Assembly (NCBI GenBank): GCA_964562405.1
Contig: CAZLTC010000005.1
Coordinates: 3,381 to 67,380 of the forward strand
DNA length: 64,000 nt
Direction: 5' to 3'
Source of the DNA: an uncultured bacterium
GTDB lineage: Bacteria > Joyebacterota > Joyebacteria > Joyebacterales > Joyebacteraceae
A program made the position numbers and the translations under genes. This document shows positions 1 through 64,000 of this stretch, one piece after another. A model generated the notes under the pieces. It was not told where the DNA came from. It worked only from the letters and a program-made list of their open reading frames with translations, and searched no databases. How positions within the stretch are numbered: the first letter of the stretch is position 1; each line of letters opens with the position of its first letter.

Positions 1-1056
1 AGCCGATCGTGTTGCCGCTGCTCATCGTGTCGAGGCCCAGGTTGTCGCAGAGCCAGTTGGCGTACGCGACGTGGTGGATGTCCTTCATGCCGCAGCTGCC
101 GCCGCAAAGGGCGATAGTCTCGTACTCCGGACCCTCGACGTACGTGTCCGGCTTTCCCGGGATCTTCGCGACCGAATACTTGCCGCAGTTCATCCAGCAG
201 CCGAAGCAGGCCTTGTGCGTGATGAGGATCTCCTCGGCCAGCCTCTCACCGCTGATGCTCTCCCAGTCCTCATGGTAGGTGGTCTGGAAGTTCCTCGTGG
301 GGAAACATCCGTGCTCGTTCGCCCAGCCGACGAAGAGGGCCGTTCCGTACTTCTGCCACGGCTCCATCAGAGGGTGCGTCTTCGTTCGCTGTATGATGTC
401 GTAGGTCGACTTTGTGAGTGTGGGCAGATCGTGGACCGGGAGAGACTTCGTTCCGCGGACGGCGATCGCCTTGAGCTTCTTCGAGCCCATGACGGCCCCG
501 ACGCCGCACCGTCCCGCCTGCCTTCCGAAGTCGTGAGTGATGCATGAGAAGACGACGCCGTTCTCGCCGGCGGGGCCGATCGTAGCGATCTGGAAGTCCT
601 CACCGAGGTCTTCCTTCATGCGTTTCTCGAGGTCGAGCGAGCCCATGCGCCAGTAGTCGCCGGCTGGCCGGAGCTCAACGGTGTCGTTGTCTATGTACAG
701 GTAGACGGGGTCCGGCGATATCCTCTCGAAGATGACCATGTCGTAGCCCGCGTACTTGACCTCGGCGCCCAGCATTCCGCCCATGTTCGAGTCGGCGTGA
801 CCGTTCGTGGCCGGTGAGATGCAGCCGAACCCGATCTTGGATCCACAGGGCGCGAACGAGCCGGTCAGGACGCCCGGCGCCATGATGAAGAGGTTCTCCG
901 GTCCGAGCGGGTCGGCGTCCCTCGGGACCTCGTCGTAGAGCGTCTTTGCCACAAAGCCCCTGGCGCCCATCCACTCGCGGGCGAAGTCCGGCGGCGTGGG
1001 CGTTCGCCTGATCTCACCCGTCTCCAGGTTGATGCGCAGTATCGTTCCGCCGAATC
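1..1056 (-). CDS. aor: Aldehyde:ferredoxin oxidoreductase (tungsten-containing AOR family), N-terminal 352 aa; the 3' end lies beyond the window
   Basis: Reverse-strand frame is open from ATGATG at 1056-1051 to position 1, and no listed ORF covers it because there is no stop within the window. Translation MMHGFGGTILRINLETGEIRRTPTPPDFAREWMGARGFVAKTLYDEV...APGVLTGSFAPCGSK...GPAGENGVVFSCITHDFGRQAGRCGVGAVMGSKKLKAIAVRG matches the AOR N-terminal domain. It is followed by a ferredoxin and mobB. Confidence 0.85.
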
Positions 1057-1082
1057 CATGCATCATCGCGTCCTCGATTCCT

Positions 1083-1466
1083 CTACTCGACAGCCGTGAG
1101 GGCTCCGGTGTTGCAGACCTCCGTGCACTTCATACAGAGGTTGCACATGATCGGGATCCGCACGTCCGGGTGTCTGAATATCACGCCGAACGGGCAGACC
1201 TCGACGCAGACGCCGCAGTTCGTGCATTCGTCCTCGTGAATGACGAACGCGTCCCCCTCCTTGTGGATCGCGCCCTCCGGGCACTTCTTGAAGCAGATGC
1301 CGCACTGGCTGCAGAGCTTAGGTTCGAACACTCCCGGCTCCGGGAAGTGCGGGATGATCGCGATCGAAGCCTTCTTCGGGTTGATCTCCCCGAACCGTGT
1401 TATGGCGCAGATCTGCTGACACAGCCGGCAGCCGGTGCAGTTCTCCTTCGTGACCTTGATCCTCAT
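1083..1466 (-). CDS. 4Fe-4S polyferredoxin (multiple CxxCxxCxxxCP motifs), likely the electron acceptor of AOR
   Basis: Internal Met of ORF 1083..1556(-) is preceded by GGAGG: MRIKVTKENCTGCRLCQQICA...CSQCGICFKKCP...CTNCGVCVEVCP...CNLCMKCTEVC. Four cluster-binding motifs; 26 nt upstream of the AOR start. Confidence 0.85.
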   Translation of the reverse strand: MRIKVTKENCTGCRLCQQICAITRFGEINPKKASIAIIPHFPEPGVFEPKLCSQCGICFKKCPEGAIHKEGDAFVIHEDECTNCGVCVEVCPFGVIFRHPDVRIPIMCNLCMKCTEVCNTGALTAVE

Positions 1467-1476
1467 CCATCCTCCG

Positions 1477-2127
1477 TCAGCCGCTGCGCTTCCTGGTGCA
1501 GCGAATCTGCATCGTGTCCGCTCCATCGACGCCGTCGAGCGCCGAGGCCATGCCAAGGAGCCCGGATGCCATCATGTCCTGGACGAACGCGTTCAGGCGT
1601 ATCTCCCGACCGTCCATCACGAGCGAAGTGGCCCAGATGTCCCCCGTGTCGGAGTCGGCCAGTTTCTCGATGAGGTCGCAGAGCGCGCCGGTGTCGTCAG
1701 GGGCGATCGTCTCACCCTGGAATCCGATCGGAGCTTCTCCCACGACCGCGACTACGCCCTCGAGCGCGTCGACGTCCAGGTCCCCTCCGGTCACGACTAT
1801 CTTGCTGCCGGCGAGGCCCTTGAAGCCCTCCACGAGGACGATCTCGCCGGGGAGGGAGTCGCTGATCGCGACCGTGGGGAGCGGTTGCCCCGTGGACCTT
1901 CTGAAGACGATGGTAGACGAGTCGCCAACGAGCGCTGCCGCCGCCGCGCCCGCCTTCATCAGACGGGACGTATCGGTGTCGGACGCGTCAAGTCTTGCAT
2001 CCTCATGACTGTGCTTGACGTAGCAGACAGAGCGCCCGCGTGACACGAGTTCACGAGTCGCGCGCTCGAGCAGCGACGTCTTCCCGGTCTTCTTGGAACC
2101 CACGATCTGGATCCAGAGGCGTGCCAC
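1477..2127 (-). CDS. mobB: Molybdopterin-guanine dinucleotide biosynthesis adapter protein MobB (P-loop GTPase)
   Basis: GTG start with AGGAG RBS. N-terminus MARLWIQIVGSKKTGKTSLLERATRELVSRGRSVCYVKH carries a Walker A (GSKKTGKT) typical of MobB. 10 nt upstream of the ferredoxin gene. Confidence 0.75.
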   Translation of the reverse strand: MARLWIQIVGSKKTGKTSLLERATRELVSRGRSVCYVKHSHEDARLDASDTDTSRLMKAGAAAAALVGDSSTIVFRRSTGQPLPTVAISDSLPGEIVLVEGFKGLAGSKIVVTGGDLDVDALEGVVAVVGEAPIGFQGETIAPDDTGALCDLIEKLADSDTGDIWATSLVMDGREIRLNAFVQDMMASGLLGMASALDGVDGADTMQIRCTRKRSG

Positions 2128-2193
2128 GTGTCGCTGCTCCTGGCCGGCAGTTGAGCGGTCGCAACGAACTTCCCACGTGCGATCGGTCGGTGA

Positions 2194-2856
2194 TCAGTAC
2201 TTGAATACGATGGCGGTGGCCACACCCGCGATGCTGGAGCCAATCGCCGCTAACCTGTAGGCGCGCCACGTCGCGTCGTTCCAGGCCGCCGCCGAGCGCA
2301 CCAGCGCGTCGGATGCCTTGGCTCCGGCGAGCGCCGCCGGAACGGAGAGCGCGGCGGCGATCGGGCCCTGTACGAACATGTACTCGTTCATCCTCGACGG
2401 AATGGCCCAGAACGGATTGTGGAGGACGTCGCGCGCGAAGTAGCTGAAGAGGACGAACACGGCGAATGTGAGTATAGGAGCGAGCACGACCGGGCCCAGC
2501 ACCGAGGGCCCGTGCGCGAGTCCGCGCTTTGCCGCCACGTCCGCGCGTCGCACCTCGTACAGCGTGAACCCGATGTCGAAGACGGCGCCCACCATGAGGA
2601 CCGCCGCGATCTTGCAGCCCCAGACCGGGTGCTGCAGAAGCTTGTAGACGGCCGCCATGGCTCCCATCGCGAACGTGCTGCCGGGGATGCGCCACGTTCT
2701 CCTGGCGAGCACGAGGAAGAAGACGCCCGCGGCCGTCAGTATGGGGGCGCGGGGAATCCCCGCGGCAAGCGTGAGCTCCCCGAGGCCGAGTTCCGCGAGA
2801 CCCCACAACGAGGCGAAGAGCACTAGGCTCAGGACGATGAGGCGCTTCGAGTTCAT
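2194..2856 (-). CDS. Polytopic membrane protein of unknown function (about 6 TM; possibly a small-molecule/cofactor transporter component)
   Basis: ATG at 2856 preceded by AGGAGA. Hydrophobic helices throughout (LIVLSLVLFASLWGLAELGLG..., VVLAPILTFAVFVLFSYF). Co-oriented with and upstream of mobB, the ferredoxin gene and aor. Confidence 0.55.
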   Translation of the reverse strand: MNSKRLIVLSLVLFASLWGLAELGLGELTLAAGIPRAPILTAAGVFFLVLARRTWRIPGSTFAMGAMAAVYKLLQHPVWGCKIAAVLMVGAVFDIGFTLYEVRRADVAAKRGLAHGPSVLGPVVLAPILTFAVFVLFSYFARDVLHNPFWAIPSRMNEYMFVQGPIAAALSVPAALAGAKASDALVRSAAAWNDATWRAYRLAAIGSSIAGVATAIVFKY

Positions 2857-3091
2857 TAGCGTCTCCTGTCGGGCTTGGGTTCCTGCCGCCCGGCCGTGGG
2901 CGGCCGTGGATCCGGCCACAGCAAGGGCGTCCCGAGGATCTCCCGGGGCGCGGAACCCAATACTAGCAGAACGGACACGTTGAGTAAAGACGGGCGAGTC
3001 GTGGCGATGGCATCGCGGAGCGGCCGCGCCGGCTCTCCCTTGTCCGACGATGCCCGCGGCGGAGCGGCGGAGTCAGAACCCACCGTGTTCG

Positions 3092-4321
3092 CTACCTCGG
3101 GGCGCGGAGCAGACGTCGGGCCGAACGGGGAGATGGGGGCGGGAGCAGTGACCGCGATGAAACGCAGTCTTCACAGCCCTCTCCCTTGTCGCCCAGCCGG
3201 AGCCCCCAGTCGTTGCCGTCCGGGAGGCACGGGGAGTTCGCGCAAAGGGTGATGTCGTCCGCTCCAAGATCGCAGAAGAGCGGGTCCTGGTAGAGGTTGT
3301 CGGAGTGCGTGCCGCACGGTGTGTCGGTCACGTAGTTGCCGTAGAGACACGTCTGCTGCGTGTCAGGGTCGTTCAGGCCCGCGCAGTAGACGGATCCCTC
3401 GCCCAGATTGAGCGCGATGATGCTCCTCCGAATGGTCGGGGAGGATCCGTTCTCGCAGAAGATGCCGCCTCCGTCGATCGATTCGTTGTTGACGATCGTG
3501 GCGTGCAGCAAGGAGGGCGACGAGCCGTTGAACGCGGCGCCGCCTCCGTTTCGTCCCGAGTTCCCGAGGAACGTGACCTCGTCCAGCGCCGGCGAGGAGC
3601 CGCCGCAGTACAGGCCGCCGCCGTAGAAGTCGGCGTAGTTGCGCACGAAGCTGACCTCGAGGAGCGTGGGGTCCGAGAAGATGCAGGCCATCCCTCCGCC
3701 GGAGCTCGACTCGTTCTCTATGAATGAGCAGTAGGACAGCGTCGGTTGGGCGCCGGGGTCGCAGGAGAGACCGCCGCCGCTGAAATAGGCGACGGTGTTC
3801 CGCTCGAACGTCACGCCGCTAAGGCTCGGCGACGCGCCGCTCCTGAGATACATGCCGCCGCCGTCGTCCTCCGCGGCGTTCTCGACGAAGACGACGTTCC
3901 GGATGGTGGGAGAGGCACCCGACAGATAAGCGCCACCGCCCCTGCTGGCGTAGCCGTTGGTCACCACGAACCCGTCGATTACGGCGCCCGCGCCCTCTCC
4001 GGAGTGAAGGTAGAAACCTCGTCCCAACCCCTGGCAATCGATGACGACCGAGTCACGTCCGGATGCCGTCATCAACACGATGTTCTGACCCCCGAAGTCG
4101 AGGTCGCGGTTCGCCGACCCCGTGTACGTGCCGGGCGCCACAAGGACGGTGTCACCGCTGCTGGCGGCGCTCAGGGCGGGTTGAATGCTCGTGTAGTCGC
4201 CGGCTCCCGTTGGGTCGACGAGCAGCGTCACGCTCCCGGAGGGCGCGGTAGGACTCGTGCTGGAGCAGCCGGCGACCAGCGCGAGTGCCGGTATCATGAG
4301 CATGCCGGCGCGAACGAACAT
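3092..4321 (-). CDS. Secreted lipoprotein with right-handed parallel beta-helix repeats (Chlamydia Pmp-like GGG / FxxN repeats)
   Basis: Start at the internal Met of ORF 3092..4390(-). Lipobox MFVRAGMLMIPALALVAGCSS. At least 8 tandem ~22-aa repeats containing GGG[AMLI][YF]... and F[VIL]xN (for example GGGAYLSGASPTIRNVVFVEN, GGGMYLRSGASPSLSGVTFERN). Confidence 0.7.
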   Translation of the reverse strand: MFVRAGMLMIPALALVAGCSSTSPTAPSGSVTLLVDPTGAGDYTSIQPALSAASSGDTVLVAPGTYTGSANRDLDFGGQNIVLMTASGRDSVVIDCQGLGRGFYLHSGEGAGAVIDGFVVTNGYASRGGGAYLSGASPTIRNVVFVENAAEDDGGGMYLRSGASPSLSGVTFERNTVAYFSGGGLSCDPGAQPTLSYCSFIENESSSGGGMACIFSDPTLLEVSFVRNYADFYGGGLYCGGSSPALDEVTFLGNSGRNGGGAAFNGSSPSLLHATIVNNESIDGGGIFCENGSSPTIRRSIIALNLGEGSVYCAGLNDPDTQQTCLYGNYVTDTPCGTHSDNLYQDPLFCDLGADDITLCANSPCLPDGNDWGLRLGDKGEGCEDCVSSRSLLPPPSPRSARRLLRAPR

Positions 4322-4472
4322 GCCCGGCCGCGGAGCGTTGCTGGAGGGCATCGGGTGATTCCTTTCCGGGGGGAATGGACGATGGCTCACGATTCAAACC
4401 TATCCGCGCGCCCGCCCCGTGTCAACGGCCGCACGCGGCCCCTGGCTCCGGGGAGTTCCCCGGGTCGGCTCG

Positions 4473-4501
4473 TTGACCCCCGATGTCGGGGCGGCTATAC
4501 T
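4473..4501 (+). promoter_or_regulatory. Sigma70-like promoter (TTGACC-17 nt-TATACT) for the IDH-like/leuCD-like operon
   Basis: Read directly: -35 TTGACC at 4473-4478, 17-nt spacer, -10 TATACT at 4496-4501, about 155 nt upstream of ATG 4656. Confidence 0.5.
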
Positions 4502-4655
4502 AAGAGTTCGCGCATGTCGGGCCGTCGCGCCCGGCAGTCGCCGCGCGCGGTGCGGGAGGCGCGGTGAGCGATCCGGAGCCGCGGCAGGAACGAGAGGTTC
4601 GAGAAGAGGTAGCCCTTTTGGAGCCCGCGGAGGCGGGCACGCAACGGAGGTGCGG

Positions 4656-5837
4656 ATGGCGAGGCCGACGATCGTGACGATGCCGGGAGACGGCATAGGC
4701 AGGGTGGTGCTGCCGGAGGCGTTGAGGGTTCTCGAGAAGGTCGGCTTCGAGGCCGGCTACGTGCACGCCGACATCGGGTGGGACTTCTGGATCAGCGAGG
4801 GCAACGCTCTGCCCGAGCGCACGATCAAGCTGCTCGAGAAGCACAGGGTGGGGCTCTTCGGGGCCATCACCTCGAAGCCGAAGGACAAGGCGGCGGCCGA
4901 GATCTCGCCCGAGCTCAAGGACAAGGGCTTCGTCTACTACAGCCCGATAGTGGGCCTGAGACAGCACTTCGATCTCGATATCTGCATCCGGCCCTGCCGG
5001 TCGTTCCCCGGGAACCCGCTCAACTTCATAAGAAGGAAGGGCGAGAGCTTCGAGGAACCGGTCGTCGACGTCGTCATCTTCAGGCAGAACACCGAGGGGC
5101 TCTATTCCGGAGTCGAGTGGACGAACCCTCCGGACGGGGTGCGCGCCGCGTTCGCGACGCACAAGAAGTTCGCGAAGTTCGCCGGCGTACCCGGAGAGGA
5201 CCTAGCGGTCTCGACACGCATCTTCACTCGAAACGCCTGCAAGCGCATCTGCGAGGAGGCGTTCAAGTACGCGAAGAAGTTCGGGTACAAGTCGGTGACC
5301 ATCTGCGAGAAGCCCAACGTCATCCGTGAGACGTCCGGGATGATGGAGGCCGAGGCAAAGAAGATCTCCAAGAGCTACCCGGACATCGCTCTGTGGAGCA
5401 CCAACATCGACGCGCAGATGATGTGGCTCACCAAGAACCCCGAGGACTACGGCGTCATCGTTGCCGGGAACATGTTCGGCGACATCGTGTCGGACGGCTT
5501 CGCGGGCCTGGTCGGAGGCCTCGGCTTCGCCAACAGCGCCAACATCGGGAAGGACTGCGCGGTCTTCGAGCCTACGCACGGCTCCGCCCCGAAGTACGAG
5601 AAGCTCAACCCCTCCATCGTGAACCCGATGGCCATGGTCCTCTCCGCGTGCATGATGCTCGACCACCTCGACGAGAGCGACAAGGCCCAGGCGATACGCG
5701 ACTCGATATCGGAGGTCATCGCCGACGGTTCCGTCCGCACCTACGACATGATGAAGCTCCGGGGCGGTCCCGACGCGATCAAGCAGGGAGCGGCGACGAC
5801 GCAGCAGATGACCGACGCCATCATCGCCCGCCTGTAG
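4656..5837 (+). CDS. Isocitrate/isopropylmalate dehydrogenase family protein (prokaryotic NADP-IDH-like; could be homoisocitrate dehydrogenase)
   Basis: ATG 4656 with GGAGG RBS. MARPTIVTMPGDGIGRVV..., GAITSKPKDK...SPIVGLRQHFDLDICIRP...VVDVVIFRQNTEGLYSGVEW resembles the IDH substrate-binding region. Followed by aconitase-family LeuC/LeuD-like genes. Confidence 0.7.
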   Translation: MARPTIVTMPGDGIGRVVLPEALRVLEKVGFEAGYVHADIGWDFWISEGNALPERTIKLLEKHRVGLFGAITSKPKDKAAAEISPELKDKGFVYYSPIVGLRQHFDLDICIRPCRSFPGNPLNFIRRKGESFEEPVVDVVIFRQNTEGLYSGVEWTNPPDGVRAAFATHKKFAKFAGVPGEDLAVSTRIFTRNACKRICEEAFKYAKKFGYKSVTICEKPNVIRETSGMMEAEAKKISKSYPDIALWSTNIDAQMMWLTKNPEDYGVIVAGNMFGDIVSDGFAGLVGGLGFANSANIGKDCAVFEPTHGSAPKYEKLNPSIVNPMAMVLSACMMLDHLDESDKAQAIRDSISEVIADGSVRTYDMMKLRGGPDAIKQGAATTQQMTDAIIARL

Positions 5838-5918
5838 GGGCGGAGCGGGACCGCGAAGGCGATCGGAGGCGGCAAGCGCCGCCCACCGATCGGCCGGACA
5901 CGGCCGGGGAGCAAGCTC

Positions 5919-7181
5919 ATGGGAATGACATTCGCGGAGAGGGTGCTCGCGCGCGCCGCCGGGCTCACGGAGGTCGTGCCGGGACAGATCGTCGCCGTGC
6001 GCCCCGACCACCTACTGACGCACGACAACACCTCGGCCATCATCGGCAAGATCGAGGAGGACCTGGACGCGTACGGAGTGGTGAGCAGGGACCTGCCGAT
6101 CATCGTGCTCGACCACGTCGTCCCCGCGGCAAACGAGAAGACCGCAACGGGCCACAGCAAGGTGCGCGAGTTCGTGCGGAAGCACGGGCTTCGGAACTTC
6201 TACGACGCGGGCACCGGCGTGTGCCACCAGGTTGTAGTCGAGAAGGGCCATGCGCTCCCGGGCGCCATCCTTGTCGGCAGCGACTCCCATACGTGCTCGT
6301 ACGGCGCGGTCAACGCGTTCTCGACCGGCATAGATAGGACCGAGGCGGCGGCGCTGCTCCTGACGGGGGAGACGTGGTTCAGGGTGCCGTCGAGTGTGAA
6401 GATCACGCTCGAGGGAGCCCTCAAGCCCCCGGTGTCCGCAAAGGATCTCATCCTCACGATCATCGGCGACATCTCGGCGGGCGGGGCGACCTACCAGGCC
6501 GTGGAGTTCCACGGCGCGATCGCGTCCCTGTCGGTCGACGACCGCTTCGTCATAGCAAACATGGGAATAGAGATGGGCGCGAAGGTCGCCGTCTTCCCGT
6601 TCGACGAGATGACCGAGAAGTACCTGACGTCGGTGGGTGTGGACCGCGGGTCGTACGAGCCTGTGTGGGCTGACCCGGACGCTGCGTACGCCCGCGAACT
6701 GACCTACGACCTGTCGGCCATCGAGCCCGTGGTCGCCTTCCCGCACAAGGTCGACAACGTGAAGAAAGTCTCGGAGACCGAGGGGCTGGAGTTCCATCAG
6801 GCGCTCCTGGGTACGTGCACCAACGGGCGCGGGTCGGACCTGCGTGCGGCCGCGAAGATCCTGGACGGCAAGAAGGTATCGCCGTCCGTTCGCTTGCTCG
6901 TCCTGCCCGCGTCCCGCAGCGTGCTCGAGGATATTCTGGCGGACGGGACGCTCGAGAAGCTCGTGCGCGCGGGCGCGATGGTGCTGCCGACCGGATGCGG
7001 ACCGTGCCTTGGAGCGCACCAGGGTGTCCTCGCGCCGGGCGAGCGCTGCCTCTCGACGGCGAACCGGAACTTCAAGGGACGCATGGGCTGCAAGGAAGCA
7101 GAGATCTATCTGGCGAGCCCCGAGACCGTAGCGGCGTCGTCGCTGACTGGAAGGCTTACTGACCCGCGGAAGGTCGCCTGA
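5919..7181 (+). CDS. leuC: 3-isopropylmalate/homoaconitate dehydratase large subunit (aconitase family, archaeal-type about 420 aa)
   Basis: 420 aa; GSDSHTCSYGAVNAFSTGI, TCTNGRGSDLRAAAKIL, GCGPCLGAHQGVLAPGERCLSTANRNFKGRMG match aconitase-family Fe-S ligand motifs. RBS GGGGAG. Confidence 0.85.
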   Translation: MGMTFAERVLARAAGLTEVVPGQIVAVRPDHLLTHDNTSAIIGKIEEDLDAYGVVSRDLPIIVLDHVVPAANEKTATGHSKVREFVRKHGLRNFYDAGTGVCHQVVVEKGHALPGAILVGSDSHTCSYGAVNAFSTGIDRTEAAALLLTGETWFRVPSSVKITLEGALKPPVSAKDLILTIIGDISAGGATYQAVEFHGAIASLSVDDRFVIANMGIEMGAKVAVFPFDEMTEKYLTSVGVDRGSYEPVWADPDAAYARELTYDLSAIEPVVAFPHKVDNVKKVSETEGLEFHQALLGTCTNGRGSDLRAAAKILDGKKVSPSVRLLVLPASRSVLEDILADGTLEKLVRAGAMVLPTGCGPCLGAHQGVLAPGERCLSTANRNFKGRMGCKEAEIYLASPETVAASSLTGRLTDPRKVA

Positions 7182-7245
7182 GCGCCGTGTGCAACCGAGC
7201 GCGAGGCTACGGGAAGGCCGGCGCCCGATGCTCAAGGAGATCAAG

Positions 7246-7731
7246 ATGAGAGTCTGGAGATACGGGGACGACATCAACACGGACATGCTCTTCCCCGGCA
7301 AGTACACGTACACGTGCGCGACGCCGGAGGAGATCAGGCCCCATCTTCTGGAGGACCTCGACCCGGAGTTCGCCTCCGCCGTCAGACCCGGCGACATCAT
7401 CCTCGCTGGTGACAACTTCGGGTGCGGCAGTTCGCGCGAGCAGCCGGTGCTCGGGCTCAAGGACGTCGGGATCGAGGCGGTGGTGGCGGGGAGCTTCGCG
7501 CGGATATTCTACCGCGCCGCGATAAACCAGGGTCTGGTTCTCGTCGAAGCGCCGGCGGCCGTGGCCGCCTATAAGGACGGCGACGAGGTCTCGCTAGACG
7601 TCGAGCGCGGGAAGGTCGTCGTGGGCAGCAGGGAGTTCAGCTTTCCGCCGCTACCCGCCGAGATACTGGCGATACGGGATGCGGGCGGGCTCTTGCCGTA
7701 CGCGCGGAAGAAGCTCGCAGCGGCGAAGTAG
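7246..7731 (+). CDS. leuD: 3-isopropylmalate/homoaconitate dehydratase small subunit (LeuD-like)
   Basis: ATG 7246 preceded by AAGGAG. MRVWRYGDDINTDMLFPGKY...GDNFGCGSSREQPVLGLKDVGIEAVVAGSFARIFYRAAINQG is a typical LeuD/aconitase swivel domain. Confidence 0.85.
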   Translation: MRVWRYGDDINTDMLFPGKYTYTCATPEEIRPHLLEDLDPEFASAVRPGDIILAGDNFGCGSSREQPVLGLKDVGIEAVVAGSFARIFYRAAINQGLVLVEAPAAVAAYKDGDEVSLDVERGKVVVGSREFSFPPLPAEILAIRDAGGLLPYARKKLAAAK

Positions 7732-7743
7732 GAAGGAGAAGAC

Positions 7744-8286
7744 ATGCCGGGAAGAGATGCGGTGAGGAAGGCACTGCCGGAGCTCGAACTCATCAAGGAC
7801 CAGTCCTTGCGGGAGAAGACGCTCGACGTCTGGATCGACGCTATGGAGCAGGGCGGATGGGAGGTGGACGACCTCGACAGAATCCCGTTCACGCTGCTGA
7901 TAGACACGGGCGTGAGCTTCCTGGGCCACACGCGGTCGGTCACCCGCACCGCGGTCGCCATTGCCGAGACGATGGCGGGCTTCTACGGCGACAAGATGCC
8001 GATCGACATGGACCACCTGGTGTCCGGCGGGATCCTGCACGATGTGGGCAAGCTCCTCGAGTACAAGCGTGACGGAGGAAAGTACGTGAAGAGCGCCATC
8101 GGCAAGGACCTTCGCCACCCGTTCTCCGGCACCGCCCTGGCGTTCAAGCACGGCGTCCCCTCTGACATCTGCCACCTCATAGCGGCTCACGCCAAGGAGG
8201 GTGACGGTGCCAGGCGCATGCCGGAGGCGCACATCATTCACCACGCTGACTTCGCGAACTTCGAGTCGCTGAAGTCGCTGCTCTAG
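7744..8286 (+). CDS. HD-domain (HDIG-type) metal-dependent phosphohydrolase
   Basis: 180 aa; ...FLGHTRSVTRTAVAIAETMA...LVSGGILHDVGKLLEYK...HLIAAHAKEG fit the H...HD...H...H...D pattern of an HD domain. 12 nt after leuD. Confidence 0.7.
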   Translation: MPGRDAVRKALPELELIKDQSLREKTLDVWIDAMEQGGWEVDDLDRIPFTLLIDTGVSFLGHTRSVTRTAVAIAETMAGFYGDKMPIDMDHLVSGGILHDVGKLLEYKRDGGKYVKSAIGKDLRHPFSGTALAFKHGVPSDICHLIAAHAKEGDGARRMPEAHIIHHADFANFESLKSLL

Positions 8287-8325
8287 ACGAGCACAGGAGA
8301 GCTTGGCACGACAGAGATGGGCACG

Positions 8326-8378
8326 ACAGACCGCCTGGACCGGCGAAACTTGCCTGGTTCGGCGGTCTGTGCTATAAT
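8326..8378 (+). promoter_or_regulatory. Palindrome (10-bp arms ACAGACCGCC / GGCGGTCTGT) overlapping a sigma70-like promoter (TTGCCT-17-TATAAT) upstream of the S8 protease gene; the hairpin may also terminate the upstream operon
   Basis: Read directly: arms at 8326-8335 and 8361-8370, extendable to about 14 bp with one bulge. -35 TTGCCT at 8350-8355 and -10 TATAAT at 8373-8378. Confidence 0.45.
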
Positions 8379-8418
8379 AGCGCTCATGGTGACATAGGGT
8401 ATCTGCGCGGAGGCAGCC

Positions 8419-10227
8419 GTGAAGCGCATTTGCATCATTGCGACGGTGGGAGTGTGCCTGGCGGGAATGTCCGCCGGGGAGGCTCTCCGGGCGGATGAGG
8501 GCATCCGGCCGCGGGGGCAGGTCGAGCGCCCGGCGGTTGGCTCCGCCACCCGCGTGGCTCGGGCCGTGCGTGTAGAGATGGACTCGGAACTCCGGGCCAC
8601 CCGGGTAGAGCGTGCGTCGGCCGCCGCGGACCCGGAGAGGCTGTGGGTCTTCTTCACCGACAAGGGGCTCGGGGAGCGCGGCGAGGGCGCCGCGATAGAC
8701 GCCTTCCGCTCCCGGCTCACCGAACGCGCTCTCTCTCGCCGTGCCAAGGTCGGCGCGCGCGTGAACGTGAACGACCTGCCCGTGGCCGAACCGTACGTGC
8801 GGGCCGTTGAGACTACAGGAGCAGCCATCGAGACGAGGAGCAGGTGGCTGAACGCGGTGTCGGTCGATGCCACGGCGGCGCAGGCTCACGCGATCCGGTC
8901 GCTTCCATTCGTGCGAGAGGTCAGGCGCGTCGCACGAGGCGTGAAGCGCGAGCCGCTCCCCGCGTCACCCCGCGGCCCCGCGGCGCTGGGCTCGAGGTCG
9001 CTCGACTACGGCCCCTCGTTCGGCCAGCTCGATCAGATAGGCGTGACCGCCCTTCACGACGACGGTTTCGACGGAACCGGCGTCTTCATCTGCATGCTCG
9101 ATACCGGCTTCGACACCGACCATCAGGTCTTCAGACATCTCGACATCGCTGCTGAGCGGGACTTCGTGAACGACGACGCGGAGACCGCCAACCAGCCGGG
9201 CGACCCCGAGGGGCAGGATTCGCACGGCACCTCCACGCTCTCCTGCGTGGGCGCGGAGTACCCCGGCGAGCTCTACGGCGGTGCCTACAACGCAACGTTC
9301 GCGCTGGCCAAGACCGAGATCGTCGACCAGGAGATCCAGGTCGAGGAAGACTACTGGGTGGAGGCCATCGAGTGGGCCGACAGCCTGGGCTCGGATATCG
9401 TGTCCAGCTCGCTCGGGTACTTCGACTGGTATGACTACTCCGACATGGATGGCGGGACGGCGGTGACAACGGTCGCGGCCGACATGGCGGCCGCACGCGG
9501 CATCGTTGTCGTGATCTCTATGGGCAACGAGGGCGGCGGCGAGTGGAGGTACATGATCGCGCCGGCGGACGGCGACAGCGTCATCTCGATCGGAGCGGTC
9601 GACGCCGACGGCGACAGGGTGTGGTTCAGCTCGGTGGGCCCGACGTACGACGGAAGGATCAAGCCCGACGTCATGGCGCAGGGCCTCTACGTCCACGTGG
9701 CCACCACAGCGGACACCGCGTCATACGCCGAGTCCAGCGGGACATCCTTCTCGTGCCCGCTGACGGCTTCGGCTGTCGGGCTCCTGCTGCAGGGCCATCC
9801 GGATTGGGGGCCGGCCGACGTGATGGACGCGCTCCACGCGACGGCCTCCCAGAGCACGTCGCCCGACACGCTCATGGGTTGGGGAATCCTCGACGCGTAC
9901 GCGGCCATGTACATCGAGCCGCTGGCGGTGGAGGAGGCCGATGCTCCGTCCGGGGGGAGGCTTGTCTGGAGCCGATCAAACCCTGCGACCGTCGGAGCGC
10001 GGGTCGCGTTCACCGTCTTTGAGCCGTCTGTCGTGACCGTGACGCTCTTCGACCCATCCGGACGTCTCGTCCGGACACTTGCTGACGGCTTCATGACGCC
10101 CGGAACCTACGATGTCCGCTGGGATGGGCGAACCGAGGGCGGCGGTCACGCCGCGAGTGGAGTCTACTTCCTGAAGATGACGGCTGGAGGCGTCACGTCC
10201 CGCTCCAAGATGGCCTTCCTTCGATGA
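8419..10227 (+). CDS. Secreted subtilisin-family (S8) serine protease with a C-terminal T9SS-type / FlgD-Ig-like sorting domain
   Basis: GTG start after GGAGG; signal peptide MKRICIIATVGVCLAGMSAGEA. Catalytic triad motifs DTGFDTDH, HGTSTLSCVGA, GTSFSCPLTASAVGLL. C-terminus ...VVTVTLFDPSGRLVRTLADGFMTPGTYDVRWDGRTEGGGHAASGVYFLKMTAGGVTSRSKMAFLR fits the T9SS CTD pattern. Confidence 0.85.
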   Translation: MKRICIIATVGVCLAGMSAGEALRADEGIRPRGQVERPAVGSATRVARAVRVEMDSELRATRVERASAAADPERLWVFFTDKGLGERGEGAAIDAFRSRLTERALSRRAKVGARVNVNDLPVAEPYVRAVETTGAAIETRSRWLNAVSVDATAAQAHAIRSLPFVREVRRVARGVKREPLPASPRGPAALGSRSLDYGPSFGQLDQIGVTALHDDGFDGTGVFICMLDTGFDTDHQVFRHLDIAAERDFVNDDAETANQPGDPEGQDSHGTSTLSCVGAEYPGELYGGAYNATFALAKTEIVDQEIQVEEDYWVEAIEWADSLGSDIVSSSLGYFDWYDYSDMDGGTAVTTVAADMAAARGIVVVISMGNEGGGEWRYMIAPADGDSVISIGAVDADGDRVWFSSVGPTYDGRIKPDVMAQGLYVHVATTADTASYAESSGTSFSCPLTASAVGLLLQGHPDWGPADVMDALHATASQSTSPDTLMGWGILDAYAAMYIEPLAVEEADAPSGGRLVWSRSNPATVGARVAFTVFEPSVVTVTLFDPSGRLVRTLADGFMTPGTYDVRWDGRTEGGGHAASGVYFLKMTAGGVTSRSKMAFLR

Positions 10228-10420
10228 CCCGGTGATGATGTACCGCCGGGCAGTCCGCTCTTGACACCCCACGTTCCCTCCCACAGAATGCGAGAAATCT
10301 GGGTAATTGTGTCCATGCCACGACGCGGACGGTCCCGGCCGCGCGCGCGAACTGCGCGGCGCGGCGAGCCTCGGCTCCGCCGACAGGGATCGACGATACG
10401 GCCAACCGGAGGTGCTTCGA

Positions 10421-13204
10421 ATGTCATCACGAGGACGCTGGCGCACGGGTCGCCCCGTGGCCGCCGTCGCGGTATGCCTGCTTCTGATCGCGGCGCTCGC
10501 GGTGGCGCAGTCCTTCACGAGCGAGGACCTCGAGCTTCTGAAGAGCCTCTCCCCCGAACAGAGGGCCGAGCTCTTGAAGGCGTACGGTGCCGCTCCGGCC
10601 GCCGACCAGCAGGCACGGGACGTGAGCACGCCGGACGTCGTCGAGCCCCGGCAGCCGGAGCAGAGCACGACGGAGAGAGAGCTTCTGGAAGAGCAGGAGG
10701 CGTCACGGGCCGAAGAGGTGGCGGAGCCTTCTCAGGCCGAACCGATGGCCGACGGCGCCATCGAGATCAGGAGCGCCTTCAGGAACTTCCTTCAGGAGTC
10801 GCGCGCTGTAGAGGTCGACCAGGATCTCGAGCAGTTCGGGTACGACCTCTTCGCGGGAGCGCCTACCACGTTCGCTCCGGCTACCGACGTGCCTGTCAGT
10901 TCAGACTACATCATTGGTCCCGGCGACGAGATACACGTCCAGCTGTACGGCAAGAGCAATCTGACGACTGACCTCACCGTCGATCGCGACGGCGTGATCT
11001 CCTTTCCGGAGATCGGGCCTCTCACGATCGCAGGCCTCACGTTTCAGGAGATGAAGGACCTCGTCGGCCGCGAGGTGGAAGAGCGCACGATCGGAGTTGA
11101 CGTCAGCGTGTCGATGGGGCGCCTTCGCTCCATCAGGGTGTTCGTGCTCGGCGAGGTCTTCCGCCCGGGCAGCTACACGGTGAGCGGTCTCTCGACGCTG
11201 ACCAACGCGCTCTTCACGAGCGGCGGAGTTCAGAAGATAGGCAGCCTCCGGCACGTGCAGCTGAAGCGCTCGGGTGAGGTCGTCAGCGAGATGGACCTCT
11301 ACGACCTTCTGATACGAGGGGACACCTCCTCGGATGTCAGGCTCATGCCGGGTGATGTGATCTTCATTCCGCCCGTGGGACCGCTGGTCGGAGTCGCCGG
11401 CGAGGTTCTCCGTCCCGCCATATACGAGATGAGCGGGCCCATGACGGCCAGGCAGCTGATCGAGCTGGCCGGCGGGTTGAGGCCGACCGCGTACCGCGAT
11501 CTCGTGCAGCTCGAACGCATCGAGGACGGGCGGCGTGTCACGTACGACATGAGCGCAGAGGGCTCGAAGGAGTGGCCGCTGCAGAACGGCGACCTTCTGA
11601 AGGTGTTCTCCATTACTGACCAGGATGAGCGCGCGATCTTCCTGGAGGGCAACGTCGTGCGGCCCGGCAAGCGCCAGTACTTCGAGGGCATGAGACTCCT
11701 GGACGTGATCCAGTCGCCGGACGACCTGCTCCCGGAGACGTACTTCTCGTATGGGCTGATCGAGCGCGAGAATGAGCTGAACCGGGAGCCGGAGTACGTC
11801 GGCTTCGACCTGCGCCAAGCGCTAATCGACGGTCGCGAGGAAGCAAACGTATTGCTCAAGCCGCGCGACAGGATCTACGTGTTCCACCGCGCGCACTTCC
11901 GAGAGGCTCCGCACGTGCGGGCGCTGGGAGAGGTGAGGTCGCCCGGGGACTTCGAATACAGAAAGGACATGCGTGTTCTCGATCTCATCTTGGCCGCCGG
12001 CGGGCTCACGAGGGACGCGTGGATGCCGACCGCCGAGCTCATGCGCACCGACCCTGCGACGCTCGATGTGGAGAGAATACAGATAGACCTGACGCGTGTG
12101 CTGGCGGATGAGGAGTCGAGCAATGTTCTCCTGAGAGACCTGGATGAGCTCGTGGTCCACTCCGTCTGGGAGTTCCGCGCGCACGACCAGGTCCAGGTCC
12201 TGGGGGAAGTTAACAAGCCGGGCAAGTACCCCCTCTACGAGGGCATGCGCATCTCGGATCTGATCTTCTCGGGCGGCAGCCTCAAGGAGTCGGCATACAG
12301 GCATGAGGCCGAGTTGACCAGATACTCGATCGTCGACGGCGAGAGACGTGAGCTCAAGCAGGTCGTCGTGGACCTGGCGGCGGTCATTGCCGGTTCCGAG
12401 GAAGCGGATCTCGTGCTGCGACCGTACGACAGGCTGCTCGTCCGCAGGATCAGCAACTGGAGGGGCGACGAGGTCGTGGAGGTGACCGGCGAGGTGGTCT
12501 TCCCCGGGGGCTACCCCATAGAGGACGGCGAGAAGCTGTCGCACCTGATCGCGCGATTCGGGGGGTTCCTGAACGACGCGTATCTCCCGGCAGCCGTCTT
12601 CACGCGCGAGGCGGTCCGGTTGCGCCAGAACGAGCAGTTGACCCGGATGGCGGACCAACTGGAGGCCGACCTCTCGAGACTTGCCGTATCGAGCTCGCGC
12701 GATCCATCCTCCGCCGCGACCGCGCAGCGTCAGGAGGCCGTAGAGGCCGGCAATCAGCTCGTGTCGGAGCTGCGCTCGACGCCGGCGACCGGCCGAATGG
12801 TGATCTCGCTCGAGGATGTTCGGGACAAACCGGACGACTACGACATTGTGCTCGTCGACGGCGACGTCCTTCATGTGCCGAGGCGGCCGGACTTCGTGAT
12901 GGTCATGGGGCAGGTCAACAACCCAACGGCGTTCGTCTACGACGAAGGGAAACGCGTCCGGCACTACGTCCGTCTCGCCGGTGGTAAGACGCGGTTCGGC
13001 GACCTCGGCAAGACGTACGTGGTCAGAGCCGACGGGTCGGTCGAGCGCAGCCGCTGGGCCAAGCTGAAACCCGGCGATGTGGTCGTCGTTCCGGAGACGC
13101 TCGAGCGGTTCGCAGGCATGCAGTTCCTGCTGGACATTAGCCAGGTCCTTTATCACATCGGGATCGCCGCGGCCAGTGCCTACACTGTCGGGGTGTTCAA
13201 ATAG
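10421..13204 (+). CDS. Polysaccharide export protein, Wza/GumB/KpsD-like with multiple SLBB repeats (927 aa)
   Basis: ATG 10421 after GGAGG; signal peptide MSSRGRWRTGRPVAAVAVCLLLIAALAVAQS. Poly_export motif IGPGDEIHVQLYGKSNLTTDLTVDRDGVISFPEIGPLTIAGLTFQEMKD, then at least 5 repeats of the PGDxI/V...G.V..PG.Y type (soluble ligand-binding beta-grasp). Confidence 0.85.
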   Translation: MSSRGRWRTGRPVAAVAVCLLLIAALAVAQSFTSEDLELLKSLSPEQRAELLKAYGAAPAADQQARDVSTPDVVEPRQPEQSTTERELLEEQEASRAEEVAEPSQAEPMADGAIEIRSAFRNFLQESRAVEVDQDLEQFGYDLFAGAPTTFAPATDVPVSSDYIIGPGDEIHVQLYGKSNLTTDLTVDRDGVISFPEIGPLTIAGLTFQEMKDLVGREVEERTIGVDVSVSMGRLRSIRVFVLGEVFRPGSYTVSGLSTLTNALFTSGGVQKIGSLRHVQLKRSGEVVSEMDLYDLLIRGDTSSDVRLMPGDVIFIPPVGPLVGVAGEVLRPAIYEMSGPMTARQLIELAGGLRPTAYRDLVQLERIEDGRRVTYDMSAEGSKEWPLQNGDLLKVFSITDQDERAIFLEGNVVRPGKRQYFEGMRLLDVIQSPDDLLPETYFSYGLIERENELNREPEYVGFDLRQALIDGREEANVLLKPRDRIYVFHRAHFREAPHVRALGEVRSPGDFEYRKDMRVLDLILAAGGLTRDAWMPTAELMRTDPATLDVERIQIDLTRVLADEESSNVLLRDLDELVVHSVWEFRAHDQVQVLGEVNKPGKYPLYEGMRISDLIFSGGSLKESAYRHEAELTRYSIVDGERRELKQVVVDLAAVIAGSEEADLVLRPYDRLLVRRISNWRGDEVVEVTGEVVFPGGYPIEDGEKLSHLIARFGGFLNDAYLPAAVFTREAVRLRQNEQLTRMADQLEADLSRLAVSSSRDPSSAATAQRQEAVEAGNQLVSELRSTPATGRMVISLEDVRDKPDDYDIVLVDGDVLHVPRRPDFVMVMGQVNNPTAFVYDEGKRVRHYVRLAGGKTRFGDLGKTYVVRADGSVERSRWAKLKPGDVVVVPETLERFAGMQFLLDISQVLYHIGIAAASAYTVGVFK

Positions 13205-13214
13205 GGGGTCGGCG

Positions 13215-14048
13215 ATGCGCGAGTTCCTCTCGCTGCTCTGGCACCACAGGACACGCCTCGTGGCGACATGGGCGGTCGTGATGGTCGTGGCACTCGTGCG
13301 CCTCTTGACCATGGCCGACGTCTACACCTCGAGCGTGCTCTTGACACCGCTGCCGCTCGAACAGGTGGAGGAGAGTTCACAGTCCGGTATCGGAGGCGGC
13401 ACCGTTCGCAGTCTGCTCGGAAAGGGCTCGTCGCGTGACGAGTTTGCCGTCGTGGCGTTCATGCAGTCCCGCCAGCTGTTGAGCCGTGTGGTCGATGAGC
13501 TGGACCTCACGAAGAAGCTGTTCCCCGGACGGTGGGACGAGCAGAGCAAGAAGTGGCGGGGATCGCGGGGGGGGGAGCCGACCGACGGACAAGCGCGGCG
13601 GGCGCTGGACAGCAAGGTCGACGTTTCTTACGACGAGTTCACGGGTCTCATGGTGCTCGAGGTCAACTGGGAGGACGCCGACGTCGCATACAGGGTGGCC
13701 TCCGCCTTCGTGTCCGTGTCCGACCGCATGCTCCGTGAGGCCGCCGTGGAAGAGGGTGAACGCCGGGTCGCCGAACTCGAGCGGGAGTTGAGCGTCGCCA
13801 CGGTTGGCGACATAGACGTCTACCTCGCCGAGGAGCTGACGCGCGTCATCTCGTCTCTGGCCTCGATACGCGCCAAGGCGAACTACGGTTTCAGAGTCAT
13901 AGATCCTCCCACTCTTCCCGACAGGAGATCGTGGCCCCCCCGTTTCTTGCTCCTGGTGATAGTGGGCATCGTGACCGCTTCGATCGAGGTTGGTGTGCTT
14001 GCCGGCGTGTATCTTCGACTCGGTTCTAGCCACGGCGACTCGGCCTGA
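13215..14048 (+). CDS. Polysaccharide co-polymerase / chain-length determinant (Wzz-like, no kinase domain)
   Basis: ATG 13215 after AGGGGG. N-terminal TM (LVATWAVVMVVALVRLL), periplasmic coiled region (EEGERRVAELERELSV...), C-terminal TM (FLLLVIVGIVTASIEVGVLAGVYL). First gene after the exporter. Confidence 0.65.
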   Translation: MREFLSLLWHHRTRLVATWAVVMVVALVRLLTMADVYTSSVLLTPLPLEQVEESSQSGIGGGTVRSLLGKGSSRDEFAVVAFMQSRQLLSRVVDELDLTKKLFPGRWDEQSKKWRGSRGGEPTDGQARRALDSKVDVSYDEFTGLMVLEVNWEDADVAYRVASAFVSVSDRMLREAAVEEGERRVAELERELSVATVGDIDVYLAEELTRVISSLASIRAKANYGFRVIDPPTLPDRRSWPPRFLLLVIVGIVTASIEVGVLAGVYLRLGSSHGDSA

Positions 14049-14105
14049 GCACTATTGTGCGGCGGCTGATCCATCTCTTGCTCCTCACCGGAGGATGAAG
14101 TCGCG

Positions 14106-15479
14106 ATGCCAGGGGGCGCTAGAGACACGGCGACGGCACTTGCCGGTAAGCTCGGAGTGCTCGTCCTCGGACTGGCGGTGCAAAGCTCACTCGCGTGGGT
14201 GCTCGGTCCCGATGGCAGAGGTTCCTACGCAGTCTGCCTGCTCTTCGCGATCGTCCTGAGCACTCTCTTCTCATTCGGCGTCGACCGTGCGGGCCAATAC
14301 TTCTCTGCATCGGGCAGACTAGAGCCTAATCGCAGTGTTCGCGCAATGATCTTCCTTCTTCTGATCGGATCGTTGCTCGCGGTTGGTGTTGGGTGGGCAC
14401 TGCTCTCTTCAGGCCTGACCTTCTTCCGGAAGGCGGATCACTCATCCTTCCTTGTGGCGCTTGGTATCATCCCGTTGGTCTCCGTTCAGAACGCTCTCCT
14501 CATGGTACTTGGAGGGATGCGTCGCATCGCCTTCATGGCCATCGTCTCCGTGTCAAGCGTAGCCGTACAACTGGCCGCCGCGCTCGTGCTGGTTCTGGGG
14601 TTGAGGCAGGGCGTGAATGGCGCACTATGGTCTGTCATCATTGCCGGAGTCGTCACCGTAGCGGTGACGCTTCACTACATGAGACGCACGGGCTGGCTGA
14701 CGGTCTGTGGCACGGCCTGGCGCGACGCTGGCAGGCTCCTTTCGTACGGACTCAAGTACTACGTTGCCAAGCTGTCGACGGTAGTTCACTTTCGCGTGGG
14801 AACTCTGGCGCTGGCGTTCTTCGTCAGCCCGCACGAGATCGGCCTCTTCGCGGCAGCATCGCAACTCGTTGCCAGACTCACGTTCGTGTCTCAGGCAGTC
14901 GAGACCGCCATCTTCTCCAGGATTGCCATTGACAGCGCTGGTCGTCCTGCGCTTGTTGCGCAGTCCGCGCGCGTCACAATGTACATTGTAGGTGTCCTGC
15001 TATGTCTGCTGCTCGCGCTCAGCTGGCCCATAGTCGCAATCGTCCTCTCTCCAGAGTTCCTTCCGGGTGTTCCACTGGTCTGGATCGTGGCACCGGGGAT
15101 TCTCGTGCGTTCGGGATCGAACGTCCTGATGACGTTCTTCATGGCGACGAACCGGCCGGGCATATGTTCCTGGGCCGTAGGCACGGGAACGGTAGTTGAT
15201 GTGGCCGCCATCGTGCTCATGCTCCCCATGCTCGGCCTGTCGGCTGCGGCCTGGGCCCTGACCCTCGGATACGTCTCCAGTGGAGCGATATTGGTTGCTT
15301 CATTCCACCGCACGACCGGGATCGCGCTTACGGATGCGTGGCGCCCCAGGAGAGAGGATGTGAAAGCTCTGAGGGATGCGCTGAGGACCGTGTTGTCATC
15401 TCTGAAGCTCCGGGTACCGCTCGACTCCCAGGCGGCGTCCCGCCGGGACCGCACTGTGGGATCGAGGAGGGAACAATGA
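14106..15479 (+). CDS. wzx: Wzx-type oligosaccharide flippase (MOP superfamily polysaccharide biosynthesis protein)
   Basis: 457 aa, about 12 TM. N-terminus ALAGKLGVLVLGLAVQSSLAWVLGPDGRGSYAVCLLFAIVLSTLFSFGVDRAGQYF is characteristic of Wzx/RfbX. RBS GGAGG. Confidence 0.8.
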   Translation: MPGGARDTATALAGKLGVLVLGLAVQSSLAWVLGPDGRGSYAVCLLFAIVLSTLFSFGVDRAGQYFSASGRLEPNRSVRAMIFLLLIGSLLAVGVGWALLSSGLTFFRKADHSSFLVALGIIPLVSVQNALLMVLGGMRRIAFMAIVSVSSVAVQLAAALVLVLGLRQGVNGALWSVIIAGVVTVAVTLHYMRRTGWLTVCGTAWRDAGRLLSYGLKYYVAKLSTVVHFRVGTLALAFFVSPHEIGLFAAASQLVARLTFVSQAVETAIFSRIAIDSAGRPALVAQSARVTMYIVGVLLCLLLALSWPIVAIVLSPEFLPGVPLVWIVAPGILVRSGSNVLMTFFMATNRPGICSWAVGTGTVVDVAAIVLMLPMLGLSAAAWALTLGYVSSGAILVASFHRTTGIALTDAWRPRREDVKALRDALRTVLSSLKLRVPLDSQAASRRDRTVGSRREQ

Positions 15480-17137
15480 AAGCCAGGGCGGTCGTGGTGG
15501 GTCTCGATGGCGGAAGCTGGGGAGTGCTGGACGGCTTCGTGCGGGCAGGGCACATGCCGAACTTGGAGCGGCTGATCGAACGAGGTCGCAGGTCGACGCT
15601 CCGGTCGACCACCCCACCCATTACGCCCGTGGCGTGGGCCAGCTTTGCCACCGGGATGGAACCTGGCGGACACGGCGTGTTCGGATTCGGGTCGCAGCGC
15701 GCAGCGCCTGGGTCCTACATGCCACCGCCTGCGCGGCGCGATACAATAGCAGCGCCTACTCTCTGGCGTCGTCTGACCGAAGAGGGGATGGTCTCGATCG
15801 TCCTTAATGTCCCGCTCACCTATCCGCCCGAACCGATTCGCGGGTCTCTCGTGACGGGCATGTTCACCCCGGGGCTGCAGTCCGACTGCACCTACCCTCC
15901 TGAACTCAAGGGTGTGCTCAGCGAGCGCGATAGCATGCCGCGCTTCAACACTCGGGCCGCGGCGGGGCTCAGGGCGGCACTCGAAGCCGGGAGTCACGAC
16001 GCGATTCGCAGAGCGAAACTGGACTACCTCTCCGACCTGGACGACATGACGGAGCATTTGGTCCGCGCGCTTCGTTATTTGGGCAGCGGGGAGTTCGATC
16101 TTATGGCGGCGGTCTTCGTTGCCACCGACAGAGTGCAACACTGGATGTGGGACGAGGTGCTGGCGGCTGCGACTGGTGAATGTGACGAGATAGGAACGCG
16201 CATCTGTGAGCTCTACCGCAACGTGGACAAGGGCATCGGAGTCGCCACGGAACTTGCGGGGGAAGACGGAGCCATCTTCTTGATGTCAGATCATGGGTTC
16301 GGCTCATGTGCAGGGCAGTTCGCCGTGAACGCGGTTCTCGTGGACCGGGGGTACGCGGCTGCACGGAGGCAACGTCTGCTTCCCAAGGTGAAGCGGATGC
16401 TCAGGCGAGCCGCGGTCCCGAATCGCCTGCGACGAAAGGTATCCCTGAGCAAGATTGGTCAGCGGGCAGTTGGTGCCATGGATGCTCTCGACTGGGCCAG
16501 AACCAGTGCCTACTTCGTTCCAGGAACCAACGGCGTTAGAATCAACGTGCGGGGGAGAGAGGTCAACGGGATCATCAAGCCGGGAGCGGAGTATGAGCGA
16601 CTCAGGATCGAACTGCGCGACATTCTGACAGAGGCTGCTGATCCCGAGACCGGAGCCCGTCCCATAGAGCGCGTACAACTGCGAGAGCACGTGTATGATG
16701 GAGAGCTTGTCCAGTGGGCCCCGGATCTGATACTCCTCCCCGGCGAAGAGCGCGGCTATGTCCTTGCAGCCGGAGATCCCGGCGCCGACGGTCCCATTAC
16801 GCACCCCCCTCACAGTCGCGGAAGCCACAGACAGAGTGGGATCTTTCTGGCGCACGGACCCGGGATCGGAGAGGGCGTGGCGAACGCCGAGGTTGCGATT
16901 TGCGACGTGGCTCCAACCATAATGAAGTGGCTGGGGGTTCCCGTTCGCGACCACATGGATGGCGTTCCTCTCGATGCCGTGGCTTCTCCGGTGAGAGTTG
17001 GTCGGTCTGCTGAACCGCACACGTTCCCAGGAGCGGCAGCCGGCCGGAGCGGCGAAGCGGCGGGTGATGGGAAGTACACAAGGACGGAAGAGGAGATAAT
17101 CCGCCGCAGGCTGGAGGATCTTGGTTATCTGAGCTGA
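15476..17137 (+). CDS. Alkaline-phosphatase-superfamily type I phosphodiesterase/nucleotide pyrophosphatase-like protein
   Basis: ATGA overlap with the wzx stop. MKARAVVVGLDGGSWGVLDGFVRAGHMPNLERLIERG...TTPPITPVAWASFATG is the metal-ligand region of the PF01663-type AlkP core (recognised from memory of the family). Confidence 0.65.
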   Translation: MKARAVVVGLDGGSWGVLDGFVRAGHMPNLERLIERGRRSTLRSTTPPITPVAWASFATGMEPGGHGVFGFGSQRAAPGSYMPPPARRDTIAAPTLWRRLTEEGMVSIVLNVPLTYPPEPIRGSLVTGMFTPGLQSDCTYPPELKGVLSERDSMPRFNTRAAAGLRAALEAGSHDAIRRAKLDYLSDLDDMTEHLVRALRYLGSGEFDLMAAVFVATDRVQHWMWDEVLAAATGECDEIGTRICELYRNVDKGIGVATELAGEDGAIFLMSDHGFGSCAGQFAVNAVLVDRGYAAARRQRLLPKVKRMLRRAAVPNRLRRKVSLSKIGQRAVGAMDALDWARTSAYFVPGTNGVRINVRGREVNGIIKPGAEYERLRIELRDILTEAADPETGARPIERVQLREHVYDGELVQWAPDLILLPGEERGYVLAAGDPGADGPITHPPHSRGSHRQSGIFLAHGPGIGEGVANAEVAICDVAPTIMKWLGVPVRDHMDGVPLDAVASPVRVGRSAEPHTFPGAAAGRSGEAAGDGKYTRTEEEIIRRRLEDLGYLS

Positions 17138-17205
17138 TCGGCCGTACCGCATCTGCACCAGGAGGGCACACGAGTTCGAGACTCCGAGTCGCGTTCGTCG
17201 GCGAT

Positions 17206-18210
17206 GTGAATCTCAGCATGCCACTTGAGGCTTGGCTGGAGGCCCGGGTTCCCGATCTTCACAGCGCCCTGGCCGCGGATCTTGTTGTCGGGAATTTCGA
17301 GGCCTGCGTCTCGGGCGCCCCGAATGCATCACCGGAGGATGCCAAGATCTGCCTGGAAACGGAACGCGCGGCAGTCCTGAAACTGCGTGAGGTGGGGGTC
17401 GACTTCGTTTCTGTGGCGAACAATCACGTGGGGGACTTCGGTCAAGCCGGGGCCAGGCACACAATAGACGTTCTGCAGGATATCTTTGGAGAGGATCATA
17501 TCTTCGGTTGGCGTGGCAAGCCCAGCGCGCTCTTGGCGCCGGGGCTTCGGGTCGTCGGGGCCTGCTTCCCAGAGACGAACCCGCTCCTTCAGGAGTACCA
17601 GTACGGACCCAGTTGTCCGGGATCGTCCGACGACGGCCTGGGTGACAGCATGAGGTCTGGCGAGGAGCTGGTCGCATTCGTCCACTGGGGAGAGGAACAC
17701 ATAGCCGCGCCGTGTCCCGAGCTTCAGGAGAGGGCGCGGACGATGCTCACCAATGGCGCGACTCACGTCATCGGTTCACACAGCCACGTCACCGGGATGG
17801 CCGAGCGGGTGGGCCGCTCTGTTGTGTTCTACTCGCTTGGCAACTTCATCTTCGGCCAAGTGGCGAGTCATCGAAGGCGTCAGCTTGCGCGGAACAAACG
17901 GAGCATCGTCCCTGTCTTCATCTGGGACGGCAAGAGCCTGGAGTATGAGGGGTATTGGAGGAGCCGTTACGACGGCTCATTCGCGGTGGAGTTCTCCGCC
18001 TTCTCTCCTCGCCTTCCTCGCCAGTCTTGGCGCGGCTGCCTGCTTCGAGCGCCGCTTCCTCTGCGACGGCTTGTGTATGAACGTATACTGGCGACACGGT
18101 GGGTCTGGCTTTCGATAGGTCGACTTCTGGAAGGAGTGGAGAGGCCCGGTCTCAACAAGGTGAAGACCATGTGGCGCATGGTGGTGCTCCACGCGTCCGG
18201 GCGAACGTGA
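17206..18210 (+). CDS. capA: CapA/PgsA-family metallophosphatase-like capsule synthesis protein (start uncertain; a conserved N-terminal motif lies upstream of the first start codon)
   Basis: LVVGNFE, VSVANNHVGDFG, GSHSHV, YSLGNFIFGQ are PGA_cap signature motifs. The in-frame upstream codons encode RVAFVGDVNLS with no ATG/GTG/TTG between the upstream stop and 17206. Confidence 0.6.
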   Translation: MNLSMPLEAWLEARVPDLHSALAADLVVGNFEACVSGAPNASPEDAKICLETERAAVLKLREVGVDFVSVANNHVGDFGQAGARHTIDVLQDIFGEDHIFGWRGKPSALLAPGLRVVGACFPETNPLLQEYQYGPSCPGSSDDGLGDSMRSGEELVAFVHWGEEHIAAPCPELQERARTMLTNGATHVIGSHSHVTGMAERVGRSVVFYSLGNFIFGQVASHRRRQLARNKRSIVPVFIWDGKSLEYEGYWRSRYDGSFAVEFSAFSPRLPRQSWRGCLLRAPLPLRRLVYERILATRWVWLSIGRLLEGVERPGLNKVKTMWRMVVLHASGRT

Positions 18211-19616
18211 TGGTGAGCACGGTGCAGAGTCTTCCAAGACGGATCATGGCAGTTGCTGCGGACTCGATCTTCTGGAGAGTGCTGAAGAAGAGCGACCAGC
18301 TGCGTTTGGCACGCGAGTTCAAACGGGAGCAGTGGGACAGCGTTACCGAGTTCACTGCGAGGCAAGATCGCCTGCTTGCGGGATTGCTGGTCCATGCGAA
18401 GAACCGCGTGCCCTTCTACTCACGGCAGATCGGGTTCCTCTCGGACGAGGACATACTCAACGACCCGAGAAGTGCGCTCTACGAGTTCCCTCTTCTGACA
18501 CGAGAGAAGCTGCGGACCGAGTTGGATGATCTCTGGACAGAGATGGAGCGCGGGACGTACAGGAACTCCACGGGTGGGTCAACGGGTGTCCCCGTCACGT
18601 TCTATCAGGATCACACGTACCTGGACGCCGCGCTGGCCGTAACGCGGTTATTCTACTCCTGGGCCGGTCTGCGGCCCGGAGAGCGCCTGCTGAGACTATG
18701 GGGGGCGAGGCGGGACATGGCCCGCGGTCCGAGAGAGCTGCCGAGGAAGATTCTCGAGTCCGCAACGAACACCCGTACGTTGGGCGCATTCAGTATGAGT
18801 CCGGACGATATGAGGGAATACTGCACGACCATCTCCACCTTTCGTCCGGTGGCCATAGAAGGCTATGCGGACTCCTTGTACGAACTGGCGCGGTACGTTG
18901 ATGGTGAGTCCGTATCCGTCCCGGCACCGAGGTGCATCATCGCCAGCGCCGGCACGCTCTATCCTCACATGAGGACGCTGATCTCCTGCGCTTTTGGGGC
19001 ACCGGTCTTCGACCGTTACGGATCCCGCGAAGCGGGGAATGTCGCGGCTGAGTGCGGCACGGGGCAAGGACTTCACGTTCACGGCGAGACCTCTCTTGTG
19101 GAAGTAGTTGACTCACAGGACCGCGAGGTTGGTAGGGGGGAGACCGGACGACTTCTGATCACGAACCTGTGGAACTATACGATGCCTTTCATACGATACG
19201 AGATAGGGGACGATGCAACGAGAGGCGGGGACGAATGTCCTTGCGGACGGCCCTATCCCCTACTCGAACGGTTAACTGGACGATCCGGAGCCTCCTTTCG
19301 CACGGAAAAGGGGGGGGTCGTGGTCCCTGAGTTCTTCATCCATGTGATCGGCGTGGAGTTCCGCGACCTCGGCATCAGAAAGTTCCAGGTGATCCAGGAG
19401 CGAGTGGATCTCCTCGTCGTCAAGATCGTCATGGACGCGACCGACGGCCAGGAGCCTCGGCGCATCGTGGAACCTCTCGCAGACCGCATCAGACAGGAGA
19501 TGGGTCCCGGATGTCGCGTCGATCTTGAATTCGTCGCCGACATCCCGCCGACACCGACAGGGAAGCATCTATACACTATCAGCAGACTCCCGCGTCGGAG
19601 TAAGGCCGATCTCTAG
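18210..19616 (+). CDS. Phenylacetate-CoA ligase-like adenylate-forming enzyme (CapK / coenzyme F390 synthetase family), paralog 1
   Basis: ATG overlaps the capA stop (TGATG). YRNSTGGSTGVPVTFYQDH is the AMP-binding P-loop analogue; ...YGSREAGNVAAECG...RYEIGD...G is the PaaK-like core. This family accompanies capsule loci. Confidence 0.75.
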   Translation: MVSTVQSLPRRIMAVAADSIFWRVLKKSDQLRLAREFKREQWDSVTEFTARQDRLLAGLLVHAKNRVPFYSRQIGFLSDEDILNDPRSALYEFPLLTREKLRTELDDLWTEMERGTYRNSTGGSTGVPVTFYQDHTYLDAALAVTRLFYSWAGLRPGERLLRLWGARRDMARGPRELPRKILESATNTRTLGAFSMSPDDMREYCTTISTFRPVAIEGYADSLYELARYVDGESVSVPAPRCIIASAGTLYPHMRTLISCAFGAPVFDRYGSREAGNVAAECGTGQGLHVHGETSLVEVVDSQDREVGRGETGRLLITNLWNYTMPFIRYEIGDDATRGGDECPCGRPYPLLERLTGRSGASFRTEKGGVVVPEFFIHVIGVEFRDLGIRKFQVIQERVDLLVVKIVMDATDGQEPRRIVEPLADRIRQEMGPGCRVDLEFVADIPPTPTGKHLYTISRLPRRSKADL

Positions 19617-19697
19617 AGGGATGTGTGCGTTCTGGCGCGGTCGGTGATCGATCGGCCTGACGCGGCCTGCCCGAGACAGCACTGAGGTGGTGGCCGG

Positions 19698-20909
19698 ATG
19701 TCTCACATGTTGGCAGGAACCGCATCCTCTCTTCCACTGTCGATCGCGACGCGCGCCGCTCTGGCGGGCGTCGTGGGCAGCGTGGTCCTCTTCGGCTTCA
19801 CCCCGGAGACGCAGCTTCCCTTCTACGCGGTGATGAGCGCGTCCATTCTCGTGTACACGCTAGCCCGGGGCCGGGCGATCATCGGTTCGCTGGCGAGGTA
19901 TCTCTCTTCGAGCACGATGATCTGGCGCTGGGTCTTCATCGCTTGGGCCGTGGCCTCGCTCTTCTGGGCCTCCCGCGCGAACAGCCTGGACAGGATGGTA
20001 ACGCTGCTCGAGATACACGTCGTCGGGCTCGTGCTGTACGATGCGGCGCGCGAGCTCCGGGCGACGAGATGGATCCTGACCTGCGTGTTCGTGGCCGCGT
20101 CGGTGGGGTCGGCGCATGCGATCATCACCGGGATCGGCTCCGGAGAGACACGCCTTCAGGGCATGTACCGTAACCCCAACCTCCTGGCCGTTACACTCGT
20201 CATGGGTCTCGCGGCGTTCACCGCGGGCGCCGATCTGGGAAGGAGCCGGTTCGCGCGGGTCCTGGCCCACGCGCTGGCGCTCGTCATACTCGCCGGCATC
20301 GTATCGGCGGCGTCCCTGAAGGGCGTCGTTGGCGTGGTGTGCGTGTGGGTGATAGGACTGATGCTGTGGCGTACGCGGAGGCGCATCGTGGCCCAACTCG
20401 CAGTGGCCGGAACGGCTGCCGCGCTCGCGGTGCCGGCGGCGGCCGCGTTCCGGGTCTACTGGGAGAGAACGGTCTACCGCGTCGCCATCACGGCGTCGGC
20501 CATCGGGTCGGACGCCGGCGTCAGCAACAGTCTCGTCGAGCGTGTGAGGTTCGCCAAGAAGGGGCTGGGTTACATCGCCGAGGCTCCGCTCCGCGGTCAC
20601 GGCCTGGGCGCGTTCAGCTGGCTGTCGGGAGAGGGTACGTACGCACACAACAACGCCATAGAGGTCGGCGTGTCGGTTGGCGTGGTCGGACTCGTGCTCT
20701 ACTATCTCCTGCATGCCGTGGTTCTCTATCGTGGGATGTCGCTGCGGCGCAGCGACTCGCTCGGTTCTAGGTTCATCATCATCTTCGTTCCCACGCTACT
20801 GCTTCTCGACGCCGCCGCGGTCTCGTATCTGATGAAGCTCCCCACGCTTCTCCTTATAATGTGCGCGGGGTGGGTGGACGCAAGGCTCGCGGCCCGGGAG
20901 ACGGCTTGA
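19698..20909 (+). CDS. wzy: Wzy-type polysaccharide polymerase / O-antigen ligase family membrane protein
   Basis: 403 aa, about 10-12 TM. Periplasmic loop motif RGHGLGAFSWLSGEGTYAHNNAIEVG is typical of the Wzy_C/O-antigen ligase domain. Confidence 0.75.
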   Translation: MSHMLAGTASSLPLSIATRAALAGVVGSVVLFGFTPETQLPFYAVMSASILVYTLARGRAIIGSLARYLSSSTMIWRWVFIAWAVASLFWASRANSLDRMVTLLEIHVVGLVLYDAARELRATRWILTCVFVAASVGSAHAIITGIGSGETRLQGMYRNPNLLAVTLVMGLAAFTAGADLGRSRFARVLAHALALVILAGIVSAASLKGVVGVVCVWVIGLMLWRTRRRIVAQLAVAGTAAALAVPAAAAFRVYWERTVYRVAITASAIGSDAGVSNSLVERVRFAKKGLGYIAEAPLRGHGLGAFSWLSGEGTYAHNNAIEVGVSVGVVGLVLYYLLHAVVLYRGMSLRRSDSLGSRFIIIFVPTLLLLDAAAVSYLMKLPTLLLIMCAGWVDARLAARETA

Positions 20910-22024
20910 GGATCCTGCACCTGATAGACTCGCTGGCTCCCGGCGGCGCGCAGCGGCAGCTCGTCACGCTGCTCGGTGCCCTGGAGCCGGCCGAAGCGGA
21001 GAGCGCCGTCGCCGTCTATCACAAGATCGACCACTTCCGTCCCGAGGTCGAGGCGTCGGGCTCGAGCCTGTATGAGCTCGGAGGCGCCGGAGGGCGCGAC
21101 CCGCGCGTTCCGTTTCGGCTCGGCGCGCTGATGCGCCGGGGACGATACGACCTGGTGCACAGCTGGCTGCGGACGCCCGGCGTCATCGCGAGGGTGGCGT
21201 CTACGCTGGTGGACGGTCCACCGGTTGTCGTCTCCGAACGGAACACGGATCTTGGAATGTCGAGGCGGTCGGTGGCGATCGAGCGGCTTCTCGCGAGATG
21301 CGCGCGCCTCATGATCGTCAACGCGGAAGCGATCGGCCGGAACGTCGAGAGGCTCGTCCCTGCGTGGAAGGGCAGGATAAGGGTCGTCCACAACGGATTC
21401 AGATGGACGGAGCCCACGGAGCGAGAGCTGTCGCTGTCACGTGCCTTCCGACGCGAGCACGCACGGGACAACGACGTCCTGCTGGGCGTCGTGGGGCGCG
21501 TCGAGCCTCAGAAGGCGCCGCTGCTGCTGCTCGAGGCACTGGAGATGCTCTCGGACCCGGCGCTGTCGCGATTGAGAGTGGTCTGGATCGGGAAGGCGAT
21601 CGACTCGGCTCTCGTCGAGACGGCGGTGGCGCGGGCGAGGACACCCCGGCTGGCGGGGCGATTCGAGTTCCTTCCCGAGACGCGGGACATCGGAGGCGTC
21701 TATACGGCGCTCGACGGTCTCGTTCTGCCGTCGCGGTGGGAGGGCTTCCCGAACGCGGTGCTCGAGGCCCTGGGGCACGGCAGGCCCGTGGTGGCCACTG
21801 ACGTCGGCGACACCTCGAAGCTCGTGCTCGATGGCGTGACCGGGTGGCTCGTGCCACCGGAGGACCCACGGGCGCTGGCCGCGGCACTGGAGGCGCTCGT
21901 CAGCTCACCTCCGGCGAGGCTTCGCGAGATGGGCGAGGAGGGAGCGAGGCTTGCCCGGGTCGACTACTCCGACACGAGACTTGCGGACGGTACCATGTCC
22001 GTCTACAGGGAGGCGCTGGCATGA
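20906..22024 (+). CDS. Glycosyltransferase family 4 (GT-B; Glycos_transf_1)
   Basis: Likely TTG start (GGGAGA RBS) giving LRILHLIDSLAPGGAQRQL. C-terminal domain with RWEGFPNAVLEALGHGRPVVATDVGD (EX7E motif). An alternative GTG start at 20861 is possible. Confidence 0.75.
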   Translation: MRILHLIDSLAPGGAQRQLVTLLGALEPAEAESAVAVYHKIDHFRPEVEASGSSLYELGGAGGRDPRVPFRLGALMRRGRYDLVHSWLRTPGVIARVASTLVDGPPVVVSERNTDLGMSRRSVAIERLLARCARLMIVNAEAIGRNVERLVPAWKGRIRVVHNGFRWTEPTERELSLSRAFRREHARDNDVLLGVVGRVEPQKAPLLLLEALEMLSDPALSRLRVVWIGKAIDSALVETAVARARTPRLAGRFEFLPETRDIGGVYTALDGLVLPSRWEGFPNAVLEALGHGRPVVATDVGDTSKLVLDGVTGWLVPPEDPRALAAALEALVSSPPARLREMGEEGARLARVDYSDTRLADGTMSVYREALA

Positions 22025-22067
22025 CAGGCGGAAGCGCCGCCTCCGGCGTCCGCGTGGAGGTAGTGGC

Positions 22068-23132
22068 ATGACGACGGGAGGGACGCTCGTCATCATGATG
22101 GCAGGTCCGGTGCCTCCGCCGCTCGGAGGCACCACGGTGCTGTTCGACTCGCTCGCGAAGGCGCTCTCGTCCCGTCCAGATGTCGACACGCGTGTCGTCG
22201 GGACCGGAGGGGTCCGGGGGAGAGGTCCGGGCACGCCGGCCGCGCTCGTGCGGCTCAGGCGCGAGATCGCGACGAACCTCCGCGGAGCCGACGTGGCCGC
22301 CCTGCACGTCTCGACGAGCGCGCTGCATCTGATGGCGCCGCTCTTTGCACGGGAGTGTGCCGCGGCGGGCGTTCCGATCATCATCCGCAAGTTCGGTGGA
22401 ACCGACTTCATGGACTACTCGCTGCTTCGGCGCGCGCTCATACTCCGCACGCTCAGGCGAGCGGACCTCTATCTGGCTGAGACGCGGGAGCTGGTGAGCG
22501 TCGCCGGGCGCGAGGGCCTCGACCGTGTGCGTTGGTTCCCTAACAGCCGGCCGATGCCGCCACTTCCTGATGAAGCGCCCGGGCGGCGCTGCAGCCGATT
22601 CGTCTTCCTCGGCCAGGTGCATCGCACCAAGGGCGTGCGCGAGCTCATCGAGGCTGGCGAGAAGATGCAGGACGGTGTGGTAGTGGACGTCTACGGGACG
22701 CTCGGCCACGACATCGCCAAGAGCGAGTTCGACGGCCTGACTCGCGTTCGATATCGGGGAAGCGTGGACGCGGTGGACGTGCACGACGTTCTGTCCCGTT
22801 ACGACGCGCTCGTCCTGCCCAGCTACCACTCGGGCGAGGGGTATCCGGGGGTGGTGCTGGAAGCGTTCGGAGCGGGCCTTCCGGTCGTCGTCACCCGGTG
22901 GCGCGCGCTGCCCGAGATCGTCGACGACAGCTGCGGAGTTCTGGTTGAACCGCGGAGCGCCGTCGACCTCGAGAGGGCGATGAGGCTTCTCGTCTCGGAC
23001 GCGCAGCTCTACTCGAGGCTGCGCGAGGGAGTGAGGATCAGGCGCGAGGAGTTCTCCGATTCGGTGTGGAACGAGAGGTTCGTGCAGATGTGTCGCGAGG
23101 TCGCGATCGGACGGCGTGACGATAGGGAGTGA
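22068..23132 (+). CDS. Glycosyltransferase family 4 (second GT-B)
   Basis: ATG 22068 after GGAGG. ...VFLGQVHRTKGV...PSYHSGEGYPGVVLEAFGAGLPVVVTRW is the GT4 signature. Confidence 0.75.
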   Translation: MTTGGTLVIMMAGPVPPPLGGTTVLFDSLAKALSSRPDVDTRVVGTGGVRGRGPGTPAALVRLRREIATNLRGADVAALHVSTSALHLMAPLFARECAAAGVPIIIRKFGGTDFMDYSLLRRALILRTLRRADLYLAETRELVSVAGREGLDRVRWFPNSRPMPPLPDEAPGRRCSRFVFLGQVHRTKGVRELIEAGEKMQDGVVVDVYGTLGHDIAKSEFDGLTRVRYRGSVDAVDVHDVLSRYDALVLPSYHSGEGYPGVVLEAFGAGLPVVVTRWRALPEIVDDSCGVLVEPRSAVDLERAMRLLVSDAQLYSRLREGVRIRREEFSDSVWNERFVQMCREVAIGRRDDRE

Positions 23133-24507
23133 GGGCGTGGGATTCGAGAGCAGACGCAGGCTGTACGAATCAATGCCGTCGTGGCTCAAGGCCGGCGTTA
23201 GGCTCGTGCCTTTCGGTTGGATCGCCGGCCCTTCGTACAGACGTACCATGGCGCGGGCGAAGCGCTTCGAGCGGGCGTCCGCCGCGGAGATCCTGACCTG
23301 GACCGAGAAGGCCCTCCGCGAGATACTCGATTTCGCCACCTCCGAGGTGCCGGCGTACCGTCCTCACAGGGGAGACTTCGAGCGCCACAGGCCGTTCGAG
23401 GCCCTTAAGGCGTTCCCGCTTCTCGACAAGGACGCGCTGCAGGAGAGATGGCCCGAGTACCTCCCGCGCAGGCTGTCGGAGCTCCCTCATTACGAGATCT
23501 CGACGGGCGGAACGAGCGGGAACCAGCTCCGGTTCCTGGTCGACGACGACTCGCAATCGGTGGAGACCGCGTTCGTCCACCGCGTCTGGAGCTGGGTGGG
23601 ATACACCCCGAGGTCCACCAAGGCGACGTTTCGCGGCGTGACCTTCGCGAACCTGCCGCCGGGCGTCTACTGGCAGTCGAATCCGATCTACGGGGAGCTT
23701 CAGTTCTCTCCGTTCCACATGAACGAGAAGACGCTTCCCGCATACATGGAGCGCCTCGTGAGCTTCGCCCCGGACTTCCTGCATGGCTATCCGTCGGCCA
23801 TCGACACGCTCGCGGAGTATGTGCTCCGAACCGGAGCCGCCGAGAGGATCCCGCCGATCAAGGCGGCGCTGCTCGCGTCGGAAGCGTGCGGGCCCGACCA
23901 GCGCGAGCGGATAGCGCGCGCGTTCGGGACCAGGGTCTTCCCGATATACGGTCACAGCGAGAGGCTCATCCTTGGCGCCGAGTGCGAGCGTGAGCACGTC
24001 TACCATCACGTTCCGGACTACGGCGTCCTCGAGATCGTCACCGCGGACGGCTCGCCGTGCTCGACCGAGGGAGAGAGGGGAGAGCTGGTGGGCACCGGAC
24101 TGCACAACCGCTCCATGCCGCTCATCCGGTACAGGACCGGCGACCTGGCGACACGCATGGAGCGCGCCTGTTCGTGCGGCCGCTCATGGGAGCGTTTCAC
24201 GGACGTGGAGGGGCGATGGAAGCAGGATTTCCTGCAGGGCAGGGACGGCGCCAGGATCTCCCTGACCGCGCTCAACATGCACGGTCCCGTCCTGCGGAAC
24301 GTCGTCAGATACCAGTACGTGCAAAGCGAACCGGGGATCGCGGTGTTCCGTGTCGTGCCTTCCCCCGAGTTCGGGGAAGAGGATCGGCGCGGGATCGAAA
24401 CCGCCTTCCATGACAAGGTCGGCGACCAGATAGATCTGAGCGTGGAGGTCGTCGATTCCATTGAGCTGACCGAACGCGGGAAGCTCAGGAGGCTCGTTCT
24501 CGAGTAG
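23116..24507 (+). CDS. Phenylacetate-CoA ligase-like adenylate-forming enzyme (CapK family), paralog 2
   Basis: STGGTSGNQLRFLVDDD, IYGHSERLILGAECE, IRYRTGDLATR align with paralog 1 (18210..19616). Start ambiguous (GTG 23116, GTG 23137 or ATG 23173). Confidence 0.7.
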   Translation: MTIGSEGVGFESRRRLYESMPSWLKAGVRLVPFGWIAGPSYRRTMARAKRFERASAAEILTWTEKALREILDFATSEVPAYRPHRGDFERHRPFEALKAFPLLDKDALQERWPEYLPRRLSELPHYEISTGGTSGNQLRFLVDDDSQSVETAFVHRVWSWVGYTPRSTKATFRGVTFANLPPGVYWQSNPIYGELQFSPFHMNEKTLPAYMERLVSFAPDFLHGYPSAIDTLAEYVLRTGAAERIPPIKAALLASEACGPDQRERIARAFGTRVFPIYGHSERLILGAECEREHVYHHVPDYGVLEIVTADGSPCSTEGERGELVGTGLHNRSMPLIRYRTGDLATRMERACSCGRSWERFTDVEGRWKQDFLQGRDGARISLTALNMHGPVLRNVVRYQYVQSEPGIAVFRVVPSPEFGEEDRRGIETAFHDKVGDQIDLSVEVVDSIELTERGKLRRLVLE

Positions 24508-24527
24508 CACGCGGGATGGAGTGCCGC

Positions 24528-26183
24528 ATGACAGGCGTCGGTAGATACGCGCGAACGCTGCGCTACCTGCGGGTCAGACAGATCGTAGCGCGGGCGCTCA
24601 GGATGGCCGTCCGGGCGTGCCCGAGTGCGGCTGAGCGCCCACCGCTCCGCGAACGGCGGGCCGGCATCGCTGAACCTCCGGCACGCGAGCCCGAGTGGCT
24701 CGCGATGGACAGGGTCAGGATCCTCAATGTCGAGAGGGAGATGCCCGGCGGCATAGGCTGGGAGCCCGATGACGTTCCGAGGCTCTGGAAGTACCACCTC
24801 CACTACTTCTCCGACCTGCCCGGCCGAGCGCGGGACGAGAGTTCTGCGTGGCTTGCCGACGTCGTACGGTCTTGGATCTCCTCCTGCCCTCCGGGGACCA
24901 GAGACGCCTGGGACCCCTACCCGACCTCGCTCCGGGTCATGAACTGGACGAAGTGGCTGCTGCAGCTTCCGGACGAACAACGCGACGAGGAGATGCTCCA
25001 GAGCCTTGCGGTTCAGGTCAGGCAACTGGAGCGTTCGGTCGAGCATGACATCTCGGGGAACCACATCTTCGCGAACGCGTCAGCGCTGTGCGCTGCTGGG
25101 CTTCTGTTTGACGGCGAGGAGGCCGCGCGCTGGCTTTCCGCCGGACGGAGGCTGCTCGGCCGAGAGCTCGGGGAACAGGTGCTCCCGGACGGTGGACACT
25201 ACGAGCGCTCTCCCATGTATCACGCGATCGTCCTCGAGCAGATCCTCGACGTCCTCAACATCTCGCAGGGGCTGCCGGGCCATGAGGGCGCCGCGCTCGA
25301 GGGATTCAGAGCAGAGCTCACGTCCGCGGCCGAACGCATGCTCCCGTGGCTCGTCACGATGACTCACCCGGACGGGGGGCCTTCGTTCTTCAACGACACG
25401 ACGATGGGTGTGGCTCCCGCGCTCGAGCAGCTCCTGGCCTACGCATCGAGACTCGGGCTGGAGCTTCCGCCCGCGAGCGCCGCTGGCACCACGGCCCTCC
25501 AAGAGAGCGGCTACTTCCGGCTCGTGTCCGACCGCGGCGACACCGTGGTCATCTTCGACGCCGGTCCGATCGGTCCGGACCACCAGCCCGGGCACGGCCA
25601 CTGCGATGTGCTGTCGTTCGAGGTCTCCAGGGCGGGGAGGAGAGTGCTCGTGAACTCGGGCGTGTCCACATACGAGCCCGGACCCGAGCGCCTCAGGCAG
25701 CGCGGAACCTCGGCCCACAACTCCGCGCGCGTCGACGGGGAGGAGTCGTGCGAGCTCTGGGGCTCTCACAGGTGCGGCAGGAGACACGGGATCCTCTCGG
25801 CCTCGCTGTCAGGACGGACCGCGGAGGGAATTCACACGGGCTTCGCGCATCTCCCGGGCAGTCCCTTCCATCACAGGAGCGTCGAGGTGTCCGAGGGCGG
25901 CGTCCACATTCGGGACGGGTTCGACGGCGAGGGAGAACACCTCGTCGAATGGTGGCTGCGCGTCCATCCGGATCTTGAGGCGCGCGCCGAGCGCGGGGGC
26001 TTTGTCCTGCGGGCAGGCGGGAGCGTAGTGGGGCTGCTCCGGTTCCCGCCTGAGACCGCACCGTCTCTCGGAGAGTCCACCTGGCATCCAGGCTTCAATC
26101 TATGCCGGCCCTGTCCGATCGTAACAGCCACGTGGCGCGGACGGTTGCCCGCTGACTTCGAGTTCGAGATCATCTGGGAGTAG
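24528..26183 (+). CDS. Heparinase II/III-like protein (Hepar_II_III family; in biosynthetic loci usually a non-lytic modifying enzyme)
   Basis: WKYHLHYFSDL...VMNWTKWLL...GNHIFANASALCAAGLLF...DGGHYERSPMYHAIVLEQ...HGHCDVLSFEV match heparinase II/III-like N- and C-domain motifs as seen in O-antigen/capsule loci (from memory of the family). Confidence 0.65.
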   Translation: MTGVGRYARTLRYLRVRQIVARALRMAVRACPSAAERPPLRERRAGIAEPPAREPEWLAMDRVRILNVEREMPGGIGWEPDDVPRLWKYHLHYFSDLPGRARDESSAWLADVVRSWISSCPPGTRDAWDPYPTSLRVMNWTKWLLQLPDEQRDEEMLQSLAVQVRQLERSVEHDISGNHIFANASALCAAGLLFDGEEAARWLSAGRRLLGRELGEQVLPDGGHYERSPMYHAIVLEQILDVLNISQGLPGHEGAALEGFRAELTSAAERMLPWLVTMTHPDGGPSFFNDTTMGVAPALEQLLAYASRLGLELPPASAAGTTALQESGYFRLVSDRGDTVVIFDAGPIGPDHQPGHGHCDVLSFEVSRAGRRVLVNSGVSTYEPGPERLRQRGTSAHNSARVDGEESCELWGSHRCGRRHGILSASLSGRTAEGIHTGFAHLPGSPFHHRSVEVSEGGVHIRDGFDGEGEHLVEWWLRVHPDLEARAERGGFVLRAGGSVVGLLRFPPETAPSLGESTWHPGFNLCRPCPIVTATWRGRLPADFEFEIIWE

Positions 26184-26387
26184 AGCCGCACACACGCGAC
26201 GACACCCGCGGAGCGCGAGCGGGTCCTGCGCGAACAGGGAGATGCGCGGGCACGGCCCGGAGGCGAGACGGGATTCCGGTTGCGCCGACGTCCCAATCTC
26301 TGCGAACATCCACTGATGATCTCTCATTCGGCGCCGCCCACACCGCGGTTCGCCGCTTGGTGGAGACGCGAACGTGGAGGTTGCTCC

Positions 26388-27488
26388 ATGAGAGTAGTGC
26401 TCATAGCCGGCGCCAGGCCGAATTTCATGAAGGTCGCGCCCCTCAGGGAGGCGCTCGCCCGCCGGCCTGATGTGGAGCCCATCATCGTACACACCGGCCA
26501 GCACTACGATGACATGATGTCGGCCGCCTTCTTCAGAGAGCTCAGGATACCCGCGCCCGACCGCAACCTCGGGGTAGGCTCGGCGTCACATGCGGTGCAG
26601 GCGGCTCGCATCATGCAGGCCTTCGACGCGTTTCTCGACCAGGAGGCCGTCGACGCGGTGGCCGTGGTCGGAGACGTCAACTCGACTCTCGCCTGCTCGG
26701 TGACCGCGGTGAAGAGAGGCATTCCCGTCGCTCACGTCGAGGCCGGCCTCCGCAGCTTTGATTGGAGCATGCCCGAGGAGATCAACCGGATCGTCACGGA
26801 TTCGGTATCGTCGTTCCTCTTCACGCCGTCGCGTGACGCGGACGAGAACCTGAGGAGAGAGGGGAGGTCCGACGAGGACATCTACTTCGTGGGCAACGTA
26901 ATGGTCGACACGCTCCTCAGGTTCAAGGACGAGGCGCTGGCCAGGGACGAGGTGCTGTTCCATCTGGGCCTGACGCCGGGTTCGTACGCGATGCTGACTC
27001 TGCACCGGCCGGCGAACGTCGACCAGCGGCCCGTGTTCGAGGGTGTGCTCGAGGCGATCGAGGTGATCGCGCGCGACATTCCGGTCGTCTACCCGATGCA
27101 CCCGAGGAGCGTCAAGACGCTCGAGGCGGTGGGGCTGGGTGGGCGCGCGCGGTCGATCGACGGGCTGGTGCTGACGGGGGCGCTCGGCTACATCGACTTC
27201 ATCGCTCTCGAGGGACGAGCCAAGTTCGTCATGACAGACTCCGGCGGCGTGCAGGAGGAGACGACGGTGCTTGGCGTGCCGTGCCTTACCCTTAGGCCCA
27301 ACACCGAGAGACCCGTTACGATAAGCCACGGGACCAACAGGCTCGTCGGCACCGACAAGGACGCGCTGATCGCGGCCGCGCGCGATGTCATGGGTTCCGG
27401 CGAGACAAGGACCGAGGGCCCCCCGGAGCTGTGGGACGGCCGAACCTCGGAACGCATAGCCGATGTGCTCGAGAAAGGACTGGGATGA
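26388..27488 (+). CDS. wecB: UDP-N-acetylglucosamine 2-epimerase (non-hydrolysing)
   Basis: ATG after GGAGG. MRVVLIAGARPNFMKVAPL...HTGQHYD...GDVNSTLA...HVEAGLRSFD...TDSGGVQEE is a canonical WecB/MnaA pattern. Confidence 0.9.
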   Translation: MRVVLIAGARPNFMKVAPLREALARRPDVEPIIVHTGQHYDDMMSAAFFRELRIPAPDRNLGVGSASHAVQAARIMQAFDAFLDQEAVDAVAVVGDVNSTLACSVTAVKRGIPVAHVEAGLRSFDWSMPEEINRIVTDSVSSFLFTPSRDADENLRREGRSDEDIYFVGNVMVDTLLRFKDEALARDEVLFHLGLTPGSYAMLTLHRPANVDQRPVFEGVLEAIEVIARDIPVVYPMHPRSVKTLEAVGLGGRARSIDGLVLTGALGYIDFIALEGRAKFVMTDSGGVQEETTVLGVPCLTLRPNTERPVTISHGTNRLVGTDKDALIAAARDVMGSGETRTEGPPELWDGRTSERIADVLEKGLG

Positions 27489-27492
27489 CGAC

Positions 27493-28617
27493 ATGAAGGT
27501 GCCGCTTCTGGATCTCAAGAGACAGTACCGTACGATCAAGCCCGAGATCGACACGGCGATCGAGGAGGTCGTCGAGTCGCAGGTGTTCAAGCTGGGTCCG
27601 AAGGTGACCGACTTCGAGGACCGGGTGGCGGAGTATTGCGGGACGAAGAGGGCGGTCGGCGTGGCGTCCGGCTCCGACGCGCTCCTTCTCGCGCTCATGG
27701 CGGTGGGCGTCGGCCGTGATGACGAGGTGATCACAACCCCGTACACGTTCTTCGCGACAGGCGGCGCCATCGCGCGGCTCGGGGCCGTTCCGGTGTTCGT
27801 CGACATCGACCCGCTCACGTACAACATGGACCCCGGGTTGATCGAGCAGGCGATCACGGACAGGACACGCGCCATCATGCCCGTTCACCTCTACGGCCAG
27901 TGCGCCGACATGGACCCGATCATGGAGATAGCCTGCCGCAGCGGGATCCCCGTCATCGAGGACGCCGCCCAGGCAATAGGAGCCGAGTATCGGGGTCGCC
28001 GCGCGGGTTCGATCGGTGCGCTCGGCTGCTTCAGTTTCTTCCCGAGCAAGAACCTCGGCGGGTACGGTGACGGAGGAATGATAACGACCGATGACTCAGA
28101 GGTGGCCGACCTTCTGATCAGCCTCCGCGAGCACGGCCAGACCCTCAGGGATGGCGGGCAGACCGAGATGTATCACCACTGGACGATCGGGCTCAACAGC
28201 CGGCTCGATGCGCTTCAGGCGGTCGTCCTGGCGGTGAAGCTGCGCCACCTCGATGAGTGGAGCGATGGCCGCGCGCGGAACGCGGCCTACTACCGGTCGA
28301 GGTTCGAGGGGTCGCCCGTTATGGCTCCTCACGTCCTGCCGGAGTCACGCCACATCTACAACCAGTACGTGATCCGTGTCTCCAACCGCGACGCGCTCCG
28401 CGAGCACCTCAAGGAGAACGGGATCGGCTGCGCGCTCTACTACCCCGTCCCGCTGCACCTGCAGTCGTGCTTCTCCTCGCTCGGCATGGGCTCGGGCGAT
28501 ATGCCTGAGGCCGAGAGGGCGTCGGCGGAGACGCTCTCCATACCGGTCTTCTCGCTCCTGACGGAAGAGGAGAGGGATTACGTCGCAACGACGATCCTCG
28601 GATTCGTGAGAGCGTAG
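27493..28617 (+). CDS. DegT/DnrJ/EryC1/StrS-family PLP-dependent sugar aminotransferase
   Basis: MKVPLLDLKRQY...VASGSDALLLAL...ITTPYTFFATGGAI...FSFFPSKNLGGYGDGG (Lys in SKNLG is the PLP-binding lysine) are hallmarks of the family. Confidence 0.9.
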   Translation: MKVPLLDLKRQYRTIKPEIDTAIEEVVESQVFKLGPKVTDFEDRVAEYCGTKRAVGVASGSDALLLALMAVGVGRDDEVITTPYTFFATGGAIARLGAVPVFVDIDPLTYNMDPGLIEQAITDRTRAIMPVHLYGQCADMDPIMEIACRSGIPVIEDAAQAIGAEYRGRRAGSIGALGCFSFFPSKNLGGYGDGGMITTDDSEVADLLISLREHGQTLRDGGQTEMYHHWTIGLNSRLDALQAVVLAVKLRHLDEWSDGRARNAAYYRSRFEGSPVMAPHVLPESRHIYNQYVIRVSNRDALREHLKENGIGCALYYPVPLHLQSCFSSLGMGSGDMPEAERASAETLSIPVFSLLTEEERDYVATTILGFVRA

Positions 28618-28628
28618 GGGGCTTAAGG

Positions 28629-29546
28629 ATGCGGCGCGCGTCCGCCGGGCGTCACATCGATCCTCGCTCGCCGCGGGGCTACTACGTCGACCACTCTCGA
28701 GCGGCCGGCCCGACCGCCATCGGCGCGGACGGGCTGCCGGAGCTCAGGAGGCCGGTCGACGGCCACACGCATTCAGCTCTCGAGGTTGCCCGCTGGGGTC
28801 TGGGCAACCTCGAGCTGTACCTGGAGAGCGGAAACACCGCGAGGCGCGACGGGTTCGAGCGCGCCGCGAGGTTCCTCATCGACACCATCGAGGTCGTGCC
28901 CTCCAGCTTCGGGGGCTGGGCCATGCCGCCCGCGCCGCCTCCCTACGGCAGGTTGCTTCCGAGGGGCCATTTCGCCGCAGGTGCGCAGGGCGAGTGTCTG
29001 TCGGTCGTCGTGAGGGCGTGGACGCTGCTCGGCGCCGACGGCGCCGAGCAGACGGCGGACAGGGCCGCCGCCGCACTGGCCGCGCCGATCGCCGATGGAG
29101 GACTTCTGAGGGAGATAGGCGAGCCGACGGGTGTCGCGGGACTCGACTCGCTGGCCTTCCTCGAGGAGTACCCTCTCGAAGAGCGCCCTGTGATGGACTT
29201 GTCGGGACACGTTCGGGGTCTTCTTGGCGTCCACGACTACTGGCTGGCGAGCGGTGATCCCACCGCCGGCTCGCTGCGGGAACGCTGCATTCGGGGCCTG
29301 GCCTTCGTGCTCGACCGGTTCGACCTTGGATACTGGACGCTGGACGACCTCGACGTCGCCGCGCCGGGCCTCAGTCTGTCGAGTCCTTACGCGTTGAGGG
29401 AACACATCTTGCATGCGTTCACCCTGGCCGAGGTATTCAACAGCGAATCGTTTCACGACGCCGCCCTTCGTTGGCGCTCCTATCAAGCGAGCCCGCTGTG
29501 CCGCACCCAGGCCCTCGTGCGCAGAGCGGCCGGTCGCCTGACGTGA
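28629..29546 (+). CDS. D-glucuronyl C5-epimerase C-terminal-domain-like protein (tentative)
   Basis: 305 aa, no signal peptide. Pattern ...ALEVARWGLGNLELYLESGN...GGW...LSGHVRGLLGVHDYWLASGD...LDRFDLGYWTLDDL resembles the (alpha/alpha)-barrel C5-epim_C domain. Assigned from recollection of the family, not from a search. Confidence 0.45.
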   Translation: MRRASAGRHIDPRSPRGYYVDHSRAAGPTAIGADGLPELRRPVDGHTHSALEVARWGLGNLELYLESGNTARRDGFERAARFLIDTIEVVPSSFGGWAMPPAPPPYGRLLPRGHFAAGAQGECLSVVVRAWTLLGADGAEQTADRAAAALAAPIADGGLLREIGEPTGVAGLDSLAFLEEYPLEERPVMDLSGHVRGLLGVHDYWLASGDPTAGSLRERCIRGLAFVLDRFDLGYWTLDDLDVAAPGLSLSSPYALREHILHAFTLAEVFNSESFHDAALRWRSYQASPLCRTQALVRRAAGRLT

Positions 29547-29675
29547 GGCATATCTCCCCCATTGTGAATGTCATTCGTTCCGACTCGACCGCCTGTGGGC
29601 TTTCGCGAGGGCGGGCTTCGTGCTAGATTTCTCGGAACGGTCTTGTGCTGTGGTCCGGTGCCGGAGGTTGGAGGC

Positions 29676-31019
29676 TTGGTCGGACTCGGACAGATTTGGT
29701 GCGCTCTCGCCATGCTCGGCGCCACCGGCGTCGCGTCCTGGCTTCTGATGAAGCCGGCCGCACGCCTCGGGCTGTACCTTGGCCTCGTCGACCTCCCGAG
29801 CACGCGCCGGACCAGGGCGAGACCCATCCCCACCACGGGGGGGCTCGTTGTGTTCGTCGTGTTCATCGCCGCCATGACGATCTCTCTGCGGCTCTGCGGA
29901 GGAGGATTCGAACCAGACGTTCTCGTCAAGTACTCGGCCCTCACAAGCGGCGGCATCGTCATCGTCATACTCGGGATGCTCGATGACCGCTTGAACCTCC
30001 GCCCTCACATCAAGCTGGTCGTACAGACGGCGGTGGCAGTGACGATGGTGGCCTCCGGAGTAGGCATAGAGCACGTCAAGTTCCTCGTCGGGCCGCTTCA
30101 CCATCTCGGCTGGCTCACGTATCCCGTCACCGTCTTCTGGTTCGTTGGATTCATGAACGCCATCAATCTCGTAGACGGCCTCGACGGCCTTGCGGGGGGC
30201 ATTGCCGCCATCGGTGCGGCAGCGCTCTTCGCTGTCGGCGTCATCAATGAGAATGTCCTTCTCTATCTGATGGCGGCCGCCCTGCTGGGAAGCACCGTCG
30301 GCTTCCTGCTGCACAACTTCAGGGAGGGCAACATCTACCTGGGTGATGCGGGAAGCATGGTGCTCGGGTTCTTCCTGGCGGGGGGCTCCGTTGTCGGCGC
30401 CTACGGCGACGGTGCGAGCAACGCGCTCCTGGTTGCGGGCGCGTGCATGGCGATCCCGGCGTTCGACGTCGTGACGACGATCGTCCGGCGCAGCAAGTCG
30501 CACAAGGGAGTGATGACGCCGGACCGCGCTCACACGCACCACCGGCTGATCCGTTTCGGGTTGAACCCGAAGGCGGCCGTCGTGGTGCTCTGGTGCATCA
30601 CGCTCTTCTTCGGCGGGCAGATGCTAGGGCTCGTGGCTTCTCACGGGCTGGTCTACGTGCTGGGGAGCTACGTGGCGGCGGCTGCGGTGGCCAACGTGAT
30701 CGTCGACCAGCACAGGAAGAACACGCGGACGATACAGAGCGACCTCCGGGAGGAGGTCCTCTATCTTGCTGGACTGCCGAGGACGCTCTCCGCGCCCGAC
30801 GCGCACGACGGGATGACGCTCCGCGAACTCATCGTGGCGCAGATCCGCCGCGAGGCCCGGTACCGCAGGCTGGTGAGGGAAGAGAAGAACCCACCGACGG
30901 GCGGCGTGCCCGAGCTTCAGACGGCTCCTCGCGGCCGGTCCTCCGCCGTGCGGTCCCGCGTCCCCGAAGAGGCCGCGGGCGGCCTCCTCACGGAAGATGA
31001 AGACCACCGCGCCGACTGA
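29676..31019 (+). CDS. wecA: Undecaprenyl-phosphate N-acetylhexosamine-1-phosphate transferase (WecA/MraY superfamily) with an about 120-aa hydrophilic C-terminal extension
   Basis: Probable TTG start 8 nt after GGAGG (alternative ATG 29712). ...GLVDLPSTRRTRARPIPTTGGLVVF..., MNAINLVDGLDGLAGG, NIYLGDAGSMVLGF are WecA/MraY signatures. The tail after residue about 360 is charged and non-membrane. Confidence 0.8.
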   Translation: MVGLGQIWCALAMLGATGVASWLLMKPAARLGLYLGLVDLPSTRRTRARPIPTTGGLVVFVVFIAAMTISLRLCGGGFEPDVLVKYSALTSGGIVIVILGMLDDRLNLRPHIKLVVQTAVAVTMVASGVGIEHVKFLVGPLHHLGWLTYPVTVFWFVGFMNAINLVDGLDGLAGGIAAIGAAALFAVGVINENVLLYLMAAALLGSTVGFLLHNFREGNIYLGDAGSMVLGFFLAGGSVVGAYGDGASNALLVAGACMAIPAFDVVTTIVRRSKSHKGVMTPDRAHTHHRLIRFGLNPKAAVVVLWCITLFFGGQMLGLVASHGLVYVLGSYVAAAAVANVIVDQHRKNTRTIQSDLREEVLYLAGLPRTLSAPDAHDGMTLRELIVAQIRREARYRRLVREEKNPPTGGVPELQTAPRGRSSAVRSRVPEEAAGGLLTEDEDHRAD

Positions 31020-31165
31020 CCCCCGCCCACCAGGCAAGTTCCCAGTGAGTACGTTTCCCGATGTCGATTGCCAGCGTCGCCGCCGGGTGCTATGTTGGAG
31101 TGCTCAGGTGCGGTGACGCGCATGCGCCGTCTCCGCTGGTTCGCCACTCTTGACAGGAGAATGAG

Positions 31166-33838
<2,673 letters not shown>

Positions 33839-33905
33839 GCCCCTTCGCGGCGTGCGAGCTTGACGAACGACCAGTCAGCAGGGCGCCCCTCGACGCCGTG
33901 CGAGC

Positions 33906-33934
33906 TTGACGTATGCTCAAGATGAGGATACAAT
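33906..33934 (+). promoter_or_regulatory. Near-consensus sigma70 promoter (TTGACG-17-TACAAT) for the small-peptide/NapH-like operon; the -35-containing 15-mer CGTGCGAGCTTGACG is duplicated 46 bp upstream (33851-33865)
   Basis: Read directly from the sequence: -35 at 33906-33911, 17-nt spacer, -10 at 33929-33934. The first copy of the 15-mer has no matching -10. Confidence 0.55.
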
Positions 33935-34004
33935 AGGCTCTGTGGGGCCGTTCCCCCGAAGGGTCTCCTGCCTCCGCGTGTTGGCCGCTGGACAGGAGTT
34001 GCTC

Positions 34005-34139
34005 GTGAGGAAGATCCTTTTTATTCTCCTTCTCATAGCGTTGTCCGCTTCGGTCGCCTACGGGCTCTATGTCGGGGGCTTCTTCGAGACGCTCACGAAC
34101 GGCGCCATGATCTGCATGACGTGCATCGGGGTGGCGTGA
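34005..34139 (+). CDS. Small (44 aa) single-TM peptide ending in an MxCxxC motif (MICMTCIGVA)
   Basis: GTG start 6 nt after AGGAG, inside listed ORF 33906..34139. VRKILFILLLIALSASVAYGLYVGGFFETLTNGAMICMTCIGVA. Immediately upstream (18 nt) of the polyferredoxin gene. Confidence 0.45.
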   Translation: MRKILFILLLIALSASVAYGLYVGGFFETLTNGAMICMTCIGVA

Positions 34140-34157
34140 CGGGAGGCGGTACCTCTC

Positions 34158-35078
34158 TTGAAACGGCGAATCGTCCAGCTCATCGCCCTCATCGCCAGCA
34201 ATTCTTACTTCACGGCCATACCGACGGCCAGCTTCTACCAGGGCAGCCTTAAGGGTGCGTGCGTTCCCGTGCTCAACTGCTACGCGTGTCCCCTGGCATG
34301 GGGCTCCTGCCCGATAGGGACCCTGCAGCACTTCATCATCGTCCGCGCGCTGCCCTTCTACCTCATCGGAGTGCTGGGACTCGTGGGGCTCGTTGTCGGA
34401 CGCTGGCCGTGTGGGTGGCTGTGTCCGTTCGGGTGGCTGCAGGAGATACTGAACAAGATCCCTTCCCCGAAGTTCTCCGCGCCCGACTGGCTCAGGCACA
34501 CCAAGTACGTCTTCCTGTTCGCCGTTGTGGGGCTGGTGGCATGGATAACGTACGAGCCGTGGTTCTGCAAGATGTGCCCCGCAGGCACACTCGAGGCCGG
34601 CCTGCCGTGGCTGTGGTGGCATGCCAGAGGCTCCGCGTTCGCCGACGGCATGAACTTCACCACGGGCACGTTCAGCGTGAAGCTGCTGCTCCTGGGCGTC
34701 TTCGTGGCGTTCGCGATCATGATGCGCCGGCCGTTCTGCCGGTTCGTGTGCCCTCTTGGAGCGTTCCTCGGGATGATGAACAAGGTAAGCCTGCTGCAGC
34801 TCGACTACGACCTCGACAGCTGTGCCATCGCCTATGCGAAGGGCTCCGACTTCGAGAACTGCCGGAGCTGCAAGCACTGCTCGAGCCGTTGTCCCATGAA
34901 CCTCAAGGTGCCTGAGCAGCGGGGCAGCGTCGACTGCATAAGATGTATGAACTGCACCAGCTACGGCTCGGTTCTCTGGAGGTTCAGACTTGGATCGGCC
35001 GGCGACGGAGCCGGCGAAAGAGGCGCCGCTGACGCTCGAGCAGCAGACGCGGTGCCGGAGCCCCGGGCGCCCGCCTGA
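34158..35078 (+). CDS. Membrane-bound polyferredoxin, NapH/MauN/CcoG-like (4 TM with CxxxCP motifs plus two cytoplasmic [4Fe-4S] motifs)
   Basis: TTG start after GGGAGG. TM-embedded CYACPLAWGSCPIG, WPCGWLCPFGW, WFCKMCPAGT, FCRFVCPLGAF. C-terminal CRSCKHCSSRCP and CIRCMNCTSYG. Confidence 0.75.
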   Translation: MKRRIVQLIALIASNSYFTAIPTASFYQGSLKGACVPVLNCYACPLAWGSCPIGTLQHFIIVRALPFYLIGVLGLVGLVVGRWPCGWLCPFGWLQEILNKIPSPKFSAPDWLRHTKYVFLFAVVGLVAWITYEPWFCKMCPAGTLEAGLPWLWWHARGSAFADGMNFTTGTFSVKLLLLGVFVAFAIMMRRPFCRFVCPLGAFLGMMNKVSLLQLDYDLDSCAIAYAKGSDFENCRSCKHCSSRCPMNLKVPEQRGSVDCIRCMNCTSYGSVLWRFRLGSAGDGAGERGAADARAADAVPEPRAPA

Positions 35079-35110
35079 GGCTCGCAGCAAGAGCGTAAGG
35101 GGGCCGCATA

Positions 35111-35905
35111 ATGGAACCCACCATCGGTATCAACGATCGGCTGGTGGAGCGCCTCGGCCAGGCGAGGAGGATCTCCGTCCTGACCGGATCCGGCGTATCC
35201 AGCGAGAGCGGCATTCCGACCTTCCGCGGAAGGGACGGGCTCTGGGAGAAGCACCGCGTCGAGGAGCTCGCTACCCGGCAGGCGTTCGAGTCCCACCCGG
35301 AACTCGTCTGGCGATGGTACGACTACCGCCGCCAGTTGATAGCCGACGCCGAGCCAAACGCGGCGCACGCGGCGATCGCAAGGCTGGAAGGCCGCTTCGA
35401 CTCGTTCGTGCTCATCACCCAGAACGTCGACGGGCTTCACAGGCGCGCCGGCAGCACTTCTCCGGTCGAGCTGCACGGCAATATCTGGCGGGCCCGCTGC
35501 ACGCGCGAGCAGACTGTGAGCGATCTTCTCGAGTGTCCTCTGATGGAACTGCCGCCCGTGTGCGCGAGTTGCGGATCGGTCCTGCGCCCGGATGTCGTCT
35601 GGTTCGGCGAGCCTCTGCCTTCTGACGCCTACGACCGGGCGTATGAGGCAGCAACGAACTGCGACGCGATGCTCGTCGTCGGCGCGTCCGCGATGGTCCG
35701 TCCCGCGGCTTCCCTCCCTCTGGTCGCGAAGACCAACGGCGCCCTCGTCGTCGAGGTCAACCTCGGATTCACGCCCATTTCGGCTCTCATCGACGCAACG
35801 CTGCTGGGCAGGGCCGGAGACGTGCTGCCCAAGCTCGTCGATATGGTCCTGAAGCTCGTCGGAGATGTGGCCCCCCGTGCGCCGAGTCGGGTGGGGGAAC
35901 GGTGA
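35111..35905 (+). CDS. cobB: NAD-dependent protein deacylase, Sir2 family (CobB-like)
   Basis: ISVLTGSGVSSESGIPTFRG...GLW, ITQNVDGLH, Zn-ribbon C...C...CASCGSVLRPDVVWFGE, LVVGASAMVRPAA. Confidence 0.85.
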   Translation: MEPTIGINDRLVERLGQARRISVLTGSGVSSESGIPTFRGRDGLWEKHRVEELATRQAFESHPELVWRWYDYRRQLIADAEPNAAHAAIARLEGRFDSFVLITQNVDGLHRRAGSTSPVELHGNIWRARCTREQTVSDLLECPLMELPPVCASCGSVLRPDVVWFGEPLPSDAYDRAYEAATNCDAMLVVGASAMVRPAASLPLVAKTNGALVVEVNLGFTPISALIDATLLGRAGDVLPKLVDMVLKLVGDVAPRAPSRVGER

Positions 35906-36104
35906 GCATCGGGCAGGAACGGCCCACGACGCCAGAGCTTGACCGGGCTCAGGCGCTCTGCTAGCCTCTAGTATCATCCTCGGCAGAACTTCGGAATCAA
36001 CCGAGGACGACGCGGCTGTCCGGGCGAGCGCCCGGGCGCACTACCGTTAATGATTCGCGCACAGGCCCAAGTGCGACGGCCTTGCGCCTCCCCAGGAAGG
36101 CCCG

Positions 36105-39100
36105 ATGCGAAGATACCTGCCTGCAGTGACGCTGCTCACGATCCTGCTGCTCGCGAGCGGGGCGTTTCCGAAGACCTACAACACGCCGACGATAGACGGC
36201 CGCGTGCAGCAGAGCGCGAGCGATTGGGACGCGGACGAGCTGGGGGTCGATGATCCGACGGACGACGGGCGGTGGTATCCGAGCGACCCGGACCTCGACG
36301 ACCTGTACGTGACGTGGGACGCCGACAACCTGTACGTGGGCGTCACGACCCAGCGGGGGCCCGGGCAGTACGGCAACGGGTACGTGATCTTCATGGACAT
36401 CGACGGCCAGAACGGCGTTACCGGGGCCACGAGCTTTGCCAGCGCCGACTTCTATCCGCGTAACATATCGTTCAGCACGATGGGGGCGGACGTGGTCGGG
36501 GGTGCGTGGGCAGGTCAGGGGCAGTTCCCGATGAGCATGGACTTCAAGCGCTGCACCGACCCGACCAGCACCACGCTCATGACCGGGGTGACGTATTCCG
36601 CCAATCCCGGCGTCCTGAATTTCGAGTTCGGCATGCCCTGGGACACGATCTTCGGGCTGGGCCAGGGAGTCGTGCCCGCCGGAACGAAGATGCGCTTCAT
36701 AGTCGTGGTTGTGGGTGGAGACGGCTCGGGCGCATACGACGCGATGCCGACGTCGAGCACGGGCGCCGAGTCCAACCCCAGCACGCCGTGGGATGCCAAC
36801 ACCGATCTCGACAACTACTATGAGGTGCTCGTAGACGGCAACGGGGACGGCGTCCCGGACCAGGGATTCCCGTCCGGAGGCTCGATATCAGGTACCGTGA
36901 CGCTCGACGACGAGACCGACCTCGAGACCGTGGTCACCGTCTCGGCCTACCTCGAGGGCGAGCTGACGGGCTCTGACACCACGCCCGCGGGCGGCGGAGC
37001 GTATTCGATAGGACGGCTCCCGGACGGCGACTACGAGGTCACCGCCACGGCGGTCTCCTATCTCGACTCGACGCGTTACGCCACCGTCGTGAGCGAGTCC
37101 GACGAGACCGGTATCGACTTCCTCCTCCAGCGCGTGAACGGCGCCATCGAAGGGCAGGTGGCGCTCTCGGGCGGCCCCGCCACGGACGTGACGGTGACCG
37201 CGTATGACGTAGTCACCGGCGCGACGGCGGGCAGCGGTCCGGCGACGGTAACGGGAGGAACCGGCGCCTTCAGGATCGGGACCGTCCTTGACGGCACGTA
37301 CCGTGTCGAGGCTACGGCCAAGGGCTACGTTGAGCAGGCCGCCCAGGCGGTCGTCGCGCTGGAAGGAACGGCCGATGTAGGTCTCCTCACGCTCCCGGCC
37401 GTGGTGGCCACGAAGTACACGTTCGTCGATTCATCGGGGGCCGAGATCTACAGCGCCGGCACCACCGTCAGCATTCCGGACAGCTCGATCTACTACTTTG
37501 CACACGCGTGGCTCGAGCCGCGAGACGACGACGACCGCGTGGCATACTGGGACACGGCGGTGCAGGAGAGCGTCCTTCTGTCGGCGACCAAGCTTGATCC
37601 GTCCTATCCGCCGAGCGGGACGATCGTCTTCGCCGGTGCGGACAGCATGGAGATGCCGGACTCGACCATCACCGCGGCCATGTTCGACGACGGCAGGGCC
37701 CCGCTGCTGGTGGCCGGGGACGAGATCGAGGTGTTGCGCGTGCTCGCCGCCGGCAACGGTCTGAGCGGCGTGCTCGAGGTCGGCATCGACGCGCCGGCCG
37801 CCACGCGCCTCGCGCTCACGTCGGACATCAGCACCATCGACGTTGGCACCGGGATCGCGCGGATCACCGGTCAACTCATCGATGCCGCTGGCAACGACAC
37901 GAAGATATCTGGCGTCCAGGCAAGCATGACAGCCGGTGGAGCGGGTGGCCTGTTCAGCATCAGCTCGCCGGAGACCGACGCCAACGGCAGGTTCGAACTG
38001 GACTTCTACGGGACGGTCGCGGGCACGACCTACGTGTCGGCGGTGATCGATCCGTCGTCCGAGTACGCGAACCTCGACGTGGACGAGATCGCCATCGTGC
38101 TCGAGCCCGGCGACGCGTCGCTCGTCACGCTCACGGCGACGCCTGCCGCACTCAGAGCCGGGGAGACCGGCGAGATCACGGCCGCCGTCGTCGACGCCTG
38201 GGGCAACTCCGTGGGAATGTCCGGGCTGTCGATTGCGCTCACGTCATCGCCGGTCGGCCTTCTCACGTCGCTTGATACACCTCTCGTAACGGAGGCCGAC
38301 GGTATGGCCAGCGGCTCCGTCACGGCCGGTACCGCCTACGGCATCGTAGAGGTGTCCGGAGCCGCGGCGGGCGTCTCGGTTGAGACCATCTACATTCCCA
38401 TAGACGCTACGATCGTCGCCGTTGACGAGACCGCGCCGGAGTCCGACAACGCGCACAACAGCAACGCCGGGGTCGACCTTACGATCATGCGGGCCACTTC
38501 CGACGCGGAGACGCTCGAGGTCACGCTGGACTTCAGCTCCGACTGGGACGGGGTTCATCTCATGCTCGCGCTCGAGTCCCACGACGACGCGGCGGGTGGC
38601 GCGTCCGACCCGTTCGGCTTCCCGGTCAACTTCGGACACACGCTCCTTCCGGACTACGTCTTCACCTACAAGTATGCCGCGAACGACTACGCCGACCTGA
38701 GACGCTTCTTCGGCGGCCAGTGGGAGCACTACGACTTCGTCAACAAGGAATGGCGAGTCGGCTACATTCCCGAGGTCAACGCTCTGGCTTACGGCTACAT
38801 CGTCCGCGAGCAGGACAAGGTCATATTCCGGATACCTTTCTCCGTGCTCGAAACCGATTTCGGAGACACCGTTCGCGTCGAGGCCTACCTTACGCAGGAG
38901 GCCGACGGCGAGAAGAGGACCGCTCTCGACTCGGTGCCGCAGGACGCCACTCACGACATGGTCCCGGACACGGGAGAGTGGTGGGAGACCGCGACGACGC
39001 CGGTGACGCTCACGAACTACGCCGTTCACGAGATTCTCGTGCCGGGAGATCCTCCGGTGCTCTCCGACGGCACGGCCAGTCCATCGACGGCGCAGCCTGG

Positions 39101-41441
39101 CGATCTCGTGACCTACAGCGTAGGCGTGAGCGATGGCGGCGCCGGCATAGGCGACGTCTTCATCGACCTGTCGGGCGTAGGCGGTCCGTCTTTCCTCCGA
39201 ATGATGGATGACGGGCGCTCTCCCGACGGAGCTGCCGCTGACGGAGTCTATTCTGTGAGTGACACGTTGCGTGCCGGGGCGGCGAACGGTGAGCACACGG
39301 TGTTCGTTACGGCCAGGGATGCTTCGAACGTTTCCGAGGCGAAGCTCGGCATAACCGTCAACGTGGACAACCCCGCGGTCGCGCTCCGCGAGTTCGACGA
39401 TCCGGTCGGGGACGACCACGGACCGGACCAGACGTCTGCGAACGGCACCCCCATCCAGGGTCTGTACTACTACTACCCGACCAACTTCGTGTTCCTACCG
39501 GGATCGTTCGATCTCACGGACGTGGAGATCTTCGCGGACGGCGACTGGCTAGTCTTCCGCGTTCACCTCGACGATCTGGCCAACCACCAGGACGCGGGCT
39601 CGGCGGATTGGGGTGCGCCTCAGCCGAGTGAGCAGACGTGCACCAATCCCTATCGGACGGACCTCAACCTTCAGAAGATAGACATCTACATCGACGCCAG
39701 GGAAGGCGAAGGGGCGACGAGTGGGTTCCCCAACAGGTACGTCGACATCGCCACGGTCGACGCGTGGGACTACGCCATAGCCGTGGAGGGTTGGGGAAAG
39801 TGGTTCGTGAAGTCGAACGGGGAGAACTCGATAGCCAGCTGGTCGCTCTACAAGAACGACAGCGACATAAGTATGTGCGACGACTATGAGAACAATTACG
39901 TCGACGTCCGCGTCGACAGATCGCTCTTCGGACAGGACCTCGACGAGGACAACCTGAGCCTCCTCGAGTGGGACATCATCGTCACGATGGCCTCGCACGA
40001 CGGTGACTCGAGCGACCAGAACCTCGGCGGGACACGCTGGGTGAACGCCAACACGAGCGAGTGGCAGATAGGCGGCGGTCGCGACGGAGAAGCGAGCCGC
40101 GAGCGCGATGCCAACATCATGGACGTCGCGATGTCGCCCGGCGCGAGTCACGAGCCAGGCCGGACTCAGCAGGAGATGCTCGACTACACCACTCCCGAGG
40201 CGGAGCAGCGCTTCGCGGATGACAAGGTCGCCTGCGTGTTGGAGGCCAGTTTCGCGCTCGACACGTCTCCGCCGGTCATAACGCCGCTCAAGTCAGACCC
40301 CGACGTGCGCCACATCCCGTGGGTCGCGCTGGATGAGGCGCCTGCCGTCTTCTGGACGACGATAACCGATGTGTCGGACGTCGACGAGGCAATGTTCTAT
40401 TGGTATCCGGTTGGACTTCCAGCGTTGGTCGACTCTGTGAAGATGGTGAATCTGTATAGCGACATCTGGGCCGGTGACGTCGCCAGGGCGGACATCGTTG
40501 CCCATACTGACGTCGTCGAACAGGTAAAGACGGGCGCCAGCCGCGTCATACTCGGCTCGATCCGGGCGCGTGACGCCTCGTCGAACCACAACCAGATCAA
40601 GACCGTGTTCAAAGAGATCGCTATCCCCGAACCGTGGGCCTCCTCGCAGCGCATCGCCGACGTCGACACCTCATTCGTGGCGGGCGAGGACTACGCGGCG
40701 ATCTTCCAGGACGGCACGCTCCTCGTTCTGGAGCCCGGTCAGGTGGTGCCGGAGGGCGGGCTCGACATCTTGCTCACGCCGGTCGCTCAGAGCCTCGTCG
40801 ACCTCGACAACATTCGCAAGGACATGGCGTTCACCGGCGTTGCGAGGGACGTCCGCCTGGAGACGGGCGACAGGAGCACGGTAGCTCTCAGCGTTCCCGC
40901 GTGGCTCATCATGCACTACCCACAGTACGATGTGGGGGGCCTGAACGAGAACGCATTCGGCGTCTTCGAGTGGAACGAAGAGACGGAGCGCTGGATAGCC
41001 CTCGGAGGAGCGGCGAACAAGAAGGGCAACTCGGTCACATGTGTGGGCCTCGAGCGGCTCGGTCTCTTCGGTCTGTTCGAGTGGGACGCTCTTGACACGG
41101 GCGGCAGCCGCGGACTCTCGGGAGTGCTCGCCGAGCCGAATCCGTTCTCGCCCAACGGCGACGGGCTCTACGACGACATGGTGGTCACGTTCTACATCGG
41201 GAGAGAGGCCGACTACGTCAACATCGAGTTCTACGATCTGGCCGGAGTGCTCGCCAGACGTCTCGTCTTCCAGGATCCGGCCAACTACACGGGGCGCACC
41301 CCGATGCAGGTGGTGTGGGACGGCACGGACATGAACGGCAACGTGGTTCCCTACGGGCTCTACGTGTTGCGCGTAGAGGCCAAGTTCAAGACCGAGCCCA
41401 TCTACGAGCGCGTGAACATACCCGTAGCAGTCATCAAGTAG
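36105..41441 (+). CDS. Giant (1778 aa) secreted multidomain protein. It has an N-terminal CBM9/DOMON-like carbohydrate-binding domain, carboxypeptidase-regulatory-like and Big/Ig-like beta-sandwich repeats, a glucodextranase-C-like domain and a C-terminal T9SS-type/FlgD-Ig-like sorting domain
   Basis: Signal peptide MRRYLPAVTLLTILLLASGAFP. TIDGRVQQSASDWDADELGVDDPTDDGRWY...LYVTWDADNLYVGV (CBM9-like). Repeated GSISGTVTLDD...YEVTATA (CarbopepD_reg-like). LYYYYPTNFVFLPGSFDLTDVEIFADGDWLVFRVHLDDL...IDIYID (shared with the 50256..51032 protein). C-terminus NPFSPNGDGLYDDMVVTFYIGREADYVNIEFYDLAGVLARRLVF...VVWDGTDMNGNVVPYGLYVLRVEA. Confidence 0.8.
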   Translation: MRRYLPAVTLLTILLLASGAFPKTYNTPTIDGRVQQSASDWDADELGVDDPTDDGRWYPSDPDLDDLYVTWDADNLYVGVTTQRGPGQYGNGYVIFMDIDGQNGVTGATSFASADFYPRNISFSTMGADVVGGAWAGQGQFPMSMDFKRCTDPTSTTLMTGVTYSANPGVLNFEFGMPWDTIFGLGQGVVPAGTKMRFIVVVVGGDGSGAYDAMPTSSTGAESNPSTPWDANTDLDNYYEVLVDGNGDGVPDQGFPSGGSISGTVTLDDETDLETVVTVSAYLEGELTGSDTTPAGGGAYSIGRLPDGDYEVTATAVSYLDSTRYATVVSESDETGIDFLLQRVNGAIEGQVALSGGPATDVTVTAYDVVTGATAGSGPATVTGGTGAFRIGTVLDGTYRVEATAKGYVEQAAQAVVALEGTADVGLLTLPAVVATKYTFVDSSGAEIYSAGTTVSIPDSSIYYFAHAWLEPRDDDDRVAYWDTAVQESVLLSATKLDPSYPPSGTIVFAGADSMEMPDSTITAAMFDDGRAPLLVAGDEIEVLRVLAAGNGLSGVLEVGIDAPAATRLALTSDISTIDVGTGIARITGQLIDAAGNDTKISGVQASMTAGGAGGLFSISSPETDANGRFELDFYGTVAGTTYVSAVIDPSSEYANLDVDEIAIVLEPGDASLVTLTATPAALRAGETGEITAAVVDAWGNSVGMSGLSIALTSSPVGLLTSLDTPLVTEADGMASGSVTAGTAYGIVEVSGAAAGVSVETIYIPIDATIVAVDETAPESDNAHNSNAGVDLTIMRATSDAETLEVTLDFSSDWDGVHLMLALESHDDAAGGASDPFGFPVNFGHTLLPDYVFTYKYAANDYADLRRFFGGQWEHYDFVNKEWRVGYIPEVNALAYGYIVREQDKVIFRIPFSVLETDFGDTVRVEAYLTQEADGEKRTALDSVPQDATHDMVPDTGEWWETATTPVTLTNYAVHEILVPGDPPVLSDGTASPSTAQPGDLVTYSVGVSDGGAGIGDVFIDLSGVGGPSFLRMMDDGRSPDGAAADGVYSVSDTLRAGAANGEHTVFVTARDASNVSEAKLGITVNVDNPAVALREFDDPVGDDHGPDQTSANGTPIQGLYYYYPTNFVFLPGSFDLTDVEIFADGDWLVFRVHLDDLANHQDAGSADWGAPQPSEQTCTNPYRTDLNLQKIDIYIDAREGEGATSGFPNRYVDIATVDAWDYAIAVEGWGKWFVKSNGENSIASWSLYKNDSDISMCDDYENNYVDVRVDRSLFGQDLDEDNLSLLEWDIIVTMASHDGDSSDQNLGGTRWVNANTSEWQIGGGRDGEASRERDANIMDVAMSPGASHEPGRTQQEMLDYTTPEAEQRFADDKVACVLEASFALDTSPPVITPLKSDPDVRHIPWVALDEAPAVFWTTITDVSDVDEAMFYWYPVGLPALVDSVKMVNLYSDIWAGDVARADIVAHTDVVEQVKTGASRVILGSIRARDASSNHNQIKTVFKEIAIPEPWASSQRIADVDTSFVAGEDYAAIFQDGTLLVLEPGQVVPEGGLDILLTPVAQSLVDLDNIRKDMAFTGVARDVRLETGDRSTVALSVPAWLIMHYPQYDVGGLNENAFGVFEWNEETERWIALGGAANKKGNSVTCVGLERLGLFGLFEWDALDTGGSRGLSGVLAEPNPFSPNGDGLYDDMVVTFYIGREADYVNIEFYDLAGVLARRLVFQDPANYTGRTPMQVVWDGTDMNGNVVPYGLYVLRVEAKFKTEPIYERVNIPVAVIK

Positions 41442-41456
41442 CAGAGGACGGAGACT

Positions 41457-42329
41457 ATGAAGAGGGCCATCCTAGCTGCAAGCGTCGCCTTCCTGTTGGC
41501 GGGTACGGCCGGCGCGAACTTCCTGGAGGTGGAGGTCGGGGCGCGCGCGATGGGTATGGGAGGCGCGTTCGTGGCCGTGGCCGACGATGTCACGGCGCTC
41601 CACTGGAACCCGGCCGGGCTCGCCGATCTCGAAGGCATCCAGGTTTTCGGAATGAGGACGAGCGTCTACAGTGTCGACGGGCTCTCGGAGGACTCGGTCC
41701 TCGCGGGCTACGGGATGGGGCGACGCGGGATTGCGGCCGGCTGGCTCAGGACGGGAGCTCAGGACCTCTATCATGAGGACACGCTGGTTGCGGGCTACGG
41801 GATGAAGACGCCCATCGACGGGCTGTCGGCGGGGCTCTCGGTGAAGCGCTACTCCATCGCCGCTCCCGGTTACGAGTACTACAACGACCCGAACTTCGAC
41901 ACCGGAGGCGACGCGGCATTCTCGGGCGACGTCGGAGTCCTCTACCGCAGTGGGAGCTGGTCGGCCGGGGCCACCTACAGGAACATCGGCGAGCCGACGC
42001 TCCAGCTCATCTCCACCACGCAGGATCCCGACCCGATCGTCGGCGAGTTCAGGGTCGGCGGTTCCTACGTCTTCCGCGAGGTCATGACCATCTCGGGGGA
42101 GTGGAGGGTTCCGAGCGAGGTGCCCTCCTACTACGACAGCGCCGGCAGCTTCAATCTGGGGACCGAGGTGTGGTTCTACGACGTATTCGCGCTGCGGGCG
42201 GGTATGAACAGGGACAGGATCACCGCGGGTCTGGGCCTCAAGGCCGACCCGGTGAGGATCGACGTCGCGCTTCTCTCGGAGCGCAGGATCGGGAGTCTCT
42301 ACAGGCTGTCCGCGATCCTAACCTGGTAA
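41457..42329 (+). CDS. Small (290 aa) outer-membrane beta-barrel of the FadL-like superfamily, possibly a PorP/SprF- or PorQ-like T9SS accessory protein
   Basis: Signal peptide MKRAILAASVAFLLAGTAGA. N-terminal ARAMGMGGAFVAVADDVTALHWNPAGLADL (FadL-type NPA motif). Amphipathic beta-strands; C-terminal ...LYRLSAILTW. 15 nt downstream of the giant CTD protein, a SprB-SprF-like order. Confidence 0.55.
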   Translation: MKRAILAASVAFLLAGTAGANFLEVEVGARAMGMGGAFVAVADDVTALHWNPAGLADLEGIQVFGMRTSVYSVDGLSEDSVLAGYGMGRRGIAAGWLRTGAQDLYHEDTLVAGYGMKTPIDGLSAGLSVKRYSIAAPGYEYYNDPNFDTGGDAAFSGDVGVLYRSGSWSAGATYRNIGEPTLQLISTTQDPDPIVGEFRVGGSYVFREVMTISGEWRVPSEVPSYYDSAGSFNLGTEVWFYDVFALRAGMNRDRITAGLGLKADPVRIDVALLSERRIGSLYRLSAILTW

Positions 42330-42386
42330 CGGAGTCGCGCCCCGGACGCGTGCGGGGCGCTTTGCCACACCGACAAGGAGCATCCA

Positions 42387-43961
42387 GTGATCCGAACGGG
42401 CAGGGAGTGGTCGATCAGGAGAGGAGCGGTCTTCCTTGCCGTTCTTCTGCTAGCGACGACCGCGGGGAGCGCCGCGGCCGTCACCACGCTCGAGGGCTAC
42501 TCCGAGCTCATGACGGAGATCCGTTCGAGTGGCGGAGGGGACCCGAGTTGGGACCTCAACAATCCGAAGCTCTACGCAGAGCTTCGGCTCAAGGCGAGCC
42601 CGTGGCAGGGTGTCGACAGCTTCCTCAAGATCTCCGCCGAGTCGAATCGCTGGACAGACGATATGAAGGACACGAAGTTCTTCTTCCGCGAGGCGCACAT
42701 GCACTACAGGGCGGAGCGCTTCGAGACCTACCTCTTCAGCGGCCAGGACAGGTTCTGGCTCAACGAACCGCTCCTGGAGATCGTGAACACTGGCGTCGTG
42801 AAGAACGACGACTACGGCCCCAGGGCGCAGGGCATCCGCATGGACTTCTGGCAGGTCAAGGGCTTCACGGGCGCGGCGTTCATGAGCGAGAGGAGCGACT
42901 ACATCTCGGCTCCGTGGTCCTCGCTATCCGAGTCCGAGCAGGCGGTCCATCCCGGCTCGACCGTGGGCGACACTCTCTCGAGCAGCACCGACGACTACCG
43001 TGGCCTGCGTCTCACGCGCGACTTCATGAGCAACAGGATCTATCTGGGCGGGACCTACGCGCGCAAGGACTACAGCTCCTCCGCATACAAGGGGGAGTCG
43101 CAGAGCTTCGACGAGGTCACGGCGTTCGATGCGGAGTTCGCGCTGGGAGAAATCATCCCCGTACTGCAGCAGTTCGGGCGCGTTACCTGGGTAAGCGAGT
43201 TCGGGGTCAACTCGTCGGGCTACCTCTGGAACGCCGAGGATCCCAGCAGGAACGGGTTCAAGACGGAGCTTCGCGACATGAGGGTCGGCCCGTTCCGCGT
43301 CAACGGCTCGTTCGAGGAGTACGGGAAGGACTTCTACACGGTCGGACTCGCATCCGGCGACAAGAACAACCTGAACGACTACACGCAGTACTACGGCGAG
43401 GGACACTACCGGCTCCCGACCAAGGCCATCAACCTCAAGGGGTGGATACGGCACGCTGCGCCGAACAATCCCGGAGTCACCAGTTACTCGAACTCCGTGG
43501 GCACGGTCGACGAATGGGGGACCGAGACCTACGTGGAGTTCGTGAACGGCTTCACGGGGAGGGCCGAGTACAAGCTCTACGAGGATGACAACGGAAGGTG
43601 GCCGAACCTGTTCTTCGAGGCCACCGGAGAGAACCGCCTCGTGAAGCTGCGCACCCAGTTCCGTGTGAAGGACATCGGAACCGTCTATGAGCTCACCGCG
43701 TACGGTTTCGAAGCCAACGTCAACCTCACCGACAACTGGCAGTTCTATGCACGTATCCTCAACGTCGATGAGAAGACGGAGTCTCGGCAGACGGCCTTCG
43801 CGCAGATTCGATATCTTGGATGGACCGGCGCCGAGTTCTTCGTCGAGTTCGGCAATCCGGACCAGAGCAATGACCTCGTGAACGACGGGGACTTCGTGCA
43901 GCACGGGAGCGGCAACACGACGGAGCAGGTGTTCAAGGCTTTCCTGAAGATATACTACTAG
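42387..43961 (+). CDS. Outer-membrane beta-barrel protein (porin-like, 524 aa), paralogous to the barrel part of 44065..46206
   Basis: GTG start after AAGGAG; signal peptide ...VFLAVLLLATTAGSAAA. Alternating-hydrophobic strands with many Y/W/G; C-terminal ...EQVFKAFLKIYY (aromatic terminus typical of OMP beta-barrels). Confidence 0.6.
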   Translation: MIRTGREWSIRRGAVFLAVLLLATTAGSAAAVTTLEGYSELMTEIRSSGGGDPSWDLNNPKLYAELRLKASPWQGVDSFLKISAESNRWTDDMKDTKFFFREAHMHYRAERFETYLFSGQDRFWLNEPLLEIVNTGVVKNDDYGPRAQGIRMDFWQVKGFTGAAFMSERSDYISAPWSSLSESEQAVHPGSTVGDTLSSSTDDYRGLRLTRDFMSNRIYLGGTYARKDYSSSAYKGESQSFDEVTAFDAEFALGEIIPVLQQFGRVTWVSEFGVNSSGYLWNAEDPSRNGFKTELRDMRVGPFRVNGSFEEYGKDFYTVGLASGDKNNLNDYTQYYGEGHYRLPTKAINLKGWIRHAAPNNPGVTSYSNSVGTVDEWGTETYVEFVNGFTGRAEYKLYEDDNGRWPNLFFEATGENRLVKLRTQFRVKDIGTVYELTAYGFEANVNLTDNWQFYARILNVDEKTESRQTAFAQIRYLGWTGAEFFVEFGNPDQSNDLVNDGDFVQHGSGNTTEQVFKAFLKIYY

Positions 43962-44064
43962 CGCTGCGCGGGCGCGATTGCCCGCGGGCGGGGCGGCCAC
44001 CGGGACGAGCCCGGCTCGAGGCCAGGACGGGCGGCGAACGAGCCGCGCACACGGAGATGAGACC

Positions 44065-46206
44065 ATGAAGCCAGGACGCTGTTCGGTACTCGCAATGGCC
44101 ACCGCGGCGCTGCTCCTTCTGGGGGTGAGCGCCGCCTTGTCCGACGTGGCCGTCGTGGACGGCGGGATAGAATTCAGCTACGACGACCAGTACGCTGGGA
44201 GCGTCAGCCTCGCGGGCGACTTCAACAACTGGAGCATGGACGCCACGCCGCTCACGCTGGGAGAGGACGGTGTGTGGAGGGTGGTCTACGACCTGGGCCC
44301 GGGCTCGTACGAATACAAGTTCGTCGTCAACGGCTCAGAATGGATAGCCGACCCCGGCAACACGGTAGTCGTGGGCGACTACGGAAACTCCGGTCTGACG
44401 ATCGACGACAGCGGCGAGATAGTTGTCTCGGGGGGCGCCGCGGCGATATCGAACACGACGGTCAACTCGCGCGTGAAGATCAGCGGGTGGTACAGGGCGA
44501 CCTACAACACACAGTCGGATGTGCCGAGCGACCCGCGGTGGAGGCTGAACCGCCCGGAGCACGAGTTCTACATCGGGGTCGATCCGACCGTGAACAAGCA
44601 GGTCTCCGGGAGCGCAATGCTTCATCTCTCGACGGGCTCCGGCGACATCAAGGAGATCCACGCCGACATCTACAGCGGACACCTCACGTTCCAGGGCGGG
44701 CCGTTCAGCGTGATAGGCTGGTACAACGAGGAGGACGTGCAGTTCGACAATCCCCTCGAGTACGTCGGCCACACCGACCTCAGAGGCACGATCCCCGAGG
44801 AGCACATCCCGTTCGGCCGCGGCGCACAGGGCGTGAACCTCAAGACGGCCCCTTGGGGCTTCGACCTCACCGCCGTGTACGCGAACCAGTACGATCTGAA
44901 CATCTACAACAACCCCTCGATCTATGACAACACCGACACCGACCTCCTGGCGGCCCGGCTCAAGAGGCAGGCGGGCCCGGCCATGATCGGCGTGACGTAC
45001 GCGGCACACATCGACGGGTGGTGGATGAACTGGGCCGGCACTAACGAGAGCCCGCAGCTCAGCGAGTACATCGCGGAGAGCGGCAGCACCAGTGACTGGT
45101 TCGAGCTCTCCAACACCGAGCGTCTCATGGGTGTCGACGTCGACCTCCCGCTGGCTTCCGACATGTTCGACGTGAAGGCCGAGTATGCCCTCTATAGTTA
45201 CAACGGGCTGTGGGACATGGGCAACCGCGAGAAGGTCGAGGGAGAGGACTACTCGAACGGGGCCATAGACGTTCCGTTCGGCGACACCGACGGCTGGGTC
45301 GCACGCGGGGTTGTGGACGTCTCCACGCTCAAGCCGCTCGACCTCAAGCTCGAGGCAACACGATTCTCGCTCGACGGCATGGCCTACGATGAGGAGTTCG
45401 TCTCCTTCAGCGGTCCGATCTGGTGGAACGACTTCGGCCCGACGGTTCAGTCCGAGCCGTTCCCGGGAGCGGCGATCCGCCAGTACACGGAGGTCAAGTA
45501 CGCGGGCTCGCCCCTCATCGTCAACGTCTACGGGCCCCTCCCCGAGTACAAGAGCTGGGACTTTGAGCTCGAGGCCGGGTTCGGCCTTGGCATCTTCGAC
45601 ATGGGGCTCGAGTACGACAGGTACAGCTTCGAGGGCACGTTCATAGACTCCCTCGAGTGGCTGATGGGCCCGGGTGACTTCGACGGGTCGAGCCAGCGCA
45701 TCGCGGGAACGGCGAAGGCCGACATCCTTCCCGATAAGTTCGAGGTCGGGTTCGATTTCGAGTCGCTTACCCACGATTTGAACATGGGCAGCGAACTGGA
45801 GGAGGGTATCGGCTGGAGCAAGCCGATCGACACGTTCGAGGCCATTCTGTCAGGGCGCTACGAGTTCATCGAGAACTGGGGCGTGATGGCCAACCTCCGC
45901 CGTATCACGTACAACGATGTTCCGACTGTCTCCGCGTCCAGGGACTCCGTGACGTACGACGACAAGAGCTTCTTCGCCCCCTACGTGGCTCTCGTGTACA
46001 GCCCCAGGCCCAACATCGAGGTCCGGCTGGGATACGGCGTCGACCCGACTAACTACGTAGACACCCCCGTCGAAGGCCGGGGCAACGGGCGTGAGCGCTG
46101 GCGTTCGCAGTACCTCTGGGAGCACAGCGCGTACGACGTCATCGACGCGGAGAAGGCGCTCGAGAACGCCCGCACAATAGGCGTGATGGCCGTCATTTCG
46201 TTCTAG
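44065..46206 (+). CDS. Outer-membrane beta-barrel protein fused to an N-terminal CBM48 / AMPK-beta-type glycogen-binding domain (713 aa)
   Basis: ATG 44065 after GGAG; signal peptide MKPGRCSVLAMATAALLLLGVSAALS. GGIEFSYDDQYAGSVSLAGDFNNWSMDATPLTLGEDGVWRVVYDLGPGSYEYKFVVNGSEWIADPGN matches the CBM48 consensus (F.Y....A..V.LAG.FNNW....PL...DG.W.......G.YEYKF.V.G.W..DP.N). Then about 600 aa of beta-strand-rich sequence ending ...TIGVMAVISF. Confidence 0.65.
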   Translation: MKPGRCSVLAMATAALLLLGVSAALSDVAVVDGGIEFSYDDQYAGSVSLAGDFNNWSMDATPLTLGEDGVWRVVYDLGPGSYEYKFVVNGSEWIADPGNTVVVGDYGNSGLTIDDSGEIVVSGGAAAISNTTVNSRVKISGWYRATYNTQSDVPSDPRWRLNRPEHEFYIGVDPTVNKQVSGSAMLHLSTGSGDIKEIHADIYSGHLTFQGGPFSVIGWYNEEDVQFDNPLEYVGHTDLRGTIPEEHIPFGRGAQGVNLKTAPWGFDLTAVYANQYDLNIYNNPSIYDNTDTDLLAARLKRQAGPAMIGVTYAAHIDGWWMNWAGTNESPQLSEYIAESGSTSDWFELSNTERLMGVDVDLPLASDMFDVKAEYALYSYNGLWDMGNREKVEGEDYSNGAIDVPFGDTDGWVARGVVDVSTLKPLDLKLEATRFSLDGMAYDEEFVSFSGPIWWNDFGPTVQSEPFPGAAIRQYTEVKYAGSPLIVNVYGPLPEYKSWDFELEAGFGLGIFDMGLEYDRYSFEGTFIDSLEWLMGPGDFDGSSQRIAGTAKADILPDKFEVGFDFESLTHDLNMGSELEEGIGWSKPIDTFEAILSGRYEFIENWGVMANLRRITYNDVPTVSASRDSVTYDDKSFFAPYVALVYSPRPNIEVRLGYGVDPTNYVDTPVEGRGNGRERWRSQYLWEHSAYDVIDAEKALENARTIGVMAVISF

Positions 46207-46223
46207 GGAGGCTTGAGACCAAC

Positions 46224-47003
46224 TTGAGACCAAACAGGACTCTCACGATCGGTAGAGTGGCCGCGCTGGTCGCGCTCGCGGCGGTCGCCGCCGGCCTCGT
46301 CTCTTGCGCGGCCGTGCTCGGTGCGATCGAGGACCGTCTGCCTCCGCCCGAGGAGGTGAAGGGTGGGTTCATCTTCCGTTACTACGCTCCCTCGGCGCGC
46401 CAGGTCACCCTCGCCGGCAGCTTCAACAACTGGGGTGGAACGAAGGGCGGCGGGCGATACGACCCAGGGATCGACCCGATGTCGGACCCCGACGGCGACG
46501 GTGTCTGGTCGATCGTGGTCCCGCTTGCCCCCGGCAGATACCAGTACAAGTTCGTGATCGACGGCGGCACACGCTGGGAGGAGGATCCCAACAACCTCGA
46601 CACGGGTACGGAGGACGGGATCGAGAACTCCCTCGTGATCGTCCCGCCTACGGTGAAGTACGCCTACGAGGCCGTCACGGGAACCGTCGTCAGCGGTGAG
46701 ACGCGCCCGGCGGCGGCCGAGGCGGCATCGAGCGTGACGGCGGCCTCGGTCGACGTCGACATCACGGCGGATCTCCCCGACGCGAAGGAGGTCTACGTCG
46801 CCGGAGACTTCAACGACTGGGCGCCCACGCAGTACAAGATGGAGAAGAACGAGGACGGCGTCTTTCACGTCACGCTGACGCTCGCTCCGGGCACATACGA
46901 GTACAAGCTCATCGTCGACGGCACATGGGTCGAAGACCCGGATAACCCGAACACGGTTCCGGACCCGTATGGAGGAGTGAACTCCGTCCTGACGGTGAAG
47001 TAG
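46224..47003 (+). CDS. Surface lipoprotein with two tandem CBM48 glycogen/starch-binding domains (SusE/SusF-like role)
   Basis: TTG start; lipobox ...AAGLVSCAA. Domain 1 GGFIFRYYAPSARQVTLAGSFNNWGGT...DGDGVWSIVVPLAPGRYQYKFVIDGGTRWEEDPNN. Domain 2 VDVDITADLPDAKEVYVAGDFNDWAPTQYKMEKNEDGVFHVTLTLAPGTYEYKLIVDGTWVEDPDNP. Confidence 0.7.
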   Translation: MRPNRTLTIGRVAALVALAAVAAGLVSCAAVLGAIEDRLPPPEEVKGGFIFRYYAPSARQVTLAGSFNNWGGTKGGGRYDPGIDPMSDPDGDGVWSIVVPLAPGRYQYKFVIDGGTRWEEDPNNLDTGTEDGIENSLVIVPPTVKYAYEAVTGTVVSGETRPAAAEAASSVTAASVDVDITADLPDAKEVYVAGDFNDWAPTQYKMEKNEDGVFHVTLTLAPGTYEYKLIVDGTWVEDPDNPNTVPDPYGGVNSVLTVK

Positions 47004-47081
47004 GCTCCGCGGCGGAGCAGGCGCCGTGCCCGACCGGCGGCCCCCAGCGGCGCGCTCGGTCATAGGAGGCCGCGACCGCCC

Positions 47082-48068
47082 ATGCCAGGTCGCAGATCAA
47101 AGGTTCTAGCATCCGCCAAGGTGAGCAACGCCTCCGGCCTCGCAACCGGCCGGGGGCGTGCGCACTTGAGGGACAACCTCGTCTCATACTCATTCCTGGC
47201 GCCGTTCCTCATCATATTCGCCGTCTTCCTGGCGTACCCTGTCTTCTACTCGCTCTACCTCGCTCTCCACAGGGTGCCGTCCGACTCGTTCGACATCTTC
47301 GGAGGGCTGGTCTTCGTCGGGTTCGACAACTTCGCGCGGCTGTTCGCCGACACGCGGTTCTGGTGGTCGGTCCTCATGACCCTCTATTACGCTGCGCTCA
47401 TCATACCCTCAGGCATCGCGGCGTCGCTCGTGCTGGCGCTTCTCTTGAACAACAGACTCAAGGCGGTCGCCGTCTACAGAAGCGCGTTCTTCATGCCCTA
47501 CGTTCTCGACATGCTCGTCGTGGGCATTGTCTGGACGCTCATCTACAGCCCGCACGTGGGCATTCTCGTGAGGATCCTCGAGAGCGTAGGCATCTCGACG
47601 TTCACGGAGAAGGGCTTCCTCGGGATGACCGCATCGGCTATGCCTTCCGTCGTTCTGGCCAACGTGCTCAAGGGCGCCGGCTTCGGCATGATCCTCTACC
47701 TGTCGGCCATACAGAACATCCCGAGGTCGCTATACGAAGCGGCTCAGATAGACGGTGCGACAGCCTGGCAGCAGTTCAGGAGCATCACGCTGCCGCTGGT
47801 CAAGCCCATCACCTTCTTCATGGTCATAATAGGCACCATCAGCGCGCTGAACGCCTTCGCGGAGGTTTACGCGATGACCAGCGGCGGGCCGAACGTTGAC
47901 GTGGGAGGCAAGGCGCTCGGGGCCACGTGGGTCACCGGCTACTACGTCTTCGACACGTTCTACAACCAGTTCAGGCTGGGCTATGCCGCGGCGATGTCGT
48001 ACGTTCTTCTTGCGCTGACACTCGTGATCACGCTCGTGAACAGGCGGTTCTTGAGCACCGAGGCATGA
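47082..48068 (+). CDS. Sugar ABC transporter permease (MalF/UgpA-like)
   Basis: 6 TM; EAA-type loop ...YLSAIQNIPRSLYEAAQIDGATAWQQFRSITLPLVKP is typical of carbohydrate uptake (CUT1) family permeases. Confidence 0.85.
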   Translation: MPGRRSKVLASAKVSNASGLATGRGRAHLRDNLVSYSFLAPFLIIFAVFLAYPVFYSLYLALHRVPSDSFDIFGGLVFVGFDNFARLFADTRFWWSVLMTLYYAALIIPSGIAASLVLALLLNNRLKAVAVYRSAFFMPYVLDMLVVGIVWTLIYSPHVGILVRILESVGISTFTEKGFLGMTASAMPSVVLANVLKGAGFGMILYLSAIQNIPRSLYEAAQIDGATAWQQFRSITLPLVKPITFFMVIIGTISALNAFAEVYAMTSGGPNVDVGGKALGATWVTGYYVFDTFYNQFRLGYAAAMSYVLLALTLVITLVNRRFLSTEA

Positions 48069-48077
48069 CGGCGCCGA

Positions 48078-48923
48078 ATGCGCCAGGAGACCGTGTTGAA
48101 CAGACGTGAAGTCAGCATCATCAGGAGGGTGATCCTCTATGTCGGCCTCACGGTTGCCGCCGCCGTCGTGCTGTTCCCGTTCTTCTGGATGGTCGTGACG
48201 GCCTTCAAGGAGCCGGGCCACGCCTTCACGACCGAGATCCTCCCTGCGCATCCCACGCTGGAGAACTTCCGGCGCGTCCTGTCGGAGTACGGCTTCGCCA
48301 AGTACTTCCTGAACAGCGTCATAGTGGCCACCACGGCCGCGGTCTTCGCGACCCTGTTCGCCACGCTCTCGGGTTACGTCTTCGCCAAGAAGCATTTCTG
48401 GGGAAAGGACCGGGTCTTCGGCTTCCTCCTGGCCTCGCTCATGATCCCGGGCATGATGTACGTGGTTCCTCAGTTCGCCATCATCAACAGACTCGGCTGG
48501 ATGAATACCTACCAGGCGATGATCGTGCCGCACCTGGCCAACGTATTCGGGCTGTTCCTCATGCGGCAGTACATGATGACCATTCCGTCCGAGCTTCTGG
48601 AGGCGGCCAAGATCGACGGGGCCGGAGAGTGGCAGGTCTTCAGGACGATAATGGTGCCTCTCTCGGTGCCGATCATCGCCACTCTGTTCCTGCTGACGTT
48701 CCAGTTCCACTGGAACAACTTCCTGTGGCAACTCATTGTGACGAACGTCGAGCGGCTCTACACCGTCCCGGTGGGCCTGGCGATGTTCAAGAGCGCCCAC
48801 GAGGAACTCTACACGCTCAAGATGGCGGGTTCCTGCATCTCAGTAATACCCATAGCCATCCTCTTCTTCTTTGCGCAGCGCTACTTCATAGAGGGCATGA
48901 CGATGGGTGCCGTCAAAGGTTGA
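48078..48923 (+). CDS. Sugar ABC transporter permease (MalG/UgpE-like)
   Basis: ...LMRQYMMTIPSELLEAAKIDGAGEWQVFRTIMVPLSVP is the EAA motif region of MalG-like permeases. 9 nt after the first permease. Confidence 0.85.
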   Translation: MRQETVLNRREVSIIRRVILYVGLTVAAAVVLFPFFWMVVTAFKEPGHAFTTEILPAHPTLENFRRVLSEYGFAKYFLNSVIVATTAAVFATLFATLSGYVFAKKHFWGKDRVFGFLLASLMIPGMMYVVPQFAIINRLGWMNTYQAMIVPHLANVFGLFLMRQYMMTIPSELLEAAKIDGAGEWQVFRTIMVPLSVPIIATLFLLTFQFHWNNFLWQLIVTNVERLYTVPVGLAMFKSAHEELYTLKMAGSCISVIPIAILFFFAQRYFIEGMTMGAVKG

Positions 48924-48975
48924 TCCATACCGGCGTATCGGTTTCTGAGAGCGCTGACACGAAGGGAGTGTCTTC

Positions 48976-50208
48976 ATGAGAAGGACCGTGATCTGGTTGG
49001 CCGCGGTGGCCGTAGCAGCGGGCCTCGTGGGCGGCTGCGGTGGAGGCAGCGAGCAGGCCACCCTTACCATCTGGCAGACCTACAATGACGAGGAGCATCC
49101 TGTCTTCAAGGAGATCGTCGCACAGTTCGAGGCCGCGCATCCGGGTGTGACGATAGACGTCATTCGTCTGCCGTTCGCGGGTGCCGAACCCAAGATCATG
49201 ACCGCGCTTACGACGAGGACCGAGCCCGACATCGCCAGGGTCGACGTGTCGTTCCTTGCGAAGCTCGCCCACAAGAACGCTCTCCTGGCGCTCGACGAGC
49301 TTGTTCCACAGCCGTTCCTCGGCGACATCCTCCCCGTGGCGCTGGCGAGCTGCCGCTATCGCGGCCAGCTCTGGGGTCTGCCTGACCAGACCAACGGGTT
49401 GTGCCTCTTCTACAATAAGGAGATGTTCCGCGCGGCGGGGCTCGACCCTGAGACGCCGCCCGGGACCTGGGATGAGCTGATCGCCGACGGTAAGAAGCTG
49501 ACGAAGCGCGACAAAGGCGTGTTCGGGCTGGGGCTTTCCAACTCGCTCTGGTGGTCGCTCCCGTTCTTCTACACATATGGAGCGGACCTGCTCTCCGAGG
49601 ACGGAAAGCACTGCCTGCTGAACAGCCCCGAGGGCATCGCCGCGTTCCAACTCAAGGTCGATATGTGCCAGAAGTACGGGATCGAGGGTGGCGCGTGGCG
49701 GGCCGGAGGCATCGTGCACGACCTGGGCTTCCAGAACGGTCGCTACGCGATGATCCTGAACGGGCCCTGGGCGGTGGAGAGCCTCAAGCAGACCGGCATC
49801 GACTTCGGCGTTGCCCCGATCCCGGCCGGCCCGGCCGGTTCCCACACGAACGTCGGCGGCAACGACCTGGTCGTGTTCAGGAGCACCAAACATCCAGACC
49901 TGGCCGCGCAGTTCCTGATGTACGTGGCAAGCGAGGACGTGCAGCGGATGTGGGCCGAGAGGCTGGGACAGATCCCCGTCAACATGAAGGCCTCGGACGT
50001 CATCACGTCAGAGGAGAGGCCTCACCTGGCCGTCTTCGTCGACGTGATGAAGACCGCGATCCCACGTCCGCAGACTCCTTACTATCCCGAGATGGAGAAT
50101 CTCATGAACCCCGAGATGCAGGCGGCCCTCGACAACACCAAGAGCGTCAAAGACGCTCTCGACTCGGCCGCCTCCGAGATAGACAAGCTACTGGCGGAGG
50201 ACAACTGA
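48976..50208 (+). CDS. Extracellular solute-binding lipoprotein (SBP family 1, maltodextrin/oligosaccharide-type) of the ABC transporter
   Basis: Lipobox AAGLVGGCGGG. ...TIWQTYNDEE...PDIARVDVSF...GLPDQTNGLCLFYNKEMF...WDEL is an SBP_bac_1 pattern. No ATPase gene in the cluster. Confidence 0.8.
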   Translation: MRRTVIWLAAVAVAAGLVGGCGGGSEQATLTIWQTYNDEEHPVFKEIVAQFEAAHPGVTIDVIRLPFAGAEPKIMTALTTRTEPDIARVDVSFLAKLAHKNALLALDELVPQPFLGDILPVALASCRYRGQLWGLPDQTNGLCLFYNKEMFRAAGLDPETPPGTWDELIADGKKLTKRDKGVFGLGLSNSLWWSLPFFYTYGADLLSEDGKHCLLNSPEGIAAFQLKVDMCQKYGIEGGAWRAGGIVHDLGFQNGRYAMILNGPWAVESLKQTGIDFGVAPIPAGPAGSHTNVGGNDLVVFRSTKHPDLAAQFLMYVASEDVQRMWAERLGQIPVNMKASDVITSEERPHLAVFVDVMKTAIPRPQTPYYPEMENLMNPEMQAALDNTKSVKDALDSAASEIDKLLAEDN

Positions 50209-50255
50209 CGGCGGGAAGCGCTCGCCGCAGGTCCCCGTCAGGTGGAGGGCACAGC

Positions 50256-51032
50256 ATGAAACGCTCGTATCTGATCCTCGTTTGCGCGGCCGTCGCGCTC
50301 TTCGTCGCGCAGGCGGGAGCCGAGACGCTGGCGACTTGGGTCGATCCCGAGGGCGACGATACAGGGGACGGCGACTACACGTATCCGACCAATCCGGCGT
50401 TCGGTGAAGGCGGAGAGGCCGACATACTCGAGTTCAGCATAGACAAGGACAACGGCGACCTGATCTTCACGTTCAAGATGCGGAATCTCGTCGACCCGTG
50501 GGGAGCCGGAAACCGGCTGACGATGCTCGCCGTGGCGATAGACACACAGGAGGGAGGCGACGCGGAGCTCCGCAGGAACGCCAACGCGATGCTCGATCAT
50601 CCCTCGGAGTATCAGGTGTTCGCCGGTGGCGAGACGGTTCAGGTGATCGATTCCGAATCGGAGGTCGTAGACATCGGAGCGTCGGTCGAGACCGACGTTG
50701 ACAACAACACTATCCGGATCTTGATCCCGATCGCCAAGATCGACGGCGGGGCGTCCGATTGGCGATTCACCGTCGCGGCCGGGCTGCAGGACGACTACGG
50801 ATCCGGCGGTCTTGGGGACTTCAGAGACGTGAAGGAGAAAGCGGAGGAGTGGCGTGGCGGCGGTGGCAACGACCTATCCATCAATCCCAACATCTACGAC
50901 ATCGTCCTGCCTGTACCGCGGAAGATCCTCGGGCTCTTCGGTGGCGGCGGCAGGACCCAGCAGGAGATTCTGGGGGACTACAGCCTGGACGACGGCCGGA
51001 TGGTGGTTCTGCCGGCGCTCGAGATAGAGTAG
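50256..51032 (+). CDS. Secreted stand-alone glucodextranase-C-like domain protein (258 aa)
   Basis: True start is inside listed ORF 49551..51032, whose first 235 aa are out-of-frame read-through of the SBP gene. ATG 50256 after GGTGGAGGG; signal peptide MKRSYLILVCAAVALFVAQAGA. WVDPEGDDTGDGDYTYPTNPAFGEGGEADILEFSI...IRILIP... is similar to the domain at residues about 1120-1400 of the giant protein. Confidence 0.6.
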   Translation: MKRSYLILVCAAVALFVAQAGAETLATWVDPEGDDTGDGDYTYPTNPAFGEGGEADILEFSIDKDNGDLIFTFKMRNLVDPWGAGNRLTMLAVAIDTQEGGDAELRRNANAMLDHPSEYQVFAGGETVQVIDSESEVVDIGASVETDVDNNTIRILIPIAKIDGGASDWRFTVAAGLQDDYGSGGLGDFRDVKEKAEEWRGGGGNDLSINPNIYDIVLPVPRKILGLFGGGGRTQQEILGDYSLDDGRMVVLPALEIE

Positions 51033-51166
51033 CGGACTTGCCGGCGCGCGCATGAAGGCCGGCGTTCGCCTTGCAGGCGTGGAACGGGGGCGGCCCGGAT
51101 GCCGCCCGGCGGGGCGACCGCCGGGCGTGATCTGGCTACGTATCTACAGCCACGGGGAGGATTCGA

Positions 51167-53608
51167 ATGTCACGCGGGATGTTCCTTCTTGCCGCGATCC
51201 TGATGGCCGCGCCCATGGCGGCCCACGCGGTCGACGGCGCCGCTCCCACGGCGGTCGACGGGGGAGTCGAGTTCTCCTTCTACGCACCCGACGCCCGTAC
51301 GGTCAACCTGGCAGGCGAGTTCAACGGCTGGGATCCAGCCGCCACACCCATGACCGACAAGAACGGAGACGGAGTGTGGACGGTCGTGATCCCTCTCCAG
51401 ACGGGCAGGTCGTACGAATACAAGTTCGTGCTGAACGGCGGCGAGTCCTGGAAGGAGGACCCGAACAACCCGGACACCGTCGATGACAACCACGGCGGCG
51501 TGAACACCGTGGTGTCCGTCAATGACGAGGGCAAGGTGATCCTGGGCTATCTCGATGGCGGGGCCAAGGTGTTCGAACCCATCGTGGGGGACCTCCCGTC
51601 CGATGGAACGCCGATCGACGTGGCCATCATCTGGCATCAGCACCAGCCCAAGTATCTGCGCGACCTCAAGACCGGGGAGTACGACGAGCCATGGGTCAGG
51701 ATGCACTCGATCAAGGACTACTACGACATGGTCGCGATCCTCGACGACTACCCGCAGATCCACTTCACGGTCAACCTGACACCCGTGCTCCTCATGCAGA
51801 TGCAGGACATCATCGACGGATACAAGAGTGGTGGGGGCACCGATCGCTACATGCGCGCTACGCTGCAGAGCGCCGCTACGCTCACGACGGAGGACAAGCT
51901 CTTCCTGCTCACGCACTTCTTCAGCGCGCAATGGGACAACATGATCGAGGTGTGGCCGCGCTACTCCGAACTGAAGGCGAAGAAGGGTGGCGACAGCAGA
52001 GAACAGCTGCTGGCCAGCGCGGCTACGTTCAGTGAGCAGGACTGGCGCGACCTGCAGGCGTGGTTCAACCTGGCGTGGTTCGATCCGGACTTCCAGGAGG
52101 GCGACGTCACGCTGCCCGACGGCAGGGTCGTGACGGTCAAGAACTTCATCCAGAAGGGGCGTGGTTTCACCGAGGAGGACAAGCGCAAGATCATCGATAT
52201 CCAGATGGCGATAATGGAGAACGTCGTGGAGAAGCACCGCGAGCTGCAGAACCGCGGGCAGCTCGAGGTCATCACGACGCCCTTCTACCATCCGATACTT
52301 CCTCTTATCTACGACACCGATCTGGCGCGCATAGCCTCTCCGGGTCTTTCGCTTCCGGCTCACAGGTTTCACCGTCCCGAGGACGCCGCCTACCACGCGC
52401 GCGCCGCGGTCGACATGTACGAGCGACTCTTCGGCAGGAAGCCGTCCGGCATGTGGCCGGCCGAGGGCGCGGTGGCACAGGAGATCGTGCCGGTCGTGGC
52501 GGACGCGGGCTTCAGGTGGATGGCATCGGACGACCAGATCCTTGAGCATTCGCTCGAAGGCTCCGTATCCCCCGACAAGCGCTATCAGATGTACTGGGCC
52601 AGGGAGGGCGAGAAGTCCGTGGCGATGATCTTCAGGGACCACAGGCTGTCCGACGACATAGGCTTCAACTTCGGCAAGATGGACGGCGTGCAGGCCGCGA
52701 ACTCGATGATGCGTAGCCTTAGCTCGATACAGCGGCAGTTTCAGAGCGGTGACGGCAGCAACGTCGTCCCCATCATCCTCGATGGAGAGAACGCCTGGGA
52801 GTGGTACAAGCACGACGGCAAGGAGTTCTTTCACTCGTGGTACGACCAGATGAGCAAGGCGTCGTGGATCCACACGGTGACCGTCAACGAGCATCTGGAC
52901 GCTCACGAACCCACGGGGACGCTCTCGCGGCTCTATGCCGGTTCGTGGATAGGGCACAGCTTCGACACCTGGATAGGGGAGCCCGAGGAGAACCAGGCCT
53001 GGGATTACCTCGCACGCGCGCGTGCCGACATGGACAGCTTCGCGCAGGCCGGCGGATACGGCGCGGAGGATCTCAAGCGGGCGATGGACGAGATCTATGC
53101 GGCCGAGGGGAGCGACTGGTTCTGGTGGTACGGCGACGACCAGACCTCGCCACTGGAGGGCTCGTTCGACGAGATCTTCCGAGGGACGCTGTCAAACGCT
53201 TACACGATCCTCGGGGAAGAGCCGCCTTCGTTCCTGTCGGTGAGCATTCTGCGCGGAAGCGCCGCCTCCTCCGGGGGAGGCGTGATGGCGCGGGCGGCGG
53301 ACGCATCTGAAGCGACACTCCTGGCCGGTCCCGTGAAGCTCCCCGATGGTTATCTCTTCAGCATCAAGCGGCCGGACGCGTCGAGCGTCAACGTCGCGGG
53401 CAGCTTCAACGGATGGAGCACCGACGCTGCACCGATGAGCGACGATGACGGCGATGGCGTGTGGACGGCGGTGCTGGCCATCGAGCCCGGGACCTACGAG
53501 TACAAGTTCGCAATTGACGGAGGCACCGTCTGGGTGGCCGACGAGGGCAACCCGGACAGCGTTCCCGATCCGTACGGCGGCGCGAACTCCGTTCTTGTGG
53601 CAAAGTGA
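51167..53608 (+). CDS. Secreted glycoside hydrolase family 57 enzyme (alpha-amylase/amylopullulanase/branching-enzyme class) flanked by N- and C-terminal CBM48 domains
   Basis: Signal peptide MSRGMFLLAAILMAAPMAAHA. CBM48 FSFYAPDARTVNLAGEFNGWDPAATPMTDKNGDGVWTVVIPLQTGRSYEYKFVLNGGESWKEDPNNP. GH57 signature IIWHQHQPKYL...EPWVRMHSIKDYYDMV...FTVNLTPVLL...TTPFYHPILPL. C-terminal CBM48 FSIKRPDASSVNVAGSFNGWSTDAAPMSDDDGDGVWTAVLAIEPGTYEYKFAIDGGTVWVADEGNP. Confidence 0.85.
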   Translation: MSRGMFLLAAILMAAPMAAHAVDGAAPTAVDGGVEFSFYAPDARTVNLAGEFNGWDPAATPMTDKNGDGVWTVVIPLQTGRSYEYKFVLNGGESWKEDPNNPDTVDDNHGGVNTVVSVNDEGKVILGYLDGGAKVFEPIVGDLPSDGTPIDVAIIWHQHQPKYLRDLKTGEYDEPWVRMHSIKDYYDMVAILDDYPQIHFTVNLTPVLLMQMQDIIDGYKSGGGTDRYMRATLQSAATLTTEDKLFLLTHFFSAQWDNMIEVWPRYSELKAKKGGDSREQLLASAATFSEQDWRDLQAWFNLAWFDPDFQEGDVTLPDGRVVTVKNFIQKGRGFTEEDKRKIIDIQMAIMENVVEKHRELQNRGQLEVITTPFYHPILPLIYDTDLARIASPGLSLPAHRFHRPEDAAYHARAAVDMYERLFGRKPSGMWPAEGAVAQEIVPVVADAGFRWMASDDQILEHSLEGSVSPDKRYQMYWAREGEKSVAMIFRDHRLSDDIGFNFGKMDGVQAANSMMRSLSSIQRQFQSGDGSNVVPIILDGENAWEWYKHDGKEFFHSWYDQMSKASWIHTVTVNEHLDAHEPTGTLSRLYAGSWIGHSFDTWIGEPEENQAWDYLARARADMDSFAQAGGYGAEDLKRAMDEIYAAEGSDWFWWYGDDQTSPLEGSFDEIFRGTLSNAYTILGEEPPSFLSVSILRGSAASSGGGVMARAADASEATLLAGPVKLPDGYLFSIKRPDASSVNVAGSFNGWSTDAAPMSDDDGDGVWTAVLAIEPGTYEYKFAIDGGTVWVADEGNPDSVPDPYGGANSVLVAK

Positions 53609-53730
53609 GCTCGAGATTGAGGCGTCACCTTCGGCCGTAGACGAGATGGACGGAGCGACCTTGGCAGCAGCGTGCTGCGTGTCAACGAAGTGAACGTGGA
53701 GACGGCGCGAGGCGGCGCCGTAAGGCGCGA

Positions 53731-56121
53731 ATGAGCATGGACAAGAAGTTGCAGAATCCCTGTCGGATCGAGATAGGTGACCGGACCGGAGAGGAGCCCG
53801 GCCACGGTCTTCCCGCCGTCGGGAAGCGCCGCGGTTTCCAGATCGTCGTCGGCCGCCACGGGTCGCGCGAGTACATCCTGACGAACAAGGAGCGGGCCTA
53901 CTTCGCCGGCGAGACCGGTACGACGAACACCCGCAGCTACGAAGGTCTGATCGTCGACCTGCACAAGTTTCTCGAAGGATGGGATCTGATGCTCGGCGAC
54001 CGACTTCTGTCGTCGTGGGGCGTCAAGAGCGCGTGCGTGCTTCCCCAGAGCATGACCCGGGAGCACATAGTCGAACGGACCACCGAGACGGTCTTCCTCG
54101 CCGATCGCCTCAATCTGCTCATTCTGACCTACAGCACGAGTTATCGGGGCCGCGCTGCATTCGTGCCGCGCATCGACATTCGCAGCATCTGGGAGGAGCG
54201 CCGCCCCGAGTACGACGTCCACTGGGATGAGGACCGCGGGGTTCTCGCTCTGCGCCGGAGCGACCACGGCGAACGCGGGGAGGGTGCCGACTATCCGGTG
54301 TGGGTCGCGGTGGCGTGTGATCGTCCGGTCGTGTTCATACCTGAACCCGGCTACCGGCAGACGACGTACACAAAGGATGCCGCTCGACGGGCGATGGGCT
54401 CGGCCCAGCCGTATGCGCCCGGCCGGCTGGAGTTCAGATTCGAAGGGGACGACCAATTCGCCTCGGGCGCCACGTTCAGCGTCGCCGTGGGGGACGATCT
54501 CGAGGCGACCACGGCGCTGGCGCTCAAGGGAATAGCGGAGGAGTTCTCGCTATATGATCTGAAGATGCGTCGCGTTTCCGATGCGATGGAAAACATGAGC
54601 GTGGCCGCGTACGACCGTGACTACAAGTACTCCCTCATGTGGGCCGCCGCGTCCGTCGATGGCCTGATCATGAACCAGCTCGGGAGAGGTATCTTTGCCG
54701 GCCTGCACTGGTTCCCCAACTACTGGGGCCGGGACACGTTCATAAGTCTCCCCGGCGCGTGCCTGGTGAGGGGCGAGTTCGAGACGGCGAGAGAGATACT
54801 CGAGACGTTCGCGTCCATGCAGGAGCGGGACGATGAGAGTCCGTTCCTCGGACGCATACCGAACCTCGCCATGCCGGGGGAGAAGCACTACAACACCGCG
54901 GATGGGACATGGTGGTTCGTGAGGGAGGTCTACGAGTACCTCCGATACTCGGGCGATCTCGAGTTCGCCCGGAGCATTCTCGGCTGCGTCGAGAGAGCCA
55001 TAGAAGGGGCGGTCAGTAAGCGCGTGGGCGACGACATGCTCGTGAGACACGGACAGGCCGAGACGTGGATGGACGCCGGCGGCGAGGCGAGTCCGCACTC
55101 ACCCAGAGGCGACCGGGCGGTCGAGGTGGAGGCGCTGTGGTACACGGCGCTCCGCGCCGGTGCGGGCGTGGCGGCCGCGGCCGGCAGAAGAAAGTTGGCC
55201 GGGGAGTGGAACAAGATGGCCGACGCCGTCAGGGATTCGTTCCGGCGCCTGTTCTGGGATGAGCGACGGGGCCGGTTGTACGACCACATCGACCCGGACG
55301 GTGCTCCGGACGAGAGGCTGAGGCCTAACCAGCTCTTCGCGATCACCGTTCCGTGGGACGACCTGCTACCTGAGGCGCAGCGCGAGGAGGTCGTCCGGCT
55401 CGTCAGGGAGACGTGCGTGCTCCCGCACGGCGTGGCCTCCCTGGCTCCTAGCGACCCATACTTCCATCCGCGGCACCTCGATCTGGACAGGTACCACTTC
55501 GACGAGGCCTATCACAACGGAGACGTCTGGGTGTGGCTCACCGGTCCGGCCGTCTCGGCCTACCTGCGGCAGGGGCTCGTCGGCCCGGCGTGGGAGCAGA
55601 CGAAGGTGCTCACCGACCTCATGTACGAGGAGGGCGCGGCCGGGACGCTTCCGGAACTCCGCAACGGCGTTCCTCCGGAGGGCGGGGAGAACGTCGCAGG
55701 CGCGGTGTCTCAGGCGTGGAGCCTTGCCGAGTACCTGCGCAACTTCTACCAGGACTACCTCGGTATCGTGCCCGACGTGATGAGCGGCACGCTTCACTTC
55801 AGGCCCGTTCTGCCGAAGGCTCTGTCGTGGGTAACGGCCCGCGCCCGTGTCGGCGGCGGGTGCCTGTCGGTCTTCTGCCGAACGGAGGAAGACGGAAGCG
55901 CCGGGCGGTTTGTTGTTCTGTCGGATCACGGGGCGCCGGCCCTCAACGTGGTCTTCGAGACGCTCGTTCCGCTCACCGACGACGTTCGGACGGAGGCGGT
56001 GAGCGCGACGGCATCGCTCGAGCCCGGCAGCGGCCTCTCGTTCGAGGTCGCGCGAAGCGGGGACGAGTGGTTCGTCGTCGTGTCCCCCGCCAGTCCTGAG
56101 GCGGAGAGCGACGCGCCTTGA
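53731..56121 (+). CDS. Glycogen debranching enzyme (amylo-alpha-1,6-glucosidase, GDE_C/GH133-like, archaeal-bacterial type), cytoplasmic
   Basis: No signal peptide. ...GIFAGLHWFPNYWGRDTFISLPGACLVRGEFETAREIL... and ...AETWMDAGGE...RAVEVEALWY...PNQLFAI...NGDVWVWLTGP are characteristic of the (alpha/alpha)6 GDE_C domain. Confidence 0.8.
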   Translation: MSMDKKLQNPCRIEIGDRTGEEPGHGLPAVGKRRGFQIVVGRHGSREYILTNKERAYFAGETGTTNTRSYEGLIVDLHKFLEGWDLMLGDRLLSSWGVKSACVLPQSMTREHIVERTTETVFLADRLNLLILTYSTSYRGRAAFVPRIDIRSIWEERRPEYDVHWDEDRGVLALRRSDHGERGEGADYPVWVAVACDRPVVFIPEPGYRQTTYTKDAARRAMGSAQPYAPGRLEFRFEGDDQFASGATFSVAVGDDLEATTALALKGIAEEFSLYDLKMRRVSDAMENMSVAAYDRDYKYSLMWAAASVDGLIMNQLGRGIFAGLHWFPNYWGRDTFISLPGACLVRGEFETAREILETFASMQERDDESPFLGRIPNLAMPGEKHYNTADGTWWFVREVYEYLRYSGDLEFARSILGCVERAIEGAVSKRVGDDMLVRHGQAETWMDAGGEASPHSPRGDRAVEVEALWYTALRAGAGVAAAAGRRKLAGEWNKMADAVRDSFRRLFWDERRGRLYDHIDPDGAPDERLRPNQLFAITVPWDDLLPEAQREEVVRLVRETCVLPHGVASLAPSDPYFHPRHLDLDRYHFDEAYHNGDVWVWLTGPAVSAYLRQGLVGPAWEQTKVLTDLMYEEGAAGTLPELRNGVPPEGGENVAGAVSQAWSLAEYLRNFYQDYLGIVPDVMSGTLHFRPVLPKALSWVTARARVGGGCLSVFCRTEEDGSAGRFVVLSDHGAPALNVVFETLVPLTDDVRTEAVSATASLEPGSGLSFEVARSGDEWFVVVSPASPEAESDAP

Positions 56122-58283
56122 GCATCTTTCTCAACCATCAGCACGTCTGGGTCTTCCTGCTGGCGCTCGCGGCGCTGGTGTTCCTCGCGTTCAGGCTCTA
56201 CAGGCGAGTTCCTCCGGCAGTCAGCCCCGCCCTTCGCGCCGCGCTCCTCGCCCTTCGTATCAGCGCCATCGCCGTCTTGGTGTTCGTCCTGCTCGAGCCG
56301 GTGCTGCGGTTCTCGAGAACGAGCACCGAGCGCCCGATCGTGGCGGTGTTGCTCGACACGTCACGGAGCATGGCCATAGCGGACGGTACCGGAGGGATGA
56401 CCCGCGGAGATGAGGCGGTCGCTCTCCTGAACGAGGTCGTCATCCCGCGCGTGGCGCGCGATGCCGAGGTGCGGGCGTTCGGATTTTCGGACGGCGTGGA
56501 GCCGCTGGCTACCGGGCGCGGCGGCATCGAGGGCGAGCCCGCGTTCGACGGCAAGCTGACCGACATACCGCAGGCGTTCGCGGAGCTTCGTCGGGAGATA
56601 CCCGAGGGCCTCTCCGCGATCGTCCTGGCGACCGACGGGGCCGGCAATCGCGGAGGCAGCGTCCTGGACGCGTGGCGGCCGCTGGGCGTGCCGGTCTACG
56701 CGCTCGGCGTCGGTAGCGAGGCGGAGCCGCGCGACATCGGCGTGCGCGCGGCGCTCACGAACCGGATCTCGTACGCGGGAGAGGTGCTGCCGGTAGAGGT
56801 CACACTCTCGAGCGCGGGCTTCGCGGGGGCGAGCACCACGCTCGAGCTAAGCGAGAACGGCCGGGTCCTAGACAGCGCCACCGTGGAGCTCTCGGGAACG
56901 GGTGAGGAGTCGGTCGTGCGTTTCGACGTCGTGCCGTCGGCGCCTGGTCCGCACAGGTATACGATCGAGGTGCCGGTCGCTCCCGGAGAACTATCGTCAT
57001 CCAACAACAAGCGCGTCGTCGCCACGAACACGCTCGGCGGTAAGGTGAGGGTGCTGCTCGCGGCCTCGCGGCCGGGGTGGGACTTCGCGTTCCTGGCCCG
57101 AGAGCTTTCCGCGGACGGCAACATGGAGCTGACCTCGTTCGCGACGCTGGCCGGCGGCCGCAGGACCACCGACTCCGCGCCCGCGTCGGTGGACGAAGTC
57201 CTCTCGTACGACCTCGTCGTGCTCGTCGAGCCGGACTGGTCCGATCCCCCGTTCCCCTCGGAGTGGCTGGCGAGGTTCGTCAACGAGCGGGGCGGTGGAC
57301 TGCTCGTAGTGGGGTTGCCACCGGGAAGGGGCCTCGGCGGCGATGCGGCGTCGCTGCTACCCGTCGTATCGACCGGGCCCGCCGAGAGTGCTCTGGCAGA
57401 GGCGCGCGTCAGCCTCACGGTGGACGGCGAGTCGTCTCCGCTCACGCGCGTGGTCGACGGAAGGTACGAGAACGCTTCGCTCTGGGAGGAACTGCCTCCG
57501 GTCTGGACCGCCGCCGACGCATGGTGGAAAGCGGGACCCGAGGCCACGACGCTGGCATCGGCGGGCGATGGCGGCGCCGGTGCCGTACCGGTCGTGCTTA
57601 TCTCCAGGTCAGGCGGCGGGAGCGTTGCTCTGTTCGCGGCGACGGGGTTCTGGCGATGGAAGATGGCCGGGCCCGCTGAGCCGGACGTGTTGGATGCGGT
57701 GGTCGCCAACGCCGCCCGCTGGTTGACCGCGCGCGGTGAGCTGGCCCGTGTCACCGCGGAGTCCGACAAGGACGTCTATCCGGCAGGCGAGACGGTCCAC
57801 CTCTCGGCGCAGGTCTACGGCAGCGACTACCGGCTGGCGAGGAACGCGTCGGTGACGGTGGAGGTCGCGCGAGGTGAGGGCTCGGCGCCGGTCCAGACGC
57901 TCGTTCTTCCGCCCGATGGGGATTTCTACCGCGGGGCCGTCGACGGGCTGACGCCCGCGAGGTACGTCTATACGGCTCACGGAGACATCAGCGGAGAGAG
58001 CATGGGCGAGGCCCGGGGCGAGTTCGTCGTGGACGAATTCAGCCTCGAGGACTCGGAGATCAGACGCAGGCCGGGGCCTCTCAAGAGACTGGCCGACGAA
58101 AGCGGCGGAAGCTACGTGTCACCGGAGACCATCGGGGACCTTCCCGAGTCGGTTCCCCTGGAGCGGACGCGCAAGACCGTTCGGAAGGAGTTCGAGGTGT
58201 GGAACTCCTCGTGGCCGCTCATCATCCTGGTCGCGCTGCTGTCGATCGAGTGGATCGCGAGAAGGAGGAAGGGCATGCCTTGA
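56118..58283 (+). CDS. BatA-like von Willebrand factor A domain membrane protein (N-terminal double TM anchor, vWA domain, GATase1-like domain, C-terminal TM)
   Basis: ATGA overlap with the GDE stop. N-terminus MSIFLNHQHVWVFLLALAALVFLAFRLY...ALRISAIAVLVFVLL (double-TM anchor). vWA motif VAVLLDTSRSMAIADG...AIVLATDGAGNRGG. C-terminal TM WPLIILVALLSIEWIARRRKG. Confidence 0.7.
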   Translation: MSIFLNHQHVWVFLLALAALVFLAFRLYRRVPPAVSPALRAALLALRISAIAVLVFVLLEPVLRFSRTSTERPIVAVLLDTSRSMAIADGTGGMTRGDEAVALLNEVVIPRVARDAEVRAFGFSDGVEPLATGRGGIEGEPAFDGKLTDIPQAFAELRREIPEGLSAIVLATDGAGNRGGSVLDAWRPLGVPVYALGVGSEAEPRDIGVRAALTNRISYAGEVLPVEVTLSSAGFAGASTTLELSENGRVLDSATVELSGTGEESVVRFDVVPSAPGPHRYTIEVPVAPGELSSSNNKRVVATNTLGGKVRVLLAASRPGWDFAFLARELSADGNMELTSFATLAGGRRTTDSAPASVDEVLSYDLVVLVEPDWSDPPFPSEWLARFVNERGGGLLVVGLPPGRGLGGDAASLLPVVSTGPAESALAEARVSLTVDGESSPLTRVVDGRYENASLWEELPPVWTAADAWWKAGPEATTLASAGDGGAGAVPVVLISRSGGGSVALFAATGFWRWKMAGPAEPDVLDAVVANAARWLTARGELARVTAESDKDVYPAGETVHLSAQVYGSDYRLARNASVTVEVARGEGSAPVQTLVLPPDGDFYRGAVDGLTPARYVYTAHGDISGESMGEARGEFVVDEFSLEDSEIRRRPGPLKRLADESGGSYVSPETIGDLPESVPLERTRKTVRKEFEVWNSSWPLIILVALLSIEWIARRRKGMP

Positions 58284-58373
58284 CGAGACAGAAGGAAGCA
58301 GAGGGGAACCGGCATGATCCGATGCCGGTCCGACATCCCCTGAAGAAAGCGAGAGCCCCGGGAGGTGTCGTGG

Positions 58374-60068
58374 ATGCGGCGGTGTTCTCTCTCTCCAGTC
58401 CTCTTCGTTTCAGTCCTATCACTAGCGATGTCCCCAACGCCGGCCTGCAGATGCGCGGCGAGCGTTGTCATCAATGAGGTGCTCTACGACCCCGACGGGC
58501 CGGACACCGGCCTCGAGTTCGTGGAGATCGTGAACTGCGGGCGCACGGGAGTGTCTCTCTCGGGGTGGACGCTCGAGACGGGCAACGGAGCCAACCCTGA
58601 CGACTGGACGGTCGAGTGGGTGGGGCGCGAGTTCGATTTCCTCGAGCCCGGCGGGTTCTTCGTCGTAGGCGAGTCGTCGGTCGTGCCGGAGCCCGACTTC
58701 GTCACTGCGCTCGATCTCCAGAACGGGCCCGACGCTGCCAGGCTCACCGACGGAGTCGGGCCGGTCGACGTCGTCGGCTGGGGCGAGCCTCTCTTCCAGG
58801 AGTACTACGAGGGCGCCCCGGCGCCCGACGTCTCATCGGGCTGCTCAGTCGCCCGGAGTCCCGACTGCTACGACCACGATGACAACTCGGTCGACCTCCT
58901 CCCGGCGCCCGTTCCAACTCCCGGCTCGGGTAATTCGCCCGGCGTGGACCTCTCGGTCACCCTGCGGCACCACGGAAACGAGGTCCAACCGGCGTCCTCC
59001 TCCGTGATGGTGGAGTGTGTCGTCAGGAACGCCGGCGCGTTTGAGGTGGCGGGCGGCGTGTCCAGCCTGACGCTGTTGCTCGACGACTCGGACGTCCCGG
59101 TGACGGTCCGGCCGGTAGAGGCGACCCTGGCCCCCAGGGACTCTCTCGCCGCGGCTCTCGAGTGCGAGGCATCTCCAGGATACCACCGCGCCGTCGTCCG
59201 AGTGTCGTGTCCGGGTGACGAGGAGCCGCTGAACGACACGCGTGAGACGAGCTTCACGCTCGGAGCCCCGGGTGGTCTCGTTAGGTTGTCGGAGGTCATG
59301 TACTCGCCCGGTGACGATGGGACCGAGTGGGTCGAGCTGCGGAATTCTTCCGACGACTCTGTCGATCTCTCGGGCTGGTCTCTCGGCGACGACGAGGAGC
59401 AGCATCCGATCTCGGCTCGGGGCGCGGGAGAGGCGCTGCTGGCTCCGGGGGGATTCGCGGTCGTGGCGAAGGACACGACCGCTCTTGGTTGGGCGCAGGC
59501 GTGCCTGCCGCTCCGTCCGGAACGCTGGGAGGCGCTCTCCGCCGGCGACGTGGTGGTGCTACTGGACCAGTTTGGAACGCCCATGGAGAGGGTCGCCTAC
59601 GACGACTCGTGGGGAGGCGATCGGGGCGTGTCGCTCGAGCGCGTGCGTATCGACATTGGGTCGGACGACCCGTGCAACTGGGGAAGTTCGGTCGACCCGA
59701 GCGGTTCGACACCGTGTTCAGAGAACAGCATCTTTCTTCCGACCCGCGAGAACTCGGGGCGCCTTGGCGCGTCACCCAACCCGTTCACACCGAACGGCGA
59801 TGGCCGGTCGGACCGCACGGCGATCTCCTATGAGCTACCGGTCGCACGAGCGAGGGTGAGGATCTCAGTCTATGACGCCCTCGGCAGGAAGCGGGCGACT
59901 CTGGTCGACATCGGTGGGTCGGCGGCGTCGGGCGAGGTGCTGTGGGACGGCCGCGACGGTGACGGGTGCCTTCTGCCGTCGGGGCTCTACGTCGTGAGGC
60001 TCGAGGCGATCAGCGCGCGGGAGGGGGTCTTCGTCAATGAGAAGAGAGCGGTCGGGCTCATCCGGTGA
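58374..60068 (+). CDS. Secreted protein with two lamin-tail domains (LTD), an internal CARDB-like beta-sandwich and a C-terminal T9SS-type/FlgD-Ig-like sorting domain
   Basis: ATG 8 nt after GGAGG; signal peptide MRRCSLSPVLFVSVLSLAMSPTPA. LTD1 VVINEVLYDPDGPDTGLEFVEIVNCGRTGVSLSGWTLETGN. LTD2 VRLSEVMYSPGDDGTEWVELRNSSDDSVDLSGWSLGDDE. CTD NPFTPNGDGRSDRTAISYELPVARARVRISVYDALGRKRATLVDIGG...VLWDGRDGDGCLLPSGLYVVRLEA. Confidence 0.75.
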   Translation: MRRCSLSPVLFVSVLSLAMSPTPACRCAASVVINEVLYDPDGPDTGLEFVEIVNCGRTGVSLSGWTLETGNGANPDDWTVEWVGREFDFLEPGGFFVVGESSVVPEPDFVTALDLQNGPDAARLTDGVGPVDVVGWGEPLFQEYYEGAPAPDVSSGCSVARSPDCYDHDDNSVDLLPAPVPTPGSGNSPGVDLSVTLRHHGNEVQPASSSVMVECVVRNAGAFEVAGGVSSLTLLLDDSDVPVTVRPVEATLAPRDSLAAALECEASPGYHRAVVRVSCPGDEEPLNDTRETSFTLGAPGGLVRLSEVMYSPGDDGTEWVELRNSSDDSVDLSGWSLGDDEEQHPISARGAGEALLAPGGFAVVAKDTTALGWAQACLPLRPERWEALSAGDVVVLLDQFGTPMERVAYDDSWGGDRGVSLERVRIDIGSDDPCNWGSSVDPSGSTPCSENSIFLPTRENSGRLGASPNPFTPNGDGRSDRTAISYELPVARARVRISVYDALGRKRATLVDIGGSAASGEVLWDGRDGDGCLLPSGLYVVRLEAISAREGVFVNEKRAVGLIR

Positions 60069-60075
60069 GCCGTGG

Positions 60076-60948
60076 ATGGGCGTGATGCGAGCCGTTGGGC
60101 TCTCGGCGCGAGCCATCGGGCTTGCAGTAATCGTCTCGCTGACGGCACCGTCCTCGAGGGCGTGGGCGGCATTCGACGTCCCCGTTCCGCCCGCCAGGGA
60201 CGCGGCTCTCGCGCTGCGCGCGCGGTTGGACTCCGACGTCGGTGATGAGGGATGGGCGGTCGAGCTGTCGGGGTGCGAGCTGTTCGGCCTGCGCGAGACC
60301 AGGGCCTGGCGTGCCGCCCTGGAGTTGCGAGGGGCGCCCCGCGTGTCGTTCGGGGCCTCCTCCTTCGGCGGAGCCGTCTACCGGGAGCGCGTCCTGTCAG
60401 CTGCGGTGAAGAGTGAACTCCCTGGTGGCACCGCCGCACGTCTCGGAGTGAGAGCGTTGGGAATCTCGGCGCAGGGCGTCAGGGAGGTCTGGTCGTCCGC
60501 CATAGACGGGGATGTGACCGTCACGCTCCTGGACCGGCTCCGCCTGTCCTGCGGGTGGGTGAACGTCGGCGGGTCGTCGATCGGAGACTCGCCGGTCGCC
60601 CAGTCCACATCACTTTCCGCCTCGGTCGGAGCGGCCGGGCTCACCATCGTGGGTTCTGTCTCCATCGAGCCCTCATTGCCGCCGTCGTCCTCGCTGGGCG
60701 TGGAACTCGGTGTGGCCCGGCTCCTCAAGGTCCGCGCGGGAGCGGCGACGGAGCCTTCACTGTTCGCAGCAGGTCTGGGCATTGGCGTGCCCTCGACCGG
60801 CTCGAGGCGGTACAGCTGTGTGTTGGACGTCGCGTGGCAGTGGAACCCCGAATTGGGAGTAAGCACGTTTGTCACGATATCCATGTTGCGTAGACCTTCT
60901 CGTGAAGGCCGCCACGCTGGCGTGCGCGACGGTGCTGATGTCCGGTGA
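60076..60948 (+). CDS. Signal-peptide-bearing beta-rich protein (about 290 aa), candidate outer-membrane partner of the preceding T9SS-cargo protein
   Basis: Start at an internal Met of ORF 60037..60948 (MGVMRAVGLSARAIGLAVIVSLTAPSSRAWAA signal peptide). Alternating hydrophobic pattern with G/S-rich strands (LGVELGVARLLKVRAG, YSCVLDVAWQWNPELGVSTFVTIS). No FadL-type NPA motif. Confidence 0.45.
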   Translation: MGVMRAVGLSARAIGLAVIVSLTAPSSRAWAAFDVPVPPARDAALALRARLDSDVGDEGWAVELSGCELFGLRETRAWRAALELRGAPRVSFGASSFGGAVYRERVLSAAVKSELPGGTAARLGVRALGISAQGVREVWSSAIDGDVTVTLLDRLRLSCGWVNVGGSSIGDSPVAQSTSLSASVGAAGLTIVGSVSIEPSLPPSSSLGVELGVARLLKVRAGAATEPSLFAAGLGIGVPSTGSRRYSCVLDVAWQWNPELGVSTFVTISMLRRPSREGRHAGVRDGADVR

Positions 60949-62890
60949 GGTCAGCGCGTCGGATGACGATCTCTCCGCGGTGCTCGTCGACACGAGCTAT
61001 CAGCAGTCGCCCGCGCTCTCGTGGTGGAGCGGGGAGGAGACGGGCTGGAGCGAAACGAGCGAGCTTCTCGAAGTGCTGCTGCGGGAGGCGGCCGCCCTCA
61101 GATCGAGCCCTCTCGACCTGAACTCAGCCTCGGCCGCGGAGTTCTCGCGGATACCTGTCCTGGACCCCGCCGACGCGGTGGCCATCGTTTCCCTGAGACG
61201 CGTGGAGGGTGTCTTCGCCCGCGTCGAGGATCTGCTGGGACACGGTCGGTTCGACGACGCGTTCGTGCGAAGGCTCAGGCCCTACGTCGTATGCCGCCCA
61301 CCCGTCGTCCCCGATGCGACCGCGCGCGCTGTCGCCGGCGCTGATGTCGCGGAGGCGCCCGGGCCCCTTGAGTGGGGAGCGCGGGTGAAGCTGTCGTGGG
61401 AGGTGGACCCCGATGATGAGTGGGCCGCTAGCAGAACGTCGGATTTGACGCGGGCATCCAGGAGCAGTGCCCGGTTTCGCGCCAGGGGCGGCGGAGGATG
61501 GTCGGCCGGAGTGGGGGTCGAGAGGGATCCCTGGGAGCGAAGAGGTATCGACCACGTAGCGTTCCACGTGTCGCTGCGGCCGGAGCATTCCACGTCCGGC
61601 GGCCAAACGCTCTCCTGCACGATGGGTGATCTCATCGTCGATTGGGGACAGGGCCTTCTGCTGAGTGGAGGCGGCTTCGGTGGCGTGGAGAGATTCCCTC
61701 GGAGGAGCGACCGCGTGAGAGGCTACGACGGCGCCGGTGAATCGGTCTCGCGGAGAGGCGCACACGTGTCGGTGGCGAGAGGCTCCGTGACGACGCACGT
61801 CGTGGCCGCGAGGACCGAACTCGACGCAGCGTTGGACGAAGACGGTATGGCGTCGACCATCAGGACGTCCGGGCTGCACAGGACGGTGGGAGAGCGCGCC
61901 GGGCGCGGCACGCTCACCGAGACGTGTCTTGCGGCGAGAATCTCCGTGGCCTCTCAGGGGGCCTTCGTGCTGGGCGCGTCTGGAGCGTTGTTCAGATACT
62001 CGCCCGGGCTGGCCCCCGGAGATCCGGAGCGCCAGCGCTTCCGCTTCCACGGCGAGCGACTCGCGGCCGCGTCGGTCGACGCGCGGGCCACGGGAGTCGG
62101 GTGGAGGCTGGGCGCGGAATACGCCATGACGCAGGAGGGAGCGGTCGGGTTCGTGGTGTCGGCGTCGGCCCGCGTGGGTGCGGCGACGGCGCACTTCGGA
62201 GCCGGGCATCTGTCGAGGGACTACTGGACACCCACGGGCGGCGGTGTGCCGGGCGCCTCCGGAGGTTCCAACGCCACCTCGGCGTGGATCAGAGTCGAAC
62301 ACCGACTGTCCCGCGACCTCGCGTGGCGCGCCGAGTCGCTCGTCCGTGGCCGTCCGTGGAGGTCGTACCACGACGAGTTGCCCGACGCCGGAGCGCGTGC
62401 TCTACTGGGCGCGACGTGGAGTGTCGCAGGGCTCGGAACGCTCGACGGTGAGGTGCGTGTGCGAACCGGCGCTCCGGGAGCGGGCGACGATGGGCCGGAA
62501 GTGACCTCGAGACGGCGTCTGTCGATCCGGACGGTGGGCCCTACTCCGGTCGTCGTCAACATCACATCCTCGCGAACCTCCTCGGGTGAACTCAAGCTGG
62601 GGGAGATCACAGGGATCGCGGCACGCTGCGACCTGTCTGCCGGTCAGAACACGCTTGTGTCGGTAGGGGCGGCGTCGACTACCTCATCGGGGGAACACGA
62701 CGCGATAGCGCAGTACGAGCCTGGTCTTCCGGGTGACTTCGCACTGCGCACCTTGAATACGCCCGGAGCGAGGTGCTATATTCGTGTCGAGATCGGCGTA
62801 TCCGAACAAGCGAGTCTCACGGTTCACATTTCTGGATGCCCCGGTCGCGACGAGTACTCACTTGGCGTATGCATCGACACGAAAGGCTGA
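60902..62890 (+). CDS. Secreted protein with an N-terminal ComEA-like helix-hairpin-helix DNA-binding module and about 500 aa of beta-rich sequence of unknown function
   Basis: GTG start gives signal peptide MKAATLACATVLMSGEVSA. LDLNSASAAEFSRIPVLDPADAVAIVSLRRVEGVFARVEDLLGHGRFDDAFVRRLRPYV matches tandem HhH motifs of ComEA. The remainder has no recognisable motif. Confidence 0.55.
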   Translation: MKAATLACATVLMSGEVSASDDDLSAVLVDTSYQQSPALSWWSGEETGWSETSELLEVLLREAAALRSSPLDLNSASAAEFSRIPVLDPADAVAIVSLRRVEGVFARVEDLLGHGRFDDAFVRRLRPYVVCRPPVVPDATARAVAGADVAEAPGPLEWGARVKLSWEVDPDDEWAASRTSDLTRASRSSARFRARGGGGWSAGVGVERDPWERRGIDHVAFHVSLRPEHSTSGGQTLSCTMGDLIVDWGQGLLLSGGGFGGVERFPRRSDRVRGYDGAGESVSRRGAHVSVARGSVTTHVVAARTELDAALDEDGMASTIRTSGLHRTVGERAGRGTLTETCLAARISVASQGAFVLGASGALFRYSPGLAPGDPERQRFRFHGERLAAASVDARATGVGWRLGAEYAMTQEGAVGFVVSASARVGAATAHFGAGHLSRDYWTPTGGGVPGASGGSNATSAWIRVEHRLSRDLAWRAESLVRGRPWRSYHDELPDAGARALLGATWSVAGLGTLDGEVRVRTGAPGAGDDGPEVTSRRRLSIRTVGPTPVVVNITSSRTSSGELKLGEITGIAARCDLSAGQNTLVSVGAASTTSSGEHDAIAQYEPGLPGDFALRTLNTPGARCYIRVEIGVSEQASLTVHISGCPGRDEYSLGVCIDTKG

Positions 62891-62893
62891 GCC

Positions 62894-64000
62894 ATGGGCG
62901 AGAAGCAGCTCGCGTCCGATGCCCTCAGGGAAGAGGGCAGGACCTACGCTCCACACGAGGCGGTGATCGAAGCGTCGCGCTGCCTCATGTGCGAGGAGCC
63001 TCCGTGCAACGCCGGCTGCCCGGCGGGCGTGGACGTGCGAAGATTCGTGAGGAAGATCAGATTCGGCAACTTCCGGGGAGCGGCGAGGCTCATTCGCGAG
63101 GCGAACATCTTAGTCGGGATCTGCGGCCGCGTCTGCCCGCAGGAGATGCTCTGTATGGAGCACTGCACGAGGGCCGCGCTCGACACCCCGATCGACATCG
63201 CCGGGCTTCAGCGTTTCGCCGGAGACTGCGAGCTTGCGCAGGTTGCGCCCGTGCCCGACATCGAGGAGCGGAGCGGCAGGGTGGCCGTCGTCGGGGCCGG
63301 TCCCGGGGGATTGGCCGCAGCGGCAGAGCTAAGGCGCGCCGGCGTCACGGTCGGCGTCTTCGACAGCGCCCGTGTGGCGGGCGGAGTTCTTACGAGAGGC
63401 ATACCGCCGTTCAGGCTCGACCCATCCTTCGCGGAAGGGGAACTGGCCTACACTGCTCGGCTTGGCGTCGAGCTGCACCTTGGCGAGAACGTGGACGACC
63501 CGGTCGGACTCCTGGACAAGGGCTTCGACGCGGTGTTCGTGTCCACGGGGCTCTGGCGGCCCTACACGATCGGGCTCGAGGGCGAGGACCTCGACGGCGT
63601 TCACGTGGCCGGCGAGTTCCTGTCTGCCGTCGCCGCAGGCGAGCGGCCGCGTGTGGGAGCCCGCGTGGTCGTGATTGGAGGCGGGAACGTGGCCATGGAT
63701 GCCGCCACGACCGCGCTCCGACTCGGTGCCGCGAGGGTCCATCTCTGCTGTCTCGAGTCGCGTGACGAGATGCCCGCCTTCCGCTCCGAGGTCGAGGTCG
63801 CGCAGAGCGAGGGCGTCGAGTTCCACACGCGCACGCGGCCGGTTCGTATCGTGGGCCGAGACGGTACCGTATCCGGCTACGAGGGTGTCGGGATCCGATG
63901 GAAGGAACCGGGCCTGCTCGTCCCGTCCAACGCCGAGGACATCCCCGGGACCGAGTTCAGTCTCGCGGCCGATGCCGTTATCGAGGCGATAGGCCAGGGA
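62894..64000 (+). CDS. GltD-family NAD(P)H-dependent FAD/[4Fe-4S] oxidoreductase (glutamate synthase small-subunit / SudA / PreT-like), N-terminal 369 aa; continues beyond the window
   Basis: Not in the ORF track because there is no stop within the window. ATG at 62894 after GAAAGG. MGEKQLASDALREEGRTYAPHEAVIEASRCLMCEEPPCNAGCPAGVDV (N-terminal Fe-S), RVAVVGAGPGGLAAAAEL (FAD Rossmann), RVVVIGGGNVAMDAA (NAD(P)H Rossmann). Confidence 0.85.
   Translation, partial: MGEKQLASDALREEGRTYAPHEAVIEASRCLMCEEPPCNAGCPAGVDVRRFVRKIRFGNFRGAARLIREANILVGICGRVCPQEMLCMEHCTRAALDTPIDIAGLQRFAGDCELAQVAPVPDIEERSGRVAVVGAGPGGLAAAAELRRAGVTVGVFDSARVAGGVLTRGIPPFRLDPSFAEGELAYTARLGVELHLGENVDDPVGLLDKGFDAVFVSTGLWRPYTIGLEGEDLDGVHVAGEFLSAVAAGERPRVGARVVVIGGGNVAMDAATTALRLGAARVHLCCLESRDEMPAFRSEVEVAQSEGVEFHTRTRPVRIVGRDGTVSGYEGVGIRWKEPGLLVPSNAEDIPGTEFSLAADAVIEAIGQG

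Follow-up and report, generated by a model that had tools for sequence, protein, structure and literature searches.

The cluster at positions 10421-31019 builds and exports a surface polysaccharide, and this polysaccharide probably contains a rare L-configured amino-uronic acid with amide-linked groups. The window, the whole 64-kb stretch of DNA that was analyzed, comes from an uncultured member of Candidatus Eisenbacteria and holds the cluster as a 20-kb set of 15 closely packed genes, all on the + strand. Profile matches place every component listed in the preliminary description within it, and the gene content bears out the claim that this is a surface or exopolysaccharide locus of the Wzx/Wzy-dependent kind whose tailoring genes are unusual, the tailoring enzymes numbering seven that are soluble and signal-less from their sequences. 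Coordinates are those of the ORFs as queried in the searches, some starts having been refined afterward.

A conserved glycan site in Candidatus Eisenbacteria

Immediately outside the cluster lie an S8 peptidase (subtilase) gene upstream (8419-10227) and the pyruvate phosphate dikinase gene ppdK downstream (31166-33838), and because the flanks are housekeeping or unrelated genes, the boundaries originally drawn at 10421 and 31019 are correct. The position between the subtilase gene and ppdK is a conserved glycan site of variable content in Candidatus Eisenbacteria: loci L002, L003, L005, L006, L013, and L096 all adjoin ppdK and/or subtilase-wza genes, while their inner genes differ. The core order AlkP-Wzy-GT4-GT4-CapK2-Hep-2-epimerase-DegT-C5epi-WecA is found again in L003 and L005, and the core module is seen repeatedly across several Eisenbacteria MAGs. 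There is no characterized polymer on record for this gene combination, but the combination itself is not unique: besides the repeated core module, the related contig L096 has both CapK types, PGA_cap, and the heparinase-like gene together.

Assembly and export genes

Nothing is missing from the assembly and export machinery, which comprises a WecA-type initiating transferase, two GT4 glycosyltransferases, Wzx, Wzy, Wzz, and a giant Wza rich in SLBB repeats. The last is a Wza/OPX outer-membrane polysaccharide export protein (10421..13204; Poly_export 2e-20) whose long SLBB array is resolved by profile search into six SLBB and four SLBB_2 stretches; its score against TIGR03027, 180.5 bits, equals the cut-off, and its N terminus, read from the ATG at 10421, is hydrophobic and signal-peptide-like. 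It is followed by a Wzz-like chain-length determinant of the PCP type (13215..14048; Pfam Wzz 3e-6), which has two TM segments and no tyrosine kinase domain. The Wzx flippase (14106..15479; Polysacc_synt 2e-10) has at least nine hydrophobic segments and is, at a GC3 of 0.71, the first gene of a low-GC3 cassette, and the Wzy polymerase (19698..20909; Wzy_C 6.5e-11) has nine hydrophobic segments.

The two glycosyltransferases, GT4a (20861..22024; Glyco_trans_1_4 5e-28, Glyco_transf_4 5e-15) and GT4b (22068..23132; Glyco_trans_1_4 2e-23), have as their top NCBIfam matches the PEP-CTERM/XrtA glycosyltransferase TIGR03088 (131 bits) and TuaC of teichuronic acid synthesis (62 bits), respectively. 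In GT4b, the detectable domain is the C-terminal GT1 only, a pattern that is identical in L003, L005, and L008. The initiating polyprenyl-phosphate HexNAc-1-phosphate transferase, of the WecA/WbpL/MraY family (29568..31019, start uncertain; Glycos_transf_4 4e-37), has nine hydrophobic segments and scores 139 bits against TIGR02380, under the cut-off.

Amino sugar genes and putative epimerases

The names WecB and DegT used earlier appear too general for two genes whose products resemble WbpI-type and WbpE-type enzymes. The first encodes a non-hydrolyzing UDP-HexNAc 2-epimerase (26388..27488; Epimerase_2 6e-100) with a TIGR00236 score of 305 bits, over the cut-off; its nearest type is WbpI/WlbD and its nearest structure is UDP-GlcNAc3NAcA 2-epimerase 8sxv (290 bits), not E. 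coli WecB (167 bits). The archaeal UDP-GlcNAc 2-epimerase 4neq, at 277 bits, nearly equals 8sxv. The second encodes a PLP-dependent sugar aminotransferase (27493..28617; DegT 2e-118), so that a DegT enzyme is present as described and can be refined to a C3 aminotransferase-like protein: its nearest named solved relatives are the C3 aminotransferases WbpE (312 bits), DesV (2oga, 306 bits), and QdtB (301 bits), with ArnB-type structures at about 180 bits. The top-scoring structure, ahead of WbpE, is 7b0d (353 bits), which was deposited as a glutamine--scyllo-inositol transaminase. No UDP-sugar 6-dehydrogenase, WbpB-type 3-dehydrogenase, or N-acetyltransferase is encoded in the 64-kb window, and both the uronic acid and a keto substrate for the aminotransferase are therefore assumed.

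The heparinase II/III-fold enzyme (24516..26183) falls in its expected family, with matches to Hepar_II_III_N (2e-18) and Hepar_II_III_C (5e-42), and more precisely in the GnlB/WeeF-type biosynthetic family, which comprises 2830 cluster representatives at E<=1e-30 and occurs in at least 594 species. The PDB fold that best matches its AF2 model (pLDDT 94.4) is heparinase III, and in the HepIII and family alignments N182/H183, Y235/H236, and H401, the catalytic Asn/Tyr/His positions, are invariant. The family is biosynthetic and is tied to wecB/wecC and to the postulated synthesis of L-GalNAcA, not to GAGs; its members adjoin wecB-wecC in E. coli O-antigen loci. Among loci of other lineages, 75 of 80 carry a dedicated GT4 and 67 of 80 a 710-aa ADH/GFO oxidoreductase, and because these near-universal partners are both absent from the 64-kb window, the function of the protein may differ here. 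We regard it as a candidate epimerase working beside a sugar carboxylate.

The second putative epimerase (28629..29546) is a single-domain (alpha/alpha)-barrel that likewise belongs where it had been placed, in the D-glucuronyl C5-epimerase C-terminal family (C5-epim_C 5.5e-16). The fold closest to its AF2 model (pLDDT 87) is GLCE (E 4e-10), with cellobiose 2-epimerases next, and in Eisenbacteria loci its gene is conserved next to those of the 2-epimerase and the DegT enzyme. Both this protein and the heparinase-like one are predicted to be cytoplasmic, having neither a signal peptide nor a TM segment, and cannot work on polymer after export in the manner of heparinases or GLCE. That the two genes serve to invert a uronic acid at C5, as suggested earlier, is a reasonable reading.

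CapK ligases and accessory genes

Two adenylate-forming (ANL) ligases of the CapK type, CapK1 (18210..19616, start approximate) and CapK2 (23173..24507), are 27% identical (E 8e-31). Their matches to NCBIfam ANL models of the PaaK/F390 type lie far under the equivalog cut-offs; at 38-64 bits against a cut-off of 646 bits, neither is PaaK. CapK2 has motifs A3, A5, A7, A8, and A10, whereas CapK1 has A3, A7, A8, and the A10 Lys, the A5 pattern being unmatched with a local sequence of YGSRE. A 444-aa protein identical to CapK2 bears the precomputed family PF27533 (CapK_C), and CapK2 has at least 805 relatives, many of them 55-62% identical. The ligases form two orthogroups with distinct partners: that of CapK2 is highly conserved and adjoins the heparinase-like gene in L003, L005, L008, and L096, and that of CapK1 accompanies PGA_cap and Wzy, with orthologues in L095 and L096 at 368-466 bits.

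The PGA_cap/CapA-family protein, of metallophosphoesterase fold (17170..18210, start uncertain; PGA_cap 1e-32), has its first canonical start at 17206, with a conserved VAFVGD motif upstream of it; it belongs to a small subfamily with homologues of 340-352 aa and has weak matches to the MslH epimerase. CapK1, PGA_cap, Wzx, and Wzy appear to behave as a swappable cassette, because GC3 drops across 14106-19616 and both L095 and L096 have a PGA_cap homologue adjoining genes for Wzx, Wzy, and a CapK1-type ligase. Also in this region is an AlkP-superfamily phosphodiesterase/pyrophosphatase-like enzyme (15476..17137; Phosphodiest 1.8e-28), which has no signal peptide, is predicted to be cytoplasmic, and among PDB structures has weak similarity only, to phosphonoacetate hydrolase. 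In L003 and L005 its gene is likewise found, immediately upstream of that for Wzy, and it occurs in none of the 80 heparinase-like loci of other lineages.

Proposed pathway and alternatives

We propose that a UDP-HexNAc-type precursor would be converted by the WbpI-like 2-epimerase and the WbpE-like C3 aminotransferase to a manno-configured amino- or diamino-hexuronic acid, with the carboxylate, keto group, and N-acetyl group formed by enzymes from other parts of the genome. In the cytoplasm, the heparinase-fold enzyme and the minimal GLCE-like barrel would act on a nucleotide sugar or an undecaprenyl-PP-linked oligosaccharide, to invert the center beside the carboxylate, mainly C5, giving an L-gulo or L-galacto residue; the finished polymer would be neither cut nor epimerized by them. 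The two CapK-type ligases would activate a carboxylate by adenylation and then make amide bonds, the most likely product, by analogy with VpsH, being a uronic acid whose carboxyl bears an amino acid or amine in amide linkage, and the CapK1-PGA_cap-Wzx-Wzy cassette may bring a second, strain-specific decoration together with the matching flippase and polymerase. We give this pathway as a whole, at the conserved Eisenbacteria site, a probability of about 0.5.

The preliminary description had favored an acidic heparosan/GAG-like polymer. In such a model, a GLCE-like enzyme would convert GlcA to IdoA at C5 within the GlcA-HexNAc polymer itself, and a lyase of the heparinase type would trim the chain. 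The Pfam matches to C5-epim_C and Hepar_II_III and the best structural matches, GLCE and heparinase III, speak for such a polymer, but the locus encodes only GT4 enzymes with Wzx/Wzy assembly and the window contains no GT2/GT45-type GAG synthase, UDP-Glc dehydrogenase or other UDP-sugar dehydrogenase, or ABC capsule exporter. Both enzymes are signal-less, the barrel differs from GLCE in its domains and active site, and the genomic partners of the heparinase-like family are wecB/wecC and O-antigen loci, not GAG synthases, so this reading is highly improbable, and a heparin-like polymer finds no support. The heparinase-like protein might instead be a housekeeping lyase analogous to AlgL, degrading mislocalized or surplus polymer, as has been suggested for V. 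vulnificus VV0358 (PMC6037467) and as the conserved lyase catalytic triad would permit; the missing signal peptide, a neighborhood that in 75 of 80 loci includes a dedicated GT along with enzymes of nucleotide-sugar metabolism, and the loss of capsule in the V. vulnificus mutant (PMC6037467) make this improbable.

Two other alternatives are unlikely to a lesser degree. The CapK ligases could take a free organic or amino acid as the substrate for activation and join it, as an N-acyl group, to the sugar amine that the DegT enzyme creates, replacing the absent N-acetyltransferase; this is compatible with ANL chemistry and with a locus containing a C3-aminotransferase-like gene and no acetyltransferase, but CapK2-type genes stand beside the heparinase-like gene in loci whose retrieved portion shows no DegT gene (e.g. 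L008, L015-L017), and VpsH, the sole genetic precedent, places glycine on a sugar carboxylate. It is similarly doubtful that there is no uronic acid at all, with the heparinase-fold and C5-epimerase-like enzymes making a neutral L-hexosamine (e.g. L-GalNAc or L-GulNAc from UDP-ManNAc) and the CapK enzymes acting on something else. The lack of a dehydrogenase in 64 kb fits this idea, as does A. baumannii KL215, which carries gnlB alone and has been predicted to make N-acetyl-L-galactosamine (PMC9676051), but C5 deprotonation without a carboxylate needs transient C4 oxidation and the locus has no oxidoreductase, the WbpE- and WbpI-type relatives work on UDP-uronic acids, and the CapK precedent requires a carboxylate.

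Comparison with characterized systems

With the exception of the AlkP-type gene, the unusual genes mostly have published or recurring precedents. The V. vulnificus homologue of the heparinase-like protein, VV0358, is needed for capsule (PMC6037467), Acinetobacter GnlB/WeeF has been postulated to act in L-GalNAcA synthesis (PMC9676051; also a preprint), and human DS-epi1 demonstrates that C5 epimerization is within the capacity of this fold (PMC8006597). The C5-epimerase-like protein keeps the Glu-Tyr of GLCE in alignment but has lost the equivalents of Asn510 and Tyr560, and it is without the GLCE N-terminal domains. It has fold matches to cellobiose 2-epimerases in common with VpsJ and Agl32, for both of which such matches are reported and which act on short lipid-linked glycans. 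Amide decoration by CapK-type enzymes, also anticipated in the preliminary description, now has a genetic precedent in V. cholerae VpsH, which a 2026 study found by genetic evidence to be required for amidation of L-GulNAcA with glycine (PMC13463779), and by analogy the CapK ligases may likewise amidate a sugar carboxylate.

Gene content and assembly class of the locus

The locus at 10421-31019 consists of 15 genes on the + strand, all read in one direction as judged from six-frame ORFs and third-position GC. Pfam and NCBIfam profile searches identify them, from upstream to downstream, as Wza/OPX, Wzz, Wzx, an AlkP-type phosphodiesterase (Phosphodiest; 15476-17137), a PGA_cap protein (17170-18210), the ligase-like CapK1 (18210-19616), Wzy (19698-20909), two GT4 transferases (GT4a, 20861-22024; GT4b, 22068-23132), CapK2 (23173-24507), a heparinase-like protein in which Pfam finds both heparinase II/III domains (24516-26183), an Epimerase_2 protein (26388-27488), a DegT aminotransferase (27493-28617), a C5-epim_C protein (28629-29546), and a WecA/MraY transferase. 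Every component named in the preliminary description is therefore present, and the borders it proposed are right, since the genes on either side are unrelated to the locus: upstream lies an S8 peptidase gene, and downstream follow the genes for pyruvate phosphate dikinase, a Fer4_5 protein, and a Sir2 protein. All six functions of the Wzx/Wzy class are encoded (initiating transferase, Wzx, Wzy, Wzz, Wza, and glycosyltransferases), with fitting transmembrane profiles, and this assembly and export part of the interpretation is certain. The Wza/OPX protein has six SLBB and four SLBB_2 stretches behind a signal-peptide-like N-terminus, and the Wzz protein is without a kinase. Membership of an exosortase (PEP-CTERM/XrtA) system was considered because of matches to TIGR03027 and TIGR03088, and was rejected, as the window contains no exosortase or PEP-CTERM genes. 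A promoter and terminator scan of 12000-31400 gave numbers close to shuffle expectation (2 promoters versus 2.0, and 12 terminators versus 7.4±2.6), none of them intergenic.

Elsewhere in the window, three secreted proteins, the S8 subtilase (8419-10227), a 1778-aa Glucodextran_C/Big_1 protein (36105-41441), and a Lamin-tail-domain protein (58365-60068), end in FlgD_ig/CHU_C-type domains that resemble type IX secretion sorting signals, and 41457-42329 codes for an outer-membrane protein of PorV/PorP-like type. At 42387-56121 lies a cluster for the use of alpha-glucan (starch or glycogen), which includes CBM48/AMPK1_CBM proteins, one of which is fused to a TonB-dependent-receptor-like barrel, together with a sugar ABC transporter, a GH57 enzyme, and an amylo-alpha-1,6-glucosidase.

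The glycosaminoglycan reading and the site of tailoring

The heparosan- or GAG-like polymer previously proposed for this locus is not supported by comparison with GAG-type capsule biosynthesis (E. coli K5 Kfi, Pasteurella synthases). In place of a GT2/GT45 synthase accompanied by UDP-glucose dehydrogenase, the locus encodes only GT4 (GT-B) transferases, and in place of KpsMT-type ABC export it encodes Wzx, Wzy, Wzz, and Wza; ABC components occur in the window only in the sugar-uptake system at 47082-50208. The likely genes annotated across the 64-kb window include no 6-dehydrogenase for UDP-glucose, UDP-GlcNAc, or UDP-ManNAc, no 4,6-dehydratase, no GFO/IDH/MocA oxidoreductase, no acetyltransferase, no GT2-type synthase, and no capsule ABC transporter, and the UDPG_MGDP_dh domain is absent from all annotated ORFs of the window. 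With neither a GAG synthase, nor UDP-glucose dehydrogenase, nor ABC export, and with a heparinase-like family that is biosynthetic, the GAG interpretation is not supported, and the labels "heparinase" and "glucuronyl C5-epimerase" in biosynthetic loci are not evidence for glycosaminoglycans. Because the AlkP-type, PGA_cap, CapK1, CapK2, heparinase-like, and C5-epim_C proteins have no predicted signal peptide and no predicted transmembrane segment, all tailoring must, on these predictions, be cytoplasmic, with nucleotide sugars or undecaprenyl-PP-linked oligosaccharides as substrates.

A biosynthetic heparinase-fold family

The heparinase-like protein has the lyase fold of the PL12 and PL21 families (toroid and beta-sandwich with Asn, Tyr, and His). 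Its AF2 model (pLDDT 94.4) has heparinase III as best PDB match by Foldseek (5jmf, 1e-23), followed by PL17, PL33, and PL15 lyases, and alignment with HepIII matches the Asn (GNH), Tyr-His (YH), and His (HN) positions; across 42 aligned, diverse family members, N182/H183, Y235/H236, H360, and H401 do not vary. The secreted, catabolic character of PL12 and PL21 enzymes is not found here, the protein being without a signal peptide and the family being set in a biosynthetic locus in 80 of 80 sampled species. At E<=1e-30 an exhaustive search gave 2830 cluster representatives, almost all of them ~550 aa long, and a scan of one genome per species placed the family in at least 594 species, with hosts that include Lysobacter, Sphingopyxis, Massilia, Nitrospira, Acidobacteria, Planctomycetes, and an archaeon.

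Partner genes were counted in the best 80 heparinase-like loci as genes homologous to window proteins or to three added references. A dedicated GT4 is present in 75 of these 80 loci and a ~710-aa ADH_zinc_N plus GFO_IDH_MocA oxidoreductase in 67, followed by a 2-epimerase (49/80), a UDP-sugar dehydrogenase (18/80), CapK (9/80), DegT (5/80), the C5-epim_C protein (1/80, in L013, a locus with the gene order of the Eisenbacteria loci), PGA_cap (1/80), and AlkP (0/80). The two near-universal partners, the oxidoreductase and the dedicated GT4, are both absent from the window, and neither GT4a nor GT4b is an orthologue of the latter. The oxidoreductase is putatively GnlA/WeeE. A full GnlA/GnlB-type L-GalNAcA cassette was rejected for this locus, the oxidoreductase and the dedicated GT4 being the missing members.

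Precedent for a biosynthetic role comes from several sources. A chromosomal O-antigen locus of E. coli has the order galF-wecB-wecC-GT4-GT4-...-Hep-GT4-gnd, where Hep is the heparinase-like gene, and the window protein is 36% identical to the E. coli O-antigen/plasmid homologue. In V. vulnificus a homologue is needed for the capsule (PMC6037467), and Acinetobacter GnlB (WeeF), now seen as heparinase-like, has been postulated to make UDP-L-GalNAcA together with GnlA (WeeE) (PMC9676051; also a preprint). Human dermatan-sulfate epimerase 1 has the same fold and catalytic layout, and its authors argue that small active-site changes turn a lyase into an epimerase (PMC8006597). In the literature on the biosynthetic heparinase-like family only postulates were found, and no biochemical characterisation. 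We conclude that the window protein is a cytoplasmic tailoring enzyme and not a GAG lyase, and that it most likely abstracts the proton beside a sugar carboxylate, with the caveat that both near-universal partners of the family are missing from the window.

The O-antigen cluster between galF and gnd in the E. coli AR_0077 chromosome, in which wecB-wecC are accompanied by a heparinase II/III gene with a GT4 gene after it, is of a kind present in four complete E. coli genomes. The E. coli plasmid pCRE10.2 (NZ_CP034402.1, 62.7-74.5 kb) carries an IS26-bounded fragment, wecB-wecC-DUF2837-wzy-GT-heparinase-like-GT4-nucleotidyltransferase, and this O-antigen-type IS26 fragment is also found on similar conjugative IncC plasmids of E. 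coli and Enterobacter. In several lineages of the genome scan (loci L088, L054, L079, L027, and L021), a trio of ORFs of ~380, 204, and 260 aa lies upstream of the 710-aa oxidoreductase and heparinase-like genes. The only trio ORF scanned, of 383 aa in L088, has weak PP-loop and Asn_synthase matches, and the sizes resemble those of a WbpG-like amidotransferase with HisH and HisF, a hint that would point to acetamidino or amidated sugars.

A minimal GLCE-like barrel

The C5-epim_C protein, of 305 residues, corresponds to the C-terminal helical domain alone of GLCE, the animal D-glucuronyl C5-epimerase. The domain match (C5-epim_C Pfam, PF06662, 5.5e-16) and the alpha-helical barrel are those of GLCE, and the AF2 model (pLDDT 87) has GLCE structures 4pxq and 6i01 as top Foldseek matches (E 4e-10, TMq 0.55), followed by cellobiose 2-epimerases and other AGE-superfamily barrels. 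Neither the N-terminal beta-hairpin and beta-sandwich of GLCE nor its work on long polymer in a secretory compartment is shared, as the protein consists of the helical domain alone and is without a signal peptide. The catalytic residues of GLCE, in human numbering, are E499, Y500, N510, Y560, and Y578 (PMC13308652). E180/Y181 of the window protein correspond to E499/Y500 in the alignment and hardly vary within the family, while N510 is replaced by Ser and Y560 by Asp, and a Tyr lies one position away from Y578. V. cholerae VpsJ and Hbt. salinarum Agl32, single-domain enzymes with an implied role in the C5 epimerisation of short lipid-linked glycans, are reported to have the same secondary fold neighbours as the model. 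The best reading is that the window protein epimerises a short cytoplasmic substrate, with catalytic residues that are only partly matched.

The nearest organism-named homologues of this protein are from Candidatus Eisenbacteria MAGs, where its gene consistently adjoins the 2-epimerase and DegT genes. The only identical copy that an exact-sequence lookup gave lies on a 1.7-kb JGI contig, and the pyruvate phosphate dikinase protein returned no record.

The 2-epimerase and the aminotransferase

Among solved structures, the window 2-epimerase scores 290 bits against a UDP-2,3-diacetamido-2,3-dideoxy-glucuronic acid 2-epimerase, 277 bits against an archaeal UDP-GlcNAc 2-epimerase, and 167 bits against E. 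coli WecB, the enzyme named in the preliminary description; 290 versus 277 bits is not decisive for a tentative assignment to the UDP-GlcNAc3NAcA type. The aminotransferase scores 353 bits against 7b0d (deposited as glutamine--scyllo-inositol transaminase), 312 bits against WbpE, and about 300 bits against the C3 aminotransferases DesV and QdtB, but only about 180 bits against C4 enzymes such as ArnB. Together these scores suggest that the two enzymes might serve a ManNAc3NAcA-type 2,3-diamino-uronic acid. This stays a lead because the window encodes no enzyme for the WbpA, WbpB, and WbpD steps; of the five enzymes of UDP-ManNAc3NAcA synthesis (WbpA/B/D/E/I), only WbpE-like and WbpI-like proteins are found.

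The CapK paralogs and the PGA_cap protein

CapK1 and CapK2 are 27% identical and form two orthogroups. Both have ANL motifs A3, A7, and A8 and the A10 lysine, whereas the A5 pattern is matched in CapK2 only, CapK1 having YGSRE there. That they might be bona fide phenylacetate-CoA ligases is contradicted by scores far below the equivalog cut-offs, at 38 and 64 bits for TIGR02155 (PaaK; cut-off 646), 64 and 76 bits for NF041878 (cut-off 700), and far under the F390 cut-offs too, and by a window annotation that holds no paa genes. PF27533 (CapK_C) is precomputed on a protein identical to CapK2 and on CapK1-type orthologues, so that both paralogs combine the ANL core motifs, CapK_C, and the polysaccharide-locus setting of CapK/VpsH-type ligases. 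CapK2-type proteins are highly conserved across metagenomes (55-62% identity); they score 580-817 bits in the related loci L003, L005, L008, L010, and L096 and, apart from the L010 copy, are encoded next to the heparinase-like gene. The CapK1-type proteins of L095 and L096 reach 368-466 bits and have PGA_cap, Wzx, and Wzy as neighbours, and a Nitrospira locus has the order GT4-PGA_cap-methyltransferase-CapK-Hep-GT4. In V. cholerae, glycine amidation of L-GulNAcA, which occurs at the lipid-linked stage, depends on the PaaK/CapK-like protein VpsH (PMC13463779, mBio 2026). The amide decoration suggested earlier for this polymer has thus gained a genetic precedent, and the amide itself is here a predicted product.

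The PGA_cap protein belongs to a small subfamily of 340-352 aa (40-46% identical). Its similarity to MslH, a calcineurin-fold epimerase acting on the C-terminal residue of a peptide (the lasso-peptide C-terminal Trp), is weak (E 2.9e-6 and 0.0025), and residues matching the MslH alignment or reported motifs are the Asp of GD, the Glu of NFE, the Asn, His, and Asp of NNH-x-x-D, and H-x-H. A role in poly-gamma-glutamate synthesis was rejected, with no PgsB or PgsC-type match in the locus proteins or in other annotated ORFs of the window; the partner is a CapK-type ligase instead of PgsB/PgsC. The start of the gene is uncertain. The public gene model begins at ATG 17218 and the first canonical start is GTG 17206, and the conserved VAFVGD codons, with the GD-motif Asp (Asp11 in MslH), lie 5' of it; the in-frame stretch upstream has no ATG, GTG, or TTG, but contains AGGAGG at 17160-17165 and, after it, ACG at 17170. 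The gene might use a non-canonical start or be 5'-truncated, or the assembly might be in error.

A fixed site with variable content

In related contigs a glycan locus occupies the same site, just 5' of ppdK-fer4-sir2 and the gene for the 1778-aa Glucodextran_C protein, and the inner genes vary. L003 and L005 have the order AlkP-Wzy-GT4-GT4-CapK-Hep-Epimerase_2-DegT-C5epi-WecA, L013 has Hep-epimerase-DegT-C5epi-WecA, and L096 has S8-Wza-Wzz-Wzx-PGA_cap-Wzy-CapK-GT4-GT4-CapK-Hep-(PHO4)-Epimerase_2. L002 retains Epimerase_2, DegT, and C5epi with a GFO_IDH_MocA gene, a GT9, and a methyltransferase, and has no heparinase-like or CapK gene. Because these contigs share the site but differ inside it, this is a surface-glycan locus of fixed position and variable content, comparable to O-antigen or K loci. 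Its gene combination recurs in related MAGs, and each of its unusual gene families has a published or recurring precedent, except the AlkP-type, which recurs only in sister Eisenbacteria loci. GC3 is 0.68-0.72 for Wzx, AlkP, PGA_cap, and CapK1 (14106-19616) and 0.81-0.87 for the other locus genes (0.83 for Wzy). This base composition suggests that the flippase and decoration genes may have been gained or exchanged separately, by cassette exchange.

A proposed model for the polymer and a further reading

In the best-supported model, a WecA-type transferase would initiate synthesis and the GT4 enzymes would extend the chain with a manno-configured amino- or diamino-uronic acid. The heparinase-fold enzyme, the GLCE-like enzyme, or both would then invert the centre beside the carboxylate in the cytoplasm and the CapK ligases would amidate, before Wzx flips the unit, Wzy and Wzz polymerise, and Wza exports. 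The uronic acid, L-configuration, and amide parts are inferred, with an overall confidence of about 0.5.

A further reading would give the PGA_cap protein a catalytic part. CapK1 would join an L-amino acid to the carboxyl of the uronic acid, creating a peptide-like C-terminus, and PGA_cap, acting like MslH, would invert the alpha-carbon of the terminal residue, so that the two would place a D-amino acid on the sugar acid, with the heparinase-fold and minimal GLCE-like enzymes serving as cytoplasmic C5 epimerases of nucleotide- or lipid-linked (di)amino-uronic acids. Taken as a whole, this scheme is improbable. If true, it would define new enzyme classes for glycan tailoring.

The locus is a compact, syntenic example from a little-studied, uncultured phylum known here from metagenome-assembled genomes only. 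It brings together several orphan enzyme families, the biosynthetic heparinase fold, minimal GLCE-like barrels, the PGA_cap subfamily, and CapK-type ligases, whose genetic tie to amino-acid amidation is only recent (V. cholerae), and it offers a defined gene set for working out bacterial synthesis of L-configured hexosaminuronic acids and their amides.

Comparison with known systems

With MslH and CapA/PgsA the window shares the PGA_cap domain, but it has no PgsB, PgsC, or lasso-peptide genes and pairs the protein with a CapK-type ligase in a glycan locus. The C5-epim_C domain, alpha-helical barrel, and Glu-Tyr pair are shared with animal GLCE, whereas the window protein is predicted to be cytoplasmic, comprises the C-terminal domain alone in 305 aa, has Ser for Asn510 and Asp for Tyr560, and is encoded in a locus without a heparosan synthase. 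In the case of the UDP-ManNAc3NAcA pathway (WbpA/B/D/E/I of P. aeruginosa B-band and WlbA-D of Bordetella), WbpE and the UDP-GlcNAc3NAcA 2-epimerase are among the nearest solved relatives of window enzymes, and the sister Eisenbacteria locus L002 has a GFO_IDH_MocA gene beside its C5-epim_C gene, though the window itself is without WbpA, WbpB, and WbpD homologues.

The GnlA/GnlB (WeeE/WeeF) systems of Acinetobacter K loci and A. venetianus RAG-1 and the E. coli O-antigen loci share a heparinase-fold protein in a Wzy-dependent locus, its tie to a 2-epimerase (in E. coli also to wecC), and a postulated role in L-configured N-acetyl-hexosaminuronic acids, the link to GnlB being made through published descriptions and the E. 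coli homologue; the window differs in having neither the ADH/GFO oxidoreductase nor the dedicated GT4. The V. cholerae VPS system (vpsA-K, PMC13463779) shares Wzx/Wzy assembly, a UDP-HexNAc 2-epimerase, a PaaK/CapK-like enzyme, and a small alpha-helical-barrel protein, VpsJ, a proposed cytoplasmic C5 epimerase for a lipid-linked uronic acid, whose reported fold neighbours (cellobiose and GlcNAc 2-epimerases) recur for the window model, VpsH and VpsJ being compared by description. A VpsB-type dehydrogenase and acetyltransferases are absent from the window, which uses a WecA-type initiator where VPS has VpsL, which makes bactoprenyl-PP-glucose. Beyond the VPS gene set, the window encodes a heparinase-fold enzyme, a C3-type aminotransferase, a second CapK, a PGA_cap protein, and an AlkP-type enzyme.

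Follow-up and report, generated by a model that had tools for sequence, protein, structure and literature searches.

The window, that is, the whole 64-kb stretch of DNA analyzed here, harbors a gene pair encoding a 44-aa membrane micropeptide and a NapH-like membrane polyferredoxin. The pair is preceded by a direct repeat and a promoter-like site and followed by a Sir2-family deacylase gene (Table 1). Both the small ORF, with its GTG start and AGGAG ribosome-binding site, and the polyferredoxin gene, separated from the stop codon of the ORF by an 18-nt gap, were found where a preliminary description of this DNA had placed them. The micropeptide consists of one transmembrane (TM) helix with its N-terminus predicted inside, followed by the C-terminal tail ...NGAMICMTCIGVA. 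Its two cysteines, C37 and C40, are both encoded by TGC (codons 34113-34115 and 34122-34124).

Table 1. Features of the micropeptide/polyferredoxin locus (positions in the window).
Feature	Position	Strand	Remarks
Direct repeat, upstream copy, 27 nt	33839..33865	+	contains TTGACG, without a -10 hexamer at the right spacing
Direct repeat, downstream copy	33885..33911	+	ends in the -35 hexamer
Sigma-70-type promoter-like site TTGACG-17-TACAAT	33906..33934	+	10/12 matches
AGGAG ribosome-binding site	33994..33998	+	read from the sequence; 6 nt 5' of GTG
44-aa CD1871A-type micropeptide ORF	34005..34139	+	GTG 34005 to TGA 34139; translation MRKILFILLLIALSASVAYGLYVGGFFETLTNGAMICMTCIGVA
Mad6-type NapH-like membrane polyferredoxin, 306 aa	34158..35078	+	TTG start; Pfam Fer4_5 PF12801
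Sir2-family deacylase gene	35111..35905	+	PF02146, 1.1e-51; 32 nt downstream of the polyferredoxin gene

The near-consensus strong promoter claimed for this locus is present as the sole match in 3.2 kb, with 0.3 matches expected from shuffles. It is conserved in the Eisenbacteria-type loci, all 14 of which carry TTGAC(G/T)-17/18-TA(G/C)AAT 71-118 nt upstream of the peptide ORF with varying flanks. The described duplication of the -35-containing 15-mer at a distance of 46 nt is likewise found, with repeat copies that are 85% identical over 27 nt and share the exact 15-mer CGTGCGAGCTTGACG, but the upstream copy is not conserved among relatives: it is absent from 13 related loci and occurs in the window only. 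The Sir2 gene is probably co-transcribed with the pair. It follows at +8 to +56 nt in those Eisenbacteria-type loci that extend downstream, a synteny confined to the phylum. Further neighbors in the window are ppdK, glycosyltransferases and glucan-binding surface proteins. Rfam searches of the window and the leader region gave no matches or only chance microRNA matches, and a tRNA scan of the window was empty. Taken by itself, the window offers a modest result: the module here is of the Cys type, and its strong promoter is conserved.

The small ORF is short, starts with GTG and could not be found in the protein collection by exact-sequence look-up, as might be expected of a chance ORF in a leader region that is unexpressed or non-functional. 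The comparison with relatives refutes this reading, the probability of which is practically nil. Of the 78 informative genome loci, 76 encode a homologous peptide close to the polyferredoxin, mostly immediately upstream of its gene, and the loci span over 10 phyla, among them Eisenbacteria, Zixibacteria, Ignavibacteria, Cloacimonadota, WOR-3, Stahlbacteria, Omnitrophota, Planctomycetota, Actinomycetota and Desulfobacterota. Since the ORF is conserved in loci that retain the polyferredoxin, the test on which its reality had been staked, it is a real gene. Purifying selection within the phylum (pN 0.24 vs pS 0.55), the ribosome-binding site, the invariant C, C and G residues across the phyla and the existence of an NCBIfam model for the family point in the same direction.

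Across homologues the peptide carries the motif N-G-x-x-[ILM]-C-x-x-C-[IM]-G, within which and beyond which only G20, C37, C40 and G42 are invariant. The CxxC motif is always located at the extreme C-terminus, and no natural fusion was observed among the best 150 of 1351 representative peptide clusters. By profile comparison, the window peptide ties to the NCBIfam family NF040920, 'CD1871A family CXXC motif-containing protein', a membership that had been missed before. Members of that family have ca. 45 aa, a single TM helix at the N-terminus and a terminal ...C-x-x-C-[IM]-G-[ILV] motif. The window peptide, too, falls within a length of 40-50 aa and has one TM helix and a CxxC at the extreme C-terminus. 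With 12.4 bits (E=0.11) it does not reach the cut-off of 32 bits of the NF040920 HMM and therefore represents a divergent branch, whereas three syntenic homologues (L073, L079 and L025) score 41.2, 34.9 and 40.8 bits. An hhalign comparison of the Eisenbacteria peptide alignment with bona fide CD1871A members gave 97.8% and E=8.6e-13 over 38 columns reaching to the C-terminus.

The genetic context is shared as well. On a Clostridia replicon of Peptoclostridium acidaminophilum, a Firmicutes example found by plasmid tblastn, RefSeq annotates a 'CD1871A family CXXC motif-containing protein' that overlaps the start of a '4Fe-4S binding protein' with 42% identity to the window polyferredoxin. The gene thus lies directly upstream of a Fer4_5 gene as in the window; this adjacency is an observed context and stands outside the curated definition of NF040920. 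A homologue search aimed at Firmicutes CD1871A members yielded only 24 close matches. The family has been named, but its function is undescribed, and no mention of CD1871A was found in the literature. The statement that no characterized system with such a pairing exists holds: none was found. The CD1871 treated in the C. difficile literature is an ABC permease of a conjugative transposon, and these papers are uninformative for the CD1871A peptide.

In the preliminary description the string M-I-C-M-T-C was read as a heavy-metal-associated MxCxxC motif. The literal string does occur in the window peptide, but the Met varies, its column containing M, I, V, L, T or S across homologues, and the reading fails for this reason. 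In contrast to HMA proteins, the motif is placed at the C-terminus of a membrane peptide that has neither a ferredoxin-like HMA fold nor a match to PF00403.

A different property of the first cysteine, also overlooked previously, became apparent in the relatives. In 23 distinct related loci, one of them in the magnetosome island of Solidesulfovibrio magneticus, its codon is TGA, and never TAA or TAG, while the downstream xxC[IM]G residues are still conserved. These loci contain a SECIS-like hairpin with a stem of 6-8 bp in most cases and a G-rich loop that follows the TGA at a distance of 15-23 nt, in general 17-18 nt. Such a hairpin, with the G-rich apical loop required to lie 16-37 nt past the UGA, was detected in 21 of 22 Sec-type relatives. 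The stem averages 6.45 bp in TGA-form loci, compared to 3.70 bp in those of the Cys type (p=3e-10). The alignments of two hairpin subsets, 10 and 9 loci, have 96-98% of their cells paired compared to 28-70% in slid controls, and one covarying pair occurs in five pair types. Sec-type and Cys-type loci were distinguished by the local hairpin analysis but not by MFE z-scores of the whole region. The window peptide itself is not of the selenoprotein type, with TGC at both Cys codons and a best stem of 3 bp.

Rfam searches on seven Sec-type loci led to no matches or only chance microRNA matches, and tRNA scans of the Sec-type loci (3-13 kb each) revealed no tRNA genes. The TGA-form peptide in its X form is absent from the protein collection, where only a 39-aa truncation is present, and the 2026 inventory of 119 selenoprotein families does not list the TGA forms. 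TsoA (LULAxC) was considered as a member of the same selenoprotein family and ruled out by its different spacing and the lack of a match to NF045695. At least three switches between Cys and Sec can be placed on the tree. This alternation marks the first cysteine as a catalytic or ligand residue and makes it the probable active residue. The same swap is known from metal-binding UxxC motifs, e.g. in HMA-type ATPases and NiFeSe hydrogenase (PMC13188914, Table 1), and therefore cannot separate thiol chemistry from metal binding.

The partner protein matches Pfam Fer4_5 in two stretches (E=6.8e-17) and comprises four TM helices; its C-terminal domain carries two 4Fe-4S-type motifs. Positive-inside analysis places the loops 24-62 and 132-170, as well as the tail of the peptide, outside. 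In this predicted topology the N-terminus and the di-cluster domain would be cytoplasmic, and the two outward loops would expose C35/C41/C44/C51 and C137/C140, respectively. C41, C44, C51 and C140 are invariant, and C35 and C137 are found in most members. The CxxxCP motifs reported to lie inside the helices are indeed present (C85/C89 and C194/C198), but they reside in short helices just past TM2 and TM4 and not in the TM cores. As they follow Arg residues, they are predicted to belong to the cytoplasmic interface at the inner membrane face. An AF2 model of the polyferredoxin (pLDDT 79) shows four long helices and a first outer loop of only pLDDT 56-59. Sequence and fold searches of the PDB returned no solved structure resembling the membrane domain.

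The earlier assignment as NapH/CcoG-type can be kept as far as a NapH-like membrane polyferredoxin is concerned, while the scores are far below the cut-offs for NapH and CcoG. We obtained 33.6 bits for NapH/MauN TIGR02163 (cut-off 213), 19.7 bits for PRK09477 (234), 20.2 bits for CcoG TIGR02745 (316.7) and 30.8 bits for NosR NF046105 (1000), and the FMN_bind Pfam domain, the criterion for the periplasmic FMN-binding domain of NosR, was not matched. Similar to NapH/MauN, NosR, CcoG and YccM, TM helices are followed by CX3CP and a cytoplasmic di-cluster ferredoxin-like domain. In contrast to them, the family adds TM1 and the outer-loop motifs C-x2-C-P-x5-C-P and (C)-x2-C-P, lacks the FMN-binding domain and is found here without nap, nos or cco context. 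NosR and YccM align with the window protein only from residue 85 on, so that the part before it, TM1 and the first, Cys-rich loop, is peculiar to the Mad6-type family. The weak NapH/MauN and NapH HMM matches and the complete NapH/MauN architecture of four TM helices, two CX3CP and two 4Fe-4S motifs would also fit an ordinary quinol dehydrogenase of the NapH type, next to which the peptide would be a small membrane protein that is unrelated or only has a stabilizing effect. We consider this reading highly improbable in view of the distance to the TIGR02163 cut-off, the family-specific N-terminal part, the absence of nap genes nearby and a peptide that is nearly always co-inherited and Sec-bearing in relatives.

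Sequence comparison identifies the polyferredoxin as a homologue of Mad6, which had also escaped notice. It is 43% identical over 94% coverage to Mad6 of S. magneticus RS-1 (DMR_41050), and the invariant Cys columns are all common to both proteins. P0107 lies within the magnetosome island. Mad6 is also known from other magnetotactic Desulfobacterota. A homologous peptide, of the Sec type with U at position 39, is encoded in the RS-1 island too, at L085:5317-5457. Differing from the window, the peptide gene is located 0.5-1.5 kb from mad6 in Desulfobacterota magnetosome clusters and not directly adjacent, and the window itself is outside any magnetosome cluster and contains no magnetosome genes (compare L085). 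An RS-1 mad6 nonsense mutant forms few magnetite crystals, which was interpreted as a redox role (PMC4287615).

Conserved pairing, predicted topology and the alternation of Cys and Sec together suggest that the two genes, on balance, encode one membrane redox unit, a two-subunit reductase leading from cytoplasmic Fe-S clusters to an outer Cys-rich site. We infer a physical association and an outward direction of electron flow. With the predicted orientation of the peptide, N-terminus inside, its C-terminal tail with the CxxC would be on the same outer face as the loop cysteines. Four positions of the polyferredoxin that vary with the type of the peptide, C137, L46, P134 and E146, fit this arrangement, as all of them are located in the outer loops, although the link of C137 to the peptide type is confounded by phylogeny. 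Electrons would enter the cytoplasmic Fe-S domain and cross the membrane to the outer site, where the first Cys of the peptide, Sec in many relatives, may be the reactive residue and reduce a substrate outside the cytoplasm. Disulfides of TlpA/ResA-like thioredoxins are the best candidates for this substrate, with metal ions as an alternative. Of 80 genome loci, 18 have genes for TlpA-like thioredoxins at a distance of up to 4 kb, as do L081, L082 and L087, and the order of the genes varies between at least five arrangements. Some of the adjacent TlpA-like proteins (L058 and L062) are without CxxC. Multihaem cytochrome c ORFs adjoin the module in several loci. A search of the 64-kb window found no TlpA-like, DUF6029 or c24-cluster genes; the proposed substrate is therefore derived from other lineages.

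With a disulfide substrate the unit would be a ferredoxin-type functional analogue of CcdA/DsbD, and the recurring TlpA neighborhood fits this proposal. The likeness would consist in supplying TlpA/ResA-like thioredoxins outside the cytoplasm with reducing power. It is a works-like comparison only, as CcdA/DsbD have no sequence relationship to the window module, and the proposed electron input is Fe-S clusters, not thioredoxin.

A metal relay or reductase, in which the C/UxxC of the peptide binds Fe, Cu or Hg outside and the polyferredoxin reduces the metal or passes it on, appears unlikely to us. CcoG reduces Cu(II), and the Fer4_5 core is common to CcoG, NosR and NapH. Furthermore, Mad6 homologues adjoin MamB-like and FeoB genes in magnetosome clusters with Cys- or Sec-type peptides alongside, and the Sec-containing UxxC metal sites mentioned above are a precedent. 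Against this, the Met of MxCxxC is variable, an HMA fold or Pfam match is missing and the CcoG HMM reaches 20 bits vs a cut-off of 317. A check for metal-responsive regulators, as the heavy-metal reading had called for, revealed no metal gene or regulator among the annotated genes of the window, including those around the module. No metal transporter or regulator was found in most non-magnetotactic loci either, and outside magnetosome clusters the recurrent neighbors are thioredoxin-like proteins.

The cysteines of the peptide might also be structural, completing a metal or Fe-S centre with the outer-loop CxxCP...CP...CP without any substrate chemistry of their own. The four invariant outer-loop cysteines, three of them in C-P motifs resembling Fe-S ligands, and the outer loop, poorly modeled without a cofactor, would be in accordance with such an assembly subunit. 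The relation between C137 of the polyferredoxin and the type of the peptide can be read in the same sense. To our knowledge, however, there is no route for outer-face Fe-S insertion into a polytopic protein without a Tat signal, and repeated Cys/Sec switching is typical of reactive rather than purely structural residues. A purely structural role is thus quite improbable.

Returning to the redox unit, we tentatively propose, as a possibility that is open to doubt, that the C/U-xx-C micropeptide serves as the catalytic subunit, on the outer face, of a transmembrane reductase powered by ferredoxin-type Fe-S clusters and that its TGA forms constitute an unrecognized selenoprotein family. If this is true, DsbD and CcdA would be joined by a third pathway for the export of reducing power, and the TGA forms would be membrane selenoproteins of about 45 residues, one of them encoded by an unannotated gene of the RS-1 magnetosome island. 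NapH-like polyferredoxins are widespread, their membrane chemistry is poorly understood and no solved structure matches that of the window. A micropeptide partner that is near-always co-inherited provides a small, mutable handle for experiments on them. The pairing of this micropeptide with a Mad6-type polyferredoxin is a conserved two-gene membrane module, unstudied so far, that bears on the reductant supply to extracytoplasmic thioredoxins in anaerobes, on the redox role of Mad6 in magnetite biomineralization and on the bacterial selenoproteome.

The small ORF upstream of the polyferredoxin gene is a real gene. A profile search with the polyferredoxin yielded 80 genome loci from Eisenbacteria, Zixibacteria, Ignavibacteria, Cloacimonadota, WOR-3, Stahlbacteria, Hydrothermota, Omnitrophota, Planctomycetota, Actinomycetota and Desulfobacterota, and in 76 of the 78 having upstream sequence the ORF was found near the polyferredoxin gene, mostly directly 5' of it. 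Its C-terminus follows the pattern ...N-[GA]-x-x-[ILM]-C-x-x-C-[IM]-G-[ILV]-x, with G20, C37, C40 and G42 as the only invariant residues, and in comparisons within the phylum of the window pN (0.24) is lower than pS (0.55). The conservation on which the preliminary description had made its proposal depend is therefore present, and the layout it gave was borne out (see table). An exhaustive search with the peptide profile returned 1351 representative clusters; the top 150 are all 37-119 aa long, carry the motif at their very C-terminal end and include no fusion. Two antisense ORFs of 485 and 338 aa overlapping the module were rejected as spurious high-GC ORFs (third-position GC 0.55-0.68 vs 0.82-0.88 for most neighbouring genes).

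Features of the module, its surroundings and the selenocysteine-type loci
Feature	Position	Strand	Details
Pyruvate phosphate dikinase gene (ppdK)	31166-33838		upstream flank
27-nt direct repeat	33839-33865 and 33885-33911		exact 15-mer core
Putative promoter	33906-33934		TTGACG-17-TACAAT
RBS	33994-33998	+	AGGAG, ahead of GTG 34005
Small ORF	34005-34139	+	GTG to TGA, 44 codons; product MRKILFILLLIALSASVAYGLYVGGFFETLTNGAMICMTCIGVA
Polyferredoxin ORF	34158-35078	+	TTG start, 306 codons; 18 nt past small ORF end
Sir2-family deacylase gene	35111-35905		downstream flank, 32 nt beyond polyferredoxin
1778-aa surface protein gene	36105-41441		after Sir2; CarboxypepD_reg and Glucodextran_C domains
GltD-like Fe-S flavoprotein gene	62894-64000	+	Fer4_20 and Pyr_redox_2; cut by window end
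Rejected antisense ORFs	33633-35090 and 34961-35977	-	
Unannotated Sec-type ORF, S. magneticus RS-1 magnetosome island (AP010904.1)	L085:5317-5457		46 codons, TGA at codon 40, GGAGG RBS; MRIFVTSLVAIALTGSLVFVGIGLWKGEFRETWYNGATL-U-GSCIGLG
Loci with TGA for first Cys and SECIS-like hairpin	L011, L013, L028, L029, L036, L039-L041, L043, L046, L048, L052, L055, L058, L062, L065, L069, L071, L074-L076, L078		

The sigma-70-like site, already noted for its near-consensus sequence, is the sole one in a consensus scan of 3.2 kb (0.3 expected). As TTGAC(G/T)-17/18-TA(G/C)AAT it is kept 71-118 nt 5' of the peptide ORF in 14/14 Eisenbacteria-type loci, while the sequence around diverges; very probably it is the real promoter. 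The reported duplication of the -35-containing 15-mer is also present, within the 27-nt repeat, and its upstream copy is unique to the window: absent from 13/13 related loci and without a -10 hexamer partner, it is a recent duplication in place or else an operator specific to the lineage. Eisenbacteria keep the gene order ppdK, peptide, polyferredoxin, Sir2, large surface protein, and due to the synteny of the last two genes the operon may reach further downstream. Polysaccharide-synthesis genes lie upstream of the module in the window and glucan-binding surface proteins downstream.

The window peptide scores 12.4 bits against the NCBIfam model NF040920 (CD1871A family CXXC motif-containing protein), below the 32-bit threshold; syntenic homologues from other phyla pass it (41.2, 40.8 and 34.9 bits), and profile-profile comparison of Eisenbacteria peptides with bona fide members gave 97.8% probability (E=8.6e-13). 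On the 808-kb replicon of Peptoclostridium acidaminophilum, a RefSeq-annotated CD1871A-family protein of 45 residues is encoded by a gene overlapping the start of a "4Fe-4S binding protein" gene, whose product is 42% identical to the window polyferredoxin; a TlpA lipoprotein gene lies 2 kb upstream. Since RefSeq records both genes, the pair is already in annotation. No mention of CD1871A was found in the literature searched. Judged by these comparisons, the window module is a divergent member, with Cys at the first CxxC position (Cys-type), of a pair that is widespread and catalogued yet uncharacterised.

The polyferredoxin matches Pfam Fer4_5 (PF12801) in two stretches (E=6.8e-17). From the earlier NapH/CcoG-type assignment the membrane polyferredoxin stands, but the matches to NapH/MauN (33.6 bits, cut-off 213) and CcoG (20.2, 317) are far below the cut-offs, as is that to NosR (30.8, 1000). 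Over its full length it is 43% identical to P0107 from the magnetosome island of Solidesulfovibrio magneticus RS-1, which corresponds to Mad6 (DMR_41050); a nonsense mutation in mad6 left cells with few crystals and a weak magnetic response (PMC4287615). Alignments with NosR and E. coli YccM begin only at residue 85, which marks TM1 and the first Cys-rich loop as specific to the Mad6-like family. The AF2 model (pLDDT 79, pTM 0.75) shows four long helices, with the CX3CP motifs on short helices directly after TM2 and TM4. The charge distribution suggests that the N-terminus (KRR), loop 81-110 and the C-terminal Fe-S domain are inside and loops 24-62 and 132-170 outside. In these outer loops C41, C44, C51 and C140 are invariant; C35 (90% of members) and C137 (52%) also lie there. 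Two or three basic residues precede the TM helix of the peptide and acidic residues follow it, so its CxxC tail is predicted on the same outer face.

The peptide is also encoded at the loci that at first seemed to be without it, where an in-frame stop falls exactly at the first CxxC Cys (e.g. ...EVMFNAAML-stop-LSCIGVG-stop). This codon is TGA in 23/23 distinct loci, never TAA or TAG, and the following xxC[IM]G[ILV]G residues are conserved. In these Sec-type loci a hairpin, of 6-8 bp in most, presents a G-rich loop (GGGU, GGG and similar) beginning 15-23 nt, usually 17-18 nt, past the TGA. Its 5' arm consists of the last Gly-Val/Ile/Leu codons and its 3' arm lies past the stop codon; the hairpin is made up of these codons, the stop and the 4-6 nt that follow, so that the SECIS shares sequence with the end of the 7-codon tail. 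These features agree with the accepted picture of bacterial SECIS elements. The mean stem is 6.45 bp, compared to 3.70 bp at the equivalent place in Cys-type loci (Mann-Whitney p=3e-10). Compensatory changes occur (GGT GTC/GACACC, GGC GTC/GACGCC, GGG GTC/GACCCC, GGA ATC/GATTCC, GGG TTA/TAACCC), and when two subsets (10 and 9 loci) were aligned, pairing was seen in 96-98% of cells vs 28-70% for slid controls, one pair showing five pair types; 0/500 shuffles reached the observed score in the first subset. Rfam gave no match for the hairpins. The window peptide has TGC for each of the two Cys, and no hairpin there exceeds 3 bp.

At least three Cys/Sec switches are needed on a neighbour-joining tree, one of which (L011, L013) falls within the clade of the window. 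The Sec-type ORF of S. magneticus is placed between a MamE-like trypsin gene and a 134-aa gene upstream of mad6, and the protein collection searched contains only a 39-aa truncation of its product. With U replaced by C, the Sec peptides matched no selenoprotein NCBIfam model, NF040920 being the only recurrent match. Neither this family nor any small membrane UxxC peptide is among the 119 prokaryotic selenoprotein families inventoried in May 2026 (PMC13188914), and the selenocysteine forms appear to be unreported so far. The four polyferredoxin positions best tracking peptide type (C137, L46, P134, E146) are all in outer loops; C137 occurs in 86% of Cys-type loci vs 12% of the rest, a correlation confounded by phylogeny. 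An apparent second peptide gene at L039:2191-2440 is an assembly artefact, an N run duplicating the Sec-type peptide region.

TlpA-like thioredoxin genes (AhpC-TSA/Redoxin with PEGA or TPR domains) lie <4 kb away in 18/80 genome loci, plus L081, L082 and L087, in at least five different arrangements and often accompanied by genes for DUF6029 proteins or multihaem cytochromes c. The pair is set among mam genes in Desulfobacterota, Omnitrophota and Planctomycetota. No TlpA-like or DUF6029 gene was found in the 64-kb window, nor any mam or multihaem cytochrome c gene. The window's GltD-like NAD(P)H/Fe-S flavoprotein is a possible electron donor; homologues of it recur <4 kb from the module in 11 other loci, and some of these have TM segments at the N-terminus. 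Two Sec-type loci (L058:1151-3821, L062:1167-3827) encode, directly 5' of peptide and polyferredoxin, a multihaem cytochrome c together with two TlpA-like/TPR proteins, both thioredoxin-like domains being without CxxC (WATWSGRS, KLSQDRS). Planctomycetota/Omnitrophota magnetosome clusters (L035, L057, L064, L067) share a conserved Cys-rich zinc-ribbon-like small ORF (...CPRCGSKG..CPVC...CPACG...CPRC...) about 150-220 nt 5' of the Cys-type peptide ORF, followed by the mad6 homologue.

The MxCxxC sequence had been read as a heavy-metal-associated motif. This is unsupported, since homologues have M, I, V, L, T or S at its Met position and no module protein matched the HMA domain in Pfam; metal-responsive regulators, suggested as a check, are absent among the genes annotated in the 64-kb window. 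The membrane redox relay is retained from that interpretation, but not the HMA-type metal motif. Best supported by the sequence data is a two-subunit membrane redox unit, in which electrons would enter from cytoplasmic Fe-S clusters via the membrane-embedded cysteine motifs and be delivered to a Cys-rich outer site including the reactive C/U residue of the peptide. Given the recurrent TlpA-like neighbours we favour a role as thiol-disulfide reductase, analogous to CcdA/DsbD. The magnetosome context and the CcoG precedent speak for a metal-reductase role as the less probable alternative, and the Sec substitution fits either role, as selenocysteine is also present in metal-binding UxxC sites (PMC13188914). 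For the family, the comparative work points towards the first Cys of the peptide as the probable active residue.

Follow-up and report, generated by a model that had tools for sequence, protein, structure and literature searches.

In the T9SS attachment complex of Porphyromonas gingivalis, PorQ anchors PorZ and PorV anchors PorU, and it has been suggested that the C-terminal sorting-type tail (CTD) of PorZ may mediate the binding to PorQ (PMC5562754). Other tailed proteins are bound by barrels of a different family, PG1035 by PorP and SprB by SprF (PMC9143113), and in Flavobacterium johnsoniae a cognate SprF-like shuttle gene comes immediately downstream of type-B cargo, the type-A tails all using the general PorV (PMC12618676). 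The T9SS has been described as confined to the Bacteroidota or to the FCB superphylum (PMC12618676, PMC11205867). Here we analysed a gene pair from a Candidatus Eisenbacteria metagenome-assembled genome (MAG), within a stretch of DNA of 64 kb and 65% GC (hereafter the window), which the initial annotation had read as an SprB-SprF-like pair of a giant tailed protein and a small barrel. On the basis of gene order and homology, we regard it as fairly probable that the two genes encode a cognate cargo and its shuttle or anchor, like PorZ-PorQ or SprB-SprF, which together would display a glucan-capture protein.

The pair consists of two open reading frames (ORFs) of 1778 aa (36105..41441) and 290 aa (41457..42329), both on the + strand, as are all the features described below, and in the same frame with 15 nt between them, exactly as annotated. 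Both start with ATG, a GGAG-type ribosome-binding site precedes the ATG of the barrel gene, the 15-nt gap contains no terminator-like site, and the GC3 values (0.85 for the giant and 0.88 for the barrel) are typical of real genes in a window of this composition. Orthologs of the giant (1764-1851 aa) occupy the equivalent position in other Eisenbacteria MAGs, orthologs of the barrel that are 66-100% identical always lie 3' of the giant gene, and the whole operon is syntenic across MAGs down to 66% barrel identity. Within Eisenbacteria the tail of the giant is its best-conserved stretch (52-87% identity), and both tail and barrel (53-83%) exceed the cargo body (31-72%) in conservation.

Examination of the giant pointed to a protein that would be exported by Sec and displayed, without catalytic activity of its own, as part of a conserved operon for capturing and taking up alpha-glucan (starch/glycogen). 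Judged by eye from the translation, it opens with a putative Sec signal peptide (aa 1-22, MRRYLPAVTLLTILLLASGAFP; 36105..36170), which is followed by a module of no known family that is conserved among orthologs (aa 23-255; 36171..36869). The proposed CBM9/DOMON-like nature of this module was not borne out, as it had no Pfam match at E<=0.1 and a profile of 14 orthologs covering aa 1-270 found nothing meaningful in the PDB. The CarboxypepD_reg assignment was correct: PF13620 aligned to two stretches, most strongly to aa 260-341 (47.9 bits; GA 32.3), and with NF052345 aligning to aa 256-422 we recognise two CarboxypepD_reg-like beta-sandwich domains (aa 260-422; 36882..37370). The Ig-like repeats (aa 586-758; 37860..38378) stayed below threshold, with 20 bits for Big_1 and 22.4 bits for Invasin_D3, both under GA. 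Further on, a choice-of-anchor X segment (choice_anch_X, aa 1031-1070; 39195..39314; NF041940 28.7 bits, cutoff 25) is followed by a Glucodextran_C domain (aa 1096-1366; 39390..40202; PF09985 E=1.7e-32, 113 bits, GA 22). The suggested paralogy of this domain with the product of 50256..51032 holds at the level of a common family, PF09985, but the direct BLASTP similarity is weak (E=7e-5, 31% over 93 aa). Neither Pfam nor NCBIfam detected a catalytic domain in the 1778 residues.

The starch or glycogen setting proposed for the giant is supported by its neighbours. Behind the barrel lies a gene for an exported protein of 524 aa (42387..43961), a candidate outer-membrane protein of the cassette by its signal peptide and aromatic C-terminus (...KIYY), which has no match in Pfam, NCBIfam or PDB and whose gene invariably comes after the barrel in Eisenbacteria and Krumholzibacteriota, as well as in one Zixibacteria MAG. 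A protein of about 713 aa follows (44065..46206, probably starting at M30; orthologs 683-706 aa), with an N-terminal CBM48 glycogen/starch-binding module (CBM_48 and AMPK1_CBM above GA, AMPK-beta CBM matches in the PDB) and a C-terminal part that is large, rich in beta structure and ends in ...VISF (TonB_dep_Rec_b-barrel 21 bits, below GA). Next come a 259-aa protein with two CBM48 modules (46224..47003; GC3 0.85), identified through the Pfam annotation of its orthologs and NCBIfam matches to the GlgB N-terminal domain, and the MalEFG-like parts of an ABC sugar importer (47082..50208), namely two permeases (47082..48068 and 48078..48923; BPD_transp_1 in each) and a solute-binding protein (48976..50208; SBP_bac_1, SBP_bac_8). 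A stand-alone Glucodextran_C protein of 258 aa (50256..51032; PF09985 E=1.2e-35; GC3 0.81 from 50256) and the stretch 51167..56121, where Pfam identifies a GH57 protein that also carries two CBM48 modules (51167..53608) and an amylo-alpha-1,6-glucosidase GDE_C protein (53731..56121), complete the set. From the Glucodextran_C domain and this neighbourhood we infer that the giant itself may bind glucan.

The last approximately 100 residues of the giant would form a T9SS-type C-terminal sorting domain, a beta-sandwich tail (aa 1678-1778; 41136..41438) that runs from PNPFSPNGDG to VAVIK. The T9SS/FlgD-Ig domain claimed here scored below the cutoffs of FlgD_ig and CHU_C (20.7 bits each, GA 27) and of TIGR04131 (15.3 bits, cutoff 35); TIGR04183, the type-A model, gave no match on this region, and without exception the tail passed none of the public T9SS tail models tested. 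What stood was the homology: a CTD HMM built only from 11 tails above the TIGR04183 cutoff, and hence seeded with type A, recovered the giant tail with E=1.3e-9, together with the tails of the products of 58374..60068 (5.9e-16) and 8419..10227 (5.2e-17), and no other ORF in the window at E<50. The tail of the giant is thus homologous to bona fide type-A tails.

The product of the second gene carries a putative signal peptide (aa 1-20; 41457..41516) ending in AGTAGA ahead of NF, as read from the translation; in the model, aa 2-12 form a helix of low pLDDT. Both the motif GMGGAFVAVADDVTALHWNPAGLA and the C-terminal W that had been claimed for the protein are present. The motif belongs to an N-terminal hatch or plug of the FadL/PorV type with NPA (aa 23-57, LEVEVGARAMGMGGAFVAVADDVTALHWNPAGLAD; 41523..41627), which is invariant across 32 orthologs, conserved in a family alignment of 40 sequences and aligned with residues 28-81 of PorV. 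Against NF033709 (PorV/PorQ, PorV_fam) the protein scored 87.3 bits over practically its full length (aa 17-277 on model positions 1-313 of 326), 2.7 bits short of the cutoff of 90. It stayed well below the equivalogs for PorV (35 bits, cutoff 250) and PorQ (27 bits, cutoff 220), below NF052325 (PorVQ2/PorV2; 48.7 bits, cutoff 325) and below Toluene_X (18.6 bits, GA 29.7). Among PDB sequences it matches PorV (6h3i_F) best, over three collinear pieces; the AlphaFold model (pLDDT 79) has 14 strands and an N-terminal plug, and Foldseek places FadL/TodX/CymD at the top (E=2e-9, TMq 0.67). Within the PorV/PorQ family the protein is short and divergent, a barrel of FadL fold with 14 strands and an N-terminal NPA hatch, and it is the probable partner of the giant.

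These results bear directly on the family assignment. Were the pair a true SprB-SprF pair, the barrel would belong to PorP/SprF and the giant would be a type-B CTD cargo, and some observations point that way: the genes are ordered as reported for type-B cargo with sprF-like genes (PMC12618676), the opening PNPFSPNGDG of the tail resembles the type-B motif, TIGR04131 is the only T9SS tail model that matches it at all, and two orthologs of the barrel have been named PorP/SprF by NCBI. Nevertheless, the PorP/SprF models gave the barrel 19.6 and 19.2 bits, far under their cutoffs of 22.3 and 90.55 and against 87.3 bits over the full length for PorV/PorQ, and PorV_fam was the best model for all ten diverse relatives of the barrel that were tested. 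On the side of the tail, the TIGR04131 score lies far under its cutoff and stands against the type-A homology described above, and among the paired tails of the whole family 19 matched type A and 4 type B. The comparison with TIGR04183 and TIGR04131 that had been called for thus gave the giant a sub-cutoff TIGR04131 match only, while the paired cargo tails are mostly type-A-like and not type B. We consider membership in PorP/SprF, and with it a type-B pair, very improbable.

The genetic coupling implied by the SprB-SprF comparison did hold, and more broadly than had been proposed. We sampled 82 related barrels with readable upstream DNA, from approximately 15 phyla, and counted a CTD gene when its end fell within 500 nt upstream; the loci are not independent samples, as about 25 of them are orthologs of the glucan operon of the window. 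A CTD-tailed gene was found directly upstream in 64 of the 82, and in 39 of the 57 that do not belong to the orthologous operon, against a background rate of 4.9% for CTD ORFs; in the remaining 18 of the 82, for example in FCPU426, Poribacteria and Omnitrophota, no CTD gene was found upstream. The tails of the paired cargos fall into 30 distinct clusters at <50% identity, of which, at E<=1e-4, 19 match TIGR04183, 17 the PorU tail and 15 the PorZ tail. Pairs of a tailed cargo and a private barrel therefore recur well beyond the Bacteroidota in which they have been described, with a conservation that is wide and specific to the cargo. We found no published description of the pairing of a PorV-like barrel with a tailed cargo. 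The initial annotation was correct in placing the arrangement outside Bacteroidota, where, however, it is widespread and no exception.

The same survey weighs on a further possibility, namely that the barrel serves as a FadL-type substrate channel for glucan uptake, or the sole general PorV of the organism, and stands next to the giant only through operon packing. By fold it stands nearest to the FadL/TodX/CymD channels, and it is conserved along with the glucan cassette as a whole, to which two further putative outer-membrane proteins belong, so that operon synteny alone cannot single out the giant as its partner. FadL-type channels, however, transport hydrophobic substrates and not glucans, and relatives of the barrel follow 30 unrelated types of CTD cargo, among them M6-like proteases, glycanases and LTD proteins, with no glucan genes nearby. 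Moreover, barrels group by cargo type and not by genome (28-32% identity between paralogs of the same genome, 37-76% across phyla for the same type of cargo). Evidence against a single general PorV comes also from the PorV equivalog score (35 against 250) and from the several barrel paralogs that Eisenbacteria carry, each with its own cargo; two of these cargo-adjacent barrels exceed the PorV_fam cutoff (L044, 159.6 bits; L074, 181.6 bits). We judge both the channel and the general PorV to be quite unlikely.

A second occurrence of the arrangement had been reported at 58374..60948, and its first half agreed with the claim. The cargo (58374..60068) is a Lamin-tail-domain protein (LTD 108.8 bits) with a PNPFTPNGDG-type CTD at approximately 59775..60065 (FlgD_ig 24.8 and CHU_C 18.4 bits, both below GA; TIGR04131 19.4 bits). 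The gene that follows (60076..60948, 290 aa in the NCBI call) is a much weaker member of the family: its product, identical to the NCBI protein P0279, has only three homologs, no Pfam or NCBIfam match and, in BLASTP, no resemblance to the first barrel. The barrel-family HMM nevertheless finds it with E=3.4e-5 among 1954 ORFs, collinearly over positions 109-279 of 280; its hatch motif is degenerate, its homologs end in ...SITFSW, and its low-confidence AlphaFold model (pLDDT 51) consists of beta structure throughout, in 14 strands, with weak porin matches as the only structural ones. The small ORF (36% identity) is kept in synteny between the LTD-CTD gene and a gene for an HHH_3 protein, and is probably a highly divergent barrel of the PorV/PorQ superfamily. 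The window offers a contrast as well: both tails of the type PNPF[ST]PNGDG are followed by a small gene, whereas the differently tailed subtilisin-like protease (8419..10227; type-A-like CTD, TIGR04183 22.7 bits, cutoff 23) has no barrel behind it, the next gene encoding a Wza-like exporter.

Taking these results together, the giant would cross the outer membrane, presumably through a T9SS translocon, and the barrel would act as its private outer-membrane partner, binding the tail and holding or delivering the giant at the surface. The displayed giant and the CBM48 outer-membrane proteins encoded beside it may then capture alpha-glucan for degradation by GH57 and GDE and import by the ABC system. 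Dependence on the translocon stays inferred, as no core T9SS gene (sprA/sov, porK/L/M/N, porU) occurs in the 64 kb of the window or in those Eisenbacteria flanks that were read. This absence would also suit a self-contained surface-display module, in which the giant is exported otherwise or through a partner complex of the barrel and the PorV-like barrel alone captures and anchors it. Such a module would predate, or exist apart from, the Bacteroidota T9SS, and would fit the presence of pairs in MAGs labelled Elusimicrobia, Poribacteria, Desantisbacteria, Firestonebacteria, Sumerlaeota and WOR-3, the tails of which still exceed the TIGR04183 cutoff. A plugged 14-stranded barrel is, however, implausible as a conduit for a folded protein of 1778 aa, tails and barrels alike are homologous to parts that act downstream of SprA/Sov wherever tested, and the taxonomic labels of the MAGs may be wrong, some loci being labelled Clostridia or Thermotogae. 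In addition, one Calditrichota locus of the barrel family passes the equivalog NF033710 (263.5 bits against 250) as a true PorV, and the full system is therefore probably present in at least some of these phyla. A module independent of the T9SS appears unlikely to us, and we retain the reading of a cognate cargo and its shuttle or anchor.

As a whole, the operon resembles SusCDEFG of Bacteroidota in encoding surface glucan-binding and outer-membrane proteins, hydrolases and an importer together, but it has no SusC or SusD homologs, its binding modules are CBM48 and Glucodextran_C, its inner-membrane uptake is of the ABC type and its enzymes are GH57 and GDE_C. With FadL/TodX/CymD the barrel shares the plugged 14-stranded fold and an NPA motif in the N-terminal segment, yet its family adjoins tailed secreted proteins and not hydrocarbon or fatty-acid genes, and its Toluene_X score is below GA. 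With the general shuttle PorV (F. johnsoniae 6H3I and the 8GL6 series) it shares the NPA hatch and collinear mid and C-terminal strands, but it has 290 aa instead of about 400, scores far below that equivalog and, rather than being single-copy and general, is linked to a cargo and has paralogs. Additional PorV-like proteins and T9SS cargo outside the classical set have already been curated, as NF052325 ("putative type IX sorting system protein PorV2") and NF052323 ("T9SS-dependent M6-like inactivated metalloprotease"), and the Eisenbacteria locus L044, where a PorV-family barrel comes after an M6-like CTD cargo, is a case of this kind; the barrel of the window lies far from the NF052325 cutoff and its cargo is a glucan-operon protein.

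Also comparable are PorQ-PorZ and PorV-PorU, in which a FadL-fold barrel of the PorV/PorQ family, the best profile for our barrel, holds a surface protein; of the paired tails in the family, about half resemble those of PorU and PorZ. The P. gingivalis partners are, however, components of the machine and not nutrient-capture cargo, the organism of the window is not a member of Bacteroidota, and the barrel falls some 50-100 aa short of PorQ or PorV in length and fails both equivalog cutoffs; to our knowledge, porQ and porZ are not adjacent in P. gingivalis. In gene order the pair is identical to SprB-SprF, Fjoh_3952-Fjoh_3951 and PG1035-PorP, where a large tailed adhesin-like cargo is followed by a small barrel (PMC12618676, PMC9143113), with one private barrel per cargo, several pairs per genome and the barrel as surface anchor, a role that we propose for the pair of the window. 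It differs from these type-B pairs in having a PorV/PorQ barrel rather than a PorP/SprF one (87 against 19 bits) and type-A-related tails, and, unlike the type-A tails that share a general PorV (PMC12618676), the type-A-like tails here go with private barrels.

Both open reading frames described in the initial annotation were recovered on the forward strand, each with an ATG start: one of 1778 amino acids (36105..41441; hereafter the giant protein) and one of 290 amino acids (41457..42329; hereafter the barrel), lying in the same frame and separated by a gap of 15 nt. A GGAG-type ribosome-binding site stands ahead of the barrel ATG, no terminator-like site was found between the two genes or between any genes of their operon, and the GC3 values (0.85 for the giant and 0.88 for the barrel) are high, like those of genuine genes in this window, where GC content is about 65%. 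Read from the sequence, both proteins have signal-peptide-like N-termini, and the motif GMGGAFVAVADDVTALHWNPAGLA and the C-terminal W attributed to the 290-aa protein are both present. Its named homologs come from Candidatus Eisenbacteria MAGs, and the best 120 of its homologs are 282-302 aa long (with one exception of 506 aa) and 66-100% identical to it.

The barrel had been taken for a PorP/SprF-like protein, a membership that profile comparison does not bear out, as PF11751 gave 19.6 bits (GA 22.3) and TIGR03519 19.2 bits (cutoff 90.55); relatives of the barrel scored 22-27 bits against PorP/SprF. The best NCBIfam match was to the PorV/PorQ family model NF033709 (87.3 bits, E=1.4e-24), which fell 2.7 bits short of its cutoff of 90 and was aligned over the full length (barrel residues 17-277 against model positions 1-313 of 326). 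The same model passed its cutoff in the Eisenbacteria paralogs of L044 (159.6 bits) and L074 (181.6 bits), two of the loci around related barrels in other MAGs (labelled L0xx), reached 65-68 bits in orthologs from the same gene cassette in other phyla, and was the best match of all ten diverse relatives examined (42-73 bits). The equivalog models for PorV (NF033710, 35.2 bits against 250) and PorQ (NF033711, 26.9 bits against 220) matched an N-terminal segment only and were rejected, and the PorVQ2 model (48.7 bits, cutoff 325) and the Pfam PorV model (21.4 bits, cutoff 27) were likewise under threshold. FadL/TodX membership was also rejected (PF03349, Toluene_X, 18.6 bits against a GA of 29.7), the likeness being at the level of the fold only. 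The sole public model that the barrel passed was TraF_2 (PF13729, 28.7 bits, GA 25), in a partial match (barrel residues 124-215, model positions 157-251 of 264) to a family whose name says little about function.

When a profile of 32 orthologs was compared with the sequences of solved structures, the best match was PorV of F. johnsoniae (6h3i_F), in three collinear pieces, with the NPA hatch motif of the barrel aligned to PorV residues 28-81. The AlphaFold model (pLDDT 79, pTM 0.78) has 14 strands and an N-terminal plug segment, and Foldseek retrieved FadL/TodX/CymD with it (E=2e-9), so that the predicted structure is a 14-stranded FadL-fold barrel with an N-terminal NPA hatch. Taking the profile scores, the PorV match and the fold together, the 290-aa protein is therefore best read as a short and divergent barrel of the PorV/PorQ superfamily and not as a PorP/SprF protein. 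The superfamily around it is large: an exhaustive search of representative sequences with the barrel returned 924 cluster representatives at E<=1e-10, a number that rises to 10,528 at E<=1e-3; many of them are 280-320 aa long and about 30% identical. Foldseek also matched the window barrel to BamG of Bacteroides (9hiv_F), and a 532-aa Eisenbacteria barrel in L074 (15216..16814, reverse strand) has a weak BamG-family match (49.8 bits, cutoff 250), a hint that the partner barrels of surface proteins form a wider family with the FadL fold.

Of the modules proposed for the giant protein, Glucodextran_C (residues 1096-1366, 113 bits) and CarboxypepD_reg (residues 260-341, 47.9 bits) exceeded their curated cutoffs, as did a choice-of-anchor X domain (residues 1031-1070, 28.7 bits). 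The Ig-like repeats gave matches that stayed below threshold, and the CBM9/DOMON module proposed for the N-terminus found neither a Pfam match nor, with a profile of 14 orthologs, a PDB match. Searches with Pfam and NCBIfam found no catalytic domain in the giant, and its comparison with PDB sequences gave no match at E<=1.

The tail of the giant, its last ~100 residues (PNPFSPNGDG...VAVIK), had been said to follow the FlgD-Ig pattern, for which FlgD_ig gave 20.7 bits, a match below its GA of 27. A type B assignment, meaning tails that use a PorP/SprF-like shuttle, was rejected (TIGR04131 15.3 bits, cutoff 35; CHU_C 20.7 bits, cutoff 27). Two other proteins of the window carry such C-terminal sorting-type domains (CTDs), namely a Lamin-tail-domain (LTD) protein at 58374..60068, whose tail is of the same subtype as that of the giant and was equally below the type B cutoffs (TIGR04131 19.4 bits, CHU_C 18.4 bits), and a subtilisin-like protease at 8419..10227. 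Against TIGR04183, the model of the type A tails served by the PorV shuttle (cutoff 23, C-terminal ~80 aa), the three domains could be compared as the initial annotation had proposed and none passed: the protease came closest with 22.7 bits, the LTD protein had 15.7 bits and the giant had no match. Because the public-model matches are below cutoff or absent, the tail of the giant is therefore not a certified T9SS signal. A tail HMM seeded with 11 tails only, all from other phyla and each over the TIGR04183 cutoff, was then run over the C-termini of 1954 ORFs and on the first pass recovered the giant (E=1.3e-9), the LTD protein (E=5.9e-16) and the protease (E=5.2e-17), with no further window ORF below E=50. 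By these matches, the tail of the giant is a divergent relative of the type-A sorting domains.

Looking up the encoding loci of several of the best 120 homologs of the barrel revealed one common operon order. It opens with pyruvate phosphate dikinase, followed by a ferredoxin-type membrane protein and a Sir2 deacylase. Next come the giant protein (1764-1781 aa) and the barrel, and after them a ~500-aa protein (486-520 aa) without family match, one of ~700 aa that carries a CBM48 at its N-terminus and one of 260 aa that carries two. Two ABC permeases and then a solute-binding protein come next, and the order ends with a 258-aa Glucodextran_C protein and a GH57 enzyme that has CBM48 modules. The window repeats this gene set and adds a GDE_C amylo-alpha-1,6-glucosidase after it. 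GCA_043815815.1 has an 82%-identical operon, on a 194-kb contig. By its gene content, the setting of the giant/barrel pair is therefore a locus for the capture and uptake of alpha-glucan. Krumholzibacteriota and one Zixibacteria MAG keep the five genes of the outer-membrane side (giant, barrel, ~520-aa, CBM48 and double-CBM48 proteins), a cassette that resembles a Sus-like apparatus for capturing starch, with neither SusC nor SusD. The pair is always trailed by three more exported proteins (window 42387..47003; L022-L027, L029, L084), of which the ~520-aa protein without family match ends in ...KIYY, the ~710-aa protein with the N-terminal CBM48 ends in ...VISF, and the third is the 259-aa double-CBM48 protein. 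The latter (46224..47003) matches the NCBIfam 'T9SS plug protein' weakly (25.7 bits, cutoff 100) over one CBM48-like segment, which probably reflects shared domain similarity only. In one MAG assembly (L005, 5000..10000) the giant gene upstream of the barrel appears to be broken, or to have given way to short and opposite-strand ORFs; the giant gene is whole next to the L005 barrel on another contig, and the break is possibly an assembly problem.

To see whether operon packing alone could account for the pairing, a family alignment was run against one genome from each GTDB species, which gave 542 relatives, and the best 80 loci were examined. They fall in Eisenbacteria, Krumholzibacteriota, Zixibacteria, WOR-3, Elusimicrobia, Ignavibacteria, Calditrichota, Marinimicrobia, Stahlbacteria, Firestonebacteria, Desantisbacteria, Poribacteria, Omnitrophota, Sumerlaeota, FCPU426 and some MAGs labelled Clostridia, Bacillota or Thermotogae. 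The ORF ending just upstream of the barrels recurrently carries one type of tail (PNPF..., IxIYDxxGxLVRxL, WDGxDxxGxxVxxGxYxY, GKxxVIK) on differing protein bodies. With HMMs built here and applied to 1954 ORFs, 95 ORFs bore the tail and 88 were barrels; a tailed gene ended no more than 500 nt upstream of 64 of the 82 barrels that had at least 600 nt of upstream sequence, and outside the orthologous glucan operon this was so for 39 of 57, with 3 more having a tailed gene directly downstream only, the loci being non-independent samples and the counts carrying no phylogenetic correction. The paired tails form 30 clusters at <50% identity, whose representatives matched, at E<=1e-4, TIGR04183 in 19 cases, the PorU tail in 17, the PorZ tail in 15 and TIGR04131 in 4. 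Their cargo bodies, where tested, included M6-like proteases, glycanases, nuclease-like proteins and proteins without assigned family, with neither PorU nor PorZ itself among them, and it is this breadth of cargo types that makes an account of the pairing by chance or purely by operon packing untenable. Nor are the pairs simply porU-porV or porZ-porQ, since 19 barrel-adjacent CTD proteins match the PorU/PorZ models only in their tails.

The barrels cluster by cargo type and not by genome. Three barrels of one Ignavibacteria locus are 28-32% identical to one another and 37-76% identical to barrels of the same cargo type elsewhere, including MAGs labelled Zixibacteria, Marinimicrobia and Stahlbacteria. 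Several PorV-like barrel paralogs occur within single loci (L073, at 2886..3893, 7917..8864 and 9726..10673; also L062, L078, L079, L085 and L086), and the third barrel type of the L073-like loci has no tailed gene upstream. In other Eisenbacteria loci, the barrels that pass the PorV/PorQ family model (159.6 and 181.6 bits) directly follow their own CTD cargo. Judged by gene order, the window pair behaves as a cognate cargo and shuttle, the barrel gene being adjacent downstream, conserved and specific to the cargo type. Among the Eisenbacteria, the tail (52-87% identity) and the barrel (53-83%) are better kept than the cargo body (31-72%), a co-conservation which is suggestive and compatible with a lasting interaction, not proof of one. 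Loci of FCPU426 (L041, L043, L047, L072, L077) are an exception to the pairing, the barrel there following a UvrA-like ABC ATPase gene with no tailed cargo, and some members of the family are fused to other domains (L033 3506..5590, L034, L056, L040 5382..9464, L052, L064, L070), as in a 694-aa PorV-family barrel followed by TPR repeats and in others of 576-1360 aa.

The initial observation is largely borne out, and the reading of the giant and the barrel as a cognate pair thus stands as regards the pairing and changes as regards the family. The arrangement lies outside Bacteroidota, as had been emphasized, and is not exceptional there, being a widespread pattern of at least 15 phyla that has apparently not been described before. 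Neither for Eisenbacteria nor for the other candidate phyla did a literature search find a paper on the T9SS or PorV. NCBIfam includes a model named 'putative type IX sorting system protein PorV2', so curators are already aware of extra PorV-like proteins.

A repeat of the arrangement had been claimed at 58374..60948. The LTD protein is indeed a tailed cargo; the small gene downstream of it (60076..60948 in the NCBI call, 290 aa) matches the barrel family only weakly: it has no public-model match, and BLASTP finds no likeness between it and the first barrel. The family HMM matched it collinearly (E=3.4e-5, model positions 109-279 of 280), and its homologs, three only (90, 47 and 36% identity), share an N-terminal 'AAFE..ARAAGMA' motif in degenerate form and a C-terminal ...SITFSW. 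Its predicted model, made from 4 sequences only, is all-beta with 14 strands at low confidence (pLDDT 51), and Foldseek returned weak matches to porins (E>=0.02), readable only as 'beta-barrel-like'. We consider it a probable, strongly diverged member of the barrel family. The LTD-CTD protein, the small gene and an HHH_3 protein form a trio that is kept at 36% identity. The HHH_3 protein (60869..62890, ~673-674 aa), always third in the trio, bears a signal peptide and a ComEA-like helix-hairpin-helix motif, and its C-terminal part is long and beta-rich. The protease, the sole other tailed protein of the window, is followed by a Wza-like exporter and no barrel.

Previous descriptions confine the T9SS to Bacteroidota or to the FCB superphylum (PMC12618676, PMC11205867), and the pairing sharpens the question of which phyla own its translocon. 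None of SprA/Sov, PorK/L/M/N (GldK/L/M/N) and PorU is encoded in the 64-kb window, and no T9SS core gene lies in the flanks (up to 10 kb on either side) of three Eisenbacteria paralog loci, including L044 and L074, whose flanks hold a sigma-54 regulator, DegP, an amidase, RsgA, TrpE and the weak BamG-like barrel. The other genes of the window encode enzymes of the isocitrate/isopropylmalate type, a vWA-like membrane protein, a ComEA-like protein and the products of a large exopolysaccharide or capsule cluster (10307..31019). This cluster includes a 965-aa Wza/EpsE-like exporter, chain-length-determinant-like and flippase-like genes, glycosyltransferases, a heparinase II/III-like protein, UDP-GlcNAc 2-epimerase, DegT aminotransferase and a C5-epimerase-like protein.

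One could read the tailed cargo with its private PorV-like barrel as an ancient modular display unit of at least 15 phyla that works, in at least some of them, without the SprA/PorKLMN core, in which case the T9SS of Bacteroidota would be one development within a wider sorting system and not the source of it. Elusimicrobia, Poribacteria, Desantisbacteria, Firestonebacteria and WOR-3 are pair-bearing lineages outside the FCB group, the poribacterial genome being chromosome OZ244829.1. A Calditrichota locus (L049, 6022..10458) encodes a true PorV (NF033710, 263.5 bits against 250), adjoining a 'T9SS-dependent M6-like inactivated metalloprotease' (584.8 bits against 600), which makes a full system probable in at least some of these phyla outside Bacteroidota. 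We regard a core-free display unit as unlikely and prefer a pair that works with a T9SS-type route. In the Eisenbacteria locus L044 (4655..8867) a related M6-like CTD protein precedes a PorV-family barrel, and M6-like protease and barrel may be a widely conserved pair.

Three precedents bear on how the pair may work. Type-A tails are bound by PorV, which also tethers PorU, and PorZ is tethered by PorQ (PMC5562754); PorP binds PG1035 and SprF binds SprB (PMC9143113); and in F. johnsoniae each type-B cargo requires a cognate SprF-like shuttle, whose gene as a rule lies immediately downstream (PMC12618676). In gene logic the window pair resembles the F. johnsoniae type-B cargo with its shuttle, and in barrel family it resembles PorV-PorU and PorQ-PorZ, from which we propose a display route. 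The giant protein would be exported by Sec and cross the outer membrane via a T9SS-type route, its tail would be captured by the private PorV/PorQ-like barrel, which would retain the giant on the cell surface, and the giant, together with the CBM48 outer-membrane proteins, would there capture alpha-glucan. What we infer here is that the barrel binds the tail, that the giant is displayed on the surface and keeps its tail, and that it binds glucan. If such barrels do bind the tails of their cargo, the principle of a specialised shuttle or anchor would reach the PorV/PorQ branch and much of the uncultured bacteria, annotators could apply the simple rule that a CTD gene with the gene of a ~300-aa barrel behind it marks surface-displayed proteins, and the operon of the window would be a candidate for surface capture of starch or glycogen in FCB-type bacteria other than Bacteroidota.

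In Bacteroidota, one general shuttle, PorV, is described for all type-A tails, and private shuttles encoded downstream are associated with type-B cargo and SprF-like barrels (PMC12618676). In contrast to that scheme, the tails found here are related to type A and are gene-linked to private barrels of the PorV/PorQ family, as ancient, co-inherited pairs in Eisenbacteria and many uncultured phyla.
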